Shown here piece by piece: positions 1 through 64,000 of a stretch of DNA of 64,000 nucleotides. The stretch is from Psammoneis japonica. Lineage: Eukaryota. The notes beneath the pieces are model-generated. The model was not told the origin of the DNA, ran no database searches, and was given only the letters and a program-made list of their open reading frames with translations. Where the stretch lies: positions 248,001-312,000 of the forward strand of contig QPGO01000074.1 of the NCBI GenBank assembly GCA_008632985.1, in the 5' to 3' direction. The number at the start of each line of letters is the position of its first letter. Positions within the stretch are counted from its first letter, which is position 1. The position numbers were made by a program, and so were the translations under genes.

Positions 1-825
1 ACTAGTAACCAGAACCAACTAAACGCACTTGATTACAGCGACGAAATCAAGTCTGCTGTTGTGCAGGTCCAAAAAGCCTGGGAGCTCTACATGGATCCGA
101 ACGACAACTGGTTTACACAGAACGTGCATAGACTTGGTAAAGGGTTTGACCTTGAGAAACTTTCTAGTGACCCCCAAGCTCTGGCGCAAAAGTTTGACAA
201 GCTGGCTCACAACTACGACGCGTGGACCTTGGGAAACCAGTCGAGAATCGAATCTTGGGTTGCCGAAAAGTCAAAACTATTACTCGCAGAAACGGCGTCC
301 GATACGACGCATGTCTTGGACATGTGCTGTGGAACAGGTCTCCAAGGCCACATGTTGCGTTTGTGTGGCTTCCGGGGAGTTCTATCTGGCATTGACGTCT
401 CCTCCCGAATGATCGACATTGCCAAAAGCCGAAAATGCTACGACCATCTTGAGGTTGCTAACGTAAACCAAGACGTCTTCAAGCACTTTCCGAATGGATT
501 AGCCGACGTGATTATCTGTACGGGCGCGATGGAGTTGCTCAGCACTCGACATGCCTTGGGGATATTCTCGCGACTTCTCAAGACGGGTGGCGAGTTGTGG
601 ATCACATTTCAAGCTCGTACAGAAGATTCATCGTCTTGCTCTACCGCACACCAAAAAGTCAATGGAATTGATGGTAATACAATGAGGCTGGAGCTCAATC
701 GGCATGGATTTGAGATTGTCAACATGACCTATCATTCCGATGCGTTCTACACGCCTTCTCCCGAGTTGGACGGGACTCTGTTGCCCGGTCCCATATTTTT
801 ACGTTTGCGGTCAAAAGGTCAATGA
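1..825 (+). CDS. Class I SAM-dependent methyltransferase (METTL27/WBSCR27-like), 5'-truncated by window edge
   Basis: Frame open from base 1; motif I VLDMCCGTGLQG, GIDVSSRM, ADVIIC. A probable 1-nt indel near 787 would give an alternative C-terminus PVPYFYVCGQKVNESFHDN*. Confidence 0.8.
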   Translation, partial: TSNQNQLNALDYSDEIKSAVVQVQKAWELYMDPNDNWFTQNVHRLGKGFDLEKLSSDPQALAQKFDKLAHNYDAWTLGNQSRIESWVAEKSKLLLAETASDTTHVLDMCCGTGLQGHMLRLCGFRGVLSGIDVSSRMIDIAKSRKCYDHLEVANVNQDVFKHFPNGLADVIICTGAMELLSTRHALGIFSRLLKTGGELWITFQARTEDSSSCSTAHQKVNGIDGNTMRLELNRHGFEIVNMTYHSDAFYTPSPELDGTLLPGPIFLRLRSKGQ

Positions 826-1244
826 ATCATTTCACGATAACTAGATTTCTTTGTACGCATTTAGCCAAAGGAAACCGTTACCATATAATCTATCAATTGC
901 CTTGTTGTTCATTTTTCGTACTTGTACTGTACCTGTCGAGGAAACCATTTTTTGTGTCTGGAAGGAGTATACCCTCAACCCAAGGACGCAGTAACGCAGG
1001 CAGCCTGTTCGCCATGGTCAGCATTATCATAAGCTCTTTGAATGTATGCGTACCTAGGCACCATTTAGAGTGCGAAAGTGCATGCAGTTTGGCTCGCACC
1101 ACCGTATTATTCAAACATTCCGTTTGATTTAGTATGAATCTCATGTCATGTCCTAAAATTGAAAATTGCAAAAACAACCAAGGACCAGAGAAAATACGTG
1201 TGTCCTCGAGTAACTTGCAGTTTCAAGTTGTATGTAGAAGTACA

Positions 1245-1395
1245 TTAGACTACACTTCAACTCTAGCTCTAGAGCGGACGACTTGAAATGCGTTCGGACT
1301 ACTCTGCTCTCTAGCTACTCTAGCTACCGGTAGACTCTAACTAGCTAGAGAGCTAGCTAGGGCCCTAGCTAGTAGCTACTAGAGTAGAGAGAGTC
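1245..1395. repeat. CTAG/TAGC-rich low-complexity palindromic island containing TACCGGTA
   Basis: ctctagctctagag...ctagctactctagctaccggtagactctaactagctagagagctagctagggccctagctagtagctactagag; intergenic, upstream of the 1677 gene. Confidence 0.8.
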
Positions 1396-1676
1396 TGAAG
1401 CTTGGTCTGAAGTCTGACTCGGGATGATTCAACGCAATACGGCAACGTGCGAATTGCGCGCAAAAATTGCGCCAAAAGCCGAAAAGTGCCTGAGCAGCGA
1501 CACAAGCAACCGACGATGATCTGGGTCGCGGTGTCGCGACGAGAAGCATCCAACAAACGTCAGATTCGAGGTGTTGAGTAGGAAAGAACTTCGCGCAGAC
1601 TTATTTTCGCTGTTTTTGTTACATAAAAAACATTCAACATAGTCTACAGTAGTTGCGCACCCAGAAATACTACAAA

Positions 1677-2129
1677 ATGATCTGTAAGACCTTCTTTGAG
1701 ATTCTCGCTTGCATGCTTTTCGGCGTGGTTCTTATGGACTTGACGATTGACCACTCGGATGACGAGGTTGCTCAACTCGGATACTACAAGGCGCAGCTGA
1801 ATGGCATCGTCGCTACTGTCTTAATTCCCGTGGCAGTGGTGCTCATGATTCTTTGCATGTCCTTCAAAATCAAGAGGGCACCCACAACACGAGCCTATGT
1901 GGCGCTCGCCGTGCTCCTCTGTGGAGCGCCGTATTTGATCCTAGTCGTTGACCCGGCAAAGTCATCCTTGGTGCTCATGAAGCTATCTGAAGACGCCGAA
2001 ACATTTTTGGCAGCGATGGAAGTGATTAGGTTTGGGCATTGGGTGCTTCTCGTTTTGCTAGGTGCAGATTTGTTACTAAGTTTGGGTGACACCAGCACCC
2101 CGGCTAGCAGCAAACAAAAGTCAAAATGA
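1677..2129 (+). CDS. Small multi-pass membrane protein of unknown function
   Basis: 150-aa ORF from ATG 1677 with about four hydrophobic segments and a basic C-terminal tail (KQKSK). Confidence 0.7.
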   Translation: MICKTFFEILACMLFGVVLMDLTIDHSDDEVAQLGYYKAQLNGIVATVLIPVAVVLMILCMSFKIKRAPTTRAYVALAVLLCGAPYLILVVDPAKSSLVLMKLSEDAETFLAAMEVIRFGHWVLLVLLGADLLLSLGDTSTPASSKQKSK

Positions 2130-2571
2130 AGTTGCTATCATCGTGGGGTTACAGATTAGTTTTCTGGCAGTATTGATACAACTTCAACAGCTTAAAACTA
2201 GGCTTGTAATCGCATCATCATTGAAATGCTCCTTCATGCTCAAAAGGACTGCGTCCCTCACTTGAGAGATATCTGGAACGACAAATGGGCGGTCACTAAG
2301 TAGTTGCAACCGTTTTGAAATGTTATTTTGCCGAGACAACCGCTTCTTCACCCACCTGGGCTGTCTCTAGAGACAAACATGGCACCTACATTTCAGCGGA
2401 ATAGGATGGGTACAACAGTCTTTTTCAAGCGCTCTGTGGAGTGGCGAGTACACTACTTTCACTTTTCTGCTATTAAGTTCTACATGATTGTGATAACAAT
2501 AACTTCGGATTAGTTCTCTTTCCCTTTTACCGGTGTACAGACAGATAACGCCTGTTGGTTGATCAACGTAG

Positions 2572-3147
2572 CTACCGTGCCCAACTTTCCAGCTCATGAG
2601 TCGTCGCAGAATGTCGAAGATTCATTTCATTACGACAACAATTGCGTTTCTCGTGATCTTTTAGATCCGATTCTGTCAAGCCAGAGATGCGCTTCAAGAC
2701 ATTCTTGCGTTCGAAGTACGTTAGTTTCATCATCTCGCCACTTCTCCTTCGCCCTTCACGGGATTTCTCCCATACCTCAAGATCCACTGTCTCAGGACAG
2801 TTGTGTTCCCATCCTAAGCTTAACGGCAACGAAACGAGCGGGTGATCTCCTAGAACAACAGAATGCTCTCGAATCTCCAACTTTGAGAATGATACCCGTT
2901 GTGGCTTAGGCTTCGAGGTGACTGGATTCACTTTTTGTATCGGCAATCGAGTTGGAATCTTGGGAATACTCACAACACGTTGTGCACTAGGATGTTCATC
3001 CAGAGAGCGGCAGATGATCGGGAAATCGGACCAGTCAAAGGTAGTCAGCCCCGGCTTCGGGATCGATTTCGTAGGTGTCGGTCGCTCAGAACCACGGAAC
3101 GAACGACTTGGAGTTGTGCCAACGGCGTAGCTTTGAATTGATAGTGT
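2572..3147 (-). CDS. Hypothetical protein of a diatom-type family (VSF..LEIREH..VLGDHP..PLSLGW motif)
   Basis: ORF 2572..3234 with likely ATG at 3147; the motif RVSFSKLEIREHSVVLGDHPLVSLPLSLGWEH resembles an expanded diatom family. Confidence 0.7.
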   Translation of the reverse strand, partial: TLSIQSYAVGTTPSRSFRGSERPTPTKSIPKPGLTTFDWSDFPIICRSLDEHPSAQRVVSIPKIPTRLPIQKVNPVTSKPKPQRVSFSKLEIREHSVVLGDHPLVSLPLSLGWEHNCPETVDLEVWEKSREGRRRSGEMMKLTYFERKNVLKRISGLTESDLKDHEKRNCCRNEMNLRHSATTHELESWAR

Positions 3148-3419
3148 CATTTTAGATTTCTTTTCAAATTTGCGACACACAGAAATAAATGATGGATGAC
3201 ACTGCAGGGAAGTGAAAAAGCAAACTGTTGTCATGTGAATGATGCGTTTGATTTTGATGGATCGGTGATGGAGGTGATGATGGGTGATGGGTTCGGCAAA
3301 TTTTGAAATCTTGTCGATCGGCGGGACAGGTTCTTCAACGTGCTGTAGGGTTCAGTACAACTCTCCACGTTACGGAACAGTGGTACTGACAGGCAGTGTG
3401 AATATGACAAAATCCTGTC

Positions 3420-5050
3420 AGGCAACTTCAACATGCGTGCGAACCACCACTCCGATTGGCTTGGAACGGTTCGTTCCAGATGGCAACCTTGAACCTTCTG
3501 CCATCCGTTCATCAGTGCAAACGTCTGCACGCACCTGGCTGCCATGTCAAGCTGCTCACACCATGAGAGTGGCTGGAGGCAGTGCTCTGTCAGTCTGCCA
3601 GCTCTGTTGGAGCACCCCCGCTCTTTGATTTTCTCCTCAGCAGCTGGCTTCAGCTTGCCCCTGAGAAGCCCGGGTCTCCTGGATGAAAAGCACCATTGCA
3701 GCTTGGCACCAGCTCTCAGCTGTTGCTCAGCTGATGCTCAAGAAGCACGTTGACATGCACTTGTTGCACAGCCCAGTGTGACATCTCAGCATCTTAAAAA
3801 ACAGCCCACCCACAAGAAGAAGAGGAGAGTTCACTGCACACCTGGCTTCACACATGCCCAGCAGCCAGCACACTCTTCCAACAGGAGCGAACCCGTTTGG
3901 TGGAGCACTTTGCGCAGATGGGCTGGCACAACAACCATCTCATTTTTTTTGCATTTGGCCCAGCACACATTGACCAGCTCTGCCAAAAAGCTTTTTTTGC
4001 CAAGCTCAAAGGTGCTTGAAGCTAGAAATGCCACACAAAGAAAACAAAAAGATGTGCAACAGCAAAGCCACCACAAAAGATGACACATGTCACTGCGTCA
4101 GAGCGCCGCCACTCTGGAGTTCAAAATCACACCTCCAAAGCAGCCAAAATTGCACTGCACACACTGCTGTGATGGCGTCAATGAAGAGTGCTTTGACCCA
4201 ACTTTTTGCTGTTATTTGCTCAACAATTTGAGTGCAGAGGATGGAGTCAGCTGGCATTTGTTGCAAGCCAAACAGCCAATGTAAAAACACAAAAAGAGTG
4301 TCGAGTGATGGCAGCCACAAGGGAGGCTTTGTGCCTGCAGAAAAAGAGTTGGCAAGCAAAAAAAGCCAAGCTGTGTGCTAGATTTTTTCTTGGATTGCAG
4401 GTGGCAACAACCAGACAATGACGGCTGTGCAAGATTTTTGTTGTTTGTTCTCATGCAGCAGTGCTTGGCACACAAGTTGCCTGCTTGACAAATCACCATG
4501 GCAGCCAGCTGGCTCAACTGGGTTGTTTTTTTGCTGTCTCCACAGCACACAAAGTTTTTTGAGTTTCAGCCCCCCTGGTGTTGACAGACACCTGTGTTTG
4601 GGACAGCAGGCACCATTTTGTGAGGGAAACTCTGTGTTGTTTTGGACCTGGGCTGTCCAAGAACATTCTGTGGCCCAACGTGGCTGTTTGATTTTTTGCA
4701 ATGGGCTCGACAAGATTCTTCAGGAAGCACATGCCCAGCATCACGGGCCAGGTTTGGTGGCAACCTCCGAACTTCAGATTCACAATTTGTTGACACACAC
4801 AGCTCTTGGCTCAAGATTTTTCAGGAAGCACATGTGCCTGTGGCATCACGGGCCAAGTTTGGTGGCAACCTCTCCGAACTTCAGATTTTCACAATTTGTG
4901 GACACACACAGTTCTTGGACTTCTCATCACACTCCTCTCTGTGGGGGTCCCTCCCGCTGTTGACAACATTCTGGGGACAGTTGCGTGGCCAACGGGGGAC
5001 TGAACACATCGGTGTCCCCGCCCGATTTCGGCCGTCTGTTCTGCACATCA
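3420..5050. mobile_element. TpA/CpG-depleted repeat island A (degenerate transposon remnant)
   Basis: Abrupt loss of TA and CG dinucleotides with TG/CA excess; no long credible ORF; internal tandem duplication. Confidence 0.6.
4705..4920 (+). repeat. Imperfect tandem duplication, two units of ~100-110 bp
   Basis: caagatt..caggaagcacatg..gcatcacgggcca.gtttggtggcaacct..ccgaacttcagatt..cacaatttgt.gacacacacag.tcttgg occurs twice. Confidence 0.85.
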
Positions 5051-5271
5051 TGAAGTTCTCAAAAAAGTCTGAGAGCAAAAACGGCAAGGGGTATGACGTG
5101 GCATCGGAGGGAAAAAATGCCGGCAACTACTGCTGGGGCACACGGCACACCTTCAAGGTTGCAGCTGTTCGGTGTCAATTCAAATTGTTGAACACCACCA
5201 CAATGGCGCCCAGCCCCAGCGCCCATCTGCCGGAAGTTTACTGAATCTCTTTGAACCACAATTTGATCATC

Positions 5272-6067
5272 ATGGAGGCCTTGGTGTCGTCGCGTTTCTT
5301 GAGTTTTATTGTGTTCCTCCTTGTCTGCTTGGCTCCTGCGGCTTGTGCCTTTGCGGTTCTTGGCAGGCAGCGTTCGGGAGTTGCGCTAGCGGCGACGGCG
5401 GCCAATGACCCTCCTCCGCTTTCGTCACTGGTGGGGGACATGCTCCGCAACCAACAAGAAGCAGCTCGGGAAGAAGCGAATCTGGCGCAACAACTACAAC
5501 CAGTTGACAGTATTGGTGACATGCCACAAGTTGACCAACATGGCCTTTATCATGTTTTCCGTCAAGATCAGTTCCAGTGAGTAGTTTGTATGGCTTCGTT
5601 TTTGTCGTGGCTGTTACTCACGTTTTTCTCTTCTCTTCAGAAAACTTTGTGAGGCTCATCCCGACAAGTTGATCTTGGTGCAGTTTTCCGCGCCCTGGTG
5701 CCAAGCCTGTCGGGCGTTGGCGAAAAAGTTCAAGCCCTTCATGCGGCGGAAGCAGCATGAAAATGAGCACGTAATCTTTGCCAGTATCCGTTGTGGCAGT
5801 AGTAGTCAACAATCGGCTGCTGCTGCTGCCAACAGCATGCAATGCGACACCATGGGGATATGGCAATTACCGTCCATGCAGTTTTATGCGGCCGGTGGCC
5901 AATTGATGGAATCCTTTCCTTGTGGGCCCGCCAATTTGACGTGGACCGATTTGCAACGGAAAATGTCACACTTTGTCCAAACGAATGCCGTGACAGCTAC
6001 GTCGGCGAGTCCCCCGCGTCGTCGTCGTTTGCTGTCCTGGATCACCAAGCGATTGCGGCGAAAGTGA
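5272..6067 (+). CDS. Thioredoxin-like protein with signal/plastid-targeting presequence, 2 exons (5272-5576, 5641-6067)
   Basis: Signal peptide ending ACA-FAV; GTGAGT...TTCAG intron 5577-5640 joins the frames; active site APWCQAC. Confidence 0.85.
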
Positions 6068-6626
6068 AGTCAAGTGTTTAGCTCATGAATTCTGCATGTA
6101 TTATTGTTTGCTTTCTGCCAGCAAGCAGCCTCACAGCACGATCTTTCACAAGCGTCTCCGCCATAAAAGGAGGCTAGTAGTACAAGTAACATGTTATACC
6201 CAGTGTTCTTATGGTTTTTTGTAGGGCCCTACTGATCTTATGAAGCCGGTATGCTCCCTCGAGTTGCGACTGGACAATAAACCAGCTGGATCCTGTTGTT
6301 CTCTCGCTACTTCCATCATCTTTATCATACATACAAGCGAAGTTTGATTCAGCATTAACAGGATCACACGACTAAAGAGATGAGAGAACGGAGTGGAGTA
6401 CCGGTAGTCTTTACTAGCATTTTGGCTGCACGACTTTCGCAGCCAGCTCGGCTCCAATTACATTGCGAGCGCTACGTGGGTTCGTGTCTACCGTAGCAGG
6501 GGCAAATCTTGCAAGCTCATCTGTGGTTATTCTACTTTAGCACTTACTCTGCCACAGCAGGCTATAAATTCTGGGAAAAGGGGGTTTACTGTACAATAGC
6601 AGCTTTTCATAGCTAGGGTGTGCGTT

Positions 6627-9600
6627 TTAGCCGTGGTAGCTGGAAGAAGGCTTTTCTTTCTCTCTTTCGCTCCGACGTAAGTTCTTCAAAATTGTATTAA
6701 GTTCGGCGACAATCTCATCAAAATTGAGACGATCCTGAGGATTTTCCTCCCAGCATTTCACCATCAAATCTTTCCATGGGCAGTCTTGCGGTACAGGAGG
6801 ACGAAGGCTTTCGTTCGCAACCTTTGCAATGATTTGGGTCGTCTCGAGTCCTTGATAAACTTCCTCCCTCGTTGCTAGCTCCCAGAGAACAATGCCATAT
6901 CCATACACATCACTGTATTTGGAAGATCTCGCATGTTTGATGACCTCGGGAGCAAGCCAACAAGCTGTACCAACTCCATGCGTCATTGTCCGTGATCCGG
7001 AGAGCGTGGCCCTCGCAGAACCCCAGTCACCTATTTTCGCAAGAATGGTGGGCTTTGGACTCATATGATCGCTTTCGGCAAGGTCTGCCCCACTAGCATC
7101 TGAACGTGCGCTTTCGCTCGATGCGTCAGCACCCCGTGACTTTTTCGGCTTCCGCCGTTGCCTCTTCATGAAGCCTCTTTTCTTACTGGGAGTCTCTTTT
7201 TCTATTGGTGTGTCTATAAAACTCTCGTGTACAAAGATATTGTGGCTTTTGAGATCTCTGTGAATGATGGGTGGATCTTGGTTATGTAGGTAGCACATAC
7301 CCTCCGCAACCTGCAAGGCAAGCTCTAATCTGAGTCGCACGGGGAGCTTTTTGTCATTGTCGTCTAGCAGCTGCCTAAGACTTCCTAGCGAACACAATTC
7401 ACTGACGATCCAGATGGCCTGTGCTGTCAATGAGCATCCATAAAGCTGTAGGACATTGGGATGTCTCAAAATTGCCATCATTCCAGCCTCTCCAATGATT
7501 TCTTCGATAATGTCTTGCCGCATCGCCGACCTTCCAGCTACGGCTGCTTGAGCAAACACAAATTCTTTCACGGCCACACTAGCACTTCTCCACTTGGCGC
7601 TCCAAACCCTGCCAAACGTACCCTCGCCAATGATTCGCTGTAGCCAGATTTCTTGTGGGTCGATCAGGGTGAGAAGGTGTGGGTGCTGTACATAGCGTGT
7701 TCTCATAGCTCTCTGGTATGCTTCGGTAATGTTGGAGTTCTCCACTGCACTGTAAGTGAGCGTGTCAAGCGAAATACCTCTAAGTTGTGCGTCTCTGTTG
7801 AAGACGGATAAGAAGGTTGATGTCACATTTTTGTTGCACATGATCGCCAGGAACATGCCAACCAGCGCACCAAACGCAACACAGTAGACAATAATGGTAT
7901 AACCCAGCTTGCCTTCCGCTGCTGGTCCCTCGTCATTTTCAACCAACATTTGAGAAATAGTCATGATCGCCCCACGAACATGCCCATCAGAAAGTATCTC
8001 TGTGTACGGCTGGGGCGCCGCTGGTGGCGAACTGGACGACGTGGTGGTGACAATACGACCGTTGCGCGGTGACAAATCGGAAGAATCAGCCTTAGCTCCG
8101 AAAGACCATTTAGCCACAAGGTTGTCACCGGCAATAAAAACGGTGCCCTCGTACTCGCCAAATCCATTCGAAAGTGCATGCAGCGGTTCATCATGGCCAT
8201 CAAAACCTGGAAGCCAAGACCAATTAAAATCATGCGCTGGAGCGGTAGAGTTCTGAACGATCTCGTATTCGTCGTCGTCTTCAGAATACTGCTTTCTGGT
8301 GGTCTTGGATGTTGACGATGGCTTTTTAAGGGTGGTTTTCAGGAGTGCGATTGTGTAGGGACGACTACTGTCAGGCCATGTGGTAGAACGCGTCGTTTTC
8401 CCGGCCACCATGAGGCCATAAGGAGTGAGCAACATATTTTCCCCGCCTGTCGGGAGCACAGTATGCGCGGCATCTGCCAAACACGTCCATCGATTTGCCA
8501 CAATCTCGTAGGCGGCAAGTCCAAGGCATACTTCACCCGTTGCCGTGAGCCTTTCGAATGAGCCCATTACATACAAAACTCCATTCTCTTCATCTAGTTG
8601 CAATGCGGTCCCAACGCCGTCCTCCGTTTTATTCTTCATTGATAAACCTCCTCCGGGATGAGCGACAAGATGACCAGATTCGCGGTCATACACGGCAAGT
8701 GCTGCAGGAACGTTCGACCCATCAATGGCATTAAATTTGCCAGCCACGTGGAGTTGTTGCCTTTTCGAGTCCCAAGCCAATGCCAGGACCGTAACCGTGC
8801 ACCACGAGCATGTTATCTGTCCCACTTCCAGGGGAAGCCACACTTGCTCTACCGCATTAAAATGTGCAATGTTGTAAATCTTGACAAATTCGTGTCTCTC
8901 GCCATTCCACACTTGCGTCTGGAACGAACCAGCCACGTAAACGTCCTGCGGACCCGCGAGCGATGCGGTTGTAATTTTCATTCCCTTCGAAAGAGCAGAA
9001 TTACACAAGCCTTCTCCGACTTTGGACAATAACAACCCATTCCATCTTCCGACAGAGCAGTAAGTCACTTGACTGTTTCGATAGGTTGTGTCAAAGGCAC
9101 CGACAACTATAAGCTCCCCAGAACCCAAATGCTTGGTACTACTCGCGGGCGCGTTGGGATCCTTTGTGTGGTTGGCAAGCAGTTTGTAAACTTCGCCACC
9201 CGAATACGAATTATAAAGACTGAGCTGAATACGCTGCGTGAGACTCCACTCTTTGTTTCGAAGGCCCATTTGTGCAATATTGCAGGGGCTGTCCTCCACA
9301 ATCACTTTGCCGGCAATGACCAGGTTCGGACCAGGTGACGAGAAGGCAGGTGCGTTGGACCAAAAGCGACTCACACCAGAAGAGTCGGCAAGATTCCTAT
9401 GACCGTGTTCCTCTTGGTCGTCAGTCTTGCCAAAGAGATTGGTATACGAAATGGCTCCACCTCCTCCCTGTTGCGAGTGTGTGCCTCGACGAACTGCTCG
9501 ATGTAGCCTGCTACCCCAGCTACCACAACCCGCTGAACACCTCTGGGACCACGCGTCACTGATGGACATTCCTATTACCACAAGAGCAAGGATACATAGC

Positions 9601-9923
9601 GACACACACGCACCCAACAGTCCTCCCCAAGCAGCACGCTTTAACAGTCGTTTAACTGCTGATATTCGAGAGGAATCATCATCATCATCATCTGAAGTCG
9701 GCGTTCGTATTCGTTTCAACGCCTGAATTGCAGCTTGTAAATCTAGCGAGAGAGGCTGTCTATATGCGATTGAAAGAGGAGTTTTCTCTGTTGGTAGCGA
9801 TGAATCTGTCGAACTGCTGCTTGCAGTACTTATGGTAGCTTCAGACAACTCTCTTCTATGCGTTGGTTGTGTGGGAGCATCAGAAGAGTCAACAGAGCCG
9901 TACTCGCCCACTGTTTCCTTCAT
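6627..9923 (-). CDS. Receptor-like TKL-group protein kinase with two TM segments and a beta-propeller-like ectodomain
   Basis: 1098-aa intronless ORF; GEGTFG, VAVK, HRDLKSHN, DWG, GTACWLAPE, SDVYGYG; repeated V.G.F blades between the two TM helices. Confidence 0.92.
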   Translation of the reverse strand: MKETVGEYGSVDSSDAPTQPTHRRELSEATISTASSSSTDSSLPTEKTPLSIAYRQPLSLDLQAAIQALKRIRTPTSDDDDDDSSRISAVKRLLKRAAWGGLLGACVSLCILALVVIGMSISDAWSQRCSAGCGSWGSRLHRAVRRGTHSQQGGGGAISYTNLFGKTDDQEEHGHRNLADSSGVSRFWSNAPAFSSPGPNLVIAGKVIVEDSPCNIAQMGLRNKEWSLTQRIQLSLYNSYSGGEVYKLLANHTKDPNAPASSTKHLGSGELIVVGAFDTTYRNSQVTYCSVGRWNGLLLSKVGEGLCNSALSKGMKITTASLAGPQDVYVAGSFQTQVWNGERHEFVKIYNIAHFNAVEQVWLPLEVGQITCSWCTVTVLALAWDSKRQQLHVAGKFNAIDGSNVPAALAVYDRESGHLVAHPGGGLSMKNKTEDGVGTALQLDEENGVLYVMGSFERLTATGEVCLGLAAYEIVANRWTCLADAAHTVLPTGGENMLLTPYGLMVAGKTTRSTTWPDSSRPYTIALLKTTLKKPSSTSKTTRKQYSEDDDEYEIVQNSTAPAHDFNWSWLPGFDGHDEPLHALSNGFGEYEGTVFIAGDNLVAKWSFGAKADSSDLSPRNGRIVTTTSSSSPPAAPQPYTEILSDGHVRGAIMTISQMLVENDEGPAAEGKLGYTIIVYCVAFGALVGMFLAIMCNKNVTSTFLSVFNRDAQLRGISLDTLTYSAVENSNITEAYQRAMRTRYVQHPHLLTLIDPQEIWLQRIIGEGTFGRVWSAKWRSASVAVKEFVFAQAAVAGRSAMRQDIIEEIIGEAGMMAILRHPNVLQLYGCSLTAQAIWIVSELCSLGSLRQLLDDNDKKLPVRLRLELALQVAEGMCYLHNQDPPIIHRDLKSHNIFVHESFIDTPIEKETPSKKRGFMKRQRRKPKKSRGADASSESARSDASGADLAESDHMSPKPTILAKIGDWGSARATLSGSRTMTHGVGTACWLAPEVIKHARSSKYSDVYGYGIVLWELATREEVYQGLETTQIIAKVANESLRPPVPQDCPWKDLMVKCWEENPQDRLNFDEIVAELNTILKNLRRSEREKEKPSSSYHG

Positions 9924-10924
9924 CACGGGAGCTCAATTCTAAAGCTAAGTTTATACGTTCAAGAGAAAGTGAAAACGGCAGATTAGTGATAAATTCATGT
10001 ACTCAGCGCAGCTAACAAAAAAACTCCGGAAGCAGTCGTGTGTTGCGAGATGATGGGATCAGCAGAAATTTCGTATACCACAACTTCTGCGGCGATTTGT
10101 AATCAAAGTCAATCAACAGAGTAGCTTCCACTTACGATACCCTCAAAGGCATGGATGCTTCAATGAATGGCTTCAATGACAAAGAAAGCAATTCCACAGA
10201 CGTTTGCAGAAACATGTGTGATCATCTGCTGGTGTCAGCGCCGATGAGCAACTGCAAAATCTACGTGGCACCTGGTAGTAATCCTACGTGAAAATGCTGT
10301 CGGTGGGAGGAGCGACACCGAGTGACAGCTCATCAATCCGATCTATTCAATGCTGGATACAATTTTTCTTCAAGGGATGAGGGCCGTCACCTGTCACAAA
10401 TTTTGGCGGGCACCTTCGCGAGGCGCGAGTCACAATGATCCTTTTCCCGCATCCGCCACTTCCAAGACAACTTTCTTTTGACACCACGATTCCTTTCCTC
10501 TCCCTAATCCTTTCATTGTTGTGCCCATGCAAGGGATTCGTGATAACGAGGGGGTGATATGATAGAGTTATGGATTTTACTACTTCCCCAACAGCAGGCT
10601 TGCCGTGGAGCCAGGATCTTTGCTTAAAACTACGATATTTCTGTGAAGGGCGTTTCGTCCTTCTGCTATGTATATATATGTTACCTTGTTTTGAACTGCA
10701 AGTTTGGTATGCCGAATACTGTGCGGCGATAGAAAGTTACTTCTTCCAGGTATCGTCATCTCCTATAAAAAGTGAGAAGTTCTGCCACACAGCACAACAG
10801 ATAGCACTAACTTATTATTTGTCACGGCACCTGAACTCTTTCTTCTCTGCAATATGCAGGTATCTTCTTCCTCAGCTGTCTTCAATATTATGCAGATAGG
10901 TTGCTGTTTTACGAAAAACGGCGC

Positions 10925-11374
10925 TTACTCCTCCTCGCAAGTGGCATGGCGGAGGTAGGCACCAGTGCAGTCAAGGTTTCCGACGATTTCGGTAATCTCA
11001 AAGGGCGCATCGGGAGTAATCTTGCATGCGTGCGCCTCGACATCTTCTTCCGAAGCAGCTGCATAGATGCAGTAAGTTCCTTCGGGTACCACGTACGATG
11101 TAATCCACACGCACTTCCCACCCAGATCTTCGTTGGCCTTGCACGAGCCACATCCGGCGGCGACGAGTTCTGATGCCGACATTGTTCCAGCGCCAGGAAT
11201 GCTGCGCTTGATGATGAACTTCTTGTAGGGCGCTTCTCCGGCGGTGGACATTTTGAGTTGGTTGCTGCTGCTGAACCCAGAGGAGGAAGACAATGCATTC
11301 AACTGCCTGTGTTGGGGCACAAAGGCAGATGTAGAAAGCAGGGCAAGCAGAAGGCCCAACACAAGACGGAACAT
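10925..11374 (-). CDS. DUF4242 (SCO4226-like) domain protein with bipartite plastid-targeting peptide
   Basis: Signal peptide + SAF-VP motif, Ser-rich transit peptide, then KFIIKRSIPGAG...WITSYV...TYCIYAAASEEDVEAHA, matching the DUF4242 pattern as I recall it. Confidence 0.8.
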   Translation of the reverse strand: MFRLVLGLLLALLSTSAFVPQHRQLNALSSSSGFSSSNQLKMSTAGEAPYKKFIIKRSIPGAGTMSASELVAAGCGSCKANEDLGGKCVWITSYVVPEGTYCIYAAASEEDVEAHACKITPDAPFEITEIVGNLDCTGAYLRHATCEEE

Positions 11375-11739
11375 GGTCGTTTGATGGATGCTCTTTATCA
11401 GAATTATGAAGCGATCTTCGCAGCGAATTTGTCTGTTGAAACAGGGAGAGGTTGAAGGTTGACTGACGAAGAATCTGGAAATCCAGGCTTTAGGCGGGGC
11501 TCAGGCAGCTTTTGACATCGCGCAAAATTGTGATGGCTGGATAAAACTGAAAAAACAATTTATTCATATCTGATTATGAATCCAATGCTCGCAATCGTGA
11601 ACACGAACGAAACACAACTGGCCAGAGAAACCGCAATCAAGTTGACGCTCAGTCATGCACATACCGGTGCTGTGCGGCACCTACCTGTCATACCTACCGT
11701 ACATGCAGAGGTCAATCACCAACTACGTACAAGTTAAAA

Positions 11740-14690
11740 ACCGGTCTGTCCTCTTCCGACCGGTCTGTCCTCTTGCAAGGGCAAACTTTGTAAAACCACT
11801 CTAAGAGTGGCTTCCCGTTGTTTAACATGCAACCCCCTCTGCTGGCATCAGTCACAAGGTCAACAGAGATCTTTGTGAAAACAGCAGGGTTAAAGAGTGT
11901 TGCACATCATGGCACAATTGGGGGCTGAAAGTGGCACATCACCGCTTTCAGAGAAAAATCTGCCGTTTGAGAATTTGCAGAGATTTTGCATCATTGATTG
12001 TCATCATTGATGGAATTGTTTTATGTTGTCCATTTCTAATTAGTGACAACTGCATGCATGCAAAAAATGTGAGCAACATTGCAAAACAACAATGAGCGAG
12101 CGCTTGTGAGCCCACGGCATTCGATCGACAAGATTGTGCATTGTGGACTTGCCATGCTGTCGTTGCGAGAGATGACCGCTGAGCAATTGATGTTGGTTGC
12201 AAAAAAAAACCTTTTAAATTTCTCAGTTCATTGCCATGCAGAATTCCACTGATGACCGGTCTGTCCTCTTGGAGCGAAAAAAGGCCCTTTTTGCGACAGC
12301 AGCAATGTCACTCAGAGCTGTGAACCTGGCAAATGCAGGCACAAGAGCGTGCCCCAATTGACAATGTCAGAAGACATAAGAAGCATTGTGCAGTGAAAAA
12401 CCCATTGATTTTAGAAACAAAATTGACTTTTGCAGAGATGCCAAAAGGCAGAGGACAGACCTTTTTTGCTTGCAGGCTCAGGGTTTTTAGAGGGGGGCAG
12501 TTTGTTTTGTCTGGAGAAATGGGTCATGAGTCACTTCTGTCATGCAGGTGCCACCCAGCACACACAGCACACATCCCCCTGTTCCCCCGTTTTTGATTTC
12601 CTGGTGGGGGGCTCCCCGTTGCATTAAAAAAAATCCCCCCCCCCCAAAAAAACCCAAGCCCAGAGGTCACCGTTCACCTTGAGGAACAAAAAGCTTTTCC
12701 AAAATGAATGTGTTGAAATGCCAAGGACAACTTTCAGGCCTGTCTCAGCTGTGGGGGAATCACCGGCCGGTAAAAATTGACCCAGAAAAATGCACAAACT
12801 CTCGCCAAGGACTCCAAGTGTGGTTTCTTCACAAATTTTGATCGCCACCTTGTCCCATTCATTCTAAACTGTCACATGTTGCCTCAGAGCCCAGTTGATG
12901 TCAACAAGATGTTCAAGAAACCATGCGCTGTTTAAGACAGTGTGTTTTGGCCCACAACCTCTCATCTGTGACCACCAACAATTTTTTGTCCTTGGAGTTC
13001 GAGCCTCCTCACTCCAGTGCTGCGGCCAAGTTGGACTTCATGCACTGGATCTGCATCTTGCATCTGGTGCAAGATGTCTGTCCTGTCAATGACAATTTGA
13101 TGGGAGCACACTGCACAGTGAAGCAGCATCACCCCAACCTTGTTGGCATGCATGCGTCGGTTCAGCGTGGGGTTTTGGTGTTGTGCAAACCAGTCACAAC
13201 TTCAGGGATGCTCCTGCCCCTTGCAACTGGGATGGCGGACAGCCTCAATGTCAGCAGCAGCTTTTGCAACATGCATTCCATGTCCCAAATGTTGTGGAAA
13301 TCACATGCAGCCTTTTCTTCCGGAGTTTGAATTTCCTCTCGCTCCTGCTTGCAAACATGATGTTGACAACAACTTGTGTGTGGGCATCAAGGACTTCTTG
13401 GAGTGCACAGTTTGAGTGCATCTGCCCCCCGCGTCTTGCAAGGATTCCCACACTTGGAAGTTCCCAATGCTTTGAGCCTTGAGAAGCTGAGCCTCCTCTT
13501 GTCTTTCATTTGCTCACTGCTTGGGCTAAAACACAACATGAGAGCCTTGGTCATGGGGGGGGGGNGGGGGGGGGGTGCTTGGCCAAAAGTCAGAGGAGCT
13601 TCTTAGTTTGTTTGTCATCATGTGTGACTTGAGACTTTGGCACCAGGCTCCCTTTGCACTGTCATCCAATGCCTTGTCCAATGTCTCAAATCTGCTCCAA
13701 GTCTGTGGGATGCCAAGATTGGGGCCATCATTTCTCACATCATCAGTGATGCAAGCAGCCTTGGTGGCAGTGGTTGCCATTGCAAATTTTGTTTTTGGTT
13801 CCTTGTGCTCCGGAGCCTGGCATTTCCTGAGAACCTGGCAGTCTGGATGAAAACAGACAATTGAACTGGCTTGGGGTGGCAAAATTGTCAGACTGCTTGG
13901 TCTCTTCAGAGACAGCACATGCTTTTCATTTGGTCTGCACTTTGCATGTTTGCAGTTGTCTGGGTCCCAACTCACAGGGTGAGCATTGGGCCAGCATCAA
14001 CACGCAAGTGGCAGATGACATTTCCCACCCATCTGATTCCTGCATCCCTTGTTCTGTCTGTGTTGCTCAGTTGTGTCAGATGTCAGAAGTGTGTCTTTTT
14101 CTCAAGAAGACTTGGACCTTTTTCCTTCCAAGTCAAGAGTTTCCATGGCCAATCTGCTCTCAGCTGTTCTCTGAGTCACTGCCAGTCCCTGCACAGACCC
14201 CACCATGCTGGGGACAGCTGATGTGCGGTGCATCCACTGTCTCAAATTTACCAAGGACACAAAATGGGGGGTGCAGATGACCCAGAGATGCCCAATGATG
14301 AGTTCATGATGTGCTGCCAATCCACACTGAACTCCTTTTCCATGGCACACAAGAAGCAATGGTGTCATCCATGGGAAGAAAACAAGCCAAGAGAAAGTCA
14401 TCAGCATTGTTGCAATGTGGCACAAACCAAACAGCAATCAACACCCCAACTTTTTTGGGCTTTGAGGGCATCAGCAGAGACCATGCAAGAGTCCTCCCCA
14501 CGCAGCCAAAGAAGAATGACCATGCCGAGAGCAGGCTGGCAAATGATGACTGCAAGCATGAAGATCCTCTGGAGGACATTTGCTTGCAAACAAGGAGAAG
14601 AGAAGTGACCGTTTTGGAACTGGGGGGGCAGCAATCATTGATTTATCAACGTGGCACCAACGCAAAAGATGGCGGAACATGCAGCAGTCA
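11740..14690. mobile_element. TpA/CpG-depleted repeat island B with repeated CCGGTCTGTCCTCTT motif
   Basis: Motif at 11741, 11760 and 12257, with an inverted copy at ~12450 (agaggacagacc); long G/C runs; TA loss throughout. Confidence 0.6.
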
Positions 14691-14864
14691 TCCAGCACTT
14701 TGCTCTCGGTTATTTCCGCATACGACCTCTTAATTCGATAAGGTTCTTACAAGGAACGTAGTATCAACTTTAATCTCTAGAAGAGATTCGTTTTACTAGC
14801 AACCTTTGCAAAGATTCTAGCATTGGTACATATTTTGCCAGCACATGTAATGTTCAATACGTTC

Positions 14865-16034
14865 TTAACTGAAATCGTCAAACGCATCGTACATTTGATA
14901 TTTGGGGACCCGTTCCTTTAAAAACTGCCAAGCTGTATCGTCAAAGACACTTCCCGGAAGGGATTGAATATGGTCGGGTCCCTTGTCGGATCGAATGCCC
15001 TTGCCATCCTTGGAACACCATTTGGTACCACGATCGACCTGACCACGGACACATCGTTTGAAAATGTATTCCTTCCTGCTTGTGTATCTGTAGTGATAGA
15101 GTAAAAGAATATCAGACGGGCGATCATAGTCACTGGCTCCAGTAGGACCAATGGCTTCGCTGTGTTTGGCTCCGGGATATTTTGTCGTGTAAATCTTTTG
15201 ATTCGTCTTGTTCTTTTTATCATAGGGACGAACACGGACCGCATGAGGATTACGATGATAGAGGTAATCCGTGGCCTTGGCAATGCTCTTTATGACATGA
15301 TGGGTTTTGTCCGCTCGGTATTGAAACCGTTTCGTAACGGGAAGCGGAGTATACACACTCTTGTTGGCACTCCCCACCAGCATCCAATTGACCGTCAAGG
15401 CTCCGTCAAACGGAACCAAGTAATCCTTCAACACACCCAAAATGCCCGAATATTGGTTGGTTTGTAACACAAAGAATTCGTCCGCATCAATAAAGGCAAA
15501 ATAATCATGTTTGGGTCCATCGAGACCGAACCGTTCCACGCAGTCTCGATAGACAAAATTCTGAATAATCTTCTTGTCGGCACCCTTCTCGTCGTCGCTG
15601 CTCTTTTCTTCATCCATCGTTCGATTGTAATGGATAATTTCCACTCGAGAATACACCGGATGCGATCTAGAGTTTTGATACCAACGTTGCCATTCAAAGG
15701 TTGGTGAATCATCGTAGATATAAATGTTGGTAAATTCCATGGCTAAATGATAGTCAATCCACTCTTCCAAATACGCTTCGGCATCCTTAACGCACACGCA
15801 AATGGCGGCTGTAAAGTTGTATTCCTCGAGTAGTGTTGTTGTATTTTGCCATTGTTTTGGGAGTCGAGTTGTTGATGTTGGTGTTGTCATGTCTTGTGGT
15901 GACGATGGGCAAGGAGGATACTCGGGAAGCAACAGTTTGTGTGCCGTCCATAGATTGGAATTGATAAGATATGTGACGGAAACGACAAAGAACAGTGCTG
16001 TCCATCTCTTGTTGGGGTTGTCAAGCAACGTCAT
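14865..16034 (-). CDS. Type II membrane glycosyltransferase, GT92/GT2-like
   Basis: N-terminal TM; AICVCVKDAEAYLEEWIDYH, IYIYDD, FAFIDADEF, VIKSIA, LYHYR motifs. Confidence 0.88.
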   Translation of the reverse strand: MTLLDNPNKRWTALFFVVSVTYLINSNLWTAHKLLLPEYPPCPSSPQDMTTPTSTTRLPKQWQNTTTLLEEYNFTAAICVCVKDAEAYLEEWIDYHLAMEFTNIYIYDDSPTFEWQRWYQNSRSHPVYSRVEIIHYNRTMDEEKSSDDEKGADKKIIQNFVYRDCVERFGLDGPKHDYFAFIDADEFFVLQTNQYSGILGVLKDYLVPFDGALTVNWMLVGSANKSVYTPLPVTKRFQYRADKTHHVIKSIAKATDYLYHRNPHAVRVRPYDKKNKTNQKIYTTKYPGAKHSEAIGPTGASDYDRPSDILLLYHYRYTSRKEYIFKRCVRGQVDRGTKWCSKDGKGIRSDKGPDHIQSLPGSVFDDTAWQFLKERVPKYQMYDAFDDFS

Positions 16035-16129
16035 TGTCAAACAATAAATAATAGTAAGACACTACGTATGTGCCAACGTCAGAGAATAATGCTCTCTACT
16101 AGAGGAGAGTTTGAAGACAAAAGCCAAAA

Positions 16130-18740
16130 ACAACAACAACAGCGAGATCGCAGGCGAGGAAGCGAAGATTTGAATTACAGAATTTGAACTTCCAATTTTC
16201 TGATGTTCGTGGCCGTGGAAAAGGAAGAGAGAAAAAGGGATTCGACCGTTGAGCGCGCGCCAAAAATGAGCAAAAGAGCGTTGAGAACAAAGCGCAGCTG
16301 TGGGTCCCAGCTCCGCAGTGTCTCACGTGCAAATTTCAGTTCCCCCTTTTTAACTGGGTGCCCACCACGATCGACTAACATCATCCTGACATGAAGTTCT
16401 TGACAACTGTCGGTGTCTGCGTTTGAGGGTTGCACCAGTTGCAGAGCTGCTTCTGAATTTCCTCATCGACTCTCCCTCCTTGCACTTGCCCCCGTGTTGT
16501 TGGAGCATCTGGAGCGAGTGGGAAATGCAAAAATCCCGGAAGCCAAGCTGCAGAAGAGAAGAAGCTTCAGATCCTGATGTGGCAGATTTGGTGTCTTCTT
16601 GAAAGTGAGTGTGCACCCATCACCGATCTCACCAACCTCCTTTCATCTCGCTCTTTGGAGCGAATCATCTGACTCACGTGAGCTGCTCTGTGTCATCAAC
16701 AGGCACCTGCCCATCAAATCATGAGATTGAATTTTATTGAAAACTTCAAGGCATGCTGCAACCACCACAGCAACCAGGACAAGTGCAATGAGCAGCACAG
16801 GAAACCTCAGAGGATTCCCTTTTGGCGGCATTTTGTCTTGTCGGGGTTCAACACTCACTCTCTCCAAAGAGTCACAAGCACTGCATTTGGCACAAACAGA
16901 CACCAACTTCCGTTTGATCATCTGACACAGGAACCTGCATTGTGAGTGGCAGAGGAGGAGGAAGATCCAGCAGAGGAGGCTGAGGATGCAACCAAGGCAG
17001 AGGTGAGACAAAGGTCTCACAAGTCTTTTTGTGACAAGAGCAAGAAGACCAACCAACATGAGTTTCATCTTTCATTGATGAACAGCAACTCACACAATGC
17101 AATGTGCAAAAAATTCAAGAGAAAGATCATCAATCACATGCAGAAGAAGCATGGTCAAGGCACGCATCCAGCAAGGTCCTCAGAAGACATGGGTTGCATT
17201 GATTTCTCCAGCGAGAGTCCTGTGCCCTGGCAGTGCCAGCAGCTGCAACCTCAACACCAGGCAATGCTGATTGTCAGGACATGTGACAAACACAAGAGTG
17301 TGAGAACAAAAGCAATTTGAGCATGAGCACAAGGCCAACCAAGCTGTGCAACTGCAGTGAGAAAGAGAAAAAGCTTGAAGAGAACAAGAGCGCTGCATTC
17401 GTGCTGAGATCACTGCACCAAGCTGATCATGAAGCAAAGAGTGCAGGCCAATCCCAGTTGCCAGGGAGTCAGAGATGACCTGATTGGACCATTGAAGCTA
17501 ATCCAGTCACTCATGTTTAATTCCTCGAGGGGTTGACATCCATTCCGTGCACTTGCCAAGCCCCTGAAGAAGAAGCACTGCACACTGGAGGTGAAAAGCA
17601 ACTGGAGAATGAGTCACCGAAGAGATGCTGCAAGCAAAGGTCTCAGCAGCAAGATGCTAGATGGACTCATCAAAAACACCAAGGAGCACAAGGACTGTGT
17701 CACCTCAGCAAAACAGACTGCATTGACAGGCACTGCATTTGAGATGTGAGTGGACAACATGCCTGTTTGTGGAGAACAGTGATGACTGCTTTTACAAGAG
17801 CCTCATGAGAGACTGCAACGTGGGTGGGGATTCACACCCAAAGACCCTGAAGAATGCAAGTGAATGGAAAACAATGTGTTGCTGAGCCATCAAAGGAGCA
17901 CAATGACCCATGCAAGCAATGCAGCAAGAAGAACAACCAAGGACCCCAATGACAAGACTGAAGATGACAAGACTGAACACAAGTCCAAGAACCCACAAGA
18001 CCAAAGTCATGCAAAAAGTGGCAGTCAAGGTGGCACCACATCTGTCATTGTTGTGGCAAGCCAAGCCACAAGTCCCCAGACTGCAGGCACAAGAACGACA
18101 TTCTGCAGAAAGACTGGCACAAGAATTCCAGCAGGAAACCAGACACCAGGGGACAGAGTCACACTCAGACAAGAGATGAAAACTGTTTGTTGGTGAGCAG
18201 TGACAATGCAAGTGTTGATGCCCACAGATCCAGTCAATCAACAAGCTCAAGCAAGAGCAAAAGGGTGGTTGTTGCATGGTGTGGATTCCAGTTGGAGGAA
18301 CAGGCCAAAGAAAGGCCAGAGACAAGAAGTTTCCGCCAAGCTGATGTCGGCATGGAGTCAGATGAGATCATCCCCGACAATGGTTTGCTGGCGAATCATG
18401 AAACATCATCCTGCTCATGCAGGGTTTTGCCATTGTGCCAAATTGTGGTGGCTGTTTGCGACTGAACAAGAAACATGTTGTTGTGATGTCTGGGCACAAC
18501 AACATGCTCCCCCAATCGTGAACACTGTCAAAACAAAATGGCTGGCATCCAAAAAACCGCATGAAGTCCCCGTGAGGGAAGAAAAGCCTTCCCAAAATGA
18601 ATGTGTGGTCTTAGCAAGAAGCTGATTTGAGCATGGATGAGTGCTCGAGTGTCTAGGATGATTTATGGCATGAAGCTAGAGAGGGCCTGCCATGCATGGC
18701 GACATCAGTTCACCGAGAAAGCAGACTGTGCATGCGAGCG
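16130..18740. mobile_element. TpA/CpG-depleted repeat island C (degenerate coding remnant, family not identified)
   Basis: Near absence of TA; broken, overlapping Cys/His/Gln-rich ORFs. Confidence 0.55.
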
Positions 18741-18882
18741 CGCCATTGTCGCGAAGATATAGTTACGCAGCGCATTTCCGCGCGTTTTGTTTCCGCTCTA
18801 CGACGCCGTCTGTTAGCTGGGGCAAACAGCCAAGATGATGCCTGCATGCTCTCCATCATGAGAGTCTTCTCTTGACACGCTG

Positions 18883-20471
18883 ATGCCATCCTCCGACACG
18901 GAATACCGGAGCGTCGGCGTCGTTGGAATTGGGTTTAATGGCGAAGAAAGTATTCCACTTATCAAGAGTCCCAGTGTTGAATTTTGTGCGGATGATGCCG
19001 AAAACTCGAATACCCCCGTGACCCGGTCGGTTCTGATTTATACAGCGGCTGCCGCACTGAACAGTTGCACCTTGGGTTACGACTTGGGAGTAAACACCAA
19101 TGCTGCCTTGCTGGTACAGAAATCCATGAAGCTGACCAATGTTCAGATTGAAACCTTCGTCGGTGCCATGGATTTGTTTGCCATGGTGGGAGCCGGATCG
19201 GCGCACTTGTTGTCGGATCGCTTTGGCCGTCGTGGGTTGTTTCTAGCATCTGCTGTTGGATTTGCAGTTGGTGCCACAACTATGGCTATTAGTTCGTCGT
19301 ATCAAGTCTTGATGCTCGGAAGAGCCATGGTGGGACTGTGTGTGGGATTTGGTTTGGCTGTGGATCCTGTATACATTTCAGAAGTTAGTCCTCCAGACCG
19401 ACGAGGCGAACTGGTTGCGTGGTCTGAGATTTCACTCAACATGGGAGTAATTTTTGGGTTTGCTTCTGGTCTGGTTCTGTACCCCTTACCCGAGCATGTT
19501 GCATGGAGGTTCATGTTTGCGTTGGGGTCGCTCTTGCCCTGTGCCATTCTCGTACTCTTGTGTTTGCCTGGGTTTCTTCCGGAGTCTCCGCGATGGCTGG
19601 TGCAAAACGGTCGGGTGGAAGAGGCGACAGATATTCTTCGCACCATTTACCCACCAGACTATAACGTCAGTCTTGTTATAAGTGATATCAAGGAGAGTAT
19701 CCGGCAAGATGAACATGCTGATGAGGCACTAGGATGGGCTTTTCTATTGAAACCGGCTCCAGCCTACAGACGAATGCTGATCGTTGGGATCGGAGTTGCC
19801 GTTGCGCAACAGCTCGTCGGCATTGATGCTATTGGTTCCTTCTTGGTGTACATTATGAACGATTCTGGAATGACAAATCGGCTCTACCAGTCGCTCACTC
19901 TCATTTTACTGCAGTTCCTGAAACTGACCGTGGTGTCTGTGCTTCCAAACTGTTTGATATCAAAGGAAGACGATTCTTTTTGTTTGTGTCACTGGGTGGG
20001 ACAGCAGCTTCCCTTCTTGTCTTGTCTGTTGATTTCTGGGGAATCCAATCACAGCACCCTTATCGTGGTCGTTGGACTTGCATCCTACCTCTGCTTTTTC
20101 AGCGTCGGGATCGGACCAATGGCATGGCTGATTCCATCCGAGGTCTTTTCCAACACAATCCGCGCCAAGGCCATGAGCCTTGCTACCTTGCTGAATCGGC
20201 TGGTTGGGACTCTATTGTCATCGACCTTTCTTTCGTTAGCCAGTGCTCTCTCATGGTCGGGTCTGTTTGCCTTGCTTGCTGCGTTTGCGCGCTGGTGGCG
20301 GCTTTTATCTTTGTCTACTTGCCCGAGACCAAGGGGAAAGCACTTGAGGATATGACGCTGTATTTTGCAGAAGTCACAGGGGACACTTCGATTCTGGAGA
20401 TGGAAGCTACGCTTGCTACCGGAGCAGCCGCAGAGGCGCCCGAACCAACCAACATCAAAAGAGACGATTAA
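18883..20471 (+). CDS. MFS sugar porter (polyol/monosaccharide transporter-like), with apparent frameshifts in the 3' part
   Basis: GYDLG, SDRFGRR, YISEVSPPDRRG, PESPRWL, QQLVGID; the C-terminal YLPETKGKALED lies in another frame (indels near 19940, 20040 and 20280). Confidence 0.88.
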
Positions 20472-20586
20472 TGTGGGATGTTTTAATAGATGTGGATCAT
20501 GTATACGTTTCAGAATTTAGTCTTCCATCACCCGATGATGTGACGGTAGAGGTATTGCAGCGGCGCGAGGAAAATCGAAACGTAGT

Positions 20587-21100
20587 CTAGATTGTTAAAT
20601 TGTTTAGAAAGCTACGATGCATCGGAAGATGTTGGACGATCTGAAGCTTTGCGATCCTCGACCACAAATTTGGGTCCCACTTACAGCGCCCACCGATATC
20701 TTCCGGGAGAGCTAATGAGCTCAACCCATGTTTCTCAAGAGAATTAAGCACTTCTGCCGTTGATCCAGCATGAAGAGTTACTCGACGTCGCAACCGTTCT
20801 CCAAGGAACACTTTGAGGACGGGAAAGATCAACGAGAATCATGTCGGCGGCTGACAGAGGTGAACCGCTTTCAACCGCACAGGGAGGCAACTTTGATAGA
20901 CTTGATGTTGAGCTTGGTTCGTTTTCGATCAAACTGACTCATCGTCATCGACTTTCGATTGAAAAAGATGGCAACGACACCGTGCTTTTGAGTATTTTCG
21001 TTTTCAAATGCTGCGTGATAAACATACCACATGAACCGACAGATGCTCTCACGGCTCGCAATCGTTGAATTCTTGGGAGGAAACGCCGATGCATCTACCC
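20587..21100 (-). pseudogene. CRAL-TRIO (Sec14-like) domain pseudogene
   Basis: Fragments [64 protein letters not shown]...LPEDIGG, with an in-frame TGA and frameshifts. Confidence 0.7.
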
Positions 21101-21506
21101 TGGCTGAGCGTTACGAGCACGAGTTATGCGTTGTCTAAACTGGGAATCGCACATGGAGCTTTGCAAGTCGCAAGTGAGCACGGCGGAGCAAGATGCCGAC
21201 CGTTGGAGAAATGCTCGAATGCTCATGCTCGCTGATGAAACGGAATCGCCAATCGTAGAACTCTTACAGAAAGAGTTCCTTCGGAGAGATCATCTTTAAC
21301 ATGCCACACATCTTAAATTATATAAATCAGTGGTCAACTTGAATAAAGACCAAGGGCCTCGACGCTCCACACTCTCGAAAGCGGTTTGCTACAACGCACA
21401 GGAGCACGAGCCAAAGAAGTAGAACCACAACGAGGGTCAATATCTAGACATCATCATCTTGTTCTTCCTACTGTAAATATTTGCTGTGTCGTTAAAACAT
21501 AACTCG

Positions 21507-22021
21507 CTACAAATCTTCCATTCCAGGCATCTTTTTTCCGTCCAACATGTCTACAATCCCTCGAAGCTGTTCTACAGTCATGTCCGCCCCACCCGAGAAT
21601 TTGATACCAGACGCACTTAGCTTTTCCAACATTTCACGCTTTTCTGGATCTTGCACGTGAGAAAAATCGTTCTTCATTTGTCCCATTAGCTGTTCCCAAA
21701 CCTTGGGATCCATGTCGTCGGGCTTTTCGTTTGGAATGCCACCATCAAACAACGGCGGCGTTTTCTTTTTGGGTCGTTTCTCGGGATGCAACACCAGCCA
21801 CCGTTCGACGGCGTCCTCTTGAAAGGCAAGCTCTCGGAGCTCTTCTTTACCCATGGATGCTTCAAAGTCAATGTCCAACTCTTTGAAAATCTTTTTCAAC
21901 TGCCCAGTGGTCTTCATCTTAACTTGGCGACGTCGGCTTCGTCTTCGTCAGAAGAGTCTGCTGCTGTCGACGCCCATGCCACCAAGAAGAACGAAATTGC
22001 AAACAAAATAAATCTAGCCAT
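21507..22021 (-). CDS. Small signal-peptide protein of unknown function (1-nt indel near 21915)
   Basis: MARFILFAISFFLVAWASTA signal peptide, joined by one frameshift to MKTTGQLKKIFKELDI...MEDL; the C-terminal MEDL may be an ER-retention-like signal. Confidence 0.7.
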
Positions 22022-22324
22022 TTTTTTGGTGTGAAGTGCGGAAAGGGAAAACGCGATTGCGGTATGAATAATGTGACAATGTCCCGAGAGTAGGATGGCG
22101 GCTGTAATAACAGCTGTAGCAGAGAGGTGGTGACATACACCACAACGAAAAACAACGAAAGTGCTGACACAACGAATGAACTCCAAAAAATGACCGTCAA
22201 AGATACCAACCGCGTTGGATTGTGATCATTCAGACCCGAATACAATTACATATGAGGGAGTTTCCCGCCTTTTTTACTCCAAGCCATCGCATCGTCCTCC
22301 AGTAGTCCTCCAGAGCCAAGGAAG

Positions 22325-22437
22325 TCTATGGTACTGACTGAACTACCGGTACCGGTAGGCCTCTAGCTAAGTAGCTATCTCTACTCTCTCTAGAGTAGCT
22401 ACTAGAGGGCCTAGCTAGGGCCCTATCATAGAGTACA
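22325..22437. repeat. CTAG-rich palindromic island with TACCGGTACCGGTA
   Basis: ctaccggtaccggtaggcctctagctaagtagctatctctactctctctagagtagctactagagggcctagctagggccctatc. Confidence 0.8.
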
Positions 22438-22609
22438 TAAATCTGTTTTGCCTAGCCATAGCTCAATCAAAACTAAGTTGTTTCCTACGCTAACAATTCA
22501 CCTCTCGTACGGTGTTTTACTACAACAAGGGAGTACCGGTATTCACATATACCATCCATACAAATTGGTCTCTTTACACAACCATTGCATAGCCTAACAG
22601 CCTAACAAG

Positions 22610-23254
22610 CTATTGGTATTCTGTAGGCAACGAAAACGTCGTGGCGCTAGCTTCATCTTGCTCTCCCATGTACAGAGTTCCCGTAATGGGCATGTGATCC
22701 CACATGAGCGTCAACGTAATGTCTTTACCCCTCAATTCATTCGCTTGATCCACCAGGGCATACTTGACAAAGACATTATCCTCCTGAATGACCTTTTTTT
22801 CGTCTGGATCAATGGCTTCCACAATTTTGTCCCACAAGACGATTTGATTCTTGGGAATGGTGTCGGATTCGTAGGATGCCACGACGTAGACAAAGAGTTG
22901 TTTAATGTTCCAATGAAAGGCTGGCCTCAAATCGGCGTGCAAATCAAAACTCAACAAGGCACGATCAACGCCACTGTGCGATTTCAAAGAACGAAGTGTG
23001 TTGAGCTGTAATTTTGAAACAACTATGTGTAACAACAGAAAAAGAAAACAAGTATGGGTGAGAGACAGTTCAATCATGCGCAAGAAAATACGTTATGGTT
23101 TCTTTGCATTCTTTTCAGACAAACACAACGACGTACTCGGCTTGTGTTTATTGGCATGACCAATCTTTGAAATTGCAGCCAAGCATGATAAACCCAACAA
23201 TACCGTTAGACCGAAAAAGACAACGGCGTTTAATCGAACCCAAACCGTGTGCAT
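22610..23254 (-). CDS. SPCS3: Signal peptidase complex subunit 3 (SPC22/23), 2 exons (23254-23137, 23022-22610)
   Basis: MHTVWVRLNAV N-terminus; GT-AG intron 23136-23023 keeps frame; FDLHADLRPAFHWNIKQLFVYVVASY, NQIVLWDKIV, KYALVD, WDHMPITG. Confidence 0.93.
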
Positions 23255-23652
23255 GATTGTTTGTTACTGCTGTTTGTTGCTGTTGTCGCTGTTGTATGCC
23301 TCTCGCTGACTGTTGGCCTGTTGATTGCACTGTTGAGGGCAGCTTACAGACCTCCCAGTTGGAGTGTGTTGAGGGGCCTTTTGTCGCGCGGCACGTGGAA
23401 ATGACCGCACGATTCGCGCAAAAGCCATCAGCGCATCATCTTCTTCTGTCCGTCACACCCCTTCTGGGGCATCGCGCACCGACGACGTCCGTCCGTCGTC
23501 AAAAAGCAAAAAAAGCCGAAGATCGCGATCGAGTGACCGCCGGTGACTTGTTGCAGTGTCAATGACCAGTCGCCGTTCGTTGTTGCCTCACATAGACGAC
23601 GATTAGGGTGTTTCCAACACTGAATAGTATACGGATACAGTGACTTGCGACA

Positions 23653-26135
23653 ATGACACCGAGCCAACGACAACGACGAGTAGTTGTAGGACTCGTGTTG
23701 CTCTTTGCAAGCAACGCTGTCGCGCTCAAGTGCCGTGTTGGATGGGGCCAGCAAGAACGTGAGATTCCAACCGATAAAATCAATGACAATTATTGTGATT
23801 GTCCGTATGATGGATTAGATGAACCAAACACGGATGCTTGTGCCGGCTCTGTGGGATGGACGGGTATTTCCGATCAAACTCAAGCCAGGTACGTGTTACC
23901 TATGGATTCTCGTTTGTTCAGAAAGAAATGTGTATCCAAAGCTTGCGTCTTTTGTTTTTCAATTTGCCCAAAAGTCTCCCCGTCTATCAGTGTCCTCAAC
24001 AACCAAAGTTACAATTGTCACTTTCTCGCATCCACGATGGCATTTGCGATTGTTGTGATGGCTCGGATGAAAAACCGGGCACATGTCCCGACATTTGCGA
24101 CCAGGTCTTGGCGGAAGAACGTGCGGCACAAGCCCGAGCCGAACAAAACTTTGCACTTGGTTACCAAAAGCGTCAAGAGTTGCTTGCCGAATTTGAAACG
24201 TTGCGTCAAGAAACCCTAAAAGAGATTGAGATCAAGGAACGCGAACTCAAGGCGGTCGAGGCGGATCAGCAGCAAGCACAGAGTGAAATATTGGTGGCAA
24301 AGCAAGAGTACATGAAGGAGAGACTTGCGCTTGTGGAAAACGTCAGAGACTCTCTAAAAGACTTAGTCAGTCCTCTAAGTCAGGACGAACTTGTGGCGTT
24401 GATTGTGCAATCCTGTCAGCTTGCCGGTGAAATGGAGGGAGCGGAGGAATCCACCTGCGTCCCACTTCGTCTGGCCGGCATGGACATGGGGTTTGTGTGG
24501 GAGGACGAGGATTTGGGAGCTGGCAAGGGGGTATTCAAGCCATTGTTGGAAGACAAGGATGGGTGGAAGCCGATTGCCGAGCTTATGGACAAGCATGTAC
24601 GCGGTCAGCGGTTGGACTGGTCACAGAAGAAGCAAGAGCAGCAGCCGGCGCATTCGCCTTCCCGTCATTCTAGACACAGGAGCAGGAGACGTAACCACGA
24701 TGACGATGATGACGACGACTATTCGAATGATTATGATGAGGATGAATATGGCGACGACACGTACTATGGCGAAGATGATATAGATTATCGAAGCAGGCGC
24801 GACAGCAATGACAAGGATACAAACGTAAATGAGGAGATCCTGAAAGAGATTCGCGGTACGCACTTGTCAAAATTTCGGCTACGGTTTCTCGAAACTGCGC
24901 AAGACCTTATCCGTAAGATTGAGGACTTCACCAACAAGGCTGATGACGACAATGATGCTGAGGAAGACGAAGATGATATGGAGGTTGAAGGCAAGGAGGA
25001 GGAACAGGAAGAGAAGGCAGAAGTTGACCCGAGTGACACGGTCCCATCTGTTGATCCAGCTGCCCTAGAAATGTCAAAAAGCACTCTGCAGCAACGAAAG
25101 GAACGGATCGAACAAGGCTTGGACTATGCTGCGTCCGGGTTGGTACTTACACGTACAGTGGTTGAACAAGCTTTTGTAGAACCGAAAGAGCTGCAAAGTT
25201 GGCTGGCGAATCTAGCGATTGGAACTGTGCTTCACGGGAAACTTTCTTCGCAGGATGTATGGCAGTTGCTAGTGATGAATGTGCCCGAATTTGGATACAA
25301 GTTGTCTGAGATTGAGGAATCTTGCGCCACTAGCGAAGACGGCGACGTGAGCGCTTGTATCGCAGCCGAGAGTGCGGCCTTCGACGCCCATCTCGCTGGC
25401 ATTTGCCCTCCACGAATAATAGAAAGTCGGGGGAACTCTTTTCCTCCCCAACCAATTGTTGATGAGGCCCACGTGTTGTGCGATGGTTTGACCAGTGAAC
25501 CTCCTACATTGGTCTGTACCGCAAGAGACACTGATGAACTGCCAACGGAAATCCCCGATGGATACTGCGGCTATTTCGACATTTATCCACGCGACAATGA
25601 GGACTTTCTCCATGAAAAATTCACGCCGTTGCTATCCTTGGGGGCATCACAAAAGATATCGGAACTAAACGAGAAAATCCGCAACGTGGACGATGCACAT
25701 CGAGAAGTGCAGAAAGAAGTCAATAAGTTGTACGACAAAATCGGTGGCAAGAATCAAGACAAATTTGGACCCAATGGCGAACTGCACTCGCTCAGCCAGG
25801 AATGTCCTTCCATCGAGGCCGGCAAGTACGTGTACGAAGTTTGCCTGTTTGGAAAAGCCAGTCAAAAAGATCGTGGTGATGAGCGCGGCAGCGGAACCGA
25901 TTTGGGAAGATGGAAGAAGATGGAAATAGACGAAGAGACTGGTGAACGCGTCATGACCTGGACAGGCGGCGCCAAGTGCTGGAATGGACCGCAGCGATCA
26001 GCAACTGTTCACGTTACTTGTGGTGTTGAAACACAAGTCCTATCCGCAGAGGAACCCGACACTTGTCGATACGTGCTCGAGATGGAGACTCCCATTGCTT
26101 GTGATGAAGATTACAAGAAGCGATTCGGTCTGTGA
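23653..26135 (+). CDS. PRKCSH: Glucosidase II beta subunit, 2 exons (23653-23888, 23975-26135)
   Basis: Signal peptide; INDNYCDC..DG.DEP.T.AC and IHDGICDCCDGSDE; acidic tract; C-terminal MRH domain (YVYEVC, GAKCWNGPQRS, AEEPDTCRY, TPIAC). Confidence 0.93.
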
Positions 26136-27646
26136 AGAAGTTAGTTCGTATAGGATTAGATTCAGCACAAATTAAGACTATCAGGCTAGTATCACATGCA
26201 AGACCCTTTAGCCAGCCGACGAGCGAAAAAAGCGCAGAAGATGGTAGGTCGGTCGACGTAGGACGAAAAAGTGCGCAGAACAGAATGCTGTAGTATGTAT
26301 CATCTGTACCGGTACCAAGTGTTGTTACAGTAATTAGTAATTAGCCCTCTACTCTCCATCTACCGGTATTCTGCAGGCACTGAACACAGAGAGTCAGGAG
26401 TCGATCGAAGTGTTACACGTGGCATCATCGAGCTGGGACGGAAAGCCAGCCAGCATGCCAGTAAAATGCCGAATTGAGTCCTCATGGCTGAATTGAGTCC
26501 TCATCTGACCCACATGTTGAATCGATCGATAAAATGATGAAAAAACAAAGGAATTAAACTGGTTTTGTTGCTGTGACTATCTTCAATGGCAACTGCTTCT
26601 GACCATGTGCTTGGATTTGGGTGCCTCGCTGCATTCTTCGGGCTGCCCGTTGCCATCGAACATGGTCGTTTGCACTTTGAACGCCAAAACGAGATTCAAC
26701 GCATCTTTGCAAGACTTGCATTTTTTTTGTGAACACGCTCCTCACACAAAACCGTGTGATGCTTCATGGTTCTGAGACATGTTGAATTTCTGCTGGTGCT
26801 TGACACGCAGAAATGTTCACAGGGGGGGCCGAGTTGAGCCATTGCACGAAAAATGTGCAACTTTTGAGGCCAGATTTAAGCTGATCTCAAGCCCATTTCA
26901 CAACCAACTGTCATCAAAGAAGTCAATGAGAGATGATGAAAAGCTGGGAACTGGAAAGAAATGGTCTGTTTCAGTCAATGTGTGACAAAAAAAGCCTTTC
27001 AACATGAGGCAAAAATGAGAACTCAGCTCGGTTTTTTGCTGGCACTTTTGCTTTGAACCAAGCAATCGCTGTGCGTGGACATGCACCACTCTCCATCATG
27101 AGTCTGTCTGTCAACCAACATGGGCATGCCTTGCACACCCCACCCGGTCATGTCATGGATGCTCAGAGATTGCAGACAGATGGCGCGTCAGCTCCGGTGC
27201 ATGCGTGCCCTCACTCTGGAATGCTTTGTGCACAGTCTGCTTGCGTTGACCCCGCTTCCACAGCACATGGCTGGCCGTGCACACTGGCAACAGCCATTTG
27301 TGCAAAATTGCTGAAAATCACATTTCGAGGCTTGTCTCTGATGGTCAAGTGCATCAGCAAAGTGGTGTGTCTTAAATGATCTCATCACTTCAGACAACAA
27401 AGCAAACATTGAAACTCATCCTGCTCAGTTTGTGGAGTTTGATTTGCTCAGTGTGTGTTGTTAAAAAAAAACATTGGTTTTTGCTGTCACAAAATCTCTC
27501 ACTGCACCTTGGTTTCTGTGTTGAAATGATGATGATGCGTTTGGAGCTGCTTTCCCCTGGATGCAGCCACACGAGTCTGTTTTTGGAGTCATTTGCTGTT
27601 GACAGAAAACCTGAGCATCATCAATCAAGCAAGAAGATGACAAAAC

Positions 27647-30600
27647 ATGACTGAGTTTGAACAGCCAGAGGAGTTGTTGTTCCCGGATGATGATGACGAT
27701 GACTCAAGCTGTGAAAGCCACAGCAGCACACCATCCCATGATGGTCAAAGCAACTCATCTGATGAAAAATGCAGTGAGACTCCTGCAGAATGGTGTGAGA
27801 CCCCACTGCTTCATCCTGGTGACATTGAAGCACATTTCAGTGACGTTGAAAACACTTTTTTGGACAACTGCTTTGAAGAAATGGCACAGATCAAACAAAA
27901 CCTTGTGAACAAAGTGAGGATGTTGTGCACACAAGAAGCAGTGCTGTCAAATGCATGTGATGATCAAGATGAGGCAATGACATCAAATGAGATGTTCAGC
28001 GCACTGTTTGCTCTTCTGGCAGTGCATGAGTTCCTCGGTGTGGTGATGAGCACAAACACGCTGCAGAACAAATGATTTGTTCCAAATTTTGCAGAATTTC
28101 AAGCATTTGTTCGGATCAAATTGTGGCTCTGTTTCCACAACAAGGGGCCTGGAGACATGATTCAATTTTCAGAGGACCACACATCTGCCCAGAATGAAGT
28201 TGACAAATTGAGTGGCAGCACACCAACCAAAAAGCATGAGCACTTGCATCATCCAATGCAGAGTTTGGATGGCAATGACCAACCAAACCAAGAGCCATCA
28301 ATGTGCTGGCAACCTGTCTTTGTTTTGATTGGTCATTGGAAAATCTGTTTGAAATGACAGGCAAAGGCACATCAAGTGTTTGCTGTGTGGTGGGGAAGAC
28401 TCACCTGGTCATTGATGATGACAAGCTTGCATGCAGTCTTTTTTGTCAGCAAATCCATTGCTTGCAAGGAGCAAAGGAATGCAGTCATTTGGCCCGGCAC
28501 GCAATTTTGTCAACTCCCTTGCCACTGGTGCAGAGCTTTCTGGATGCATGATGCACCACTCAGAGGGTGGCATTCATGCCCTCAAGATGAATCTTCTCAC
28601 CACATCTGGACAGTGGAGCCCTGATTTGTTGCAGTTTCCAGACACAATGCCACCAGGAGATGGACGTGGGGATGACAGTGATGACTGTTGTGACCTCCTG
28701 GAAGCAACAGACTTAGACACAGCAAATGCTGTGAAGCGTGGGCTGAATGTGCCACTTGAGTTTGGGAAGACAGGACACAAGACGGGTCACGACAACGTGT
28801 TGTCATCAAGGGCAGACCTGCCATTGCAATTGGCACACCAAAAAAGTTGGAAGAACAACACCACATTTGACAGCTTGGTGAAATGGAACAGGCTGTGTTG
28901 CATTTCTGCAATCTGGCAGGCCATGACTGAGTGTGTCACATGTTGAGCACGAGTGTTTGTGAAGTGAGCCAGAGCCTGTTCTGTGTGTTTCCATGCCGCG
29001 GCACAAGTGGAAGCAAGTGTCTTGGGCCTCCGACACACTTCCAGGCAGTTTTGCATGGAAAGTCTCTTTGCATGGAAGTGTGAAAGCAAGGCTTGCCAGA
29101 GTGGTTTGTGTTGCGATTGCGGCGATTGACTTCTGCTCTGTCACACCACTTGTTGCCAAGGTTGAGGAGTGGACCATCTGCAACAGAAATTGACCTTCTT
29201 GAAACAATGTCTGTCTAAAATTGTGGGACGACCCACCCCCGATTGATCTCTCTCATTCAACAAAGTCAGTGTTGCATCTTGTGGAACTCCAAAAAGATGA
29301 GCTCACTCGCATTTCAAGGTTGCATGGTCATCCTGTGAGTGGGGGTGCCAAGGCTGTCTTGGCAGACAGGATTCACAAAGAACCAATTGAGCTTTTTGAG
29401 CCAACTGCTTTTGATTCGTTGACCAAGAGAACATTTCTGAAACCACTGCAGGACAAAGACAAGAGTGCCCACAAACTCAGATTGCTGAACAAAGAGAAAG
29501 TCTGGGGCGTGATTGGAAGAATCATTTCTGATCATTTTGAGTGTGAGTTTGTGGAGCTGAAAGAATGTGGGCTCACAAGTCGCAAACAAGCCAGGTGGTT
29601 GGCTGCATCACTCAACGGATGGATTGTGTGCAAATGTGGTGACAGCGGCAAAACCAATTCAAGTCTGAGCAACCAACTCCATGCTGGATTAGAGACAAAG
29701 TCACCCACAGGAAAGGACACAAGGAAGCTTGTTGAATGACTTTGAGATGAGTTTGGTGATTGTTCAACATTGAGTGCAGAGATGATCTTTTCAAGGCATT
29801 GGCTCACATGCCAGAGTGTCAAGTCCAAGTGTTGCATCATGTCATGGTTTGCAGCTTTGACAAAGTTCTGTTTGTGGTGGCTGACATGTGCAAACCAATG
29901 TTCTCAGTTGTGGTGTCTTTTTGAGAAGACCACAAACGCAACTGCGAGACTTTGTCATTTTGAACACATCAAAGGGACTTGGAGTGGACGCACATGACAG
30001 CATGGAACAACAAGTCAAGTCCCAAACATCATGTCCCTGAATTTAGAGAAGAGGTGGTGTCAAGCAATGTGCACAGCATTGATCATGACACCATTTTGTT
30101 TCAATGCACGACATGGTGCAAGCTGCTTCTGAAAATGAATGCGCCGGGAATGCTGCTGCCGGTGACGAAGTGCATTGTGTCATCCATTGCAGCTTTCTGG
30201 AACAAGGGAAAGGGAAGGATTGATGAAATGAGCCAGTGCTTGCTCCACATGATGTGGCACATTTTGTGTGGAATGCCAAAGCAGCTTTTGAGCATTCAAG
30301 AAATTGAAAAAAATGTCCTCAACGCGTTCTTGCTGAAGAAGCACTGTTGTCATTTGATGGGCTCCAGTCCTGGGTGGGGCTCCGTGTGACATTGGGCCTG
30401 TGGAATTCTGCGTGCAAGCTCCACAGTGCAAGAATTTAATTGATGGACATGCTCATCTTCAACATCAAATGAACGACCAAGTTTGTGGTGCAATTGTGCC
30501 TCTCAACACTTGACATTTTTGAAGATGCCTGCCCTGTGCCATTCTCAAGACATTTGAGAATGGCGCAGAAGAAACAAATGTCAAAAGTTTTTGGACGGAT

Positions 30601-31024
30601 TGCTCAACAAGTGCACCACAAAATGACACAAAATTTCACAAAAGTCACGCACCTTTCTACATGCACAACACATGGCATGATCCAAAAAACTGTCGATGTC
30701 ACAGTTCAGCAGTGCGAGGTCCCACCTGGAGCTGGAGCCCATCATTTCTTCCCAAGAGAAGCACTCAAAGGAACAACACTGTGTCAGACCAAGCAAGCAC
30801 TTGACAAAAGAGAAGGGTCTGTCACTGCTTTTTTGAAAGAGCTTGCCACCACATGTGTCACAGCTGCGCCAATGCCAGAGACACCTGCATCTCCAGTGAA
30901 AAAGAGACACCAGGAATCGAGCGAAGACAATGACGAAAATTTGGATGTGGGCCTTGACAACATTGACAGCAACAATGAAGATCCATCAGCGGGACAAACT
31001 GCCCAGCAGAGAAGAGAAGCTTGA
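27647..31024 (+). mobile_element. Degenerate piggyBac-like transposase gene with embedded SAP and YqaJ/lambda-exonuclease domains
   Basis: LVIDDDKL (~28405); SAP-like LQKDELTRISRLHGHPVSGGAKAVLADRI; YqaJ-like ECGL..WLAASLNGWIV..GLETKSP; WNKGKGRIDEMSQ resembles the piggyBac YN..KGGVD..DQ motif. Many stops and frameshifts. Confidence 0.55.
30357..30742 (-). mobile_element. MITE, copy 1 of 3
   Basis: TIR ATGGGCTCCAG/CTGGAGCCCAT; flanks CATTTG/CATTTC; reverse-complement homologue of 63096-63482. Confidence 0.85.
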
Positions 31025-32392
31025 GAGCACTGCAGAAGATTTTTGAGGTTTAAATTGGAGCACTTGCGGATTCGCAACATGGTCTGTCAGTCTGTCCACC
31101 CATCTGTCTGTCAATGGGGAAGTCTGACCTTCATCCAAGGGGCCAGGCCGGATTTTCAGCACGTGTTGTTGTGGAGAGGGCACATGTTAAAAAGTGTGCG
31201 CCAACCTGAGCAGACTGCAGAAGTTTGCATGGAAATGATTTTTGTGCATGTGGAAACATGCTGGAATCTCAAAATCTGTCTGAATTCTCTGAGAAAGTCT
31301 CTGGCAGCTGGAGAGAGCATTTGTGTTGGTGGAAGAGGGCAGTCCTGCGATGCACTGGAGAGCATCTGCAGGGTCATGTGCCTTGCCTCTGCTTGGTGCG
31401 AGGGCACACCCTCACCCGTGCTGCCACTCCGCCGGCAGCACCCACTTCATCAGTTGTCTCTTGCTCTCCCCGTGAGAAAGAAGAGACTGCCCCACTGGCT
31501 GTTCTCAAGATTGCTTTTTGCAGGACTGAACAACCAGCATTGATCATGACAAAGCTGGCATCGCTGTTGGCCAAGTCACCACCCACTGCATTGTGGAGAA
31601 GGCACTTGACAATTTTGACCTTCAGCCCCTTGATGCCTCGCACACTGTGGAGCATCACAAGCTTGTGCTGAGGCACCATGGCCACACGCCATTTTTGCAC
31701 ACTTTGCAATGCAAGAGTTTGAAGGAGCAAGGGAGCTCTTGGCCCAGGACTCTGTTGTTGAAAGTTGCCTGTGCATTGTCCATGCCGCATGCCACCAATT
31801 GCAAGGGGGGTGCCATGTGCCACTCCACTGCGAGATTCTTTTGTTGGATGAGCTCCCATGTGAAAAGCTGCTTTGATGGGCTGGAGCTGTCCAGACTGGC
31901 CTCCTGTGATTTCTTGTTGGGCTGGGCCCATTCAGGACATCCCCTGGCCGCTGCTTGTGTTGCCATCCTGGCAGGCCTCCTGGTTTGATGCAATGGCACC
32001 ACCCCAGGTGTCCACCTGGCATCTTGATGTTTTGCTCTTTGAGCTGCCATTGTGGAGGTGTTTTGAAGTTTCAGAGGTTTTTGCTGCACTGTGTTTTGAC
32101 GGCTCTTTTCTCTGTGTTGTCCATTTTCTTTTGACAGCCATGACTCTCGCCACTGCCTTTTTGCACCAGAACTTCTTCAACCCTGTTTCACCAGGCTTTT
32201 AAGGATGGATCGATGTTCAGCGGTCAATTTTGTTTGGAGCTCGTAAACATTTAAAAATGACCCGGATTTTTTGTGCTGTCAATGCACGCGTTCGCCAAAA
32301 AAAATTCAGCGACAGGTCGAAAATTACAAAATCACGAGCCATTTAAAAAAATGCCGCTAAACATCGATCAAGCCTCAATGCCACTGGCGTGT

Positions 32393-32423
<31 letters not shown>

Positions 32424-32425
32424 GG

Positions 32426-32615
32426 NNNNNNNNNNNNNNNNNNNNNNNNNNNNNNNNNNNNNNNNNNNNNNNNNNNNNNNNNNNNNNNNNNNNNNNNNNN
32501 NNNNNNNNNNNNNNNNNNNNNNNNNNNNNNNNNNNNNNNNNNNNNNNNNNNNNNNNNNNNNNNNNNNNNNNNNNNNNNNNNNNNNNNNNNNNNNNNNNNN
32601 NNNNNNNNNNNNNNN
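32426..32615. other. Assembly gap (N run) preceded by (GT)n and poly-G
   Basis: 190 N bases. Confidence 0.99.
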
Positions 32616-32650
32616 TTGTGCATTGAACCGAGGCAACACAAGCACAAGCC

Positions 32651-35131
32651 ATGATGAGTGATGCAAGCAATCACGATGGATGGCTCTCTCAGATCAAGGA
32701 GGAAATCCAAGATGGAATGGGAGAGGAGTGGGATGACGAGTGCTGGACGGAATTCATTCGTGAAGTGGCGTGGTGGCTTGTCCATGAACAAGGCAGAACT
32801 AGAAATGAGATGATTAAAGCCGCCGTGGGTCTCATTGCGTGTGGTGCAAAAACAAAGGAGGATCTGTTTCTGGTTGCTGGGAACCCTCCTGACGATGAAA
32901 AATTGTCCAGAAAGCTTGAGGCGAAAGGCGTGTCTCTCGTCATCTGCGCTGTGTTGTTCAACGAGTGCGTCCATGTGCAACAGATTGGCAAGCCTGAACT
33001 GTTGCTTGCACTTCTGTCCCAAACTGATGCTTCTTGTCAGTGGTGCAAGAAAACATGTTTCGTTGTTAGATGATTTTATTCAACCTTTCTCATTTTCAAT
33101 TTTGGTTTGTTCTTAGACTTTCATGTTGAAGGCTTGTCGAGTGCCATTGAGGGACTTGCACTTGAGCCCAAGCAAGAGCTCCACAATCCGACCAAGGATT
33201 GTAGCACAACATCTGTGCCAGATTTGTTCATGCCTGTAAAGAGCAACAAGCCCAGGGACATGTTGCTGAATCGCCTTTTGGAATTAGAAGGAAAAGGAGA
33301 TGGAAAACAAACACCTGATGTCGCTCCCTTTCTTGCCATTGTTCAATCGAGTGGTTGCGGGAAGACCCGATCAGTTCTGGAGCTAGCCAAGGAACAAAGA
33401 GTTGTGCATTTACTTTGTTCCAACATCAAGGGAGGTCTGCAGTCTCCAAAGGTTGTCACTGATTTTATCAAAAACATCAAAAAGGCCGACACAACCAAAT
33501 TTCGTGAACGAAGAGCTGCCAGATTTCTTCAATGTGTCAAGAAGTGCTCCGGCAAGTGCAACACAGGACAAGAGTCATCCTCCGCTCAATTTAAGGACGG
33601 GAGATTTGCCAATTTCTACGATGAGCTTGCAAAAGTTTATGAAGAAAACCGCACCCCTCCCACTTCCCCCATGCAGAATGGATGCTCGGATTCGAAAAAT
33701 GACTCGTCCTCTTCCGACCGAGAGAATTTGCCATTGGTTGTTGTGTTCGACGAGGCATTGGGTCTGACAGAATCTGATGCGCTCAACTGCGACTCGCCCC
33801 ATCGGTGCATCCGTCGGCTCCTACGTTTGAATGATTTGATCGGGCTGTTCCTCAACATTTCGGGAAAGCTGCATCATTTTGCACCGGAAAATTCCTCATC
33901 GGATAGAATCGCGGGAATTGGCAACTTCGCAGGACCTGTGTTTGAGACAGACACTTTTGACCAGTTCAAAGATCACCTTTTCTTTCTTGGTTGTCCTTTG
34001 TGGAAAATGCAATGGGAGTGTTGTTTGGACAAAGACTGTGGAAAGTTGGTTGAACATGCATGCAGCAAATTGATTCCAAGCAAAACCAAAGGTGAGGATG
34101 CAAGTTGGTTGTGCGTCCCTTTTGTTTGTCGATTTGGGTTGGAACCGAAAAAGTCTCTAGCGGAAAAGATGGTTGCCGACCACATGGCAATGCTGGTGAA
34201 AGTGAGCAAAGACCGCTCAACTGTTGTTGCAAAGTGCAAGTCGGAACCAATTCTCGCGGAAGCTGCAGCACGCATTGCTTGTTGCGAGAAATGTGAAGGC
34301 ATTACGGTGAAAAGAGTGCTGAGAAATGTGAACGCGAATCTAGAAAACAGCATTTTGAAATGTGATGTTGGGGATTGTGGAGAAGTCGCCGCTGCTGCTT
34401 GGCTTGGTTTCACTCTCGATGGTGTCCGCATGATGAAGAATTGCAATGCAGAAACGCTCAATCTGTCATGTGAGGTTGACGTGTTTCAGTTCCTCAAAGT
34501 CTTGGCACCAGATTTGTCGATGTCGCCTCACGAACATCAACTGCAGGGATGGAAGATAAACTTCACACATTTCAATCGGTTGAGCTTTGCGCCCGATCAG
34601 AGCACACTTAAAATTTGCTGGGATCGTCATGCAGCGTTGTACTTGCCGGCCGGCGAAGAAGGCATTGACATGTTGATCGCTTTGTTCAAGGAAGACACTG
34701 TGCAAAACTTTGAGGAATTTGCAACTCTGCAAGTGCCAGTCAAGAATTGCAAAAACAACTTGAGTGAGACGGCTTTGAATGACCTGTTTCAGAAGCTGGA
34801 TGTTCGGTGCTGCTCCCCTTGAACCAAGCTTGCTGATGAACCTTTTTCAGTTGCCTTGGTCATGCAAGTTGGTGAAGGGGACATGGTCAATTTATGCAAA
34901 CTTGCTCAACTTGGAAGAATGACTTGTGCTGGTGCGTGTCACAGCCAAAGTGTCCAATTGCAGTTGGCCTGCACTGTGTCTGGAGATTGTTGCAAAGAAA
35001 TTCAGATGGTGGCAGGCAAATCCGTGGACAACAAGGACTTCATTAACTCGTCACACTCATTTCAAAATGGTGAATTTCCATGGTTCGTAGATGAGCAGTT
35101 TCATGATGTCTCAACGGTTGACTCACCATGA
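32651..35131 (+). pseudogene. Crinkler-like (header + P-loop NTPase + restriction-endonuclease fold) gene, hypermutated
   Basis: Walker A QSSGCGKTR, Walker B VVVFDEA, SEPILAEAA, INFTHF, REase-like GIDMLI...LQVPVKN; only 3 Tyr in 571 aa with excess Cys; premature stop at 34820. Confidence 0.7.
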
Positions 35132-36305
35132 AAAAGCAAGCAATTGCAGTGTTTGTTGCTGACAATCATCGTTTACATTCAGAGCGCGGTCCAGAAGGGT
35201 GTCTTCAATTGCATTGTGCTGTGTCTCCCAATTCACAAGTGAGCAACCCTGATCAATGTTCCAATCAAATCCCGTGATCAAGCAATTGGCTGTTCTCATG
35301 TTTTCGTTGATCCCAGTGTCTCACTGTGGACCCATTCAAGCTTGTTGTTTTTTTTTTCTGTGAAACTGGATTTCTCAGTTGCATTTTTTGAGGTGCCGTG
35401 TGACTGAGACAAATCCTCAGCATTCATTTCCCAACATTGGAGTGCTGTGCCCTTGCTCTTTGCACAGCACTTTCTGGGTCTGTTCCATCCCACTCAGAAT
35501 CCCCCATGCCAAGTCCAAGCTTCTTTTTGAGATGAGACTGGATTGACAACTTCTTCACAATGGAGTTTTGCACAACCTGTCCAGCCCATGCTTCTGCAAG
35601 CCAAGTCGTGGACACAACAAAGACAAGACCACCTTTGTCCACACACTGTTGCAAGCACCATGTTTGCCACTGTCATGAACAGTCAACAAGAAGACTGGGT
35701 GACACCCACAATTGACTCTCTTTCCCAAATTTCTCGAGCATGAATGAGTGCACAAGTGATTTTCAAGGGGATGCTTTTGCAGAGCCCTTGCATCTCTGCA
35801 TGGAATCAACCATGGGAAACAAGTGCACATCTGGCTGGGCTGCTTTTTGTTGTGGGAGAAGTGGCCTGTTCTAGCTCCAGGTGATGTGCTGAGGTGCACC
35901 ATCCATCCTTTGCCAATTTTTGCATTTGGTGCAATGAACTCCTTCAAAATTGATTTTCTCCAAAGTCAAAGGGCAAGTGCACACAAAACCTTTTTTTTGT
36001 GCACACTGACCTTTCAATTTTCGAAAAAATCAAAGTTGAAGGAGTTCATTGTGCCAAAGGTGATTTTCGGCCAGTGTCCCATTCTGCGTGAAAAGTGCTT
36101 TCTGCATGCATGCTTTTTTCATTTTTTGGAGGTCATGCTTTTGGTCCGCTTCAACTCAACTGACATCCAAGAACACCCCCTGTTTCCACAGACACCAGAC
36201 AGTCATTTCACTGAGCATGCCATGAAATGATGTCCTCTTGATTTCTCATCCGTCTCATCCACCATCCCTCTCAGCACACATTTTTCACTCAAATCTCCAA
36301 TGCAT

Positions 36306-39300
36306 CATGGTGAAGAAGAGGAAGCAAGCTGGCATTGGCCATCAACACAAGTCAGGAACTGGCTGCAGCAAAAACAAAAAGCATCGTGGTGAAGGGTTGT
36401 CCTTTCCAAGACAACCTGTCCCCTCTCAAATCAATGCTGAGGGAGCAGCAGCCACTCCCTCCAACCTCATCACTGGCAATGATGCCATCACTCCCTCCAT
36501 TGTTGCTCCCACCAACCAAATTCCTGTCAACCTGGCCCCCTCCACAGAAGACCCCACTTGTTGTGAAAGGTTGTCCTTTCCAAGACAACCCGCCCCCTCC
36601 CAAGTCAATGCCAAAGGAGTGGCAGCCACTCCCTTTGACCTTGCCTCTGACAATGCCACAGTCACTCCCTCCGCTGCTTCTGCCAACCAAACTCCTGTGA
36701 ATCTGAGCCCCTCCACAGAATGCCCCACCTGCAATCATCCACACACCTTTGATGCAACCTGCAAAAATCTCCAGCAAGCACTTTGTTGTGCAGCAGTCAA
36801 AATCAGAGAAGCCACATTTTCTTGCACTGACACTCCAGAGCAACAAGTCTGCGCCTTCATGCACACATTGGAGTTTCCTGAGTTGGCTTTCCATGTTGAG
36901 GCTTGTGATTTGATGTTGCCAAAAACAAAGGCTGCCACCTTGCAAATGACCAAGCAGCCAGGCAAAATGTGGGAATGTGCCAATGACAAAAGCAATGGTC
37001 AATGCCACACTGATGACAAAAATCCTTTTGTCCATTTGGCAGCAACTGCAATCTCCAGCTCTCCAGAAAAATCTGCCAATGAGCCCAAGTTCAATTTCAG
37101 GAACTGCACCAATGCACTCAGCATCAACAAACAAGCTGTTTGTTGACAAATGAGGAAGAGAAAGACTTCCAGAGCATCCTTGATTGAGGACAAAGAAGCC
37201 ATCATGTGGTCTTCAGTGCAACCCCATCATCATCCTCACAAAGTTTCCCCCCAGATTGCAAAGCCTTTGTGCATTGGTCGTCAAATCATCCTGACATGGT
37301 GCAGTCTCTCAACTCAAGAGACACGATGATCCTGAAAACTCTGAGAATCATGCCAGCGCACCATTGACAAATTGGAGAATCTAATTTCCTGTCATCAAGA
37401 GGAAGCGTTTGGCTCCAATTCCAATCACCTTCATCCCAAAGCTTGAGGTGCAGCTTCTGCTGTCATTTGTGGCAATGCCAATGGTCAGGATCATCCTCAT
37501 TGGAAATGCATTCTGGCTGAATGCAAGGATTGCCCATCTTGTCCAGCTCCAATGTTGGAACAGAATGAAAGTCCCAGTGTGCCCAATGTCAAGTTTCAAA
37601 GGCATTTGACTGCAAAATGTTGTTCCAAGCATGGCATGTTTTTGAAAGCATGTCCTGTTTGTGAGGCAGACCCAGAGGGGAACAAGTGTGCAAAAGTCAA
37701 ACACAAGACATTGTTGACAAGGTTCTGCAAGCCAATCGGGGTCTTCACAAAAGAACATTGCACTCCAAGTTTAAGAAGCTTCATTGCCACCTTCCCCACA
37801 TGGCCATTCTGGGGGGGGGAAATCATTGCATGGACATGTGTTGCAAAGCATTTGAGTCACTGCCCAACAGCAATTTCACATCTCATGACTGCTCCAAGCA
37901 TCAGAAGGCAGAGTTCAACAAGCAAGTTCAGGGGGATCATCATGGCAACTCCCAATCACTGTCAATTGAAGGCAGAGTTTGTGATGTGATGATTGACAAT
38001 GAGGCTGAGAAAACCTGTCATGCATTTCTCTCTGATCTTTCTGAGCAAGATGCCACCACAACTCATGCTCACTTGAAAAAGTTTGTCACATGGTCTAAAA
38101 AAAATCGCAATCTGCGTCAGGCATGGCTTGTGATTTGGGATCACACAGGTGGTTGTGCCAAACAGCATCAACGTGCTTTGGCACTGTGCTTGTTGTTGGT
38201 TTTTGCCCACAAATGCAAAGTTGTGTTTGACCGTGCCATTGGAGCACCTGGACATGGCAAAGGAGAGGTTGGTGGAATTGGAGCCTGCATTGAATCACTC
38301 ATGTGTCAAGAAATGCAGCCCACAACTGTTGCAGGAGTCAATGATGAGAATGGGAAAATCAGAGCTGATGATTTGGTCATGGATGACAACAATGTTGTGG
38401 TGGCACACAGTTGTGCTTGGGAATGTTTGAAAATGCTCAAAAAGAAAAAGAGTGCTCTTGGTGCAGCTGGTGACAGGAAACATGCCAAGAGGGAATCCCT
38501 TCAAAAGTTGAAAGTGCGGGTGTGTCATCTGCAAGACCTGGATGAAGTCAATGGTCAGTTGACAAAAGTCAAGTTGCTGGGATTGGCACAACTCGGCATG
38601 CACCATTTGCATTGGCACCCGCGTGCCATTTTTGATTTGAACCCATGTTTCCCACTGGTTGGGTCACCATGCATTGCATTCCTTGCACTTGTGAAGGCTG
38701 CCTGGATCAGCTCAGATGACCTTGTGTGGACAATGTCAGTCCAGCCGAGCAGCCTCAACATGCAGGTGGCAACCGAGCTTGCAAACTTTGGCCCATCTTT
38801 GAGGGACTGAATGATTGGCAAGTTTGTCAGGTGATTCAAACAATTGAGAGTGACTTTTTGACTGACAGAATTGCAGAAGAAATTTTTGCAAACAGCCATG
38901 CCGCATTGTCTTGTGAATCTGATGAAGGCTTCTGTCTGCTGCAATGGGATGAACTGCCCCACAGAGCACAGGAAAATGTGGTGGGGGGTGAGTTTGATCC
39001 ACCCACAACTGTCAAAGCCGGTGAATGGATGTGCAAGGGAGTGCATCTGAGCACTGTTCCAAGGGCCAGAGGATGGTGCACTCCCAGAGACACTGGTGAT
39101 TGTCCAACCAGAGTGTTGCTCAAGCAAATTGTGGTTGCAAACACCAAGCTCAATGACCCATCAGCCTCTCTGCAACTTCCAAGGACGTGCAACAGGAGCT
39201 GGGCTTCACTTCTAAATCCATGTCATTTGACCGATGACAAGCACAAAGCCATTCTTGATGCAATCCACCAGCGCAATTCCCCAGATTGTTTTGAGGAGGA

Positions 39301-39364
39301 GAAGGAGGATGGCAAAACTGATGAGCCAGAGGAGTGCAATGACAATGAGGAGGAGGACAGGTGA
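36306..39364 (+). mobile_element. Degenerate DDE transposase, Sola-like
   Basis: DHTGGCAKQH and APGHGKGEVGG match the DGC..QY / GHGKG..DG signature; broken by stops and frameshifts; ~174-bp tandem duplication at 36390-36730. Confidence 0.6.
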
Positions 39365-42109
39365 TGAGTTTGAGGAACAAAATGGCAATGGACAAACAAA
39401 CAAACAATGTGATTGAAAATTTGCATCGTGCAGCTGGGTGGACCTTCCAACACATGCACACATTTCCTGAGTCACAACTTGCAAGCTTTCCTTTTGCCAA
39501 CCAACAGCTGCTTCACCACCTTCAGAAGTTCAAACTGGTGCACCGTGAGCACTTGTTTCTGGAGCTTGTTTGCCACATGTTTTGCCCTGTGTTCCTCATT
39601 TCCAAGACACCAACTCAAGCACTTGATGTCACTTGCTGGCAATGCAAAATGACAACTGGGCAGAGTCAAAGATCCACCCACAATGCAAGGCAATGCTGCA
39701 GCCATCACCCCTGCTCCCAAGGAAATTGTTCAATCCAAACTTCAGCAAAACTTCATCTTTGAATTTGTGGATGGGAACTTCCCCTTCAAACAGCTGCTCA
39801 GCATGTTCCTTGAAAATGACACAGGATTGTTGTCAGCTTTGTTTTGGTTGGCAGATGTTTCAATGTGAGATGCAATGCAATCTCTCATTTCCAGGTTGCC
39901 AGCACGGTGAAGAACACTGGCCAGGGACAAAAACATGTGAATGTCTTTGTTTCCTTGCAAGAATTTCACAGGGGGGGGGGCTGCTCATTGGCAAGTTCAT
40001 CTCTGTTGATGACAACATGTTGCCTTCCAGAAAAGTGCAACAACCTTGTTCTGGCTTCAGATCTTTCAAATCTTTTCCAAACATTTGGAGGAAACCACAT
40101 CTTGAAGTTGCACTCAGCCCAATCCAGGGGGCAATGCATTGCGTGGTTGCCCTGCAGTGTGCAACCAACAAAATCAGCCCCCCGTGCAAAACATGGAAGA
40201 TTCTTGATCTCATCCTGACTCAACCTCTCAAGTTTTGCAATTTGTGGTGGACTGCAAATTGCACTCACCTTGCAATCAATCTCTTTCTTGCATTTTGATT
40301 TAAATTGTGGGCAATGTTGGGTTTGTGTTTGATGCATCCAATGAGGTCCACACACGTGGGCATGGCACAGCTGCTGGGTTCATTGGCTGTGTCAGTGAGC
40401 CAGTCTTCATGCAACATGACACCTTGGTTTGCTTCAGCAAAACCACCAAACAAGTGAGGGACATGTCCTTCCAAATTGCCTGGCCATGGTTTCCTCTTGC
40501 TCCAGGTGCTTGGATCAATCCAAATCAATTTTGTGACCTTCAACATCACTTGAGCATCTTCATGTGCTTGCTCCAGATTCTCCCTTTCTCTTTGGTGGAG
40601 CAAAGTGTGTGGCAACCTTGAGAGCTGGCACACCTGGTGAGCACTTTGAGTGGTGCATCGGTGGGAAGGTTGACAATGCAGGAATTGTCCTCCATGTCAT
40701 TGTCCAATTCTGCAGGATCCCTGTCACAACACTCATTGTGACAAACATGTTTGCCATTCTGGCCCACATCAGACTTCTTCAACTTGTTGTGGTTGACACC
40801 AGAGCAACACAGCTTTGTGCCCACCTTTTGCCTCCATGAGAAACTTCTGATTTAAGAGACCAACAGTTGTGTGTTTGACACCACAGTCCTTGAGCAGGCA
40901 AAACAGGACACCTTGTCTCACAACAAACTTGACATGCAGTCCTCTCTCAATGCCAACATTTCAAATTTTTTCCTGTCTTCCAACAAGGAGTCAATTTTCA
41001 AGTGACTTTTGCTCACAATCTTGCCAAATGGCAGCAACGCAGCATTTTTTAGATTTTGTTTTGACTCTTCAGGGTTGCACTTCTCCAAAATTTTAATGCA
41101 GACCTTGTTCTCCTCACACACTTCTTGCTTGGCAATGCCAAAATGTGCAATGCAGCAACAAGGCTGTCACTTGCATCAAGTGGTTCTGCCCAAAAAGCGC
41201 TGTCATCACTGAGCTCACATGTGAGGTTGCCACACTCTGGAAGAATGAGACAATGCCTGAACAATTGAAGAGCATGTTGGGGCAATCAGCTCCTTTGCAT
41301 GCAGTGCAACAGTGTTGCCTCCATTGTTTTTCATGAGATGACACCAACCCCAGTGCTTGCAGACATCCTCAAAGTTTGTGCGCTCATCGACGGTGTCTGT
41401 GATGTCCTCAAAACCCAACACACCAATGCAATGAGGCGCAAGTGTCCTCTGACAAAATGAAGATGTGCCTCACTTTTCTTGCAACAGCCAAACAAAACAG
41501 CTTGAACATGTCCAATCAAAGAAGGACAAAAACCACAATTTGATGGTGTGATCAACTGTTGCTCTTTGCCAGTCCCATGTGTCCAAATCTTCAAGTCTTT
41601 CACATGGATGCAATCAACAAGCACACCAATTCCATTCTTGACATGGCACAACAAAACAGCAGCAATGTGTTCCTTCTCCTTTGCGGCCTCCCTGATTGAT
41701 GTTCCTGGTGGCTTCACAACCAAAATCAACATGTGCTTGTGCTTCTCACCAACACATTGTCTGACTTGGGATCAATTCTCAGGGTGAAACTTTTCAACAA
41801 ACCAACCAGCAACAACGGTTTGGAACAGAGTTCATGATTTGCTGCTTTTGAATGAGGTGAAAGAGAGGGCCAGTCTTCTTGGTTTTAGGATCTTCCATGG
41901 CACAGCAGCCCAACTCTGCAAGAGCTTCTGGGTGCATGTGGGGATCAACTGCAGCTTGGAGAGGTTGGTGGTGCCAAGTTTTGGAGCCCAGCTTCTTGCA
42001 ATGTTTGTTCATTGAATCAACAAACATCAGGACAAAAGGGGGCAGCTTCAAATGGTGGGAAGAAACGTTTGCATGAAGGGCACTGCCACCAACAGAAGAA
42101 TCTGCCAGT

Positions 42110-42440
42110 CCCAGTGCAATTGTGCTGATTGTGCACTTCTGTTTGCATGACAAATGTGCTCCAGAGAGGGGGGCAATGTCAGTCACCACAGATGTGATGC
42201 AGATGAACAGAGGCAGCCTCTGAGGCAGTTCCAGATGCTTGACAGCACCAAGCAGCAAGCGTCACAGTGAACAATCCAAAACAGCATGCAGCAGCCGGCA
42301 CACTGATCAATGCACTTCTGTTTGTGTGACAAATGCACTCCAGAGCAGGGGCCAACATCAGTTGCACAAAAGTGACATGGACAAAGAGAGGCAGCCTCTG
42401 AGGCAGCTCCAGATGCTTGACAGCACCAAACAGCAAGCAC
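42110..42440. repeat. Imperfect tandem duplication, period ~178 bp
   Basis: gaggcagcctctgaggcag.tccagatgcttgacagcaccaa.cagcaagc at ~42210 and ~42388. Confidence 0.8.
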
Positions 42441-43473
42441 CACAGCAAGCAAACCAAAACAAGTCTGAGATGGTGGCAACTGCCATTTGGAAACGGTTGA
42501 GGCAAATGCACAAGTTTGGTGGAAATTTGGAGAAAAGGAGTGCAAAGCAACCAAAAAATGAGGTGTGCAAAGAAACTTGAAAAAAGCACATGTGTGGTGT
42601 CTCAAGTGAACCACAACATGCAAAATTGACAGCGACCAATTCCAAATGACAAGATGCAAGGAAATGGTGTTGTTCACAATGACAAAGACTGCACAGAGCC
42701 ACAGCTGCATTGTGACAACAATGGCATGATTTTCAAAGGCAAGGAACAGACAGTTCCATGCAACCACAAGTGCAAACAGGGGGTTGCAGAGCAGTGACAG
42801 TGGTGTGCTGTGTCATGGCTGACTCTGTGCACAGGGCAGTTTTGCACGTGGACCACATGTGTGCATGGAAGTCAGCATTGATCAACGCATTGCCAGAAAA
42901 ACATTGAATGCCAACTGACACCATTCTTCTTGTGATGAGTTAAATGCTTTGGTTGCTGGAGACATGTGCTCCTTGTCACAAATGCAGCATGTCATCAAAA
43001 CACAACACACTCACAAAAGGCTGAAAAGTGTGAGCTCAGCCAGGTGGAGACAAAATTGTCTGGTGCTGAAAGCTGCACAGAAATTTGCACTTGATGGGTT
43101 GTGCATCACCTGGAGCTGGAACAGGCCAAGTGCCAGTACATGAAAGCCATGGTGTTCATAAGATGGTCAAGAACCACGGGCACTGCAGGCAAAGTCATGC
43201 ATTTTGGCTGCAGTGACAAGAGTCTCAAACAACCTCCACAAAGCAAGGTGTGGAGGACAGAGGAAAGAGCTTTGGGTGGCTGTGAAAAGCTGAAGCATGA
43301 CCTCAATTTCCACAAGAGGCAAATGCTGAATTCCAAAAATGACAAGCTGCACATGCTGGAGGAGCTGGGTTGTTGGCATCATGGCCATGCATGTGACGCA
43401 ATGAGCAGAAATGGCAATCTTTGTGCTGAAGTTCCTTGTCAAGGGTCAGTGTGCCATGGCACCAAAAATGGCA

Positions 43474-43474
43474 A

Positions 43475-43541
<67 letters not shown>
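43474..43541 (+). repeat. (GAAA)16 microsatellite
   Basis: Perfect tetranucleotide run. Confidence 0.97.
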
Positions 43542-43735
43542 TTGCTCCTGTCAATCTCAGCAACCCCCCAAATTGCTCTCTTTCCATCCCAGAGACCCAA
43601 AAAGATGAAACAAACACTGCCACAAGCAACCAAACCCCGCTGAAAAATCATGGCATCATGCAAATCATTGCCCCAGAAAATGAACCTGGAAATAAACCTG
43701 GGCTGCCAAAGCTGCAAGTGGAGGACCTCATCCTG

Positions 43736-44063
43736 ATGCGCTCCAGCTCTGCTTGGGTGGGGCCTTGCACTGCACTGCTGAACTGTGACATCAAGAGTTT
43801 TTTGGATTGTGCCGCATGTCGCACATGCAGAAGGCTGCATGTGTGAGAATGAAAATGGGTTGGGTGTGTTCTTTTTAATGTCTGAAGAATGTGCCCAGAC
43901 AAACTGTTAATTGCGCACTTCAAGATTGAAGGAGGAGACATGGTGCGTTCATAAAATTGCCTCTTTTTCTGTTGGCGATCATTTCACAAATTGCTGCGGA
44001 GCTCGCACGTGGAATTCTCCAGGCCCAATGTCACACGGAGTCCCACCCAGGACTGGAACCCAC
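43736..44063 (+). mobile_element. MITE, copy 2 of 3 (divergent interior)
   Basis: Ends ATGCGCTCCAG / CTGGAACCCAC; flanks ATCCTG/CTCCTG; shares gcactgctgaactgtgacatc and gcggagctcgcacgt.gaattct..ggcccaatgtcacacggagtcccacc with 63096-63482. Confidence 0.8.
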
Positions 44064-47000
44064 CTCCTGCCACCCTGCCAGACAGGTGCACAATGCCAGT
44101 CAGCTTCAGCTGCAGAAAAGAACAAAACCCAACACAAGCCACCAAACCATGGAAGTTGGCCCAACAACACAATGCCAGCTGCAACCCACACACAACCCCA
44201 AATCCTCTCAAACTCCCCAGTCAAAACACACCCGGCACCACCAAAACACAGCTCTGCCACCACACCAAATGAACACACCATGCCACCCAACTTGATCCAA
44301 ACCTTCCTTGATCCAAACCTTCCTTCCTGCACTCCAACAAAAAGACAGACATGGATCTCATGCAACAGCAGAAGTGGCAGCACCAAGATTGCTGTGTTCT
44401 CAGCTCAACTCAACACAGATGTCACATTTGTTGAAGACAACAACTCCTGCACAGAGCCAATCTGCTCCACTCAACTGCACTTGCCAGCACACCCAGGACC
44501 CTCCCACCTCATCTCCAGAGCAACAGTGCATTGACCCCAAACTCAGCTTCCTCTTGAATGCAGCCCACACTGACCACTTGGAGTCACAACCAAAAATCCC
44601 ACTTTGCAATGATCCAAGCTAGAAGGGCACTGGGCACATTGTCGCACAACAACATGTCCATGGCATTGCAGACCCAAAACAATGGGGGGACCTCACCAAG
44701 GCTCTTGGGTGGATGCACCATGCCCAACATGCTCAGCAGATGATGGTTCATTGCTGTTTGGTGTGGTTGGCACATGTTTTGAGACTCTGTGGAGTTGCCC
44801 ATTGGGACTTTGTGATGCCTGGATTTGTTTGTTTGACATTTCTGCTCATGTTTGCTGGCAAAAATGCCATCAATTGCTTGTTGTCTGGCATCTCTCTTTT
44901 TCTGTGTGATCTGTCTGGTCTCCTCTCCAGCTGACACTTCACAGATCAGGGGAGGGTGTCAGCTTGCCACACATGGGTTGCAGTCAAGCTGTTTTGGGGA
45001 AGGTTGATGACCAGACCATTCACCAGATGGCAGAGACAATCTCCATCTGACATCCTCTCATTCTCTTTTGCCAGCACACGTGTTGCACTTGCTGCCCTGG
45101 TTTTCAGGGGGTCTTTCACTCCAGTTGCCTCTTTCCTTTTGGTGCCCTGACAACAACAGCAAAAGAGCAATTCAATGCAAGAGCATTGCAAAAAAATCTA
45201 AGAACTTCATCACAAAAAAGGGGATTCCAGCAATGTGGCAGTCAAGCTGTGCCAAATTTCCAAGGCATGTGCAGCTGCAACAAAAAATGCACAATGCAGA
45301 GCAAATGTTTGATGGAGATTGGACCAAAAACAAGGCCCTGGAAATCACAGAGGCACAACAGTTTGGTCCTCCAAACATCTCACCACCAACTCCTGTTGAG
45401 ATGATGGACCATCAACCTTTGATGCCACCATGCTGCTCAATCATTGGATTGCACACTCCATGTTGAGTGTTGGACATGGAGGAGGATGCATGGCAAATGC
45501 TCTTGGAAAAGTTGATTTCCAGAAACCATTTTCATGAAACAAATGACTGTTGCTTGGTGGAGAGGAGGATTTGCAATGACAAGACATGGTGTGGTGGGCA
45601 AGTCAATGGCAACCATCATGGACAAGATGGTTGAGGAGGACTTGATTGCAAGTGTTGGGGCATGTGATGACCCCTGGACACACGGCATTTTTTGTTGTGT
45701 TTCTGGACAAACCTGTTTGCACAAGACTCCTTTTGTGCAGATTAAATGTCTGTGAGACATTGACCGCACATTGCAGAAAATTTGCGACAGATGCATGTGC
45801 TCAATGAATGCATTGTGAGCACCACAAAATTCAATGCACATTCAACAAATGCTCACATGCAGTGTTTCAGCAATGCAATTTCATCATTTTGTTGATTCTC
45901 CTTCTGTTTGTTTTGTCATTGATGCATTTTGTCTCCACAACAAAAGGAGACAGAGACAAAACAGATGGAGACAATGGAGACAAAATCCATGCACTGCCAG
46001 TGAAATCAAGACCAAGAGCACAAAGAGCACATTGGCTTCCCAAACCTTGCAAAACAAGAAGCAGAGAGAAGTGACAAGTGCAAACAGCTTCAACACACAG
46101 CAGTGGTTTCAATCTGCAGCTTGGTGGGTGCCATTGCATGTCTGTCCATCCCATCCTGCCACACTGGCACCTGTTGGTTTTGTCTCCATCTGTCTCCATC
46201 AGAGACAAGATTTTCCCATTGTTGTTTGTCTCACAACATGATTTTGTCTCTGCTGTGCTGTTTGTCTCACAACAAGATGCTTCTGCAGAGACAAGTTGCC
46301 AAGCAAAAACTTGCTTGCCAAATGAAGTGATGCACATGTTGATGGGTGACATTGATGTCAACCTTCACAAACAAACACATTTGTTTGTTTGTCCTCAACA
46401 GTCATTTTGCTGAAAAAATTTCACCCAAATGGGTCATTGCAGACAAACATGCAGGACTGTGGGGATGGCTTTGTTGGAAAGCGAGACAAGTTGTTGCCAT
46501 GTGTCCCAGGTGATGACAAGGAAGATGAGCATGTGTGAGAGAATGACCAAACTTGTCAACAAAAGCAATCTTTTGGCTCTCAGAGTCATTTTGGCCAGTT
46601 GTCACCAACGTGGACCAACAGAAGTTTTCACTCAACACTTTCTTGTCTTGCAACACCTGCAATGCAAAATTTCTGGGCACATTTCCAAATGACATCCTTG
46701 CAATCCGCAGCACACTGCAAAGCAATGGTGCTGCATTGTTTTGCATCATGGGAGGATGCTGAGCCAAATCCCAGTCACCCTTGCAACAGGATCAACTGGT
46801 TGAGGGCTGGCATGTCAACAGGTGAATTTGTTTTTGTGGGCTGCAGCACCACAGCACTTGATGACAAAGTCAATGATGTCAATCACATCTGGACCAGAGC
46901 AGTTGACACTGCAGTGAATGGGATGACAAGAGTCAATCTTTGCCCCACTTTGACCAATGCCATCCAAAGCAGACTGCAAAGTTTTTGATTGACAGTGTCT

Positions 47001-49239
47001 CATGAGCGACACACACCTGAAGCTCGCAAATCAGACTTGAGCTTTTGGGTGGCAAAATGCAAGATCATGGATTTGTCTTTTGCACTCCACACCAACCAAG
47101 TCAGGCAGGAGGAGGAGCATTTGGTGCAAGGGATCAAAAGAGCCCAGATTTTTAGATGCAGGCTCAAGGGACCAGAGCATTCTGAAATTGCTTGTGTCAG
47201 AGGTGAGCTTTTCAAATCCTTTCCATGTGAGCTTGTGTCATGTTCAACATTGGTTGTTGATCCGCTCACCTCACATTTGGTGTTTGATGGTGTCTTGGAT
47301 GTTGCCAAGGCACTTGTCTGAATCCTCAACTGTGGGCAAGAGTGTGCAGGACAAACCTGTCAAGACAGGCAGTGCACTTGAATTTCCAACATGGTGCTTG
47401 AGTTGATCTGACATGCCACTGATGCAACAAACCCCAGGGATGTGGTGTGAAGAAATTCGATGTGAGAAGAAGGAGCTGCATGGCCTTGATGTCAAAAAGT
47501 TGTGCAGTGACTGCCAGTTTGATGTTTTGCATTGTGAAACAGAGGACCAGCTGGCAACCCTGTCTGAACTGTTGGGTGAGTCCACTGTGGGTGGGTTGCC
47601 AGCAAAACACCAACTCAAAGTCAGCGCCACCACCCACCTTGAGCTGAGTGACTGTGCCAACCACATTGCTGGCTCTGAAGAAGAGGAAAATGAGTTAAAA
47701 AAGAATGACCCACCATGGTGGCATTGAAATTCTCCACAATTGCCAGGGGACAGTGGCGGAGGCATGATGCTCCCTGTTCATCCTTGTCCAGTTGGCTGGG
47801 ACAGCTGATTTCCCCAACATGTGATTGCAAAAGCTTGTGCACCACCAGAATCCATTTGGAGCCAACAACAGTGATGTGGGCCACAATTTGGAACAGCAGA
47901 ATCAGGGTGAAACCCTCTTGCAACCCGGCATCAAGTTTGATCATGTGGGCAACACATGTGCTGTTGAGTTGGTGAAAATGCTGATGTGGGAGCAGCATGT
48001 GCATGGCTTTCCAACAGTGTCGGCACACCTTCGCAGTCATTTGACATGCCAAGGGCATGTGCGGCAGTGAAAACTGAGTGCAACTTGAACCAGTGGTGGT
48101 GGCGTGCATTCCAGCAGCACCAGCAGCATCAGCAGTGTGACACATGACTCAAGCTGACAGTGGCACACATTCCGTCTGCACTGGCAGCATCAGTGGCACG
48201 ACATTTTTTAACTGGCAGTGGCAACATCAGCAGTGTGATGCACACTGCTGATGTCACATCAGAGACCCATGGAAGGGGCCATGAGTCACACGTCATCAAA
48301 CCCCACCATCCCATGGTGGGTGTGTGCACGCAAATGTTCGTTGACCCCCCTCCAGATTGAAAATTGCCCTCACTTGTTGGGAGTGCAACACAGTTGTTTA
48401 TTTTCACCATCCCAATTGGTGCACTTTGCAATTGTTGCTCCCAGATGCACATGATTTAATGTGCATTTGTTGACTTGAATGACAACATGCCCAGTGACAT
48501 GTTCACATGTTTCCCTGACACATGAACAAATGCATTTTGCTCTAACTGGAAAGTGTCCATGTTCACACTGCACATGGCATTTTTGCTGAAAGCACTCCAT
48601 TTCCATCTTCACATCAATTTTCAATTGTTTTGCAAAATTTCCACCTTTTTCTGTTTTCCCTCCAAAAGCCATCCTGACCATTCAATCACAATGTTCCGTT
48701 CGCACCACTCATCCAACCAACTGCGTGCAGCGCATTTGTCCGTTCTGCTTGTGATCTGTGGACCCAATCCCCTGTGTTTTCAGTGAATCACTGCAGAACC
48801 GTGAAAACAATGTGACAGGCAGTCCACAGGATTTACGTGCACTGGTTTTGCCACAATTGCCCATGGCGGTTTGGCTCTTCTGCTTGGTTGGTCATGCCCA
48901 TCGTCGAAGTCACGCCCGAGCAAAAGCAGCGTGTCTGTTCTTGCCCTGAATCATTTGATGATCATTCTCCCGTGCGTGCAATGAATTGAAGAGGTGGGAT
49001 GAAGCCAATCAAAAACAGTGGCTGTCTTTGTACAATCTGACGGTGGGCATGGATAAAATGCAGAGAGAGACATGGAGGGTGATTGGGGCCATGAACAAAG
49101 AAGCCAAGGCCAGAGAAAAGGTCTTGCAGCTGGCACTAGAAACCAAGCACTGTTGGCCACCAGGGATCATTTCATGGACCAAAACGAATGAAGAGATGAT
49201 GCAAGTCAACACTTTGCACCAATTGCAAGAAAGCAATTC

Positions 49240-52200
49240 TTTTAAAACATGTGTTTGTCTGTTGGCTCAGCAGTTTCCTCTCGCGTCATCATTTCCTCAG
49301 TCCATTCACAGAAAATCTTAGCCCAGTCCAAGCAGGGTTTCACCACCATCACTGTGTGAATTTTCTGCTGCACACTGTGATCCCACACTTGGGGTGGGAC
49401 TGGGTCTTCATGTTCCTTTGACAGGAAACAGAGAATTCCGCGATGGATCTTTGTGATGGGCATGGACCGCATCGAAGGTTTCCTGGAGGGTTGGAATTCT
49501 TGGCGACAATGAGTGTGCAATCGGGTGTCACCGCAATCTGACTCGGGAACACGGCAAACGGGAAGATTCCAACTTGCAGTCAACCAAATGTGCAATCGCC
49601 TTGTTTGTTTGATCAGAGTCTTTGTAAAAACCGATTGAATGGGCAGGATGCAGTTTGCTGGATTCGTCATTCACGTCAAAATGGACCTCGGCCCAGTCGA
49701 ACCAGGGACCCTCTTTGGCATGGCACTGTGGGCTGGCTCGGAGATGATCACCATTGGAAAGTTTTACTTCTATCCAGATGTCAAATCTTTGCTGATCGGG
49801 CTTGAGTTCTTGAAGGGCTTCAAGCAGCACTCTGCAAGGCCACCCGGACATCTCGTTTGTTGGTGTTTCCTTCCCACATCAATCAATCAACAGGACGTTG
49901 TCGAAATCATCTCAAACAAAAACAAATTGTGGCATGCGTTGGGTCAACTTCGGCTCACCTCCATACCCGCCAATGTCCACAACAGAGGAACCATCACCCT
50001 CAGCAAATGAAACATCCTCTTGAGATTTCTGCTTGCTGGCCTCATCCAAGCACCTTCCATGCAGGATGGCCTCGCAAATTTGTGTGCACGTTTGTTGCAG
50101 GAAAGCAGCCTCCCCCCTTTTCTGGGCATTGGTGATGAAAACGCTTGTGGTTCTGGGCTTCATCGTTTCCCTTGTCAAAGTTGATGGAGTTGTTGCCTCG
50201 ACACAGGATGGTGTCCATGTGCCCCAGAACTTGAGTTGTGCCAAAGCTGATCATGGAATGGTCCTTCTGCATGCATTCTGGAAGACGGTGCGAACAATGA
50301 CAAAATGCATGACAGCAAAGACAATGTCGCACCCGTGTGTCCATTGCCCTTTGTCAATGGTTTTTTCCAATGGTGCTTCATGACACAGTTCTCCATTGGG
50401 AATGAGAACTGGTGTGGATTTTGGATGTCTGGAGAATCACCTTCTTCTGTTTCATCCGAAGCAGAAAGATCAACCTTCTTCTTCGACACGGTCTTGCACA
50501 GCCCAGAGTCGACACATCTCTTGACATTGGAGACTCTTCCCTGGCTTCTTTGTAAAAGACAACCACAGCAATCTCTGATGATGGGACATTCAATTGAGTT
50601 GAAAACCTCAAGAGATGGGCAACAAGAGTCTGCTTGGTTTTTGATCCCTTTCAAAATCTTGCAGGCCTCCACAAACAAATGGTCAAGCTGCAACTCATCA
50701 AATTCATCCTCGAGCATGAAATCAAAACCGTGCAGCTTGAGGTGCTTTATGACGAACTGGATTGATTCCGGTTTGCAGTCGAAGGGACTTTGCAGTCATG
50801 GTCTGTGGCAAAGAAGGTGTCCTTCCTGCAGGGAAAAGTGGTGGGTGGGAGCGGCATGTTGGCCTTTTCTTCCTTGACCACGGCTGCCTTCAGTGCCACC
50901 TCCTCAGCGGCCTTTTTTGCAACTTCCAAGTCACGGGCAGAATTCTGCTTGGCTTTGGAATGCTTGTTGGGACGTGCCCAAGCACCTGTGTGTGTGCCTG
51001 TTCTTTTTCAGCATCCGCCAACCATGCTCTGGTTCCCTCCAGACGATCCAACCTTTTGCATGATGTCAGTTTCATTGGAAGACTCGGCGTTGCTTTTGTT
51101 TTCCCATTCTGCCTTTGGTTTGTGCAAAGACGCAAGTTTTGAGGTGGAGGGAAATGTTTGGCACTTCATCTTTTGATGATCATGCACCTTCTCCATTGTC
51201 CCCCGTGTCTTCAAAAATTGCATCGCTGTGCCAAGGTAGAAAAGCAAACCCATCTTTTCCGAGTGGGTCTGGAGAGTCACCCTGGTCAAGCCAGAACTCA
51301 ATCAACCTCTTGGGTGTTGCACCAAGGCAGTGGACCGGCAGGATCCAATGACAGCTTTCAGCTCCTTCTCAAAGTTTTCTTTCTTGGTTTTGGTCAATCC
51401 AAAGTGCGACACTTGCGCGACATTCTCAGCACCACCAGCTTCCCAGAAATGAAGGTGATCATCGGCCATGGCTGCAAAGACACCCCAAGGATTGCTCCCA
51501 AAATTGACACCTTCAAAGGCGTCACGCAGTGGGTGCATTGCATGCAGACAAGAAAGAAGGGCCAATGCAAGCTTCTGCTGTCTCTTCAGATAGACTTCCA
51601 AAGGGCTGTCCTTTGAGATGGCCACAGTGGAAGCACTGCACCCAAGTGCAATCTCATTGAGACAGGACGCGATCTTCACATTGATGGGAAGACATGAAAG
51701 GCCAAACTCATTGGCTGGATGGGAATTGTTTGTCTCGTTGTTGGTGCTGCACATGCACAGCCGATGCACACAACCAGCACCACCCCCATTTGCAGCTTTC
51801 CATCCACAGACAAAGTCTTGTGACTTCTGATCCCCGGTTGTTGGACCTTGTGCAAGGAGCACTCACATGAGCCGACGCACGCCGCCCCCCCGGTTTACCA
51901 TCATTCGAGGCGGGTCAGCCTGAAGGGCCTTCAAATCTTCCAGGAGAAAAGACAAGATGTCATGGTGGGCCTGCATGTTGGATGACGAGAAAGGATCACC
52001 CACTTGTCATTGTGAATTGTCTTTGTTCACGTCCCCATTGTCATCCAACGTGCCAGTGACCCCACCCTTGTCCAGACCAGGTGTGAACCCCAGGTGACAC
52101 CAAGCAACATCGCACTCCTGCACATGTCTTTTTGTGATGAGGATGGAAAAAAGCCAGGGTTCGAGTGGGTGCCATTGGTGCACATCGGTCCCTGTCTGGT

Positions 52201-53060
52201 CCAAATGCAAAACAATGGGCAAGAGCAAGTCTTTCTCACAGTCAAAGTTGGCAGGGAGGTTGGTGCAGGTGTCGGAGTGCCATTTGTTGGCCATCATCTT
52301 GCCAAAATCGTGCTCCTCCAAAGGAAAAAACTTCTGAAAGCATGACTGAATCGACTTGTTCACATTGAGATTGTGCTCATTGTCGAAGATTGAGTGAGAA
52401 AGCAAGTCTCGCAACATGTCCACCATGCAAAAGCAAATGACTTCTCATCCACCAACAATGTGTGTGTCTGGCTTGGGCATGTGCACCTTCTTGCTGACGT
52501 TCTTCACAAGTGTGTCTCATCTGAGACATTGGGAACAGTCAAATTTCCTCTTCTTGTGGCATTGTCAAAGCAATGCAAGCAACTGCCCGCAAAATTGACG
52601 AGTTGCACCAGAGTTGTCACACAGAGCAATCAGCTCCAACGAAGCTTCCTCCTCAACTGAAAAGGTTGGTGCCCCATCAGCAGGTGGATCATGATCTGGA
52701 CACAAATCATTTCTGGTGGGAGGGACAGTGGGTGGATCTGGAGGTGACATGGATTCATCAAAGAAATCCTCTTCAAGCGGAGGTGAAATGAGAGCCGCAC
52801 TGCCAGGGAACATTTTGCAGGGAGAGTGATCATAATCGTCATCATCCTTGTCCTCATCTTTGTCATCATCCTCGTCCTCCACATCCTCAGGTGAGGCCAG
52901 TGGCTCCAGGTCTTCTTCTGGTGGAAAACTGGGGGGGTCTTCCTCTCCGTTGAAGTCCAAACTTGGATTTGATGAGTCTTTCTTGGAGGCGGAAGAGGCT
53001 TGAGAAGCATGTTGCCAATCGTGGACCAAAACAAAAAAGGCCAGTGACAGCTTGTTCAAT
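49240..53060 (-). mobile_element. Degenerate Plavaka-like transposase
   Basis: LLLPIVLHLDQTGTD..PLEPWLFS, VFAAMADDHLHFWEAG and C-terminal LRASPQCH..GPWFDWAEV resemble Plavaka-type motifs once His/Cys are read as Tyr. Confidence 0.6.
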
Positions 53061-55519
53061 TCAGTGGTGGTGGAGGCAGTGGGATGGGCTGCGTTTTGCC
53101 TGCATCAGCAGCAACGACTGTGAGAAGACATGCTGCACAAAGAGTCTGGTGGGAGGAGGCAGGCTGTGGCAGTGGAATGGAGCGGGTTGACACTGAGTCT
53201 CAACCATTCATTGGTGAGCACCTGTCTGATTGATTTTTAAATCAATTTGTTGAGTGGAGACTTGGTCTGTTTTTGAATGACACTCACTCGGCAGGTGGGG
53301 AGTGGCCGTTGTGGAGTGGGCCACAAAGACACAATGCTCAAGATGGCATGGAAGCACACAGCCATGTGAGATGCACAAATTTGAATTGTGTGGAGTCCAT
53401 TTTTAAATTCCAATGCCTGCATCCGGCAAACAGAAAAAAGTTCATGGAATGCTCTTTTCAGGCAAGCAAAAGAAACATGAGCACGAAAAAGGGCCAACGG
53501 TCATGCAAGTGTGATCCGCAAGACTCATCACCTTCATCATCTTCCAGAGACACCAAAAAACAACACACAAGAACAGCAACAAAAACAATGATGGTCATCG
53601 TTGAGCGATCGATCAACTCCACCAAGTGGATGGCAGACAACGCAAAGGTCATGCAGGACACAGCCAAGGTGAGAGACCACGTCAAAGAAACCTTGTTCCT
53701 GAGTGTCACATTCTTGTTCAACAACAAGGAAATGGAGGAAATGGGGGTGCTGCACAGAGACTTTGTACAGAATTGTGGACCCACACTGAGATGGGCGGGA
53801 TGCTCAAGGAGCTGCCCGACGCAGAGCAAAAAACACACCTCAAATGCCTGTGGCTGACGATGCAGCAAAAAAAGATGTGTCGGGAGTGGCTGTCAATTAA
53901 GAGGTCAAACGCATGCCAGGTGCAGCAGGACAAGTTCCACAGTGAGAACCAGTGAGTGCTGCCATGATTGTGGCCATTCAAATTGCTGACAATGACATTG
54001 CTTGCATTCCCTCCTGCCACAAACAAAGCTCTTTGTGCACACTGTGACAACAACAACTGCATGTTGCCATCCGTGGAATGATTCCAAGAGCGCTTGGGAA
54101 ACCCAGCTTTGCAGATTGTGTTTCACGACTGCATGCTGCATCCAATCATTAGAGAAACATGCTGGAAAGAGTGCATTTCCAAGGACAAAAGGATGGGCAC
54201 AGTGTGTGCCAAAGCGTTTGTGCACATGCTGCTCAAGAACAACTGTGGTGTGTGGCATGCCAACTGCAAGAGCAGAAACAAGGACAGGACATTGATGTTG
54301 GATTGTGATGTGGAGATCGCCGAGGATGGAAGCCCGGCAGATGCGACTGGGAAGGACTTTTGCAAGACCGTCATGCCACACATTGCAGCTGCCAAGGAGA
54401 AGGACGAACAAGACAAGAGCCTGTTTGTGCTGCTCCAGAAAGATCCACAAGAGCCGTCAGAGGAAGGCACTTCTGTTCAAGAGTTGAAACAGAAGTGCAG
54501 CAAGACAAGGGGAGAGTCCACTGCAAAGCAAAATGCAATGGTCAAGAAGATCAGAGCAGAGACAAAGACTGCAGAACAAGTCCAGGCACTGAACGAGGTG
54601 ATGCAAGTTCTTGTCAGCATCAAGAACAATGACGATGTGTCCAGAAAGAAGAGAAAGGTTGTCAGGAAACTCAAGCATTTCATGGCGGCAAAGCCCAAGG
54701 ATGGACCAAGGAGGCACAAGACACCAAGGAAGAGCAAGGGGTGGTCCCTGCAGAAATGGTGACGGAAACCAAGCAAGACAGTGCAAGTGGACACCTGGGA
54801 AAGGTGGGAAGAGCTCTGCAGAGATGTCGCAACCAAGCAAGATAAACAGGCTGTGGAAGAAGGACAAGATGGATTGGATGATGAAGACAGCCAACATGTC
54901 AACTGCACCGACATCTGTGAAATCGAGTTGGTGGAAGTTTGGTCAAATTTAACCAAGTGGCAATTCATGCGTGCACACCAATTGATGATCAATTTCAGTG
55001 GCACAATGCAACAATCAAATGGGATCATGGAAACAATTGTCTGATTGACGTGCAGTTGAGATTGAAAACAAATCAAGATGCTGCATTCAGTCATTGCTGA
55101 GTTGGCAACAATCAGACATGTAATTTTCAATGAAGTGACTTGTTTGCAGCACCAACTTGTTGAGTTGCAGCTTGCAGTTTTGGAAATGATGACTCTGTGT
55201 TGCCATCGATGGACATTTGTTGGTTGGGATGGACATTTGTTTGTTTTCAATCACGCCCATTTGTGGTCAATTGGCGTGATTTGTGTTGAACAACCCAGAT
55301 TTGTCATAAATGTGTTTGTGTGCAGACACTCACACACATCATCTACAATGTGAGTGATTTGTTCCACCGCAAGATTGTTCATGAAAACAGGCCTCTGATG
55401 CAGTGGCAGCATCCACTCCATCGGCACTGGCAGTGTCAGCAGCACAACATGTTTCAACCAGTGCTGCTTCTTGTTCTCATTGTGAAAATCTTCATTGTCA
55501 CCTTCCATTGCAACATTGT

Positions 55520-58500
55520 CCACCAGCTTCACTGGCTTGTCTCATCACATCCCAACAGCCAAATCATTTGTCGTTGAAGCCATTTTGCCATGATGCGCAG
55601 CTTGGAGGCATCACCTTTCCCCAATCCAACAGCACTGCCATGATTCATCCTTTTGAAGAAGAAAGCCTTCTGCACAGCATTCAAATGCTCCCAATCTTGC
55701 TGACTGCAAATGCACAGGTTTCTCCACTTGAGCACAGAGTCTTTGATGTGGCCACTGCCAAGCATGTGAGTGCAATTTGTCAGTCCCTCAACTCCACAGA
55801 GCTCAACCTGCATTTGGAAAAATTCATCCACTTCACACTGAAACTCTGCAATGCAATCATTTGACAGGTCCTCTTTGGATCTCATCATTTCCATGGATCT
55901 CTCAAGGTGCAACACACACGTTGTCCAATGGTCTTGACTGTCCTCTTCAACAACTGGCAGGTGTGCCAACACTCGTGTGTGTGGATGGTCCATGCGCAGC
56001 TGCCCAACCTCCTTCTTGTTTTCCTTCAAAGAAAATCTGAAGGAATCTCCATTGTGGTGGAGCGTCGTTGTGCAAAAGGAGAGCCTCATTGATGGTTGAC
56101 TCAACACTTTCAATGCAGTGCTTGATTTGTCCCGTTGTGCTCTGCACCTCTTCAAAAAGTGCTCCATCTTCACAGTTTGCAATCCCCTCCTCAAATGACA
56201 TTGTGGGGCATTTTTCCTGAGTTTCCATGTGCAACATGCAAGGGACAGCCAACATTGAAGTGCAGAGTGCCTTTTCATTTGGCTCCACATGTGCCAAATC
56301 TTCCTTGAAAGCGACAAGCATTTTCTTGCTGCCAATCCTCTTCTTTGGTTGTTCTCTTTTGCCTTCCATGGAGCCACAAATGCTCACTTGTCTGAGGCCC
56401 AACTCTCTGTCCAACAGCTCGCTAAAGTTCATTGCTTCATCTGTGGCCTTGGGCTGGAAATTGATCAACAAAGGGTCACAATCACCTGTGTCTGTTCCTG
56501 TTTCAGACATTCTTGCCTTTGTTTCTCCATCTTTGGGCAATGCATTGCCTGCAATTGTTCGCAGCTGAGCTGCCTCCTTGTCCAGTTTCTTGACAAATGT
56601 TTTGTCACTGACCAACGCCGCTGGTCATCACCTCCGTGCAGCTCTTTGCAACTTGGGCATTTCTTGGCTTTTGGCACAGCGCACCTGCTGGACTTGCGTG
56701 GGCAGCATGGGCAAAAGCATGGTGCCACCTTGCAAGCTCTGCCTTTGTGGAGCCCTTTTGATGGGCAATGTGGTCACCAGTGTGTGGCACTTTCAGAGTT
56801 TCTGCAATGCACAGCTGCCAGTGAGAGCCAATGCATCACGGCGACGTGTTGCAGCCTTTAAATGTCACAAAGGGCATGACAAAAACAACCTTTTGTCTGC
56901 ATGCATGCTGCACCATGAATTCACAGCGGAGTGGTTCATCGCAACCATTGGGCAGGAGGCCAGGGGTTCGAAACCCTGAGTGGGAGTTGTCTGCAGCAAC
57001 GTTGATCACTGTCGAACGCGTAAAACTCTGTGCAGTTCTGCACGTTCCTTCGTGCGTGCCCACACTGTTCCGCCAAAACCGTGCAGTGTCAGCACACGTC
57101 AGTAAAGAGCCGCATGGACGCGCGACACATGGGGAGGAGTGCAACACACAGCTGCCAACAAGAGCCAATGCATCACGGCGACATGTTGCAGCCTCAAATG
57201 TCACAAAGGGCGTGACAAAAATAACCTTTTGTCTGCATGCATGCTGCACTTCTGTGTCTTTATCCACAGATTCCTCCTCACAGTCATTCATGAATTTGTG
57301 GAAATTTTCAAACAGCTTGAAAGTCTCTTGGCTCTCCTGACCTGTCATCACTTGAAATGGGAAACAGCGGTGGCTGGATTGTGCTGTTGCTGCACCACTT
57401 GTGACTGCCAAGCTGGCAATTTTGTCTGTCAATTTGACACCTGCTCTGATGACATTGTCGCGCTTGTTGAGTGTTGCGCCGTGAATGGCAGCACTCACTT
57501 CCACACTTCTGCTGGATGCTTTGTCCCACAGGCTGTGTGCTTTCAACAATGTGGCAGTGTTGGGGCATTCTCAAATGTGAAGCCTTCCCCATGTTCTTCA
57601 CCAAACATTGACGTGGGTGCTTTCCCATCTTGCGCTGCAGCCTCGACATTCTCTGCTGCACTGAGCAGAGCTTTGTTCAATGGTGTCATCCCACAAAAAC
57701 ACCTGGCACCACCACTTTTCACCAGCCAAAGAACCTCAACTCCTGAGTGTGACAGCTTTTGATCCAACAAGATCCGCAGCTCTTAGAAGTTCCCTGGGTG
57801 TGAGTGCATTCTCCCTGAGCCATTTCCAAGACTGCTCAATGATGGGGATTTTGAGAGTGCCGCCACAGAAGTCATCTGAGAATGAAGTGTTCGCCACTGT
57901 CATGTTGGTCTTCTTACACCAACCTTGTTGCATTGGCGGTTTGGCCACTCTTCTAAAAAGGTCTGTGGCTCTTCCTTTGCATCTGCTTCGTTGATTGATG
58001 CTTCCTCATCTTCTTCAGATTTGTCTTCTTCTTTTGCCTCAAAAGACTTCTTGTCATTGTTGTTGTCTTGTTGGCTTGCCTGCATCACCATCTCTCCTTC
58101 CAAAAACCCCCTTCTCTTTTTTGGGTGACCCTTGTTTGCACAGTTCATTGTTGCAACAGCTCCATGGGTTGTCACATCAGATTTGTGGTGGTGCAATCGG
58201 AGCTTCATCTCCAGCTTCTGTGTGGGGCCAATCAACAATGTGTTTCACACCGACACCTGATGCGGCTGTGCTTGGCCTTGCCGCGCCAAGGAGGTGCTTC
58301 TCCTTGTCCCACACAGGCCACAATTGTGGCACAGAAAATGACCTTGATCTCAAAATTTGGTGTGCCTGTTCACACCACAGTTGCAGCAAGCAATGGCAGT
58401 GCTGCCCCCTTTCGAAGTGTGTGGCCAGCAGATGGCAGCAAACACAAGCCACGTGTGGCAACTCTGGCTCAGCTTTGCTGATCTGTTCTTGTCCTTGGGG

Positions 58501-58850
58501 TGGCAGGCTGGAGCTGGGGTGAGACTGAGACAGAGTGTCTGGCGCTTTTTCTGGCAAGCCTCTTGTTGGCACGCAGTGCAGCTGGAGCAGTTGCACTCAT
58601 CTTGTGTCTGTTCTTGGTTGGCACCATTGTCAGCCATGGAAGCATCAGCATGTTCTGCACCTTGTCTGTTCTCATCAGAAACTGGGTTAAAATTTTCTGC
58701 AGGTTCCCACTCAGGATGTGCTGAGATGTCAACACCCCGAACCCCAGTCAGAACACCATCTTGGCCAATTTCATCTTTGCAAAAAATGGACTTGACTCTC
58801 AACTGATCACAATCAGGTGCATTTTTTAACAACACATTTGCAGCAATGCA
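55520..58850 (-). mobile_element. Degenerate RAG1/Transib/Chapaev-like transposase
   Basis: FPFQVMTGQESQET, PCFCPCC, VPCMLHME; GLTNCTHMLGSGHIK...CSQQDWEHLN parallels RAG1 ITNYFHKTLAH...WASEGNESGN. Confidence 0.65.
56803..57248 (+). mobile_element. 446-bp TRIM-like LTR element with an internal tRNA-like segment
   Basis: Direct repeats 56803-56912 and 57140-57248, both TG...CA; PPT GGGGAGGAG at 57131-57139; flanks TTTC/CTTC; interrupts the transposase coding sequence. Confidence 0.8.
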
Positions 58851-58884
58851 CATGATCAGTTAAGAGTCAAGTCCATTTTTGCAA
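58777..58884. repeat. Inverted repeat, ~32-bp arms with 43-bp spacer
   Basis: ttgcaaaaaatggacttgactctcaactgatca ... tgatcagttaagagtcaagtccatttttgcaa. Confidence 0.9.
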
Positions 58885-59094
58885 CAATTGTGAGAAACTG
58901 GCAGTTTCAGTGCAAAAATGTGCAGATTCTGCAGACGACCAAGTGTGGCATGCATGTCAAGCCACACTCTGTGTCAGCACTGCATCAGCAACTTGAGCCT
59001 TTTTGTGTGCACTTCCTTGTGTCAGAATGAAATGGCAATGTTTGTGCTCCACACAAGTCCTGCAGAATCATGCACAACAGAAATCCACAGAGCG

Positions 59095-59641
59095 CAAGCT
59101 TTTGCACAGTGGAGCCAAAAGAGCTGCAAAGTTGGCTGGCGAATCTGGCGACTGGAGCTGTGCTTCAAGGGAAATTTGAAACTTTCTTTGCAGGATGTGT
59201 GGCAGTTGCTGGTGATGAACGTGCCTGATTTTTGGCGCAAGCTGTCTGAGATTGAGGAATCATGCACCACTGGCGAGGATGACAACATGAGTTCTTGTGT
59301 TGCAGCCGAGAGTGTGGCCTTCAACGCCCATCTCGCCGGCATTTGCCCTCCATGAATGACAGAAAGTCAGGGGAATTCTTTTCCTCCTCAGCCAATTGTT
59401 GACGCGGCCCACGTGTTGTGTGATGGTGTGACAAGTGAACCTCCTGCATTGGTCTGCACTGCAAAAGACTCTGGCGGAGGTCAGTTGCCAAAACAGAAAT
59501 CCCTGGTGGTTGCTGTGGCTGTTTTGACATCTGTCCACATCACAATTGGGAGTTTCTCCATGAAAAGTTCACACCATTGCCATCCTTGGGGTCATCACAA
59601 AAAATGTTGGAACTGAACGAGAAAATCCGCAATGTGGACGA
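59095..59641 (+). pseudogene. Partial, hypermutated duplicate of the glucosidase II beta gene (matches 25167-25693)
   Basis: Colinear nucleotide alignment to the intact gene; in-frame stop (CGA>TGA) and small indels. Confidence 0.95.
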
Positions 59642-60172
59642 CATGCTGCAGCATGCCTCGCCACTGGACAACACGGCGAGACCGTGCGTGAGCCTCTTGT
59701 ACATGGCAACGCAGCATTGTCAACACGCACCTGGGAAGCACGACCACAGGAGGGCGTGGCTCTAGGTCTTGGGCAATTCCAGAAGGATGCTAAGAGAGCA
59801 TCCGTGTGAAGCACACTGGCCCGTCGTCTGGCCCACGATGGCAGCGTGATTCCACACGATGACATCACTCGTGCACAGCGCGTGATGGCGTGATTCGCAC
59901 GATCCACAATGCAAACGCACGATCGATTTGATGCGATCCAAATGCGAACGAACAGGGATTTGGCAAGATTCCCTGTTCACACGATCCCATTTTCTCTACT
60001 CTAAACCAGCTCAAAATTTTCACAACGACAAAGTCGCAACACATCTTCTTTTTCAGCGCCTGGCACATGCACAGGGCACAGCAATGTCACTCCCACATGT
60101 TGTGCGAGGTGACGAAATCTACAGAAACGAAACTACGAAATGTTGGTGGGACCGACAAATCTTAAAACGACC

Positions 60173-61189
60173 ATGAAGAAGCGGGTTGAGCCGCCGATTC
60201 CGTTCGCGTGGCCGGAGAAGAAAGAGCTGCAGCAGGGCGAGCACCAGACGTTCAAGCTGCGCAACAACCCTGCTGATCCGGATGGTCCAACACACGAGAT
60301 GGGCATTCCGTGCCTTTCTGCGGCTACATGCGAGACACTCCCAATCTTTCTGCGCAACGTGGATTGCGTGCACGAAGGACAAAACATCACGACCGGGCCA
60401 GCGAAATTTGCCCTTGTGCGTGACCCACTGCAGGGCGATGCTCTGACGTCATTTGACAATGCCGCTGACAAGCAGGCATCCCAAACCAATGCCACGTGCG
60501 CAGCATGTGTCGCGAAGCTAAAGGAAAGCATCTTCCCACATGGGGCGGTGCCATTGCAGAAGCATCATCTGAGGCGCTTCATGCACAAGCCCGCAGAGGT
60601 TTCTGCTCGTGACTGCGTCGTGAGGGCTGTTGAAATTAACGGCTGTGTCTCTCAGTTTCCACCCGTGACGGAGGATGGAGAAGCACCGGCACCATCACCT
60701 GATGACGAACCATGCGACATGTTCGAGTGCGGTGTGCCGAACGCATGGCAGAAGTTCATGATGCTGCAGAATTTTGACCCGTTGGCGCATGCTGTCGCCG
60801 AATTTGTGCAGTTCTGCGAGCGCATCGAGCAGGTCGAGCTTGCTGAAGGTAACCAGGACCAACATGCTAAGGTTCCACGCAAGCGGGGACGTAGAACGGA
60901 CAATTCTGAGTCGTTGATCATGACCCAACGGAACACCCAGAAGTCATGCATGCCACACGGGACCAACTGTGGACATCATACAGAGGATTGCCGTCAGCTC
61001 AAGCACCACATGAAACGTGTCAAGACTGGACATTCCAGTAACGGAGGCAGCAAACCCAACACAAAACCTCGGAATGAGGAAGATGTTGACACTCTCATCG
61101 GATCAAAGGTCGAGGAGTTCTTTGCCAACGCTCAGAAAAAGCGCAAGGCACGCGAGGAGGAGCTCAATCACTTCGCGACCTCAACTTAA
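60173..61189 (+). pseudogene. gag: gag of the gypsy element (open frame, no Tyr codons)
   Basis: LQGDALTSF, IFP...LQKHHLRR, GVPNAWQ, zinc-knuckle-like CMPHGTNCGHHTEDC. Confidence 0.8.
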
Positions 61190-61360
61190 GCGATTCCGAA
61201 GATTCGGACACTTGAGAAGGGGGCCGACACGACACAGGTAGTTTTAACACAGATGAATGCACAAATGAACAACTGAATTACCATCGTACACGTGTTGTAG
61301 GCCAATCCCGCAAACGAGTTAAAAAGACTCATCTTGCTCCAATCTTGTTTACAGCTATGA

Positions 61361-64000
61361 ATGCTAAACATGGCAAGGGCAAGACTCAAACCATTAAGGC
61401 ACTGCTATATAGTGGCGCCAGCAGTGCTCTACTCGACAGTCGATACTGTAAACGTCTGCGAAGCCATTCAACGGCTGAAACAAACTGGACTACGGACGGC
61501 AGCAGGCTCGTTCAGTACGTCTAACGACTATACCGTTAAATTTTGGTTACCAGAATTATACGAAACTGCAGAACTTAAACATACCGTCCACGTACACAAC
61601 GGAAAGTTGGGCAAGTACGATATGATTATTGGACGTGACATTCTGGAGACACAAGGCATTGATATTGTCTTCTCTAAACAGATGATAGAGTGGCCATTAG
61701 TCAATGGAGAAGTACCAATGAGGCACGTAGATGCTACGGTAGAAACCTCCTTCTATCTTCAAGATCCAGAAGCCTTATCTTCGGAAACCGACCGGATTTC
61801 GCGTATTTTAGACGCTAAGTACGCGCCGGCCTGCCTCAAGGACATAACGCGAGGGGCAATAGGAATTTCTATAGTTCAACAAAACGACCTTTTGGCATTA
61901 TTGAAACGCCATGAGTCCTTATTTGATGGGACATTAGGAGAATGGAAGGGAGAACCCTACCATATCCAACTCAAGGAGGGTGTAGAACCATACCACGCTC
62001 GTCCGTATAAAGTACCTCGTGCGTACGAAGCTACGCTACGTAAAGAAGTAGAACGCCTAGTACGTATTGGTGTTCTCAAACGCGTTAACCGATCCCAATG
62101 GGCAGCTCCATCATTTATCATACCGAAGAAAGATTTAACGGTACGTTTTATTAATGATTTGAGAGAGCTGAATAAACGGATCAAGCGATTGCCTTATGCG
62201 ATTCCTCATATCCAAGACATGCTACTTGAGCTCGAAGGCTTTATGTGGGCTACATCACTGCATTTAAATGTCGGCTGTTATCACATCCGATTGGATGCTG
62301 ACAGCAAGAAGCTCTGCACGCTCATCTTCCCGTGGGGCAAGTATGAGATGCAGGCATTGCCCATGGGATCATGCAATTCGCCAGACATTTTCCAAGAACG
62401 CATGTCAGGCTCATTTGAAGATCTGTCGTTCGCTCGAACGCACTTAGATGACCTTCTCGTCGTGACGAAAGGCACCTGTGAAGATCACCTCAACAAACTT
62501 GAAGAAGTTTCATTGAGGGTCCAGAAAGCAGGACTAAAAGTTAACGCAACTAAATCTCACTTCTGTCAAACCCAATTAGAGTGCTTGGGTCATCTGGCCA
62601 ACAGAGACGGAATGCGACCAATGCCCAATGAAGTCGACGCCATTGAGCAAATCGCGACCCCAGCCAATGAACGTGACCTGCGCTCATTTGTTGGCATGGT
62701 GAACTGCTGCCGCGACACGTGGATTAGACTTTCTGAAGTCTTGGCTTCGCTGACACGACTCGCAAGCGAGACTGTCAAGTGGAAGTGGACGTCCATTGAA
62801 GACGAGGCGTTCCAAACCGTCAAACGGGTGACATCGGACAATGTTTCATTGTCACATCCTGATTTTAACAAACCCTTTGAGATGCATGCCGATGCCTCTA
62901 AATGTCAATTGGGAGCAGTTGCATCCCAAGACAACAAACCTGTCGCCTTTTACAGCAGAAAGCTTGACAGTGCGCAATTAAATTGTGCAACAACGGAGAG
63001 AGAATTGCTCGCCATTGTGGAGACGTTGAAAGAATTTCGAACGATTCTCCTTGGTCATCGTGTGGTCACATGTGCTGATCATAAAAAATCTTACGACGCG
63101 TTCCAGGTCTAGGTGGGACCTCGCACTGCTGAACTGTGACATCGACAGTTTTTTGAATCTCGTCGTATGTCGCGCACGTAGAATTCTACGTGATTTTTTG
63201 ACATTTTGTGTCATTTTATGGTGCACTTGTTGAGCGATCCGTCCAAAAACTTTTGACATTTTTTGTCACAGCGCGATTCTATGATGTCTTAAGAATCGCG
63301 CAGGGCAGGTGCATTTGCAAAAACGTCGAGTGGCAAGAGGCACAATTGTGCCACAAACTTGGCCGTTTATTTGATGTTGAAGATGGTTGCATCCATTGAT
63401 TAAATTCTCGCACTGCGGAGCTCGCACGTAGAATTCTGCGGGCCCAATGTCACACGGAGTCCCACCTGGGGCTGGAACGCGTCTTACGTGCAAAGCACTC
63501 AATGCCGAGCGCGCCATGCGCTGGCGGTTGACATGCGAAGAATGCGGTCCCGAATTACGCTGTGTCAAGGGTGCCCACAACCTGGTCGCTGACGCTCTTG
63601 GTCGCCTTCGACCAGCACCCAGCTTGCCTTCCGAGGCCAATCTGGATGCAAAAGACACTCCATCGAGTCGTCCTTTGCATGAAGCTTTTAATGCAGACGC
63701 GCAAGATGAGACATCTCTGCCTGTTAGCTTCAAGCGCATTCAAAAAGCACAACAAAAGGACAAGCGCCTGCTCTCACGAGCTGAGGACTCGTCCGACTGC
63801 TCCATTTGCGCGCATCGTGGGGGAAGGTCATCACCACAGTTAATCTGTCATAAGGACAAAATCGCAGTGCCACAGTCATTGCAGGCTCCGCTAACTGAAT
63901 GGCGCCACGAGACACTGTGTCATCCAGGTGAGACACGTGCGGAAACATCCATTGCCCAGCACTTCCATTGGCCCAGTGTGAGGTCTACGGTGCATTCTAC
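61361..64000 (+). pseudogene. pol: pol of the gypsy element (protease, RT, RNase H, start of integrase)
   Basis: ALLYSGASS (protease D>Y, in another frame), YDMIIGRD, WAAPSFIIPKK, HLDDLL (YLDD), DASKCQLGA, TERELLAIV, DHK | MITE | RWRL, NLVADALGRL, HETLCHPG. Confidence 0.92.
63096..63482 (+). mobile_element. MITE, copy 3 of 3 (least mutated), inserted in RNase H
   Basis: Perfect terminal ACGCGTTCCAG/CTGGAACGCGT extending to an imperfect ~24-bp TIR; perfect 6-bp TSD CTTACG (63090-63095, 63483-63488). Confidence 0.92.

Follow-up and report, generated by a model that had tools for sequence, protein, structure and literature searches.

Probable TpA-directed hypermutation of mobile and copied DNA in a diatom relative

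Among described systems, the best match to the DNA analysed here is the TpA-restricted A:T-to-G:C hypermutation of Bigelowiella natans (Mettrop et al., bioRxiv 10.64898/2026.01.13.699255). In mutation-accumulation lines of this chlorarachniophyte, two integrated viral regions gained 231 mutations; 230 were A>G or T>C, and those lay at TpA. The targets are integrated NCLDV and virophage DNA, with the remaining genome spared; the rise in de novo mutation rate is local, about 1000-fold, and found in some lines only. Mettrop et al. proposed an ADAT2-like deaminase as the agent (same preprint). The present locus resembles that system in several respects: the transitions are A:T>G:C, confined to TpA and yielding TpG or CpA on either strand; the DNA affected is foreign or mobile and forms clusters of TpA-poor, CpA+TpG-rich windows; and TE-type domains are enriched among the TpA-poor coding sequences of B. 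natans, a likeness to the domain described below. However, B. natans belongs to another supergroup, whereas the best named relatives of a host protein here are all diatoms, and its targets are giant-virus insertions rather than transposon remnants, a MITE-like element and a gene copy. The B. natans NCLDV region has a Rho of 0.45, whereas TA o/e (observed/expected) here is 0.03-0.06, so that erasure is near-complete. The B. natans process was also measured in real time, while the present one is read from sequence, and CpG decay, which follows TpA loss here, is not among the B. natans results in the parts of the preprint cited.

Other known systems share parts of the pattern. RIP, in Neurospora and other fungi, likewise makes dinucleotide-specific transitions in repeated or mobile DNA, leaves genes alone and can be followed with a composition index. 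It consists of C:G>T:A changes, chiefly at CpA, by which TpA and A+T content rise. Unlike RIP, which makes C>T changes (PMC7296669), the present process changes A:T to G:C at TpA, with TpA o/e down to 0.05 and G+C unchanged at 0.46-0.48; RIP also mutates both copies of a duplication, whereas a parent gene is spared here, although selection on the parent could hide its mutation. The AID/APOBEC and ADAR enzymes of animals provide a further parallel, because they too represent deaminase-driven hypermutation of parasitic nucleic acids. However, APOBEC converts C to U in single-stranded DNA in TC or CC contexts, whereas A (or T) in TpA is changed here, and the ADAR substrate is double-stranded RNA, whereas the substrate here behaves as chromosomal DNA. 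The decay of methylated CpG resembles the present case in turning CG into TG or CA in repeats, and CpG methylation has been reported over repeat regions up to 30 kb long in the diatom Cyclotella cryptica (PMC5124317). Such decay would account for the CpG half of the present signature and occurs alone in some related metagenomic gypsy elements (L015, L017 and L066, with CG o/e 0.07-0.19 and TA o/e 0.62-0.67), but it cannot account for TpA loss, which CpG loss trails here.

The DNA analysed, called the window here, is 64 kb long, and more than half of it is a main TA-erased domain of degenerate mobile DNA (26551-61200; TA o/e 0.05, CG o/e 0.33, TG and CA about 1.75). With blocks defined by no more than 2 TA per 200 bp, the domain comprises 26551-33100 (TA o/e 0.054, CG o/e 0.37) and 33601-61200 (0.051 and 0.32). 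A gap of N lies at 32426-32615. There are 126 TpA in 26551-61200 where 200 shuffles predicted 2335 +/- 35 (minimum 2228), and 653 CpG where they predicted 1976 +/- 30, which bears out an earlier note on this DNA that had described TpA and CpG depletion with a gain of TG and CA. Compared with the flanks, the only dinucleotides that differ are TA (x0.09), CG (x0.34), TG (x1.48) and CA (x1.46), the remaining 12 lying at x0.91-1.11. By mass balance, again relative to the flanks, the TG+CA excess is 2342 and the missing TA and CG number 2496 (1261 + 1235). G+C has been held at about 47% because both losses end in TG/CA and shift base composition in opposite directions.

Three islands carry the same signature. 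Island 1 (3401-5450; TA o/e 0.09, CG o/e 0.43) has a right margin, 5001-5450, that is TA-low with near-normal CpG in per-500-bp values. Island 2 (12051-14700; TA o/e 0.07, CG o/e 0.25) ends 165 bp from the ORF of a GT2 gene, and at its edge, 14700, the count of TA per 50 bp steps from 0-1 to 5-6. Island 3 (16101-18650; TA o/e 0.056, CG o/e 0.32) has the GT2 gene on one side and a sugar-transporter gene on the other. The positions given in the earlier note for the main block and the three islands agree with the computed blocks within about 300 bp, and the fairly sharp edges that it described are 50-100 bp wide. The contrast in TpA between the blocks and other DNA of the window, on which its reading depended, is also real: 764 of 796 200-bp windows in the blocks have no more than 2 TA, against 16 of 390 in the rest. 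TpA-poor, CpA+TpG-rich windows are thus clustered beyond chance.

All ORFs with host-type Pfam domains are in TA-normal DNA of the window, and the best named relatives of one host protein are all diatoms. Tyr content is 2.4-7.3% in host genes against 0-0.8% in mutated ORFs. The direction of change, TA to TG or CA, is shown by a host gene and its copy. An intact segment of the glucosidase II beta gene (25167-25693, plus strand; Pfam PRKCSH domains; 17 TA and 36 CG) has a hypermutated 547-bp copy inside the domain (59095-59641, plus strand) at 81.7% identity. The parent keeps all 17 TA and an open frame, whereas the copy has 0 TA, 13 having become TG, 3 CA and 1 CG; at the 36 parental CG, 10 are kept, 13 read TG and 10 read CA. 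Counted per strand, A>G changes affect 18 of 34 A residues that follow T (53%), compared with 9/80 after A, 3/70 after C and 4/75 after G (4-11%), while C>T changes affect 25 of 72 C residues at CpG and 0/69, 2/58 and 4/59 in other contexts. The lost TA show an excess of TG over CA (13 versus 3, binomial p 0.02), and the overdispersion of TG versus CA is slightly over the control (chi2/df 1.69 versus 1.24 at 400 bp). The strand pattern is mixed, since the gene copy is TG-biased and yet Cys and His alternate in the ORFs. Erasure is limited to foreign or mobile DNA with adjoining genes spared, with the caveat that one gypsy element is only part-erased. Selection against mutated genes could contribute in part to the sharp halt at genes, besides targeting.

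Ty3/gypsy elements have a gag ORF followed by a pol with protease, RT and RNase H and then integrase, and the element at 59650-64000+, a young copy, fits this plan. Its pol matches Pfam RVT_1, RT_RNaseH and RT_RNaseH_2, and the pol relatives carry rve. No LTRs were identified, because the element runs past the end of the window and its 3' end falls outside. All parts of the element proper are on the plus strand. The 5' part (59650-61200), including the gag ORF (60113-61186), has TA o/e 0.21 and CG o/e 0.99. It is followed by the protease and N-terminal RT part of pol (61201-62400), which is nearly pristine (TA o/e 0.94, CG o/e 1.07), and then by the C-terminal RT and RNase H part (62401-63101), which is TA-erased with CpG intact (0.25 and 1.03). 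A 375-bp MITE-like element with terminal inverted repeats (63102-63476, minus strand; 10 TA, 23 CG) lies un-erased inside pol, and the continuation of pol beyond it (63477-64000) is TA-depleted again (TA o/e 0.34, CG o/e 0.92). Overall, about 75% of TA has been erased from the gypsy element with CpG left intact, and kilobase-sized erased tracts alternate with pristine ones along it. A uniform mark on a chromatin domain would not predict such a mosaic. The earlier note's reading of the signature as one imposed on a chromatin domain is conjectural and unsupported as stated.

The gypsy tracts also separate TpA loss from CpG loss. The earlier note had treated the two as one joint signature, but they are two separate processes: in the erased gypsy tracts, TA o/e is down to 0.21-0.34 and CG o/e still 0.92-1.03, whereas the old core has 0.03 and 0.12, respectively, and CG o/e in the old blocks is 0.12-0.36. 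TA and CG o/e are correlated (rho 0.55, p 9e-8, 81 windows), and no 500-bp window in the 64-kb stretch has low CG with normal TA. TpA is lost first and CpG after. TpA loss also has a flank preference, in that 94 of the 112 surviving TA are in a TTA or TAA context, versus 45% of 22,981 TA in related gypsy loci; within the single gypsy element, the TTA/TAA share is 28 of 38 versus 34 of 83 (Fisher p 0.0009). The protection of TA in these two contexts is about 3-fold, a value that rests on the surviving TA and on assumed ancestral contexts.

In coding sequence, TpA loss turns the TAY codons of Tyr into TGY (Cys) or CAY (His), removing catalytic motifs with no gain of stop codons. The earlier note had claimed both the replacement of conserved Tyr by Cys or His and the lack of added stops. 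The second follows from the genetic code, in which a change of TA to TG or CA is unable to make an in-frame stop codon, and the first holds in three ORFs. In alignments with homologues, His or Cys is read at all 8 Tyr columns of gag and at 8 of 10 in pol aa 361-578, whereas in the pristine pol part (61201-62400) Tyr is kept in 7 of 11 columns and C or H is read in 2. The third is a transposase-like ORF of 381 aa deep in the domain (37665-38807, plus strand; 340 homologues at E<=0.001, and a weak match to an RNase H-like fold), which has 0 Tyr and whose 10 Tyr columns read C in 4, H in 3, L in 2 and V in 1. Cys and His alternate along all three. The catalytic YxDD of the gypsy RT reads HLDD, and beyond the MITE-like element the LTYK and ELxYVKG of relatives have become LTCK and ELRCVKG.

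Further remnants in the domain were compared in the same way. An older, mutated copy of the MITE-like element (30363-30736, plus strand) has 83% identity to 63476-63102, and has 2 TA and 8 CG where the young copy has 10 and 23. Two tandem repeats have diverged in place, one of 178-bp units (42132-42461; 28 mismatched columns, of which dinucleotide swaps explain 15, among them 7 CA/TG double swaps) and one of about 175-bp units (36386-36731; 36 mismatched columns, 6 CA/TG double swaps). Because the units differ by CA/TG double swaps, the change happened in place. An open ORF of 582 aa (33074-34819, plus strand; TA o/e 0.15, CG o/e 0.75, Tyr 0.7%) is TA-depleted with CpG partly kept. A P-loop-like motif can be seen by eye in its translation; Pfam and PDB searches gave no match to the ORF, and the atlas gave only a lead. 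The earlier note had named several element families, of which gypsy gag stands, on the evidence of its homologues. Pfam models for the others (piggyBac, Sola, Plavaka, RAG1-like/Transib and Crinkler) matched none of 150 domain ORFs of at least 97 aa nor four frames read through stops. Those ORFs gave no Pfam match of any kind above the curated cutoffs, with sub-threshold chance matches at E up to 0.05, and the four frames gave none at E<=0.1. For Crinkler there is a weak lead, one atlas cluster (score 0.89) in which 19% of members carry that name. Heavy mutation may hide true family membership.

The best explanation, and a probable one, is a TpA-specific mutation of mobile and copied DNA after insertion, followed by slower CpG decay. 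According to this model, such DNA would be mutated at the DNA level once inserted, the A:T pair of TpA becoming G:C on either strand to give TpG or CpA. The process would act in kilobase tracts, halt no more than about 100 bp from host genes and run nearly to completion, with about 91% of the flank level of TA gone. A second, slower process would then convert CpG to TpG or CpA, as expected for methylated CpG in diatom repeats. The comparisons above establish the dinucleotide specificity and direction of the change, its in-place timing after insertion, the order of TpA before CpG and the protection of TTA and TAA. Other contigs of run X1/X2 differ from the window at 206 sites, and of the 40 differences listed, 30 exchange one of TA, CG, TG and CA for another, consistent with change in place. 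As to chemistry, the likeliest candidate, put forward tentatively, is an ADAT2/TadA-type polynucleotide A-deaminase that turns adenine into inosine. The tRNA substrate of these enzymes is A34, which follows the invariant U33.

Since TpA reads the same on both strands, deamination of A on one of them is indistinguishable from a T-directed change on the other. A different chemistry with the same targets is thus conceivable but unlikely: the thymine of TpA might be enzymatically modified in silenced repeats, for example to 5-hydroxymethyluracil (5hmU) by a TET/JBP dioxygenase, and then wrongly read or repaired as C, which would show as A>G on the opposite strand. The palindromic TA fits this T>C route as well as it fits deamination; 5hmU is not known to be strongly mutagenic towards C. 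In dinoflagellates, transposons are silenced by a TET/JBP enzyme that produces 5hmU (PMC11572971), and earlier work placed 5hmU preferentially in TA and TC contexts (cited in PMC11071213). However, the Breviolum study saw no sequence preference of 5hmU, and the present DNA gives no signal in TC context, TC o/e being x0.94 and GA o/e x0.92 relative to the flanks.

It is also rather improbable that the TpA mutator is recruited in a RIP-like manner, by repeat homology rather than by chromatin or element identity. The mutated material does consist of repeats, copies and tandem units, and many paralogous contigs at >=90% identity are present in run X1. The spared parent of the 547-bp copy, with its 17 TA and open ORF, argues against such recruitment, although selection could explain it. 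So does the MITE-like element, which has a word depth of about 24,800-36,400 compared with about 61 for single-copy DNA and nevertheless keeps 10 TA in its young copy. In B. natans, moreover, the hypermutated NCLDV region is single-copy (bioRxiv 10.64898/2026.01.13.699255).

RNA-level A-to-I hyperediting by an ADAR-like enzyme favouring a 5' U, fixed by reverse transcription and reinsertion, is close to refuted. The U-A context resembles the 5'-neighbour preference of ADAR (quoted in bioRxiv 10.64898/2026.01.13.699255) and retroelements are among the targets, but the required restriction to reverse-transcribed sequences fails, since erasure is equal in DNA other than retroelements: the host-gene fragment, the transposase-like ORF, the MITE-like copy and non-coding sequence. 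In addition, the tandem units changed where they stand, the gypsy element mixes erased with pristine tracts, and both strands are affected, as the alternation of Cys and His indicates.

An artefact of sequencing or assembly, in which modified repeat DNA is miscalled so that TA and CG are read as TG or CA, is very improbable too. Modified bases can give systematic basecalling errors on some platforms, and the assembly may come from the same sample as the sole run that contains the stretch. K-mer contigs of that run (X1), which for this reason is not independent support, show 0 differences over domain pieces of 2522 and 2058 bp at a word depth of 61-72, like that of the neighbouring gene. Each ancestral TA is a fixed TG or CA that differs between paralogous copies, and real mutation fits both the coherence at the codon level and the gradient between young and old elements. 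The B. natans process, furthermore, was measured with Illumina reads (bioRxiv 10.64898/2026.01.13.699255).

Tyr is present at normal levels in the relatives of gag, of pol and of the transposase-like ORF (2.0-3.8% in homologues of gag and of the 381-aa ORF), and TA o/e is 0.56-1.18 in all 80 of the best 80 of 575 related metagenomic gypsy loci, a control skewed to intact copies because one search pattern included Tyr and the loci below the best 80 were dropped. None of these 80 is TpA-free, as an intrinsic signature of the family would have it. The idea that the elements' own composition or codon usage explains the pattern, which has nothing in its favour beyond the common signature itself, is thus refuted by these normal relatives, by TA o/e 0.94 beside 0.21-0.25 in one element, and by a host-gene copy that carries the signature while its parent is spared. 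The in-place tandem swaps point the same way, and the earlier note was right to set element-specific codon usage aside.

We found no literature description of TpA-erasing hypermutation in diatoms. A block of 35 kb in the window consists of dead mobile DNA, and almost every TA step in it has been turned into TG or CA. TpA erasure may serve as genome defence, as the earlier note suggested. A rare form of targeted mutation, for which the only report so far concerns one unrelated alga, would be found here in a diatom relative, run to saturation.

The footprint in the window is real and extreme, and it is that of a TpA-specific hypermutation of mobile DNA that acts after insertion, with ordinary CpG decay on top. 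A 500-bp dinucleotide profile combined with count-based segmentation delimits five TA-poor blocks, at 3401-5450 (observed/expected ratio, o/e, 0.09 for TA and 0.43 for CG), 12051-14700 (0.07 and 0.25), 16101-18650 (0.056 and 0.32), 26551-33100 (0.054 and 0.37) and 33601-61200 (0.051 and 0.32). Within these blocks the o/e of TG and CA is 1.6-1.8 and G+C is 0.46-0.51, while the rest of the window has a CG o/e of 0.96 and a TA o/e of 0.59. Windows of 200 bp with at most 2 TA number 764/796 in the blocks vs 16/390 outside. The main domain (26551-61200) contains 126 TA vs 2335 +/- 35 expected from 200 shuffles (minimum 2228), and 653 CG vs 1976 +/- 30; with TG and CA raised about 1.5-fold, the joint loss and gain claimed in the earlier note is borne out. 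Relative to the flanks, TA changes x0.09, CG x0.34, TG x1.48 and CA x1.46, and no other dinucleotide shifts; ApT is unaffected, as the remaining twelve all stay within x0.91-1.11 of flank level. With the flanks again as reference, the main domain has a TG+CA excess of 2342 against 1261 missing TA and 1235 missing CG (together 2496), and G+C is unmoved because A:T>G:C changes are roughly matched by those of the G:C>A:T kind.

The block edges are only 50-100 bp wide. At 14700 the count of TA per 50 bp steps from 0-1 to 5-6, and between 26350 and 26600 it falls from 3-7 to 0. The main domain includes an assembly gap of 190 N at 32426-32615, which follows a (GT)n stretch and a run of G, and a perfect (AAAG)17 microsatellite at 43474-43541; a lone N lies at 13565.

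The direction of change was read from a parent and its mutated copy, found by comparing the window with itself. The fragment at 59095-59641, in the main domain, is 81.7% identical to a segment (25167-25693) of the intact glucosidase II beta gene, which was taken as the near-ancestral state. All 17 TA of the gene segment are lost from the copy, 13 having become TG, 3 CA and 1 CG; of the 36 CG, 10 are kept, 13 are now TG, 10 are CA and 3 are other dinucleotides. Scored per strand, A>G change occurred at 18/34 sites after T, vs 9/80 after A, 3/70 after C and 4/75 after G, and C>T change at 25/72 sites before G, vs 0/69 before A, 2/58 before C and 4/59 before T. A second pair is provided by a 375-bp MITE-like element with terminal inverted repeats: the copy at 63102-63476 has 10 TA and 23 CG, and the copy in the domain, at 30363-30736, has 2 TA and 8 CG left. 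Fragments of this element also occur at 43734-44062. Bins of sequencing run X1 that hold the domain copy have a word depth of about 24,800-36,400 vs about 61 for single-copy DNA, and since this is far above the single-copy level there may be hundreds of copies of the element.

The gypsy element on the forward strand, with its start near 59650, reaches the end of the window (64000) and is a mosaic of erased and near-pristine segments. Its 5' part and gag (59650-61200; TA o/e 0.21, CG o/e 0.99) are erased, the protease and the N-terminal part of the reverse transcriptase (61201-62400; 0.94 and 1.07) are nearly pristine, and the C-terminal part of the reverse transcriptase with RNase H (62401-63101; 0.25 and 1.03) is again erased, as is the continuation of pol (63477-64000; 0.34 and 0.92) beyond the MITE-like insert (63102-63476; 0.39 and 1.11), which keeps its 10 TA. 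The MITE must have landed in pol after the surrounding tract was mutated; it is not immune, since its older copy, in the domain, has been erased.

The earlier note had treated loss of TpA and CpG as a single signature. Both dinucleotides are indeed depleted in the old blocks, but the two processes separate in the gypsy tracts. TpA loss occurs without CpG loss there, likewise at 33.5-34.5 kb and on the first island's margin (island 3401-5450), and the reverse state is absent, no 500-bp window anywhere in the 64 kb having a CG o/e below 0.5 together with a TA o/e above 0.4. Within the erased blocks the two ratios correlate (Spearman 0.55, p 9e-8, 81 windows). The gypsy tracts are at the upper end (TA 0.21-0.34, CG 0.92-1.03). 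Below them come a 582-aa ORF at 33074-34819 on the forward strand (TA 0.15, CG 0.75) and then the outer blocks (TA 0.05-0.06, CG 0.34-0.36), and the core, at 35.5-48 kb, is lowest (TA 0.03, CG 0.12). On this evidence TpA is erased early and quickly, and CpG decay is slow and comes later. The latter is expected, since diatom repeats are reported to be CpG-methylated in blocks of up to 30 kb (PMC5124317).

Related gypsy loci in metagenomes argue against an inherent lack of TA in the family, since the best 80 of 575 have TA o/e of 0.56-1.18 (median 0.75). None of these 80 is TA-erased, a result that does not demonstrate absence of the process from other hosts because the search favours intact copies (one search pattern held Tyr, and the best matches were kept). 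Three of the same best 80 (L015, L017 and L066) combine a CG o/e of 0.07-0.19 with a TA o/e of 0.62-0.67, and CpG decay alone therefore exists elsewhere.

Several comparisons show that the change occurred in place, separately in each copy. Tandem units at 42132-42461 differ by 7 CA/TG double swaps at the same dinucleotide among 28 mismatched columns, and those at 36386-36731 by 6 among 36, which is the expected product of an ancestral TA or CG resolved independently on different strands. Contigs of run X1, which may be the assembly's own sample (its platform is unrecorded), were compared with 24000-42000. Domain pieces of 2522 bp and 2058 bp match with 0 differences, and the exactly matching pieces have a word depth of 61-72, the adjoining gene 61.3. 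Among the 40 differences shown, of 206 in total, between the window and other contigs, 30 are swaps among TA, CG, TG and CA: the window has TG or CA where the other contig has CG in 14 places and TA in 8, it has TA against TG in 2, and three CA/TG doubles supply the other six. Contigs of run X2 cover 24000-26130 and a few short pieces; most of the domain is left uncovered by them, and uncovered parts carry no meaning.

The TA that survive are not a random sample. In deeply erased DNA, 37 of 112 (33%) lie in TTAA, vs 8.2% of the 22,981 TA in related gypsy loci, and 94 of 112 lie in TTA or TAA, vs 45% in that control; ATAT, ATAC/GTAT and ATAG/CTAT are 5- to 12-fold under-represented. Within the gypsy element itself, TA of the TTA/TAA type make up 28/38 of the survivors in erased tracts vs 34/83 in the pristine part (Fisher p 0.0009). 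As a first estimate from the window's own control, the data fit a model in which a single flanking base on each strand contributes additively; the base is either the one at -2, ranked A>G>C>T, or the one at +1, ranked T>C>G>A, and by our own arithmetic the effect spans about a 3-fold range in rate. The strand pattern is mixed, with both strands hit within short distances. The gene copy is biased (13 TG vs 3 CA, p 0.02), Cys is interspersed with His along gag, along pol and along a 381-aa transposase-like ORF (37665-38807, forward strand), and an analysis of TG and CA strand runs found overdispersion modestly above control and no clear strand-coordinated events in the saturated domain.

At the protein level, the proposed replacement of Tyr by Cys or His holds in gag, in the erased part of pol and in the 381-aa ORF. 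In the gag ORF (60113-61186; 7 homologues found), all 8 columns with Tyr in at least 3/7 homologues now read His (4) or Cys (4). The 381-aa ORF, deep in the domain, contains 0 Tyr; its 10 majority-Tyr columns (18 relatives) hold Cys in 4, His in 3, Leu in 2 and Val in 1, so that 7/10 follow the rule, and its conserved Arg is frequently replaced by His, Cys or Gln. For gypsy pol, 21 columns in which 60% or more of 20 relatives carry Tyr were scored. Of the 11 in residues 86-330, 7 still read Tyr and 2 read Cys or His; of the 10 in residues 361-578, 8 read Cys or His, the catalytic YxDD having become HLDD. In the near-pristine part (61201-62400), one column that is Tyr in 20/20 relatives is Cys (TGT at 62276), and the Tyr right next to it (TAT at 62279) is retained, which has the look of an isolated, sporadic hit. 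Overall Tyr content is 0-0.8% in mutated ORFs, 2.4-7.3% in host genes and 2.0-3.8% in homologues. Because of the genetic code, change of TA to TG or CA makes no in-frame stop, and the 381- and 582-aa frames could for this reason stay open even in dead DNA.

Every ORF of the window with a host-type Pfam domain sits in TA-normal DNA: a methyltransferase (1-825), thioredoxin (5585-6067), a kinase (6627-9932), an SCO4226-like protein (10925-11500), a GT2 glycosyltransferase (14865-16061), a sugar transporter (18862-20355), SPC22 (22610-23092) and glucosidase II beta (23823-26135). The GT2 ORF is hemmed in by two erased islands, 40 bp (16061-16101) and 165 bp (14700-14865) from its ends, which places its promoter side in mutated DNA or right next to it. 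For the sugar transporter, the closest relatives with a name all come from diatoms (Thalassiosira, Cyclotella, Fragilaria, Nitzschia, Seminavis and others; 42-50% identity), so the host is diatom-like; dinoflagellate names rank lower, the top match has 68% identity, and an atlas search with this protein ranked plant clusters highest and gave no guide to the taxon.

The ORFs of the main domain are harder to name. No Pfam family scored above cutoff in the 150 longest (at least 97 aa, among 175 of at least 90 aa), which gave only sub-threshold chance matches (E<=0.05), or in four frames of the domain read through stops with X. Because of this, the labels piggyBac, Sola, Plavaka and RAG1-like given to these sequences in the earlier note are unconfirmed. 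The "Crinkler-like" label of the 582-aa ORF has only an atlas lead in its favour, one cluster scoring 0.89 with Crinkler in 19% of its members, and no Pfam match. This TA-depleted but open frame (Tyr 0.7%, Cys 4.8%) shows a P-loop-like GCGKT motif and an hhhhDE motif in its translation, has 0 PDB sequence matches at E<=1, and may be either a live gene or a stop-free corpse. The 381-aa ORF has 340 homologues at E<=0.001, with no Pfam domain in the ten top homologues scanned and 0 PDB sequence matches to the family profile at E<=1. Its predicted structure (mean pLDDT 57) has no Foldseek match at E<=0.001; weak matches (E 0.009-0.07) are mostly to RNase H-like folds (Argonaute PIWI, RNase HI, NurA, terminase nuclease), making such a fold a lead only.

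To our knowledge, almost no example of targeted A:T>G:C editing in chromosomal DNA is known from nature, the single report being a 2026 preprint on another algal lineage. In that preprint, on Bigelowiella natans, Mettrop et al. (bioRxiv 10.64898/2026.01.13.699255) describe two integrated viral regions in which 230/231 mutations are A>G or T>C, on TpA, at a rate about 1000-fold over background and in some lines only; they also describe genome-wide clusters of TpA-poor, CpA+TpG-rich windows and propose an ADAT2-like deaminase. As far as the preprint's account is drawn on here, this process is the closest match, and all of its sequence-level features that were checked are present in the window. 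A full-text literature search returned no description of TpA erasure in diatoms; a "TpA" match in a P. tricornutum histone paper was "Tpase". What is new here is thus the diatom lineage and the saturated state, the kind of process having first been described in 2026.

Because TA is palindromic, adenine deamination and a thymine-directed route would leave the same footprint. For the latter, silencing of dinoflagellate transposons through TET/JBP and 5hmU has been reported (PMC11572971) and serves as a precedent. Mutation triggered by duplication, as in RIP, does not fit in its simple form, since the parent gene of the copied fragment and the high-copy MITE were both spared, and the direction of change in RIP is opposite to that in the window.

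A broader proposal, which we consider possible but rather unlikely, is an old DNA-editing defence common to diatoms (Stramenopila) and chlorarachniophytes (Rhizaria). Here a polynucleotide adenine deaminase, derived from the enzyme that edits tRNA A34 (U33-A34), would be sent to newly silenced mobile DNA and would erase TpA over tracts of kilobase length, with A-T-A / T-A-T favoured and TTAA spared. Such editing would precede the decay of methylated CpG and be independent of it, and would kill enzymes through Tyr>Cys/His replacement with no new stop codons. If true, it would be an unnoticed eukaryote-wide counterpart of RIP and APOBEC.

The window contributes three things: a gene segment and its copy, which settle which way the change runs; a part-erased element, which places the loss of TpA ahead of that of CpG; and an initial estimate of flanking-base preference. 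Confirmation of the process in diatoms would indicate that nature has an editor of adenine in DNA whose TpA context and preferred flanks are defined, relevant to both genome-defence biology and base-editing enzymology. It would also mean that the process is not a one-species oddity, that TA o/e offers an easy measure with which to map silenced mobile DNA and date insertions in diatom genomes, and that there is a reason why diatom transposon remnants escape domain-based annotation.

Follow-up and report, generated by a model that had tools for sequence, protein, structure and literature searches.

Sequence Evidence for Near-Saturated Conversion of TpA to TpG/CpA in Mobile-Derived Segments of a Diatom Genome

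Results

Layout and Composition of the Window

The window, i.e., the whole analyzed stretch of 64,000 nt from Psammoneis japonica, contains normal DNA, in which the observed-to-expected ratio (O/E) is 0.60 for TpA and 0.96 for CpG and the longest gap without TpA is 148 bp, and six TpA-depleted segments, which together cover approximately 40 of the 64 kb. The TpA O/E of these segments is between 0.03 and 0.08 (about 0.05), with CpG O/E of ~0.3 and TG/CA of ~1.8, and their GC content is 46–50%, as in the rest of the window. The features considered below are as follows.

3187..5091, no strand, small TpA-free intergenic block (TpA O/E 0.08, CpG 0.37, TG 1.65, CA 1.77)
12042..14643, no strand, small TpA-free block (core 12934–14643, with 3 TpA in 1.7 kb)
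14865..16040, minus strand, GT2 gene flanking the next block
16177..18611, no strand, small TpA-free block flanked by two divergent genes (TpA O/E 0.05, CpG 0.30)
18883..20355, plus strand, sugar transporter gene on the other flank of that block
25167..25693, plus strand, source segment within the intact glucosidase II beta gene (ORF 23838–26135, with Pfam PRKCSH domains)
26579..59650, no strand, main TpA-free, CpG-poor, TG/CA-rich block with mobile-element relics (TpA O/E 0.05, CpG 0.29, TG 1.78, CA 1.75)
30350..30750, minus strand, old piece derived from the LTR-like end of the Ty3-type element (81% identity to 63090–63490)
33074..34819, plus strand, relic ORF of 582 codons from a P-loop protein family (Tyr columns now mostly Cys or His)
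37665..38807, plus strand, relic ORF of 381 codons from a widespread family (340 homologues)
56900..57150, no strand, high-copy repeat piece in the main block (TpA still present in other genomic copies)
59095..59641, plus strand, dead copy of part of the glucosidase II beta gene, hypermutated (84% identity to the source, in-frame TGA at R526)
59650..64000, plus strand, Ty3-type retroelement copy, TpA-poor and CpG-normal (gag-like ORF 60140–61189, pol ORF 61361–63112)

The main block, extending from 26579 to ~59650, contains 107 TpA over 33 kb, compared with ~1,340 expected at the density of the normal DNA of the window. It also includes a less depleted sub-stretch (33067–33638) and an assembly gap of N (32426–32615). 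Block borders are abrupt. The left edge of the main block is sharp to ~300 bp and lies 444 bp past the stop codon of the glucosidase II beta gene, whose 3′ UTR is TpA-rich all the way to the border; at the right edge of the block at 12042–14643, 395 bp without TpA inside are followed by approximately one TpA per 10–20 bp outside. The depleted segments hold LTR, P-loop, and DDE-like relics, whereas genes, the 3′ UTR, and other spacers (e.g., at 20.4–21.5 kb) retain TpA. From the gene-free, relic content of the blocks, with its dead ORFs, we infer that they are silent. Among 80 metagenome loci near relatives of glucosidase II beta (616 kb in total), neither a TpA gap longer than 391 bp nor a block of this kind was observed; these contigs are short and gene-rich, and the set serves as a control of the method and does not show the process to be absent from other diatoms.

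A Derived Copy of the Glucosidase II Beta Gene

Comparison of the window with itself by blastn paired the source segment 25167–25693 with the copy at 59095–59641 (81.7% over 547 columns, E = 1e-152), exactly the pair of coordinates proposed in the first-pass annotation of this DNA. In the core of the MAFFT alignment, 443 of 526 aligned positions are identical (84%), with 20 gap columns. None of the 17 TpA of the source is kept in the copy, where they read TG (13), CA (3), or CG (1). The complete loss originally noted by eye thus holds, and the earlier count of 12 TG plus one site at an indel differs from ours by a single alignment choice; likewise, the CpG loss estimated at roughly two-thirds amounts to 72% (26/36), the 36 CpG of the source having been kept in 10 cases and changed to TG in 13, to CA in 10, and otherwise in 3. 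The remaining 14 dinucleotide types are kept in 358 of 472 cases (76%). Fisher tests separate TpA loss from that of the other dinucleotides (p = 8e-11) and from that of CpG (p = 0.02). Substitutions from source to copy comprise 24 A>G, 17 C>T, 13 G>A, 11 T>C, and 18 transversions. The source gene itself retains all 17 TpA, including synonymous CTA and GTA codons, which supports the view of the first-pass annotation that the process is limited to particular DNA.

The direction of change was polarized with 41 orthologues of glucosidase II beta; orthologues from diatoms share 33–42% identity with the source gene. Tyr is found at Y576 in 36 of the 41 orthologues and at Y579 in all 41, whereas the copy has Cys at both positions. 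At I528, R585, D574, P569, and T463, the orthologues also agree with the source gene and not with the copy, which in addition carries R526>TGA. The exceptions are E543 and T557, where the orthologues match the copy instead, so that one of the 17 “lost” TpA was possibly gained by the gene. Judging from the 41 orthologues, the copy is the derived form, and the outgroup comparison supports, except at E543 and T557, the originally proposed direction from TpA to TpG/CpA.

Relics in the Main Block and the Ty3-Type Element

The P-loop family has a patchy distribution that includes diatom-like metagenome proteins and Hydra. Eleven columns carry Tyr in four or more of 11 homologues; there, the relic reads Cys (6), His (2), Arg encoded by CGC (1), or Tyr (2), i.e., 9/11 are lost. 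Five Cys occupy positions that are Arg in homologues. The relic at 37665–38807 is possibly a DUF7869-like DDE transposase, an assignment that serves as a lead only. Its 11 Tyr columns now hold Cys (5), His (2), Trp (1), Leu (2), or Thr (1), and none Tyr; 8 of the 11 read TGY, CAY, or TGG, and the whole ORF lacks Tyr. In the LTR fragment at 30350–30750, 10 of 12 TpA are lost (4 to TG and 3 to CA among them) and 2 kept, and 8 of 29 CpG are kept. A second fragment of the LTR-like end is located at 43772–44062. In the high-copy repeat at 56900–57150, TA makes up 4–65% of the summed contig depth at six positions where the window reads CA or TG. In the TpA-free blocks, 141 stop-to-stop ORFs (≥110 aa) were compared with Pfam, which gave two sub-threshold chance matches only; eight intact homologues of the P-loop and DDE-like relic families had no Pfam match.

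The Ty3-type copy that follows the main block has a CpG O/E of ~1 despite its few TpA. Its gag-like ORF is TpA-free and contains no Tyr, yet it is open, and all five of its Tyr columns are His or Cys. In the pol ORF, five tyrosines of the Ty3 reverse transcriptase (4ol8) are replaced by His or Cys (YLDD>HLDD, LGY>LGH, NYYR>NCCR, and NY>NC). A TpA-rich patch of 1 kb (61200–62200) is spared within the otherwise converted copy. The family is high-copy, with TA versus CA/TG polymorphism among copies at 13 of the 31 variant sites listed. Altogether, six polarized comparisons (gene copy, LTR fragment, P-loop, DDE-like, gag-like, and pol) agree in the direction from TA to TG/CA.

Specificity of the Change at TpA

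The TpA specificity proposed in the first-pass annotation proved to be extreme. In the gene copy, transitions are present at 18 of the 34 A:T pairs within TpA compared with 17 of 227 elsewhere, and no transversion is present at the 34 TpA base pairs. The frequency of transitions at A depends on the 5′ base (18/34 after T, 8/80 after A, 4/72 after C, and 5/75 after G), the 5′ T rule being the one expected of a TadA/ADAT2-type deaminase. Near-exclusive A>G/T>C change at TpA, yielding TpG/CpA, is found in the gene copy, and the five further comparisons run in the same direction; AA/TT is not depleted in the main block (O/E 1.25 versus 1.12).

The tetranucleotide TTAA accounts for 33 of the 107 surviving TpA in the main block, compared with 41 of 789 TpA in normal DNA, with no survivors in ATAT and one in ATAC/GTAT. 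From these counts, the surviving share is calculated as 47% (TTAA), 11% (half-sites), and 2.7% (VTAB). The pattern fits two independent strand-wise hits with an approximately 5-fold protective 3′ A, and the best-surviving TTAA suggests a T-A-[C/T/G] target motif, with a probable local preference of 5′-T-A-(C/T) > T-A-G >> T-A-A on each strand independently. Trinucleotide excesses agree with the motif, TAA going mostly to CAA and TAC/TAT more to TGC/TGT. For 31 polarized outcomes, however, a strand-wise neighbor model gave no gain over a coin flip (logL −21.8 versus −21.5, and −26.3 for the alternative neighbor), and two TAA sites of the gene copy became TGA, contrary to the model. The TG:CA ratio of outcomes in the gene copy is strand-biased (13:3, p = 0.02), and no strand-coordinated runs are evident in the order of TG and CA along it. 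Saturation at 84% identity points to a relative mutation rate at TpA raised at least 10–20-fold.

CpG Decay and the Order of Events

The pattern of methyl-CpG decay is also present, with a CpG O/E of 0.29 in the blocks versus 0.96, CG changed to TG or CA at the 23 sites of the gene copy counted above, and transitions at 25 of 72 C preceding G; methylation is presumably behind this loss. In the mass balance for N = A, C, G, and T, gains of TGN+CAN (1452, 1700, 1087, and 1182) roughly match losses of TAN+CGN (1533, 1556, 1263, and 1531). Counts of TpA and CpG per 500 bp of the main block co-vary (Spearman 0.44, p = 3e-4, n = 64). Since the Ty3-type copy has few TpA but intact CpG, base composition places TpA loss earlier than CpG loss and shows it to be the faster of the two and independent of the other. 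Both processes end in TG/CA with opposite effects on GC, which is why GC stays near 48%, and dead ORFs remain open because stop codons are rarely made by either.

Support for the Bases from Reads

Contigs of sequencing run X1 covering 44–59.7 kb differ from the window by 0–2 mismatches per 0.6–4.1 kb at a depth of 64–76, and they have one state per site, with no TG/CA mixture. The same TA-free sequence in X1 contigs speaks against the base-calling artefact considered in the first-pass annotation, but X1 is possibly the sample of the assembly itself and is not a biological replicate. Runs X2 and X3 contain almost no words of the window, the covered parts being repeats and the real gene. A sequencing or assembly artefact, with miscalled modified bases or faulty polishing, is hardly credible. 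The window does include N gaps, and it departs from X1 contigs by 1-nt differences that fall in part on homopolymers; five of the eight substitution differences to X1 in unique DNA are CG versus CA/TG, and the library type of X1 is not on record. Nonetheless, X1 contigs of 0.6–4.1 kb repeat the TA-free sequence at k-mer depths of 64–76, and such depth and contiguity would require accurate reads, while an ambiguous base would yield TG/CA mixtures everywhere and broken contigs; moreover, indels, transversions, and a stop codon also separate the copy from its source, and genes at a distance of a few hundred bp are normal.

Discussion

Comparison with Known Systems

At the level of sequence, the comparisons demonstrate a heritable in-place conversion of TpA to TpG/CpA (A:T to G:C at one of the two pairs) in particular mobile-derived, presumably silent segments, near-saturated and sharply bordered, which spares adjoining genes and ordinary spacers. 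Fungal RIP, dependent on RID/DIM-2, is likewise a transition hypermutation with dinucleotide specificity, by which mobile elements are killed and a diagnostic dinucleotide index is left. In RIP, C at CpA becomes T, so that TpA arises and GC falls; the process requires duplication and mutates both copies. In the window, by contrast, TpA is destroyed, GC is unchanged, transitions at C before A number 0/72 in the gene copy, and the source gene is intact, in agreement with its orthologues. The label “reverse RIP” given in the first-pass annotation therefore overreaches. Diatom DNMT4 is related to RID and, in the accessible part of the source, has no known function (PMC9998398).

Methyl-CpG decay is a second, slower component here, which leaves TpA alone and runs toward A:T. 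With TadA/ADAT2-3, the mRNA editing of the fungal sexual stage, and ADAR, the window shares A read as G with U/T directly 5′. The known natural substrates of TadA/ADAT2-3 and their offshoots are RNA, and we know of no heritable genomic signature left by them. ADAR accepts 5′ neighbors in the order U ~ A > C > G and prefers a 3′ G, whereas in the window AA is not raised and TAG outlasts TAC/TAT, as calculated from the counts of surviving TpA. AID/APOBEC acting on retroelement cDNA is another deaminase-driven restriction of mobile elements, but APOBEC converts C to U in single-stranded substrates, unlike the change seen here. Pol eta in somatic hypermutation shares an A:T hotspot with 5′ T; it also hits AA and gives transversions, both absent here.

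TpA-specific hypermutation has been reported for integrated NCLDV/virophage DNA of the chlorarachniophyte Bigelowiella natans (Mettrop et al., bioRxiv 2026, doi 10.64898/2026.01.13.699255). According to the accessible text of that preprint, A:T>G:C changes arise at TpA only, in integrated viral DNA that is silent and single-copy, at ~6e-7 per site per generation; they were measured as new mutations in real time, at a rate raised about 1000-fold, and are episodic among lines; adenine deamination is proposed, an ADAT2-like candidate is named, and the U/T-before-A rule of TadA/ADAT enzymes is argued (10.64898/2026.01.13.699255). As far as that text goes, the two cases have in common the exclusive A>G/T>C change at TpA to TpG/CpA and the restriction to foreign-derived, single-copy DNA, which in the diatom is presumably silent; episodic action and adenine deamination would likewise be shared. 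They differ in that B. natans belongs to Rhizaria and its new mutations were measured, whereas the diatom window presents the accumulated end state only, and in that TpA depletion is mild in B. natans (Rho TpA 0.45 in the NCLDV region) and near total in the diatom blocks (0.03–0.08). The words “CpG” and “trinucleotide” are absent from the accessible text, in which CpG decay, a 3′-neighbor rule, and TTAA survival are thus not addressed, and no sharp borders beside genes or open dead ORFs, as seen in the diatom window, were found in its Results and Discussion. The word “diatom” is absent as well, and literature searches, with subscription journals outside their coverage, found neither a report of TpA>TpG in diatoms nor a second report beside that on B. 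natans. The novelty claimed in the first-pass annotation thus stands for diatoms, but not for the process itself.

Mechanism and Alternatives

The best explanation, to which we assign a probability of about 0.6, is a targeted TpA process of the B. natans kind, in which silenced foreign DNA undergoes enzymatic adenine deamination. In the most likely chemistry, adenine in DNA would be converted to hypoxanthine and read as G. In the natural substrate of TadA/ADAT2-type enzymes, the target A is always preceded by U/T, a rule intrinsic to these enzymes, and a deaminase of this type would be the likely agent, recruited to, or permitted only on, silenced foreign DNA and acting in episodes rather than continuously. 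The system would then be of the same kind as the TpA-only hypermutation of B. natans mutation-accumulation lines, with a DNA-acting adenine deaminase as our best guess for the agent. The spared patch at 61.2–62.2 kb counts against this explanation, since it can be accommodated only with episodic or patchy activity or with gene conversion.

Adenine deamination and a thymine-directed lesion would leave the same signature, as far as the letters can tell, since it is strand-symmetric and “T-A-B” for adenine equals “V-T-A” for thymine. A TET/JBP-type oxygenase could make 5-hydroxymethyl- or 5-formyl-uracil at TpA in silent DNA, bases that pair with G more often than normal and thus give T>C, i.e., A>G on the opposite strand; the pure transitions at TpA would agree, and 5hmU of dinoflagellates is reported to favor TpA and TpC. 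Among the matches listed for literature on 5-hydroxymethyluracil naming diatoms, however, all concern dinoflagellates and none diatom DNA, oxidized thymines are usually repaired rather than fixed at near 100%, and the U/T-before-A rule belongs to the TadA/ADAT enzymes, so that we consider a thymine lesion unlikely. Error-prone patch repair of the Pol eta type (WA>WG), set off by the T:G mismatches that 5mC deamination leaves and named as a candidate in the first-pass annotation, would explain the 5′ T of the hit A and the joint loss of CpG and TpA in old blocks. It is largely refuted, and we hold it to be very unlikely: AA>AG is barely raised above the changes after C and G, TpA base pairs show no transversions, AA/TT is not depleted in the block, and the Ty3-type copy lost TpA at an intact CpG, which means that T:G mismatches from 5mC were not the trigger.

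Two further alternatives concern where and when the change took place. If element RNA or cDNA were hyper-edited from A to I during retrotransposition, copies would arrive TpA-poor, in line with the polymorphism among copies of the high-copy Ty3-type family, the open TpA-free gag-like ORF, and the preponderance of TG on the sense strand of the gene copy. This seems improbable, given that both strands were struck in each relic (three CA in the copy, two His each in the P-loop and DDE-like relics, and three His in the gag-like ORF), that a captured gene fragment and the DDE-like relic, itself a lead only, were also converted, that TpA loss grades with CpG loss in the block, which indicates accumulation in place, and that in B. 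natans, according to the accessible text, mutations arise in resident single-copy DNA. The other alternative dispenses with targeting and invokes genome-wide neutral bias, or selection against TpA (e.g., by TA-cutting nucleases or TA-inserting transposons), in all unconstrained DNA. TpA is indeed under-represented everywhere, including normal DNA, but synonymous TpA of the source gene, the 3′ UTR, and other spacers were retained over the same time span, borders are sharp, none of the 80 related loci has such a block, and selection would be unable to act on ~1,200 single sites in dead DNA; we therefore regard this alternative as extremely unlikely.

Implications

To our knowledge, no natural process writing A:T>G:C at TpA into genomic DNA was known before the 2026 preprint on B. 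natans. The window adds the first diatom case, and a saturated one, from a distant and ecologically important lineage. It makes the end state visible, i.e., tens of kb nearly without TpA, with dead ORFs open and GC levelled by opposing CpG decay. Beyond the accessible content of the preprint, it would constrain the mechanism by independence from CpG decay, the influence of the 3′ neighbor, additive hits on the two strands, sharp borders, and a patchy mode of action, and the evidence counts against repair of the Pol eta type.

TpA O/E offers a simple index for old mobile DNA missed by similarity searches; none of the 141 block ORFs matches Pfam. For annotation, the window is a warning that long ORFs in TpA-free DNA are not genes. 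Since diatoms are culturable and transformable, they are a place to find the enzyme. More tentatively, diatoms and chlorarachniophytes might share an old chromatin-guided DNA adenine editor that targets 5′-T-A-(C/T/G) on either strand of resident dsDNA, independently of cytosine methylation, and acts in bursts on newly silenced invaders. Such an editor could erase every tyrosine codon and every TAA and TAG of invaders; it would then be a widespread arm of eukaryotic genome immunity, not an oddity of one lineage, and a natural counterpart to engineered adenine base editors.

Distribution of TpA-poor blocks

From a 1-kb dinucleotide profile and a segmentation by the gaps between successive TpA, approximately 40 kb of the 64-kb window was assigned to blocks nearly devoid of TpA.

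TpA-poor blocks and other features of the window
3187-5091: block
12042-14643: block
16177-18611: block
23838-26135: ORF of the intact glucosidase II beta gene
26579 to ~59650: main block
33074-34819: 582-codon ORF, P-loop family, 11 homologues
37665-38807: 381-codon ORF, 340 homologues
59095-59641: dead copy of a glucosidase II beta gene segment
59650-64000: Ty3-type retroelement copy (gag-like ORF, 60140-61189; pol ORF, 61361-63112)

The observed-to-expected ratio (O/E) of TpA within the blocks is 0.03-0.08, and the 26601-59650 region contains 107 TpA versus ~1,340 expected at normal density. CpG O/E in this region is 0.29, compared with 0.96 in the normal DNA of the window, and the ratios for TG and CA reach 1.78 and 1.75; AA/TT is not depleted, and the base composition is the same as in normal DNA, where no TpA-free gap exceeds 148 bp. 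The block borders are sharp. At 14,643, 395 bp without TpA on the inside meet approximately one TpA per 10-20 bp on the outside, and at 26,579 the TpA-rich 3' UTR of the glucosidase gene directly abuts the main block. The regions with normal TpA include further genes (thioredoxin, an SCO4226-like protein, and the signal peptidase SPC22) and ordinary spacers, and thus not all non-coding DNA is affected. Among 80 related metagenome loci (616 kb, on gene-rich contigs), no TpA gap longer than 391 bp was found; for such gene-rich DNA, the signature is therefore not a general property.

The block at 16177-18611 fills the gap between two divergent genes, 137 and 272 bp from their start codons; if the promoters lie within it, the description "silent" may not fit every block. 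Short direct repeats (~175 bp, 77-81% identity) occur inside the main block at 36386-36731 and 42132-42461, and an ORF at 36226-37143 has a duplicated peptide segment matching them. An assembly gap of 190 N (32426-32615) and a single N (13565) both fall within TpA-free blocks.

Dead copy of the glucosidase II beta gene

The gene carries Pfam PRKCSH domains and codes for the beta subunit of glucosidase II. Its best relatives are diatom proteins with 33-42% identity, the named ones being from Seminavis, Cylindrotheca, Mayamaea, and Skeletonema; the organism is thus a diatom, and the collection searched contains no sequences from a close relative. Comparison of the window with itself by blastn pairs 25167-25693 with 59095-59641 (81.7% over 547 columns), and the MAFFT alignment has 443 identical positions out of 526 in the core, with 20 gap columns. 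The first-pass annotation had claimed complete loss of TpA from the copy, and alignment and tabulation bear this out: none of the 17 TpA in the gene segment survives, the replacements being TG (13), CA (3), and CG (1). The TG and CA outcomes show a 13:3 strand bias. Ten of 36 CpG are retained, the rest having become TG (13), CA (10), or other dinucleotides (3), and the remaining fourteen dinucleotide types are retained in 358 of 472 cases (TpA versus these types, Fisher's test, p = 8e-11).

The proposed polarity, with the copy as the derived form, also held against orthologues. At Y576, Y579, I528, R585, D574, P569, and T463, the 41 orthologues agree with the gene and not with the copy, and in the copy R526 has been replaced by a stop codon; it is thus a derived, dead form. 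At two exceptional sites, E543 and T557, the copy appears ancestral, so that 1 of the 17 lost TpA may be a gain in the gene.

Sequence context of the substitutions

Between gene and copy, transitions affect 18 of the 34 A:T pairs within TpA, effectively one hit per dinucleotide, and no transversions were found at these pairs. After other 5' bases, A:T transitions are seen in 8/80 (A), 4/72 (C), and 5/75 (G) cases. Transitions of C amount to 25/72 before G versus 5/191 for all other C. Background A:T>G:C changes (17/227) exceed non-CpG G:C>A:T changes (5/191), contrary to the usual bias. This excess suggests that the same mutator is also weakly active outside its motif.

The TpA surviving in the main block are non-random: TTAA constitutes 33 of 107 survivors versus 41 of 789 TpA in normal DNA, ATAT is absent, and ATAC/GTAT occurs once. 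With normal counts scaled by length, TTAA survives at 47%, TpA either preceded by T or followed by A at 11%, and all other TpA at 2.7%. These values are additive on a log scale, as expected of two independent strand-wise hits that are approximately five-fold slower with A 3' of the target A. By trinucleotide mass balance, the TG/CA gains approximate the combined TA and CG losses; TAA is converted mainly to CAA (excess 318), and TAC and TAT more to TGC and TGT (excess ~170 each). At the level of single sites, the neighbour model fits 31 polarised outcomes no better than a coin flip.

Order of events

The Ty3-type copy has normal CpG (7-20 per 200 bp) and just 1-7 TpA per 200 bp outside a 1-kb patch (61.2-62.2 kb) where TpA remains at full density (10-20 per 200 bp). 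TpA loss thus came first, without need for CpG deamination. Its patchiness suggests bursts or local protection, and the TpA-rich patch could also reflect gene conversion from an unmutated copy. Per 500 bp of the old block, the number of TpA is positively correlated with that of CpG (Spearman 0.44, p = 3e-4, n = 64), as expected if both changes build up in place with age. An old fragment (30350-30750) of the LTR-like end of the element (63090-63490) retains 2 of 12 TpA (4 TG, 3 CA) and 8 of 29 CpG. A contig of the public run X2 links 60136 to 60845, omitting 708 bases of the gag-like ORF, and represents a deleted or spliced element variant.

Open reading frames in decayed DNA

At 11 columns with Tyr in at least 4 of the 11 homologues, the P-loop ORF has Cys (6), His (2), Arg (CGC, 1), or Tyr (2); five further Cys, at columns where homologues carry Arg, are due to CpG decay. 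The ORF at 37665-38807 is entirely devoid of tyrosine, with Cys (5), His (2), Leu (2), Trp (1), and Thr (1) at 11 Tyr columns. The gag-like ORF has His, His, Cys, Cys, and His at five columns that are Tyr in both its two homologues. In an alignment with the Ty3 reverse transcriptase structure 4ol8, the pol ORF has HLDD for YLDD, LGH for LGY, NCCR for NYYR, and NC for NY; given the HLDD catalytic motif, pol is already dead, and its ORF is still open. Relative to other genomic repeat copies, the window has CA or TG versus TA in 13 of 31 tabulated differences (drawn from 40 of 136, one row supported only by X2 being excluded), and the reverse in none.

In the 26600-59650 region, 19 ORFs reach 200 codons or more, several of them without tyrosine, versus 3.2 in first-order Markov simulations. 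We read them as dead coding sequences that remain open, since TA>TG/CA deletes TAA and TAG and new in-frame stops arise only via CGA>TGA. Gene finders would probably annotate such ORFs as genes.

Reality of the bases

The public run X1 contains 92% of sampled words from 50001-60000. Its contigs, each 0.6-4.1 kb long with a k-mer depth of 64-76, together span 44-59.7 kb and match the window with 0-2 mismatches each; this depth and contiguity, we infer, require accurate reads. The library type is not on record and X1 may be the assembly's own sample, so that the agreement confirms the chemistry and not a second individual. A modified base misread by polymerases would yield a TG/CA mixture per site, not a single clean path, and indels, transversions, and the stop also separate the copy from the gene. 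In unique TpA-free DNA (44000-59700), CG versus CA/TG accounts for 5 of 8 substitution differences between window and X1; these may be segregating or heterozygous CpG decay or, alternatively, residual assembly error. Several 1-nt differences in the same range fall at homopolymers.

Candidate mechanisms

We conclude that these patterns reflect targeted, in-place A:T>G:C mutation at TpA on presumably silent mobile-element DNA, followed by ordinary methyl-CpG decay. Hypermutation and targeting, as first proposed, are thereby kept, and the suggested Pol eta-type repair is not: AA>AG changes (8/80) show no effect compared with the other contexts, transversions at TpA are absent, and the young copy still has its CpG. 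RIP does not match in direction, in the base mutated, or in its dependence on homology, and the preferences of ADAR-like editing are at odds with the data. A candidate that would account for the strict requirement for a 5' T and for the absence of changes other than transitions is an adenine deaminase of the TadA/ADAT2 type acting on DNA. As the signature is strand-symmetric, a thymine-directed oxygenase acting at TpA stays a serious rival to this deaminase.

Precedent

Full-text literature searches found no report of such a TpA process in diatoms. One preprint describes mutation accumulation in the chlorarachniophyte Bigelowiella natans: among 302 new point mutations in the nuclear genome, 231 fell within two integrated viral regions. 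Essentially all of the latter were A>G or T>C changes, every one of them at TpA, at ~6e-7 per site per generation and in only some lines; an ADAT2-like candidate was named (Mettrop et al., bioRxiv April 2026, doi 10.64898/2026.01.13.699255). Its text mentions none of the words "diatom," "CpG," and "trinucleotide," and a further literature search found no second report. The window thus extends this kind of process to a second lineage, distant from the first, where it is much further advanced, and it adds constraints on the mechanism of a process described only in 2026.

Follow-up and report, generated by a model that had tools for sequence, protein, structure and literature searches.

The 64,000-nt stretch of diatom DNA analysed here (the window) contains a forward-strand open reading frame that encodes no tyrosine and holds hardly any TpA, and this raises the question of how a coding sequence can be stripped of one dinucleotide while CpG stays common. 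The initial annotation had taken the frame for the gag of a young gypsy element and had proposed that TpA mutates faster than, and separably from, passive deamination of 5-methylcytosine, which would suggest an active enzymatic process. We examined this proposal in the ORF, in the element around it and in the rest of the window.

Loss of TpA and tyrosine in the gag frame

The ORF (60173..61189, 1017 nt, 338 codons) contains 9 TA dinucleotides, one of them inside its TAA stop codon at 61187, compared with 50.1 predicted by base composition. Under a binomial model, 9 or fewer TA would arise with a probability of 5e-13 given the composition, 9e-10 given the TA frequency of the window's host genes and 3e-25 given that of a neighbouring patch (61239-62285). 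CG is close to expectation (73 observed versus 76.7 expected), and CA (100 versus 72.4) and TG (81 versus 53.1) are in excess by the same amount, 28 each. The translation has 16 His, 13 Cys and 0 Tyr out of 338 residues, confirming the earlier count of zero Tyr and about 9 TA; the peptide strings quoted at the time (GEHQTFKL, PTHE, QKHHLRR and RDCVVR) and a CpG-rich DNA word were all found in the sequence.

Seven homologous gag proteins (P0001-P0007) carry 8-11 Tyr each (2.0-2.5%), a level at which the probability of finding 0 of 338 is 3e-4. We defined a Tyr column in gag as one with Tyr in at least 3 of the 7 homologs, and found that 8/8 such columns of the alignment (A1) read His (CAC/CAT) or Cys (TGC/TGT) in the ORF, with four of each. 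The positions where Tyr was expected thus read H or C, as had been claimed, and the claim also withstands the possibility that relatives lack Tyr at the same places, since the relatives carry it. The claim that CpG is still abundant holds for the dinucleotide count, but of the 12 Arg conserved in gag three have undergone CpG-type changes, two to His and one to Trp, so CpG is mostly, not strictly, intact.

The frame is indeed open from 60173, and an upstream ATG at 60140 would give 349 aa. However, because a change of TA to CA or TG destroys TAA and TAG and makes no stop from a sense codon, an open frame is a by-product of this mutation spectrum and weak evidence of function or youth. A Pfam search of the ORF matched no family; in the related loci L001 and L002, pol is preceded by a homolog of gag.

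The surrounding element and its spared patch

From its sequence we assign the ORF as the gag of an LTR retrotransposon of the Ty3/gypsy type. The domain order is gag, protease remnant, RT, RNase H and integrase, with RVT_1 and RT_RNaseH_2 preceding Integrase_H2C2. The pol ORF (61361..63112, forward strand, 583 aa, RT and RNase H) matches RVT_1 (6e-18), RT_RNaseH_2 (9e-27) and RT_RNaseH (3e-21), and its closest representative, P0057, is 57% identical. The protease is recognisable by eye only, from a GRDIL-like word and a damaged DSGA-like word in another frame. The N-terminus of the integrase (63447..63998, forward strand) is cut by the window end and matches Integrase_H2C2 at 6e-5 with 23.5 bits, below the curated 25.5; by tblastn it matches the integrase region of L001 and L003-L006. 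A putative 5′ LTR, TA-depleted with intact CpG, was placed at 59642..60050 (forward strand) on the basis of summed contig depth, a quantity that differs from copy number and that peaks at 59575-60042 and falls after 60043; homology to a host-gene fragment ends at 59641, just left of this putative LTR. Its ends are approximate because the 3′ LTR falls outside the window, which ends inside the integrase. No PBS was identified for the element within the window, and self-comparison of the window revealed no further copy of it at the DNA or protein level.

The depletion is interrupted by a patch of 1.05 kb (61239..62285, forward strand), which spans the N-terminal half of RT and what remains of the protease, and where TA is at native density. 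The patch has 7.83 TA per 100 bp and a GC content of 0.44, compared with 1.1-1.7 TA per 100 bp and a GC content of 0.48-0.55 in the flanks, so that the flanks lie 78-86% below the patch in TA density without being lower in CG per 100 bp (1.09 TA and 7.18 CG per 100 bp in the left flank, 59642-61200). All three conserved Tyr inside the patch are retained (61616, 61820 and 62006). From 62246 on, outside the patch, 10 of 15 conserved-Tyr pol columns read His (4) or Cys (6) and 3 are still Tyr. The changed columns include the RT catalytic YxDD motif (62441..62452, forward strand), which now reads HLDD with the codon CAC at a column that is Tyr in 89% of 38 homologs. When homolog-conserved columns were compared, 10/14 Tyr had become His or Cys versus 3/20 Arg with CpG-type changes. 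The homologs polarising these changes are 26-57% identical. The His and Cys products alternate in order along gag and pol, and we do not claim processive single-strand tracts.

The difference between patch and flanks could also be read in the opposite direction, with native flanks and a patch enriched in TA by a RIP-like CpA to TpA process. The patch TA o/e of about 1.0 does exceed that of the host genes (0.4-1.0), and the A of one TpA, at position 61530 of the window, is a G in each of the 31 contigs from the same sample that cover it, so a few patch TA may be private to this copy. Nevertheless, related elements from metagenomes have a TA o/e of 0.84-1.02 in 7/7 loci, similar to the patch (the scan with the patch-encoded protein reached only other families, 39-53% identical, which we used for composition and gene order). 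Furthermore, it is the patch that keeps the conserved Tyr and agrees better with the homologs at conserved columns (59/66 versus 89/114 in the flank), and the damaged catalytic motif sits in the flank. We therefore regard an altered patch as extremely improbable, and read the patch either as a stretch not yet reached by the process or as one restored from an unmutated copy.

The patch has gradual borders on both sides: at 61239-61300 and again at 62246-62345, mutated TpA are intermingled with unmutated ones. This bears on a further explanation, an artefact in which bases were miscalled at modified positions or the patch was created when the assembly fused a mutated copy with an unmutated one. 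Since the family is present in multiple copies and read contigs break inside it, a chimeric join at the patch borders is conceivable, and the window does contain a 190-N gap; but neither border has the clean switch of a join, and the losses are complete and coherent at the codon level. In addition, contigs of run X1 reproduce the depleted sequence at 57360-59675 almost letter for letter (no difference over 466 nt, none over 447 nt and one over 1463 nt; k-mer depth about 66-70), and an artefact is in our view highly improbable. The run X1 contigs may derive from the same data as the assembly.

Polarised copies and the window-wide order of loss

Two pairs of copies within the window give the direction of change directly. 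The first involves a duplicated piece of the host gene for glucosidase II beta (59095..59641, forward strand) that adjoins the element and is 82% identical to its parent segment (25167..25693, forward strand). The parent lies in an intact host gene (ORF 23823-26135; Pfam PRKCSH_1, PRKCSH-like and PRKCSH, with homologs named from diatoms), and we used it as the unmutated reference. A search with the sugar transporter, by contrast, led to plant clusters and was uninformative about the host. In the duplicate 17/17 TpA have been lost by transition (14 A>G, 4 T>C), against a background of change of 8% for other A and 6% for other T, while 25 transitions fall on 36 CpG. Loss of CpG is therefore not equal to loss of TpA, an equality that would have undone the initial proposal. 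The excess of A>G over T>C in this duplicate is unexplained by a simple symmetric picture. The host copy keeps its 17 TpA together with an intact 770-codon ORF, so that 59095-59641 is the sole mutated copy; selection on the host copy could hide mutation there.

The second pair comes from a MITE-like insertion inside pol (63092..63486, strand not assigned), delimited by terminal inverted repeats with 28-nt arms (63092-63119 and 63459-63486) that are 86% complementary. It has a very high summed depth in the reads, and the window holds a further copy, at 30363-30736, along with fragments at 43772-44059. Of the pair, the copy lying in the old repeat zone has changed at 7/10 TpA and 13/23 CpG, with zero changes in the reverse direction and no CpG unique to the older copy.

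These pairs weigh heavily against editing before integration, that is, ADAR-like A-to-I editing of the retrotransposon RNA, or editing of its cDNA, fixed through reverse transcription and integration. The element does have an RNA stage, and U-A is the favoured ADAR context according to the discussion in a preprint on Bigelowiella natans (10.64898/2026.01.13.699255). However, the same loss is found in the MITE, a DNA transposon, and in the host-gene fragment, and since this fragment, which has no RNA stage, lost every TpA, the process acts on DNA and not on RNA. RNA editing also predicts A>G on the sense strand only, whereas the T>C products (His) are here about as numerous as the A>G products (Cys), 4 and 4 in gag and 4 and 6 in pol; because of this balance, and because the CA and TG excesses in gag are equal, we conclude that both strands were struck. 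Editing before integration is accordingly very unlikely.

Next we consider the window as a whole. Divided into 500-bp windows (n=128), it contains 43 that are normal, 69 that are low in both dinucleotides, 16 that are low in TpA only and none that is low in CpG only, so that TpA is low in 85/128. Of the 16 TpA-low-only windows, two (21501 and 24001) are borderline cases that belong to host genes. ORFs of the host that carry Pfam domains sit in normal windows, with a host-gene TA o/e of 0.4-1.0. An old repeat zone, delimited by dinucleotide o/e per 500 bp (26501..59600, strand not assigned), has both TpA and CpG converted to CpA and TpG: in most of its 500-bp windows TA o/e is 0-0.15, CG 0.03-0.7 and CA/TG 1.5-2.2. 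Windows 32001-35000, which include the 190-N gap (32426-32615), are richer, with TA o/e up to 0.24 and CG up to 0.96.

This richer region contains a second hypermutated ORF (33074..34819, forward strand, 582 aa, homologs P0207-P0215) at an intermediate stage, which from a GxGKT-like word we read as possibly P-loop-like. Its 9 conserved Tyr are now 2 Tyr, 5 Cys and 2 His, and its 17 conserved Arg are now 11 Arg, 4 Cys and 2 Gln. Across the TA/CG-depleted DNA of the window, namely 26-59.7 kb and three islands (3.3-5.2, 11.9-14.6 and 16.4-18.7 kb), we counted 29 frames that run for 180 codons or more with no stop, taking both strands together, and a Pfam scan of 23 of these 29 found no family. 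Because TAA and TAG are removed and no stops are created, long false ORFs are left behind on both strands; gene finders will call them, and in genomes of this kind an open frame says little about whether an element is live.

The TpA that survive are not a random sample of contexts. Among the TAN words left in the old zones 55% are TAA, versus 22% in host DNA (chi-square 141, p 3e-30), and in the young flanks versus the patch TAA stands at 43% versus 26% and TAT at 8% versus 25% (p 6e-4). This suggests a 3′-neighbour preference of the process in which TAT and TAC are struck more readily than TAG, and TAG more than TAA. The skew could partly come from new TA arising in A/T-rich words or from transposon target-site duplications.

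The TA deficit could instead come from avoidance of UpA in RNA, or from another form of selection or codon or dinucleotide preference, with no special mutation process, and the host genes in the window do show a moderate deficit. Such an explanation does not fit a near-total loss that extends to non-coding DNA and to both strands, that replaces conserved residues, one of them catalytic, and that is missing from a 1-kb stretch of the same ORF, and we give it negligible probability.

A proposed TpA-directed process and its known counterparts

Taken together, the Tyr columns of gag and pol, the polarised pairs and the absence of windows low in CpG only lead us to conclude that repeats in this genome have likely undergone an in-place, DNA-level hypermutation of TpA to CpA or TpG that runs ahead of CpG decay, which is the best explanation of the whole. 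The initial proposal that TpA loss is faster than and separable from CpG decay is thereby supported at every level that could be polarised: the flanks, the Tyr and Arg columns, the host duplicate and the 128 windows.

Under this hypothesis the gypsy copy would have been struck on both strands after integration, with A:T going to G:C only where A follows T. The process would have removed some 80-85% of TpA in the LTR, gag, the C-terminal half of RT, RNase H and the integrase, turning Tyr into His or Cys, Leu (CTA) into Pro and Ile (ATA) into Met, making no stop codons, raising GC by 4-11 points and presumably crippling the element through changes such as that in the RT motif. The same process would have gone to completion in the neighbouring repeat zone, the MITE copy and the duplicated host-gene fragment and left adjacent host genes untouched. 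As repeats, MITE and host duplicate are struck and adjacent host genes spared, the process appears to be aimed at particular segments (repeated or silenced DNA), rather than at a sequence origin; the range of its targets, from retrotransposons and a DNA transposon to a duplicated host-gene fragment, also indicates that it is not restricted to viral DNA. These segments would lose CpG to TpG and CpA as well, at a slower pace, and for this loss we favour a separate process, namely deamination of putatively methylated CpG. A single process responsible for both losses was set aside: it would need to spare the C and the A of CpA, and the ratio of TpA to CpG loss varies among segments. The order of events would provide a relative clock, with TpA lost first and CpG later.

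We infer that the agent may be a DNA adenine deaminase of the ADAT2/TadA kind with a requirement for a 5′ T, as proposed for B. natans. The product spectrum is the same for a change on T or on the opposite-strand A, since TpA to CpA on one strand is TpG on the other, and the thymine of TpA could instead be enzymatically modified in silenced DNA (for example hydroxylated to 5-hydroxymethyluracil by a TET/JBP-type enzyme) and mispair with G, giving T>C on either strand. Thymine is preferentially replaced at TpA in dinoflagellates. However, no diatom report of such a modification was found in the literature searched, and the B. natans preprint proposes adenine deamination, with an ADAT2-like enzyme as putative candidate (10.64898/2026.01.13.699255), which makes thymine chemistry unlikely here. 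As to the active enzymatic process initially suggested, its targeted and active nature is backed by the mutation-accumulation data from that alga (10.64898/2026.01.13.699255), while the enzyme stays a candidate.

In those lines, 230/231 mutations in two integrated viral regions are A>G or T>C, and the authors place all of these GC-biased mutations on TpA; the per-generation rate is about 1000 times background and episodic among lines (Mettrop et al., bioRxiv 10.64898/2026.01.13.699255). The changes at TpA, the confinement to particular genomic segments in an otherwise normal genome and the long-term TpA depletion with gain of CpA and TpG all have their counterpart in the window, here read from the footprint. 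The two systems differ in host, a diatom (Stramenopila), to which the host genes in the window also point, versus a chlorarachniophyte (Rhizaria), and in target: giant virus (NCLDV) and virophage are struck there, whereas here we see an LTR retrotransposon, a MITE, a duplicated host-gene fragment and further repeats. Nevertheless, a viral target may not be a defining feature, because the preprint reports RT and DDE transposase domains enriched among TpA-depleted genes (10.64898/2026.01.13.699255). Depletion is near saturation here, whereas 3.3% TpA is left in the NCLDV region of B. natans (10.64898/2026.01.13.699255). Moreover, CpG decay follows in the same segments of the diatom, while the available text of the preprint has no mention of "CpG", nor of "context", "trinucleotide" or "flanking" (10.64898/2026.01.13.699255).

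Thus a signature already measured directly in B. natans has what appears to be the same footprint in a diatom, and the literature we searched for a precedent in diatoms or elsewhere yielded the B. natans preprint only; a further candidate, a SPLASH preprint, proved irrelevant. The prior basis for a TpA-specific, GC-increasing hypermutation of invading DNA is one preprint on one alga. The process may be widespread in a major group of marine primary producers, for which genetic tools exist, and this makes a search for the enzyme tractable. More tentatively, and short of an even chance, diatoms may share the TpA-directed DNA-editing defence of B. natans as an old system of the SAR group that marks any silenced or repeated DNA, from retrotransposons and MITEs to duplicated pieces of host genes, in a patchy manner, in the order TAT and TAC, then TAG, then TAA, well before CpG decay, and whose preference for A after T would have been inherited from a tRNA-A34 deaminase. 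The natural substrate of that deaminase, as far as is known, always has U33 before A34.

Decay of CpG at 5-methylcytosine is seen in the same segments as one-way change to TpG and CpA in both the host duplicate and the MITE, and diatom transposons are CpG-methylated. Unlike the loss of TpA, it is slower, never occurs alone in the 128 windows and gives no account of changes at TpA.

RIP in ascomycete fungi converts C:G to T:A, mostly CpA to TpA (PMC2621366). Like the process proposed here, it is a DNA-level, dinucleotide-specific transition hypermutation that disables repeats in place and leaves a compositional scar. In contrast, RIP enriches TpA, whereas here TpA is destroyed and GC rises, and RIP mutates both copies of a duplication, whereas here only one copy of the host-gene fragment is mutated. 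APOBEC3, acting on cDNA, and ADAR, acting on dsRNA, likewise produce clustered, context-specific transitions that inactivate retroelements, but they do so before integration and on a single strand (as sense-strand G>A or A>G), whereas in the window both strands are marked equally and DNA with no RNA stage is affected too.

Loss of TpA from the gag of a gypsy-type element

The open frame of 338 codons at 60173-61189 on the forward strand matched no family in a Pfam search, and seven clear homologs of 370-448 aa (E 3e-65 to 9e-18) were found in public metagenome and read assemblies. Downstream on the same strand lie a pol frame of 583 codons (61361-63112) with RVT_1, RT_RNaseH_2 and RT_RNaseH domains (Pfam) and, past it, an integrase frame that gives a weak Integrase_H2C2 match (Pfam) and runs off the window end. 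Given this domain order, and since the related metagenome loci L001 and L002 have the same arrangement with a gag homolog upstream of pol, the frame is the gag of a Ty3/gypsy-type element, of which this copy would begin at about 59642.

The copy is damaged, not intact, and has been inactivated without new stops: its protease region is divided between frames, the catalytic YxDD of the reverse transcriptase reads HLDD, and the pol reading frame shifts by one around a MITE-like insert (63092-63486; ~375 nt with 28-nt inverted ends) that sits inside pol and is bordered by a near-identical short direct repeat. Copies or fragments of this insert also occur at 30363-30736 and 43772-44059, and its summed depth in same-sample contigs (~190,000-230,000 vs ~100 for unique DNA) exceeds that of any other part of the window by far. 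The element family is multi-copy; contigs of a run matching the unique flank almost perfectly give the element region a summed depth ~100 times that of unique sequence, a sum that is no copy number. At the element these contigs differ from the window mostly by transitions (A>G at 148 places, T>C at 153, C>T at 108 and G>A at 118), every transversion type being found at only 7-17 places. One same-sample contig links 60136 to 60845, indicating a family variant that lacks ~708 nt of gag.

We found nine TA dinucleotides in gag against 50 predicted from base composition (P 5e-13; P 9e-10 at the host-gene TA frequency), together with 73 CG (77 expected), 100 CA (72 expected) and 81 TG (53 expected). 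None of the 338 codons encodes Tyr (P = 3e-4), and the homologs have 8-11 each. These counts confirm the initial annotation, which described a gag without Tyr, scarce in TA and abundant in CpG, and whose quoted protein strings were all recovered. It further held that expected Tyr positions carry His or Cys, and we found this at all eight columns in which at least three of the seven homologs have Tyr (His by CAC/CAT at four, Cys by TGC/TGT at four), so that relatives do carry Tyr at these sites. Other conserved gag positions show Leu-to-Pro and Ile-to-Met swaps, consistent with CTA-to-CCA and ATA-to-ATG, and T>C and A>G products are equally frequent on the sense strand.

The pol alignment took in 43 representatives out of 150 listed, chosen for higher identity and mostly one matched stretch and cut to the matched part; in 18 of its columns, half or more of the homologs have Tyr. 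Tyr is retained at all three columns up to 62006; the 15 from 62246 on have three Tyr, six Cys, four His, one Trp and one Met. The observed/expected ratio (o/e) of TA is 0.84-1.02 in all seven related metagenome element loci. Together, these Tyr columns and the normal TA frequency of related loci show that the TA-poor state is derived, having arisen when TpA underwent T>C or A>G change.

A spared patch and the context of surviving TpA

The depletion is interrupted by a patch at 61239-62285 with 7.83 TA and 5.54 CG per 100 bp (GC 0.44). TA per 100 bp is 1.09 in the left flank (59642-61200; CG 7.18; GC 0.535 in the LTR-like part and 0.55 in gag), 1.62 in the right flank (62300-63101; CG 5.61; GC 0.483) and 1.72 after the MITE (63477-64000; CG 6.87; GC 0.547 on 63480-64000), and the GC gain of the flanks is approximately the amount expected from the lost TpA. 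The patch is no insertion, because it sits within the continuous pol frame, and both its borders are graded: on the right, kept and mutated Tyr codons are intermixed over 62246-62345, and on the left, at ~61250-61270, a same-sample contig has TA where the window has CA. Marine sediment metagenome contigs differ from the patch at 1/148 and 4/151 positions; over the flanks, they show 7-22 differences per 144-226 positions. These contigs fit a patch that would be near the unmutated family sequence, and that either has not yet been reached or has been restored from an intact copy. Three changes, at 61530, 62261 and 63825, are private to this copy, as all covering same-sample contigs (31, 27 and 14) differ; the change at 61530 falls on a TpA within the patch, where the window has A and the other contigs have G.

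The TpA sites that survive are biased to TAA and TTA. TAA makes up 55% of TAN words in the old repeat zones vs 22% in host DNA (chi-square 141, p 3e-30), and 43% in the young flanks vs 26% in the patch, with TAT at 8% vs 25% (p 6e-4). Among surviving tetranucleotides TTAA is ~7-fold over-represented relative to host DNA, and ATAT and ATAC/GTAT are nearly absent. We read this as a 3′-neighbour preference that falls from TAT and TAC through TAG to TAA, and the skew could partly come from new TA in A/T-rich words.

Duplicate pairs and the order of TpA and CpG loss

A 547-nt duplicate of host sequence (59095-59641) is 82% identical to 25167-25693 of the intact glucosidase II beta gene, ~33 kb away; it lies within the repeat zone, with the gypsy element adjoining its right end, and is fully TpA-depleted, the parent being untouched. 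With the host copy as reference, all 17 TpA sites were lost by 14 A>G and 4 T>C changes (one site changed at both letters), and 36 CpG sites acquired 15 C>T and 10 G>A transitions. Transitions elsewhere affect 10 of 119 other A (8%), 7 of 108 other T (6%), 2 of 88 other C (2%) and 3 of 98 other G (3%). Similarly, 10 TA and 23 CG are present in the MITE within the element, against 2 TA and 8 CG in its old-zone copy; seven TA have become CA or TG and 13 CG have become TG or CA, and zero TA or CG are unique to the older copy. The change of TpA to CpA or TpG is thus one-way and on both strands, and because both pairs are one-way and their targets have no RNA stage, the process operates in situ on DNA. 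The strand balance and the non-retroelement targets rule out pre-integration editing of the APOBEC or ADAR type.

Targeting is segment-specific. Depletion covers 26000-59700 and three short islands (3300-5200, 11900-14600 and 16400-18700) that lie amid normal host genes with sharp borders. Across the depleted stretches, 29 frames run for 180 codons or longer without a stop, on both strands and often overlapping, with no Pfam match among the 23 scanned; such frames result from the loss of TAA and TAG and would be called by gene finders. The host ORFs are long and unbroken with ordinary eukaryotic domains; named homologs of glucosidase II beta come from the diatoms Seminavis, Cylindrotheca, Mayamaea and Skeletonema (33-40% identity), and the Atlas cluster nearest to a host kinase is mainly Bacillariophyta. 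On this evidence the host is probably a diatom or something closely related, rather than Bigelowiella natans. The window is a scaffold, with an assembly gap of 190 N at 32426-32615 and a single N at 13565. The product of the forward-strand ORF at 33074-34819 (582 codons) is P-loop-like and belongs to an unnamed family with homologs in JGI and ENA assemblies, one labelled Hydra vulgaris; its invariant Tyr and Arg are swapped for Cys, His or Gln, which marks the ORF as another hypermutated gene, one that has reached an intermediate stage.

Over the whole window, o/e is 0.25 for TA, 0.55 for CG and ~1.55 for CA/TG. Sorting into 128 windows of 500 bp gave 43 with both TpA and CpG normal, 69 with both low, 16 with only TpA low (two being borderline host-gene windows) and none with only CpG low: TpA loss precedes CpG loss. 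The segments form a graded series from the patch, which has lost neither dinucleotide, through the gypsy flanks (TpA ~80-85% lower, CpG-type changes at 3/20 conserved Arg), the ORF at 33074-34819 (conserved Tyr lost at 7/9, Cys or Gln in place of conserved Arg at 6/17) and the duplicated host fragment (TpA lost at 17/17, 25 transitions on 36 CpG) to the deep zone, where both are near zero. As the ratio of TpA to CpG loss varies among segments, this argues for two processes on shared target segments, and the proposal that TpA loss is ahead of and separable from CpG decay is supported. The metagenome locus L002 (2916 nt, from another source) has the converse pattern, with CG o/e 0.42 and TA o/e 0.84, so CpG decay alone does not entail TpA loss.

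Candidate mechanism and precedent

The near-complete specificity, the sharp regional targeting and outside rate data suggest that the TpA change is enzymatic. The agent may be a DNA adenine deaminase requiring a 5′-T, a reading that these data do not separate from a route through modified thymine. As far as is known, tRNA A34 deaminases always meet U33 ahead of A34, and early TadA-derived base editors favoured YAC. The loss of CpG probably stems from cytosine methylation. Overall, the observation of the initial annotation stands and its interpretation is supported, with caveats on how old the copy is, which enzyme acts and what the open frame signifies.

Our literature search for precedents found a single one, a 2026 preprint on Bigelowiella natans (bioRxiv 10.64898/2026.01.13.699255), in whose available text A>G or T>C accounts for 230 of the 231 new mutations found across two integrated viral regions, and whose authors state that every one of these GC-biased changes lies on TpA. 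There the rate is ~6e-7 per site per generation, limited to some lines, the candidate agent is an ADAT2-like protein, and this text makes no mention of CpG, flanking context or diatoms (bioRxiv 10.64898/2026.01.13.699255). To this recently described kind of process the present locus adds a coupling to CpG decay, non-viral targets, a context skew and a spared patch. This locus shows the same signature as B. natans at its long-term end state, in a different lineage and with different targets. The nearest classical analogue in logic is fungal RIP, but it runs in the opposite direction.
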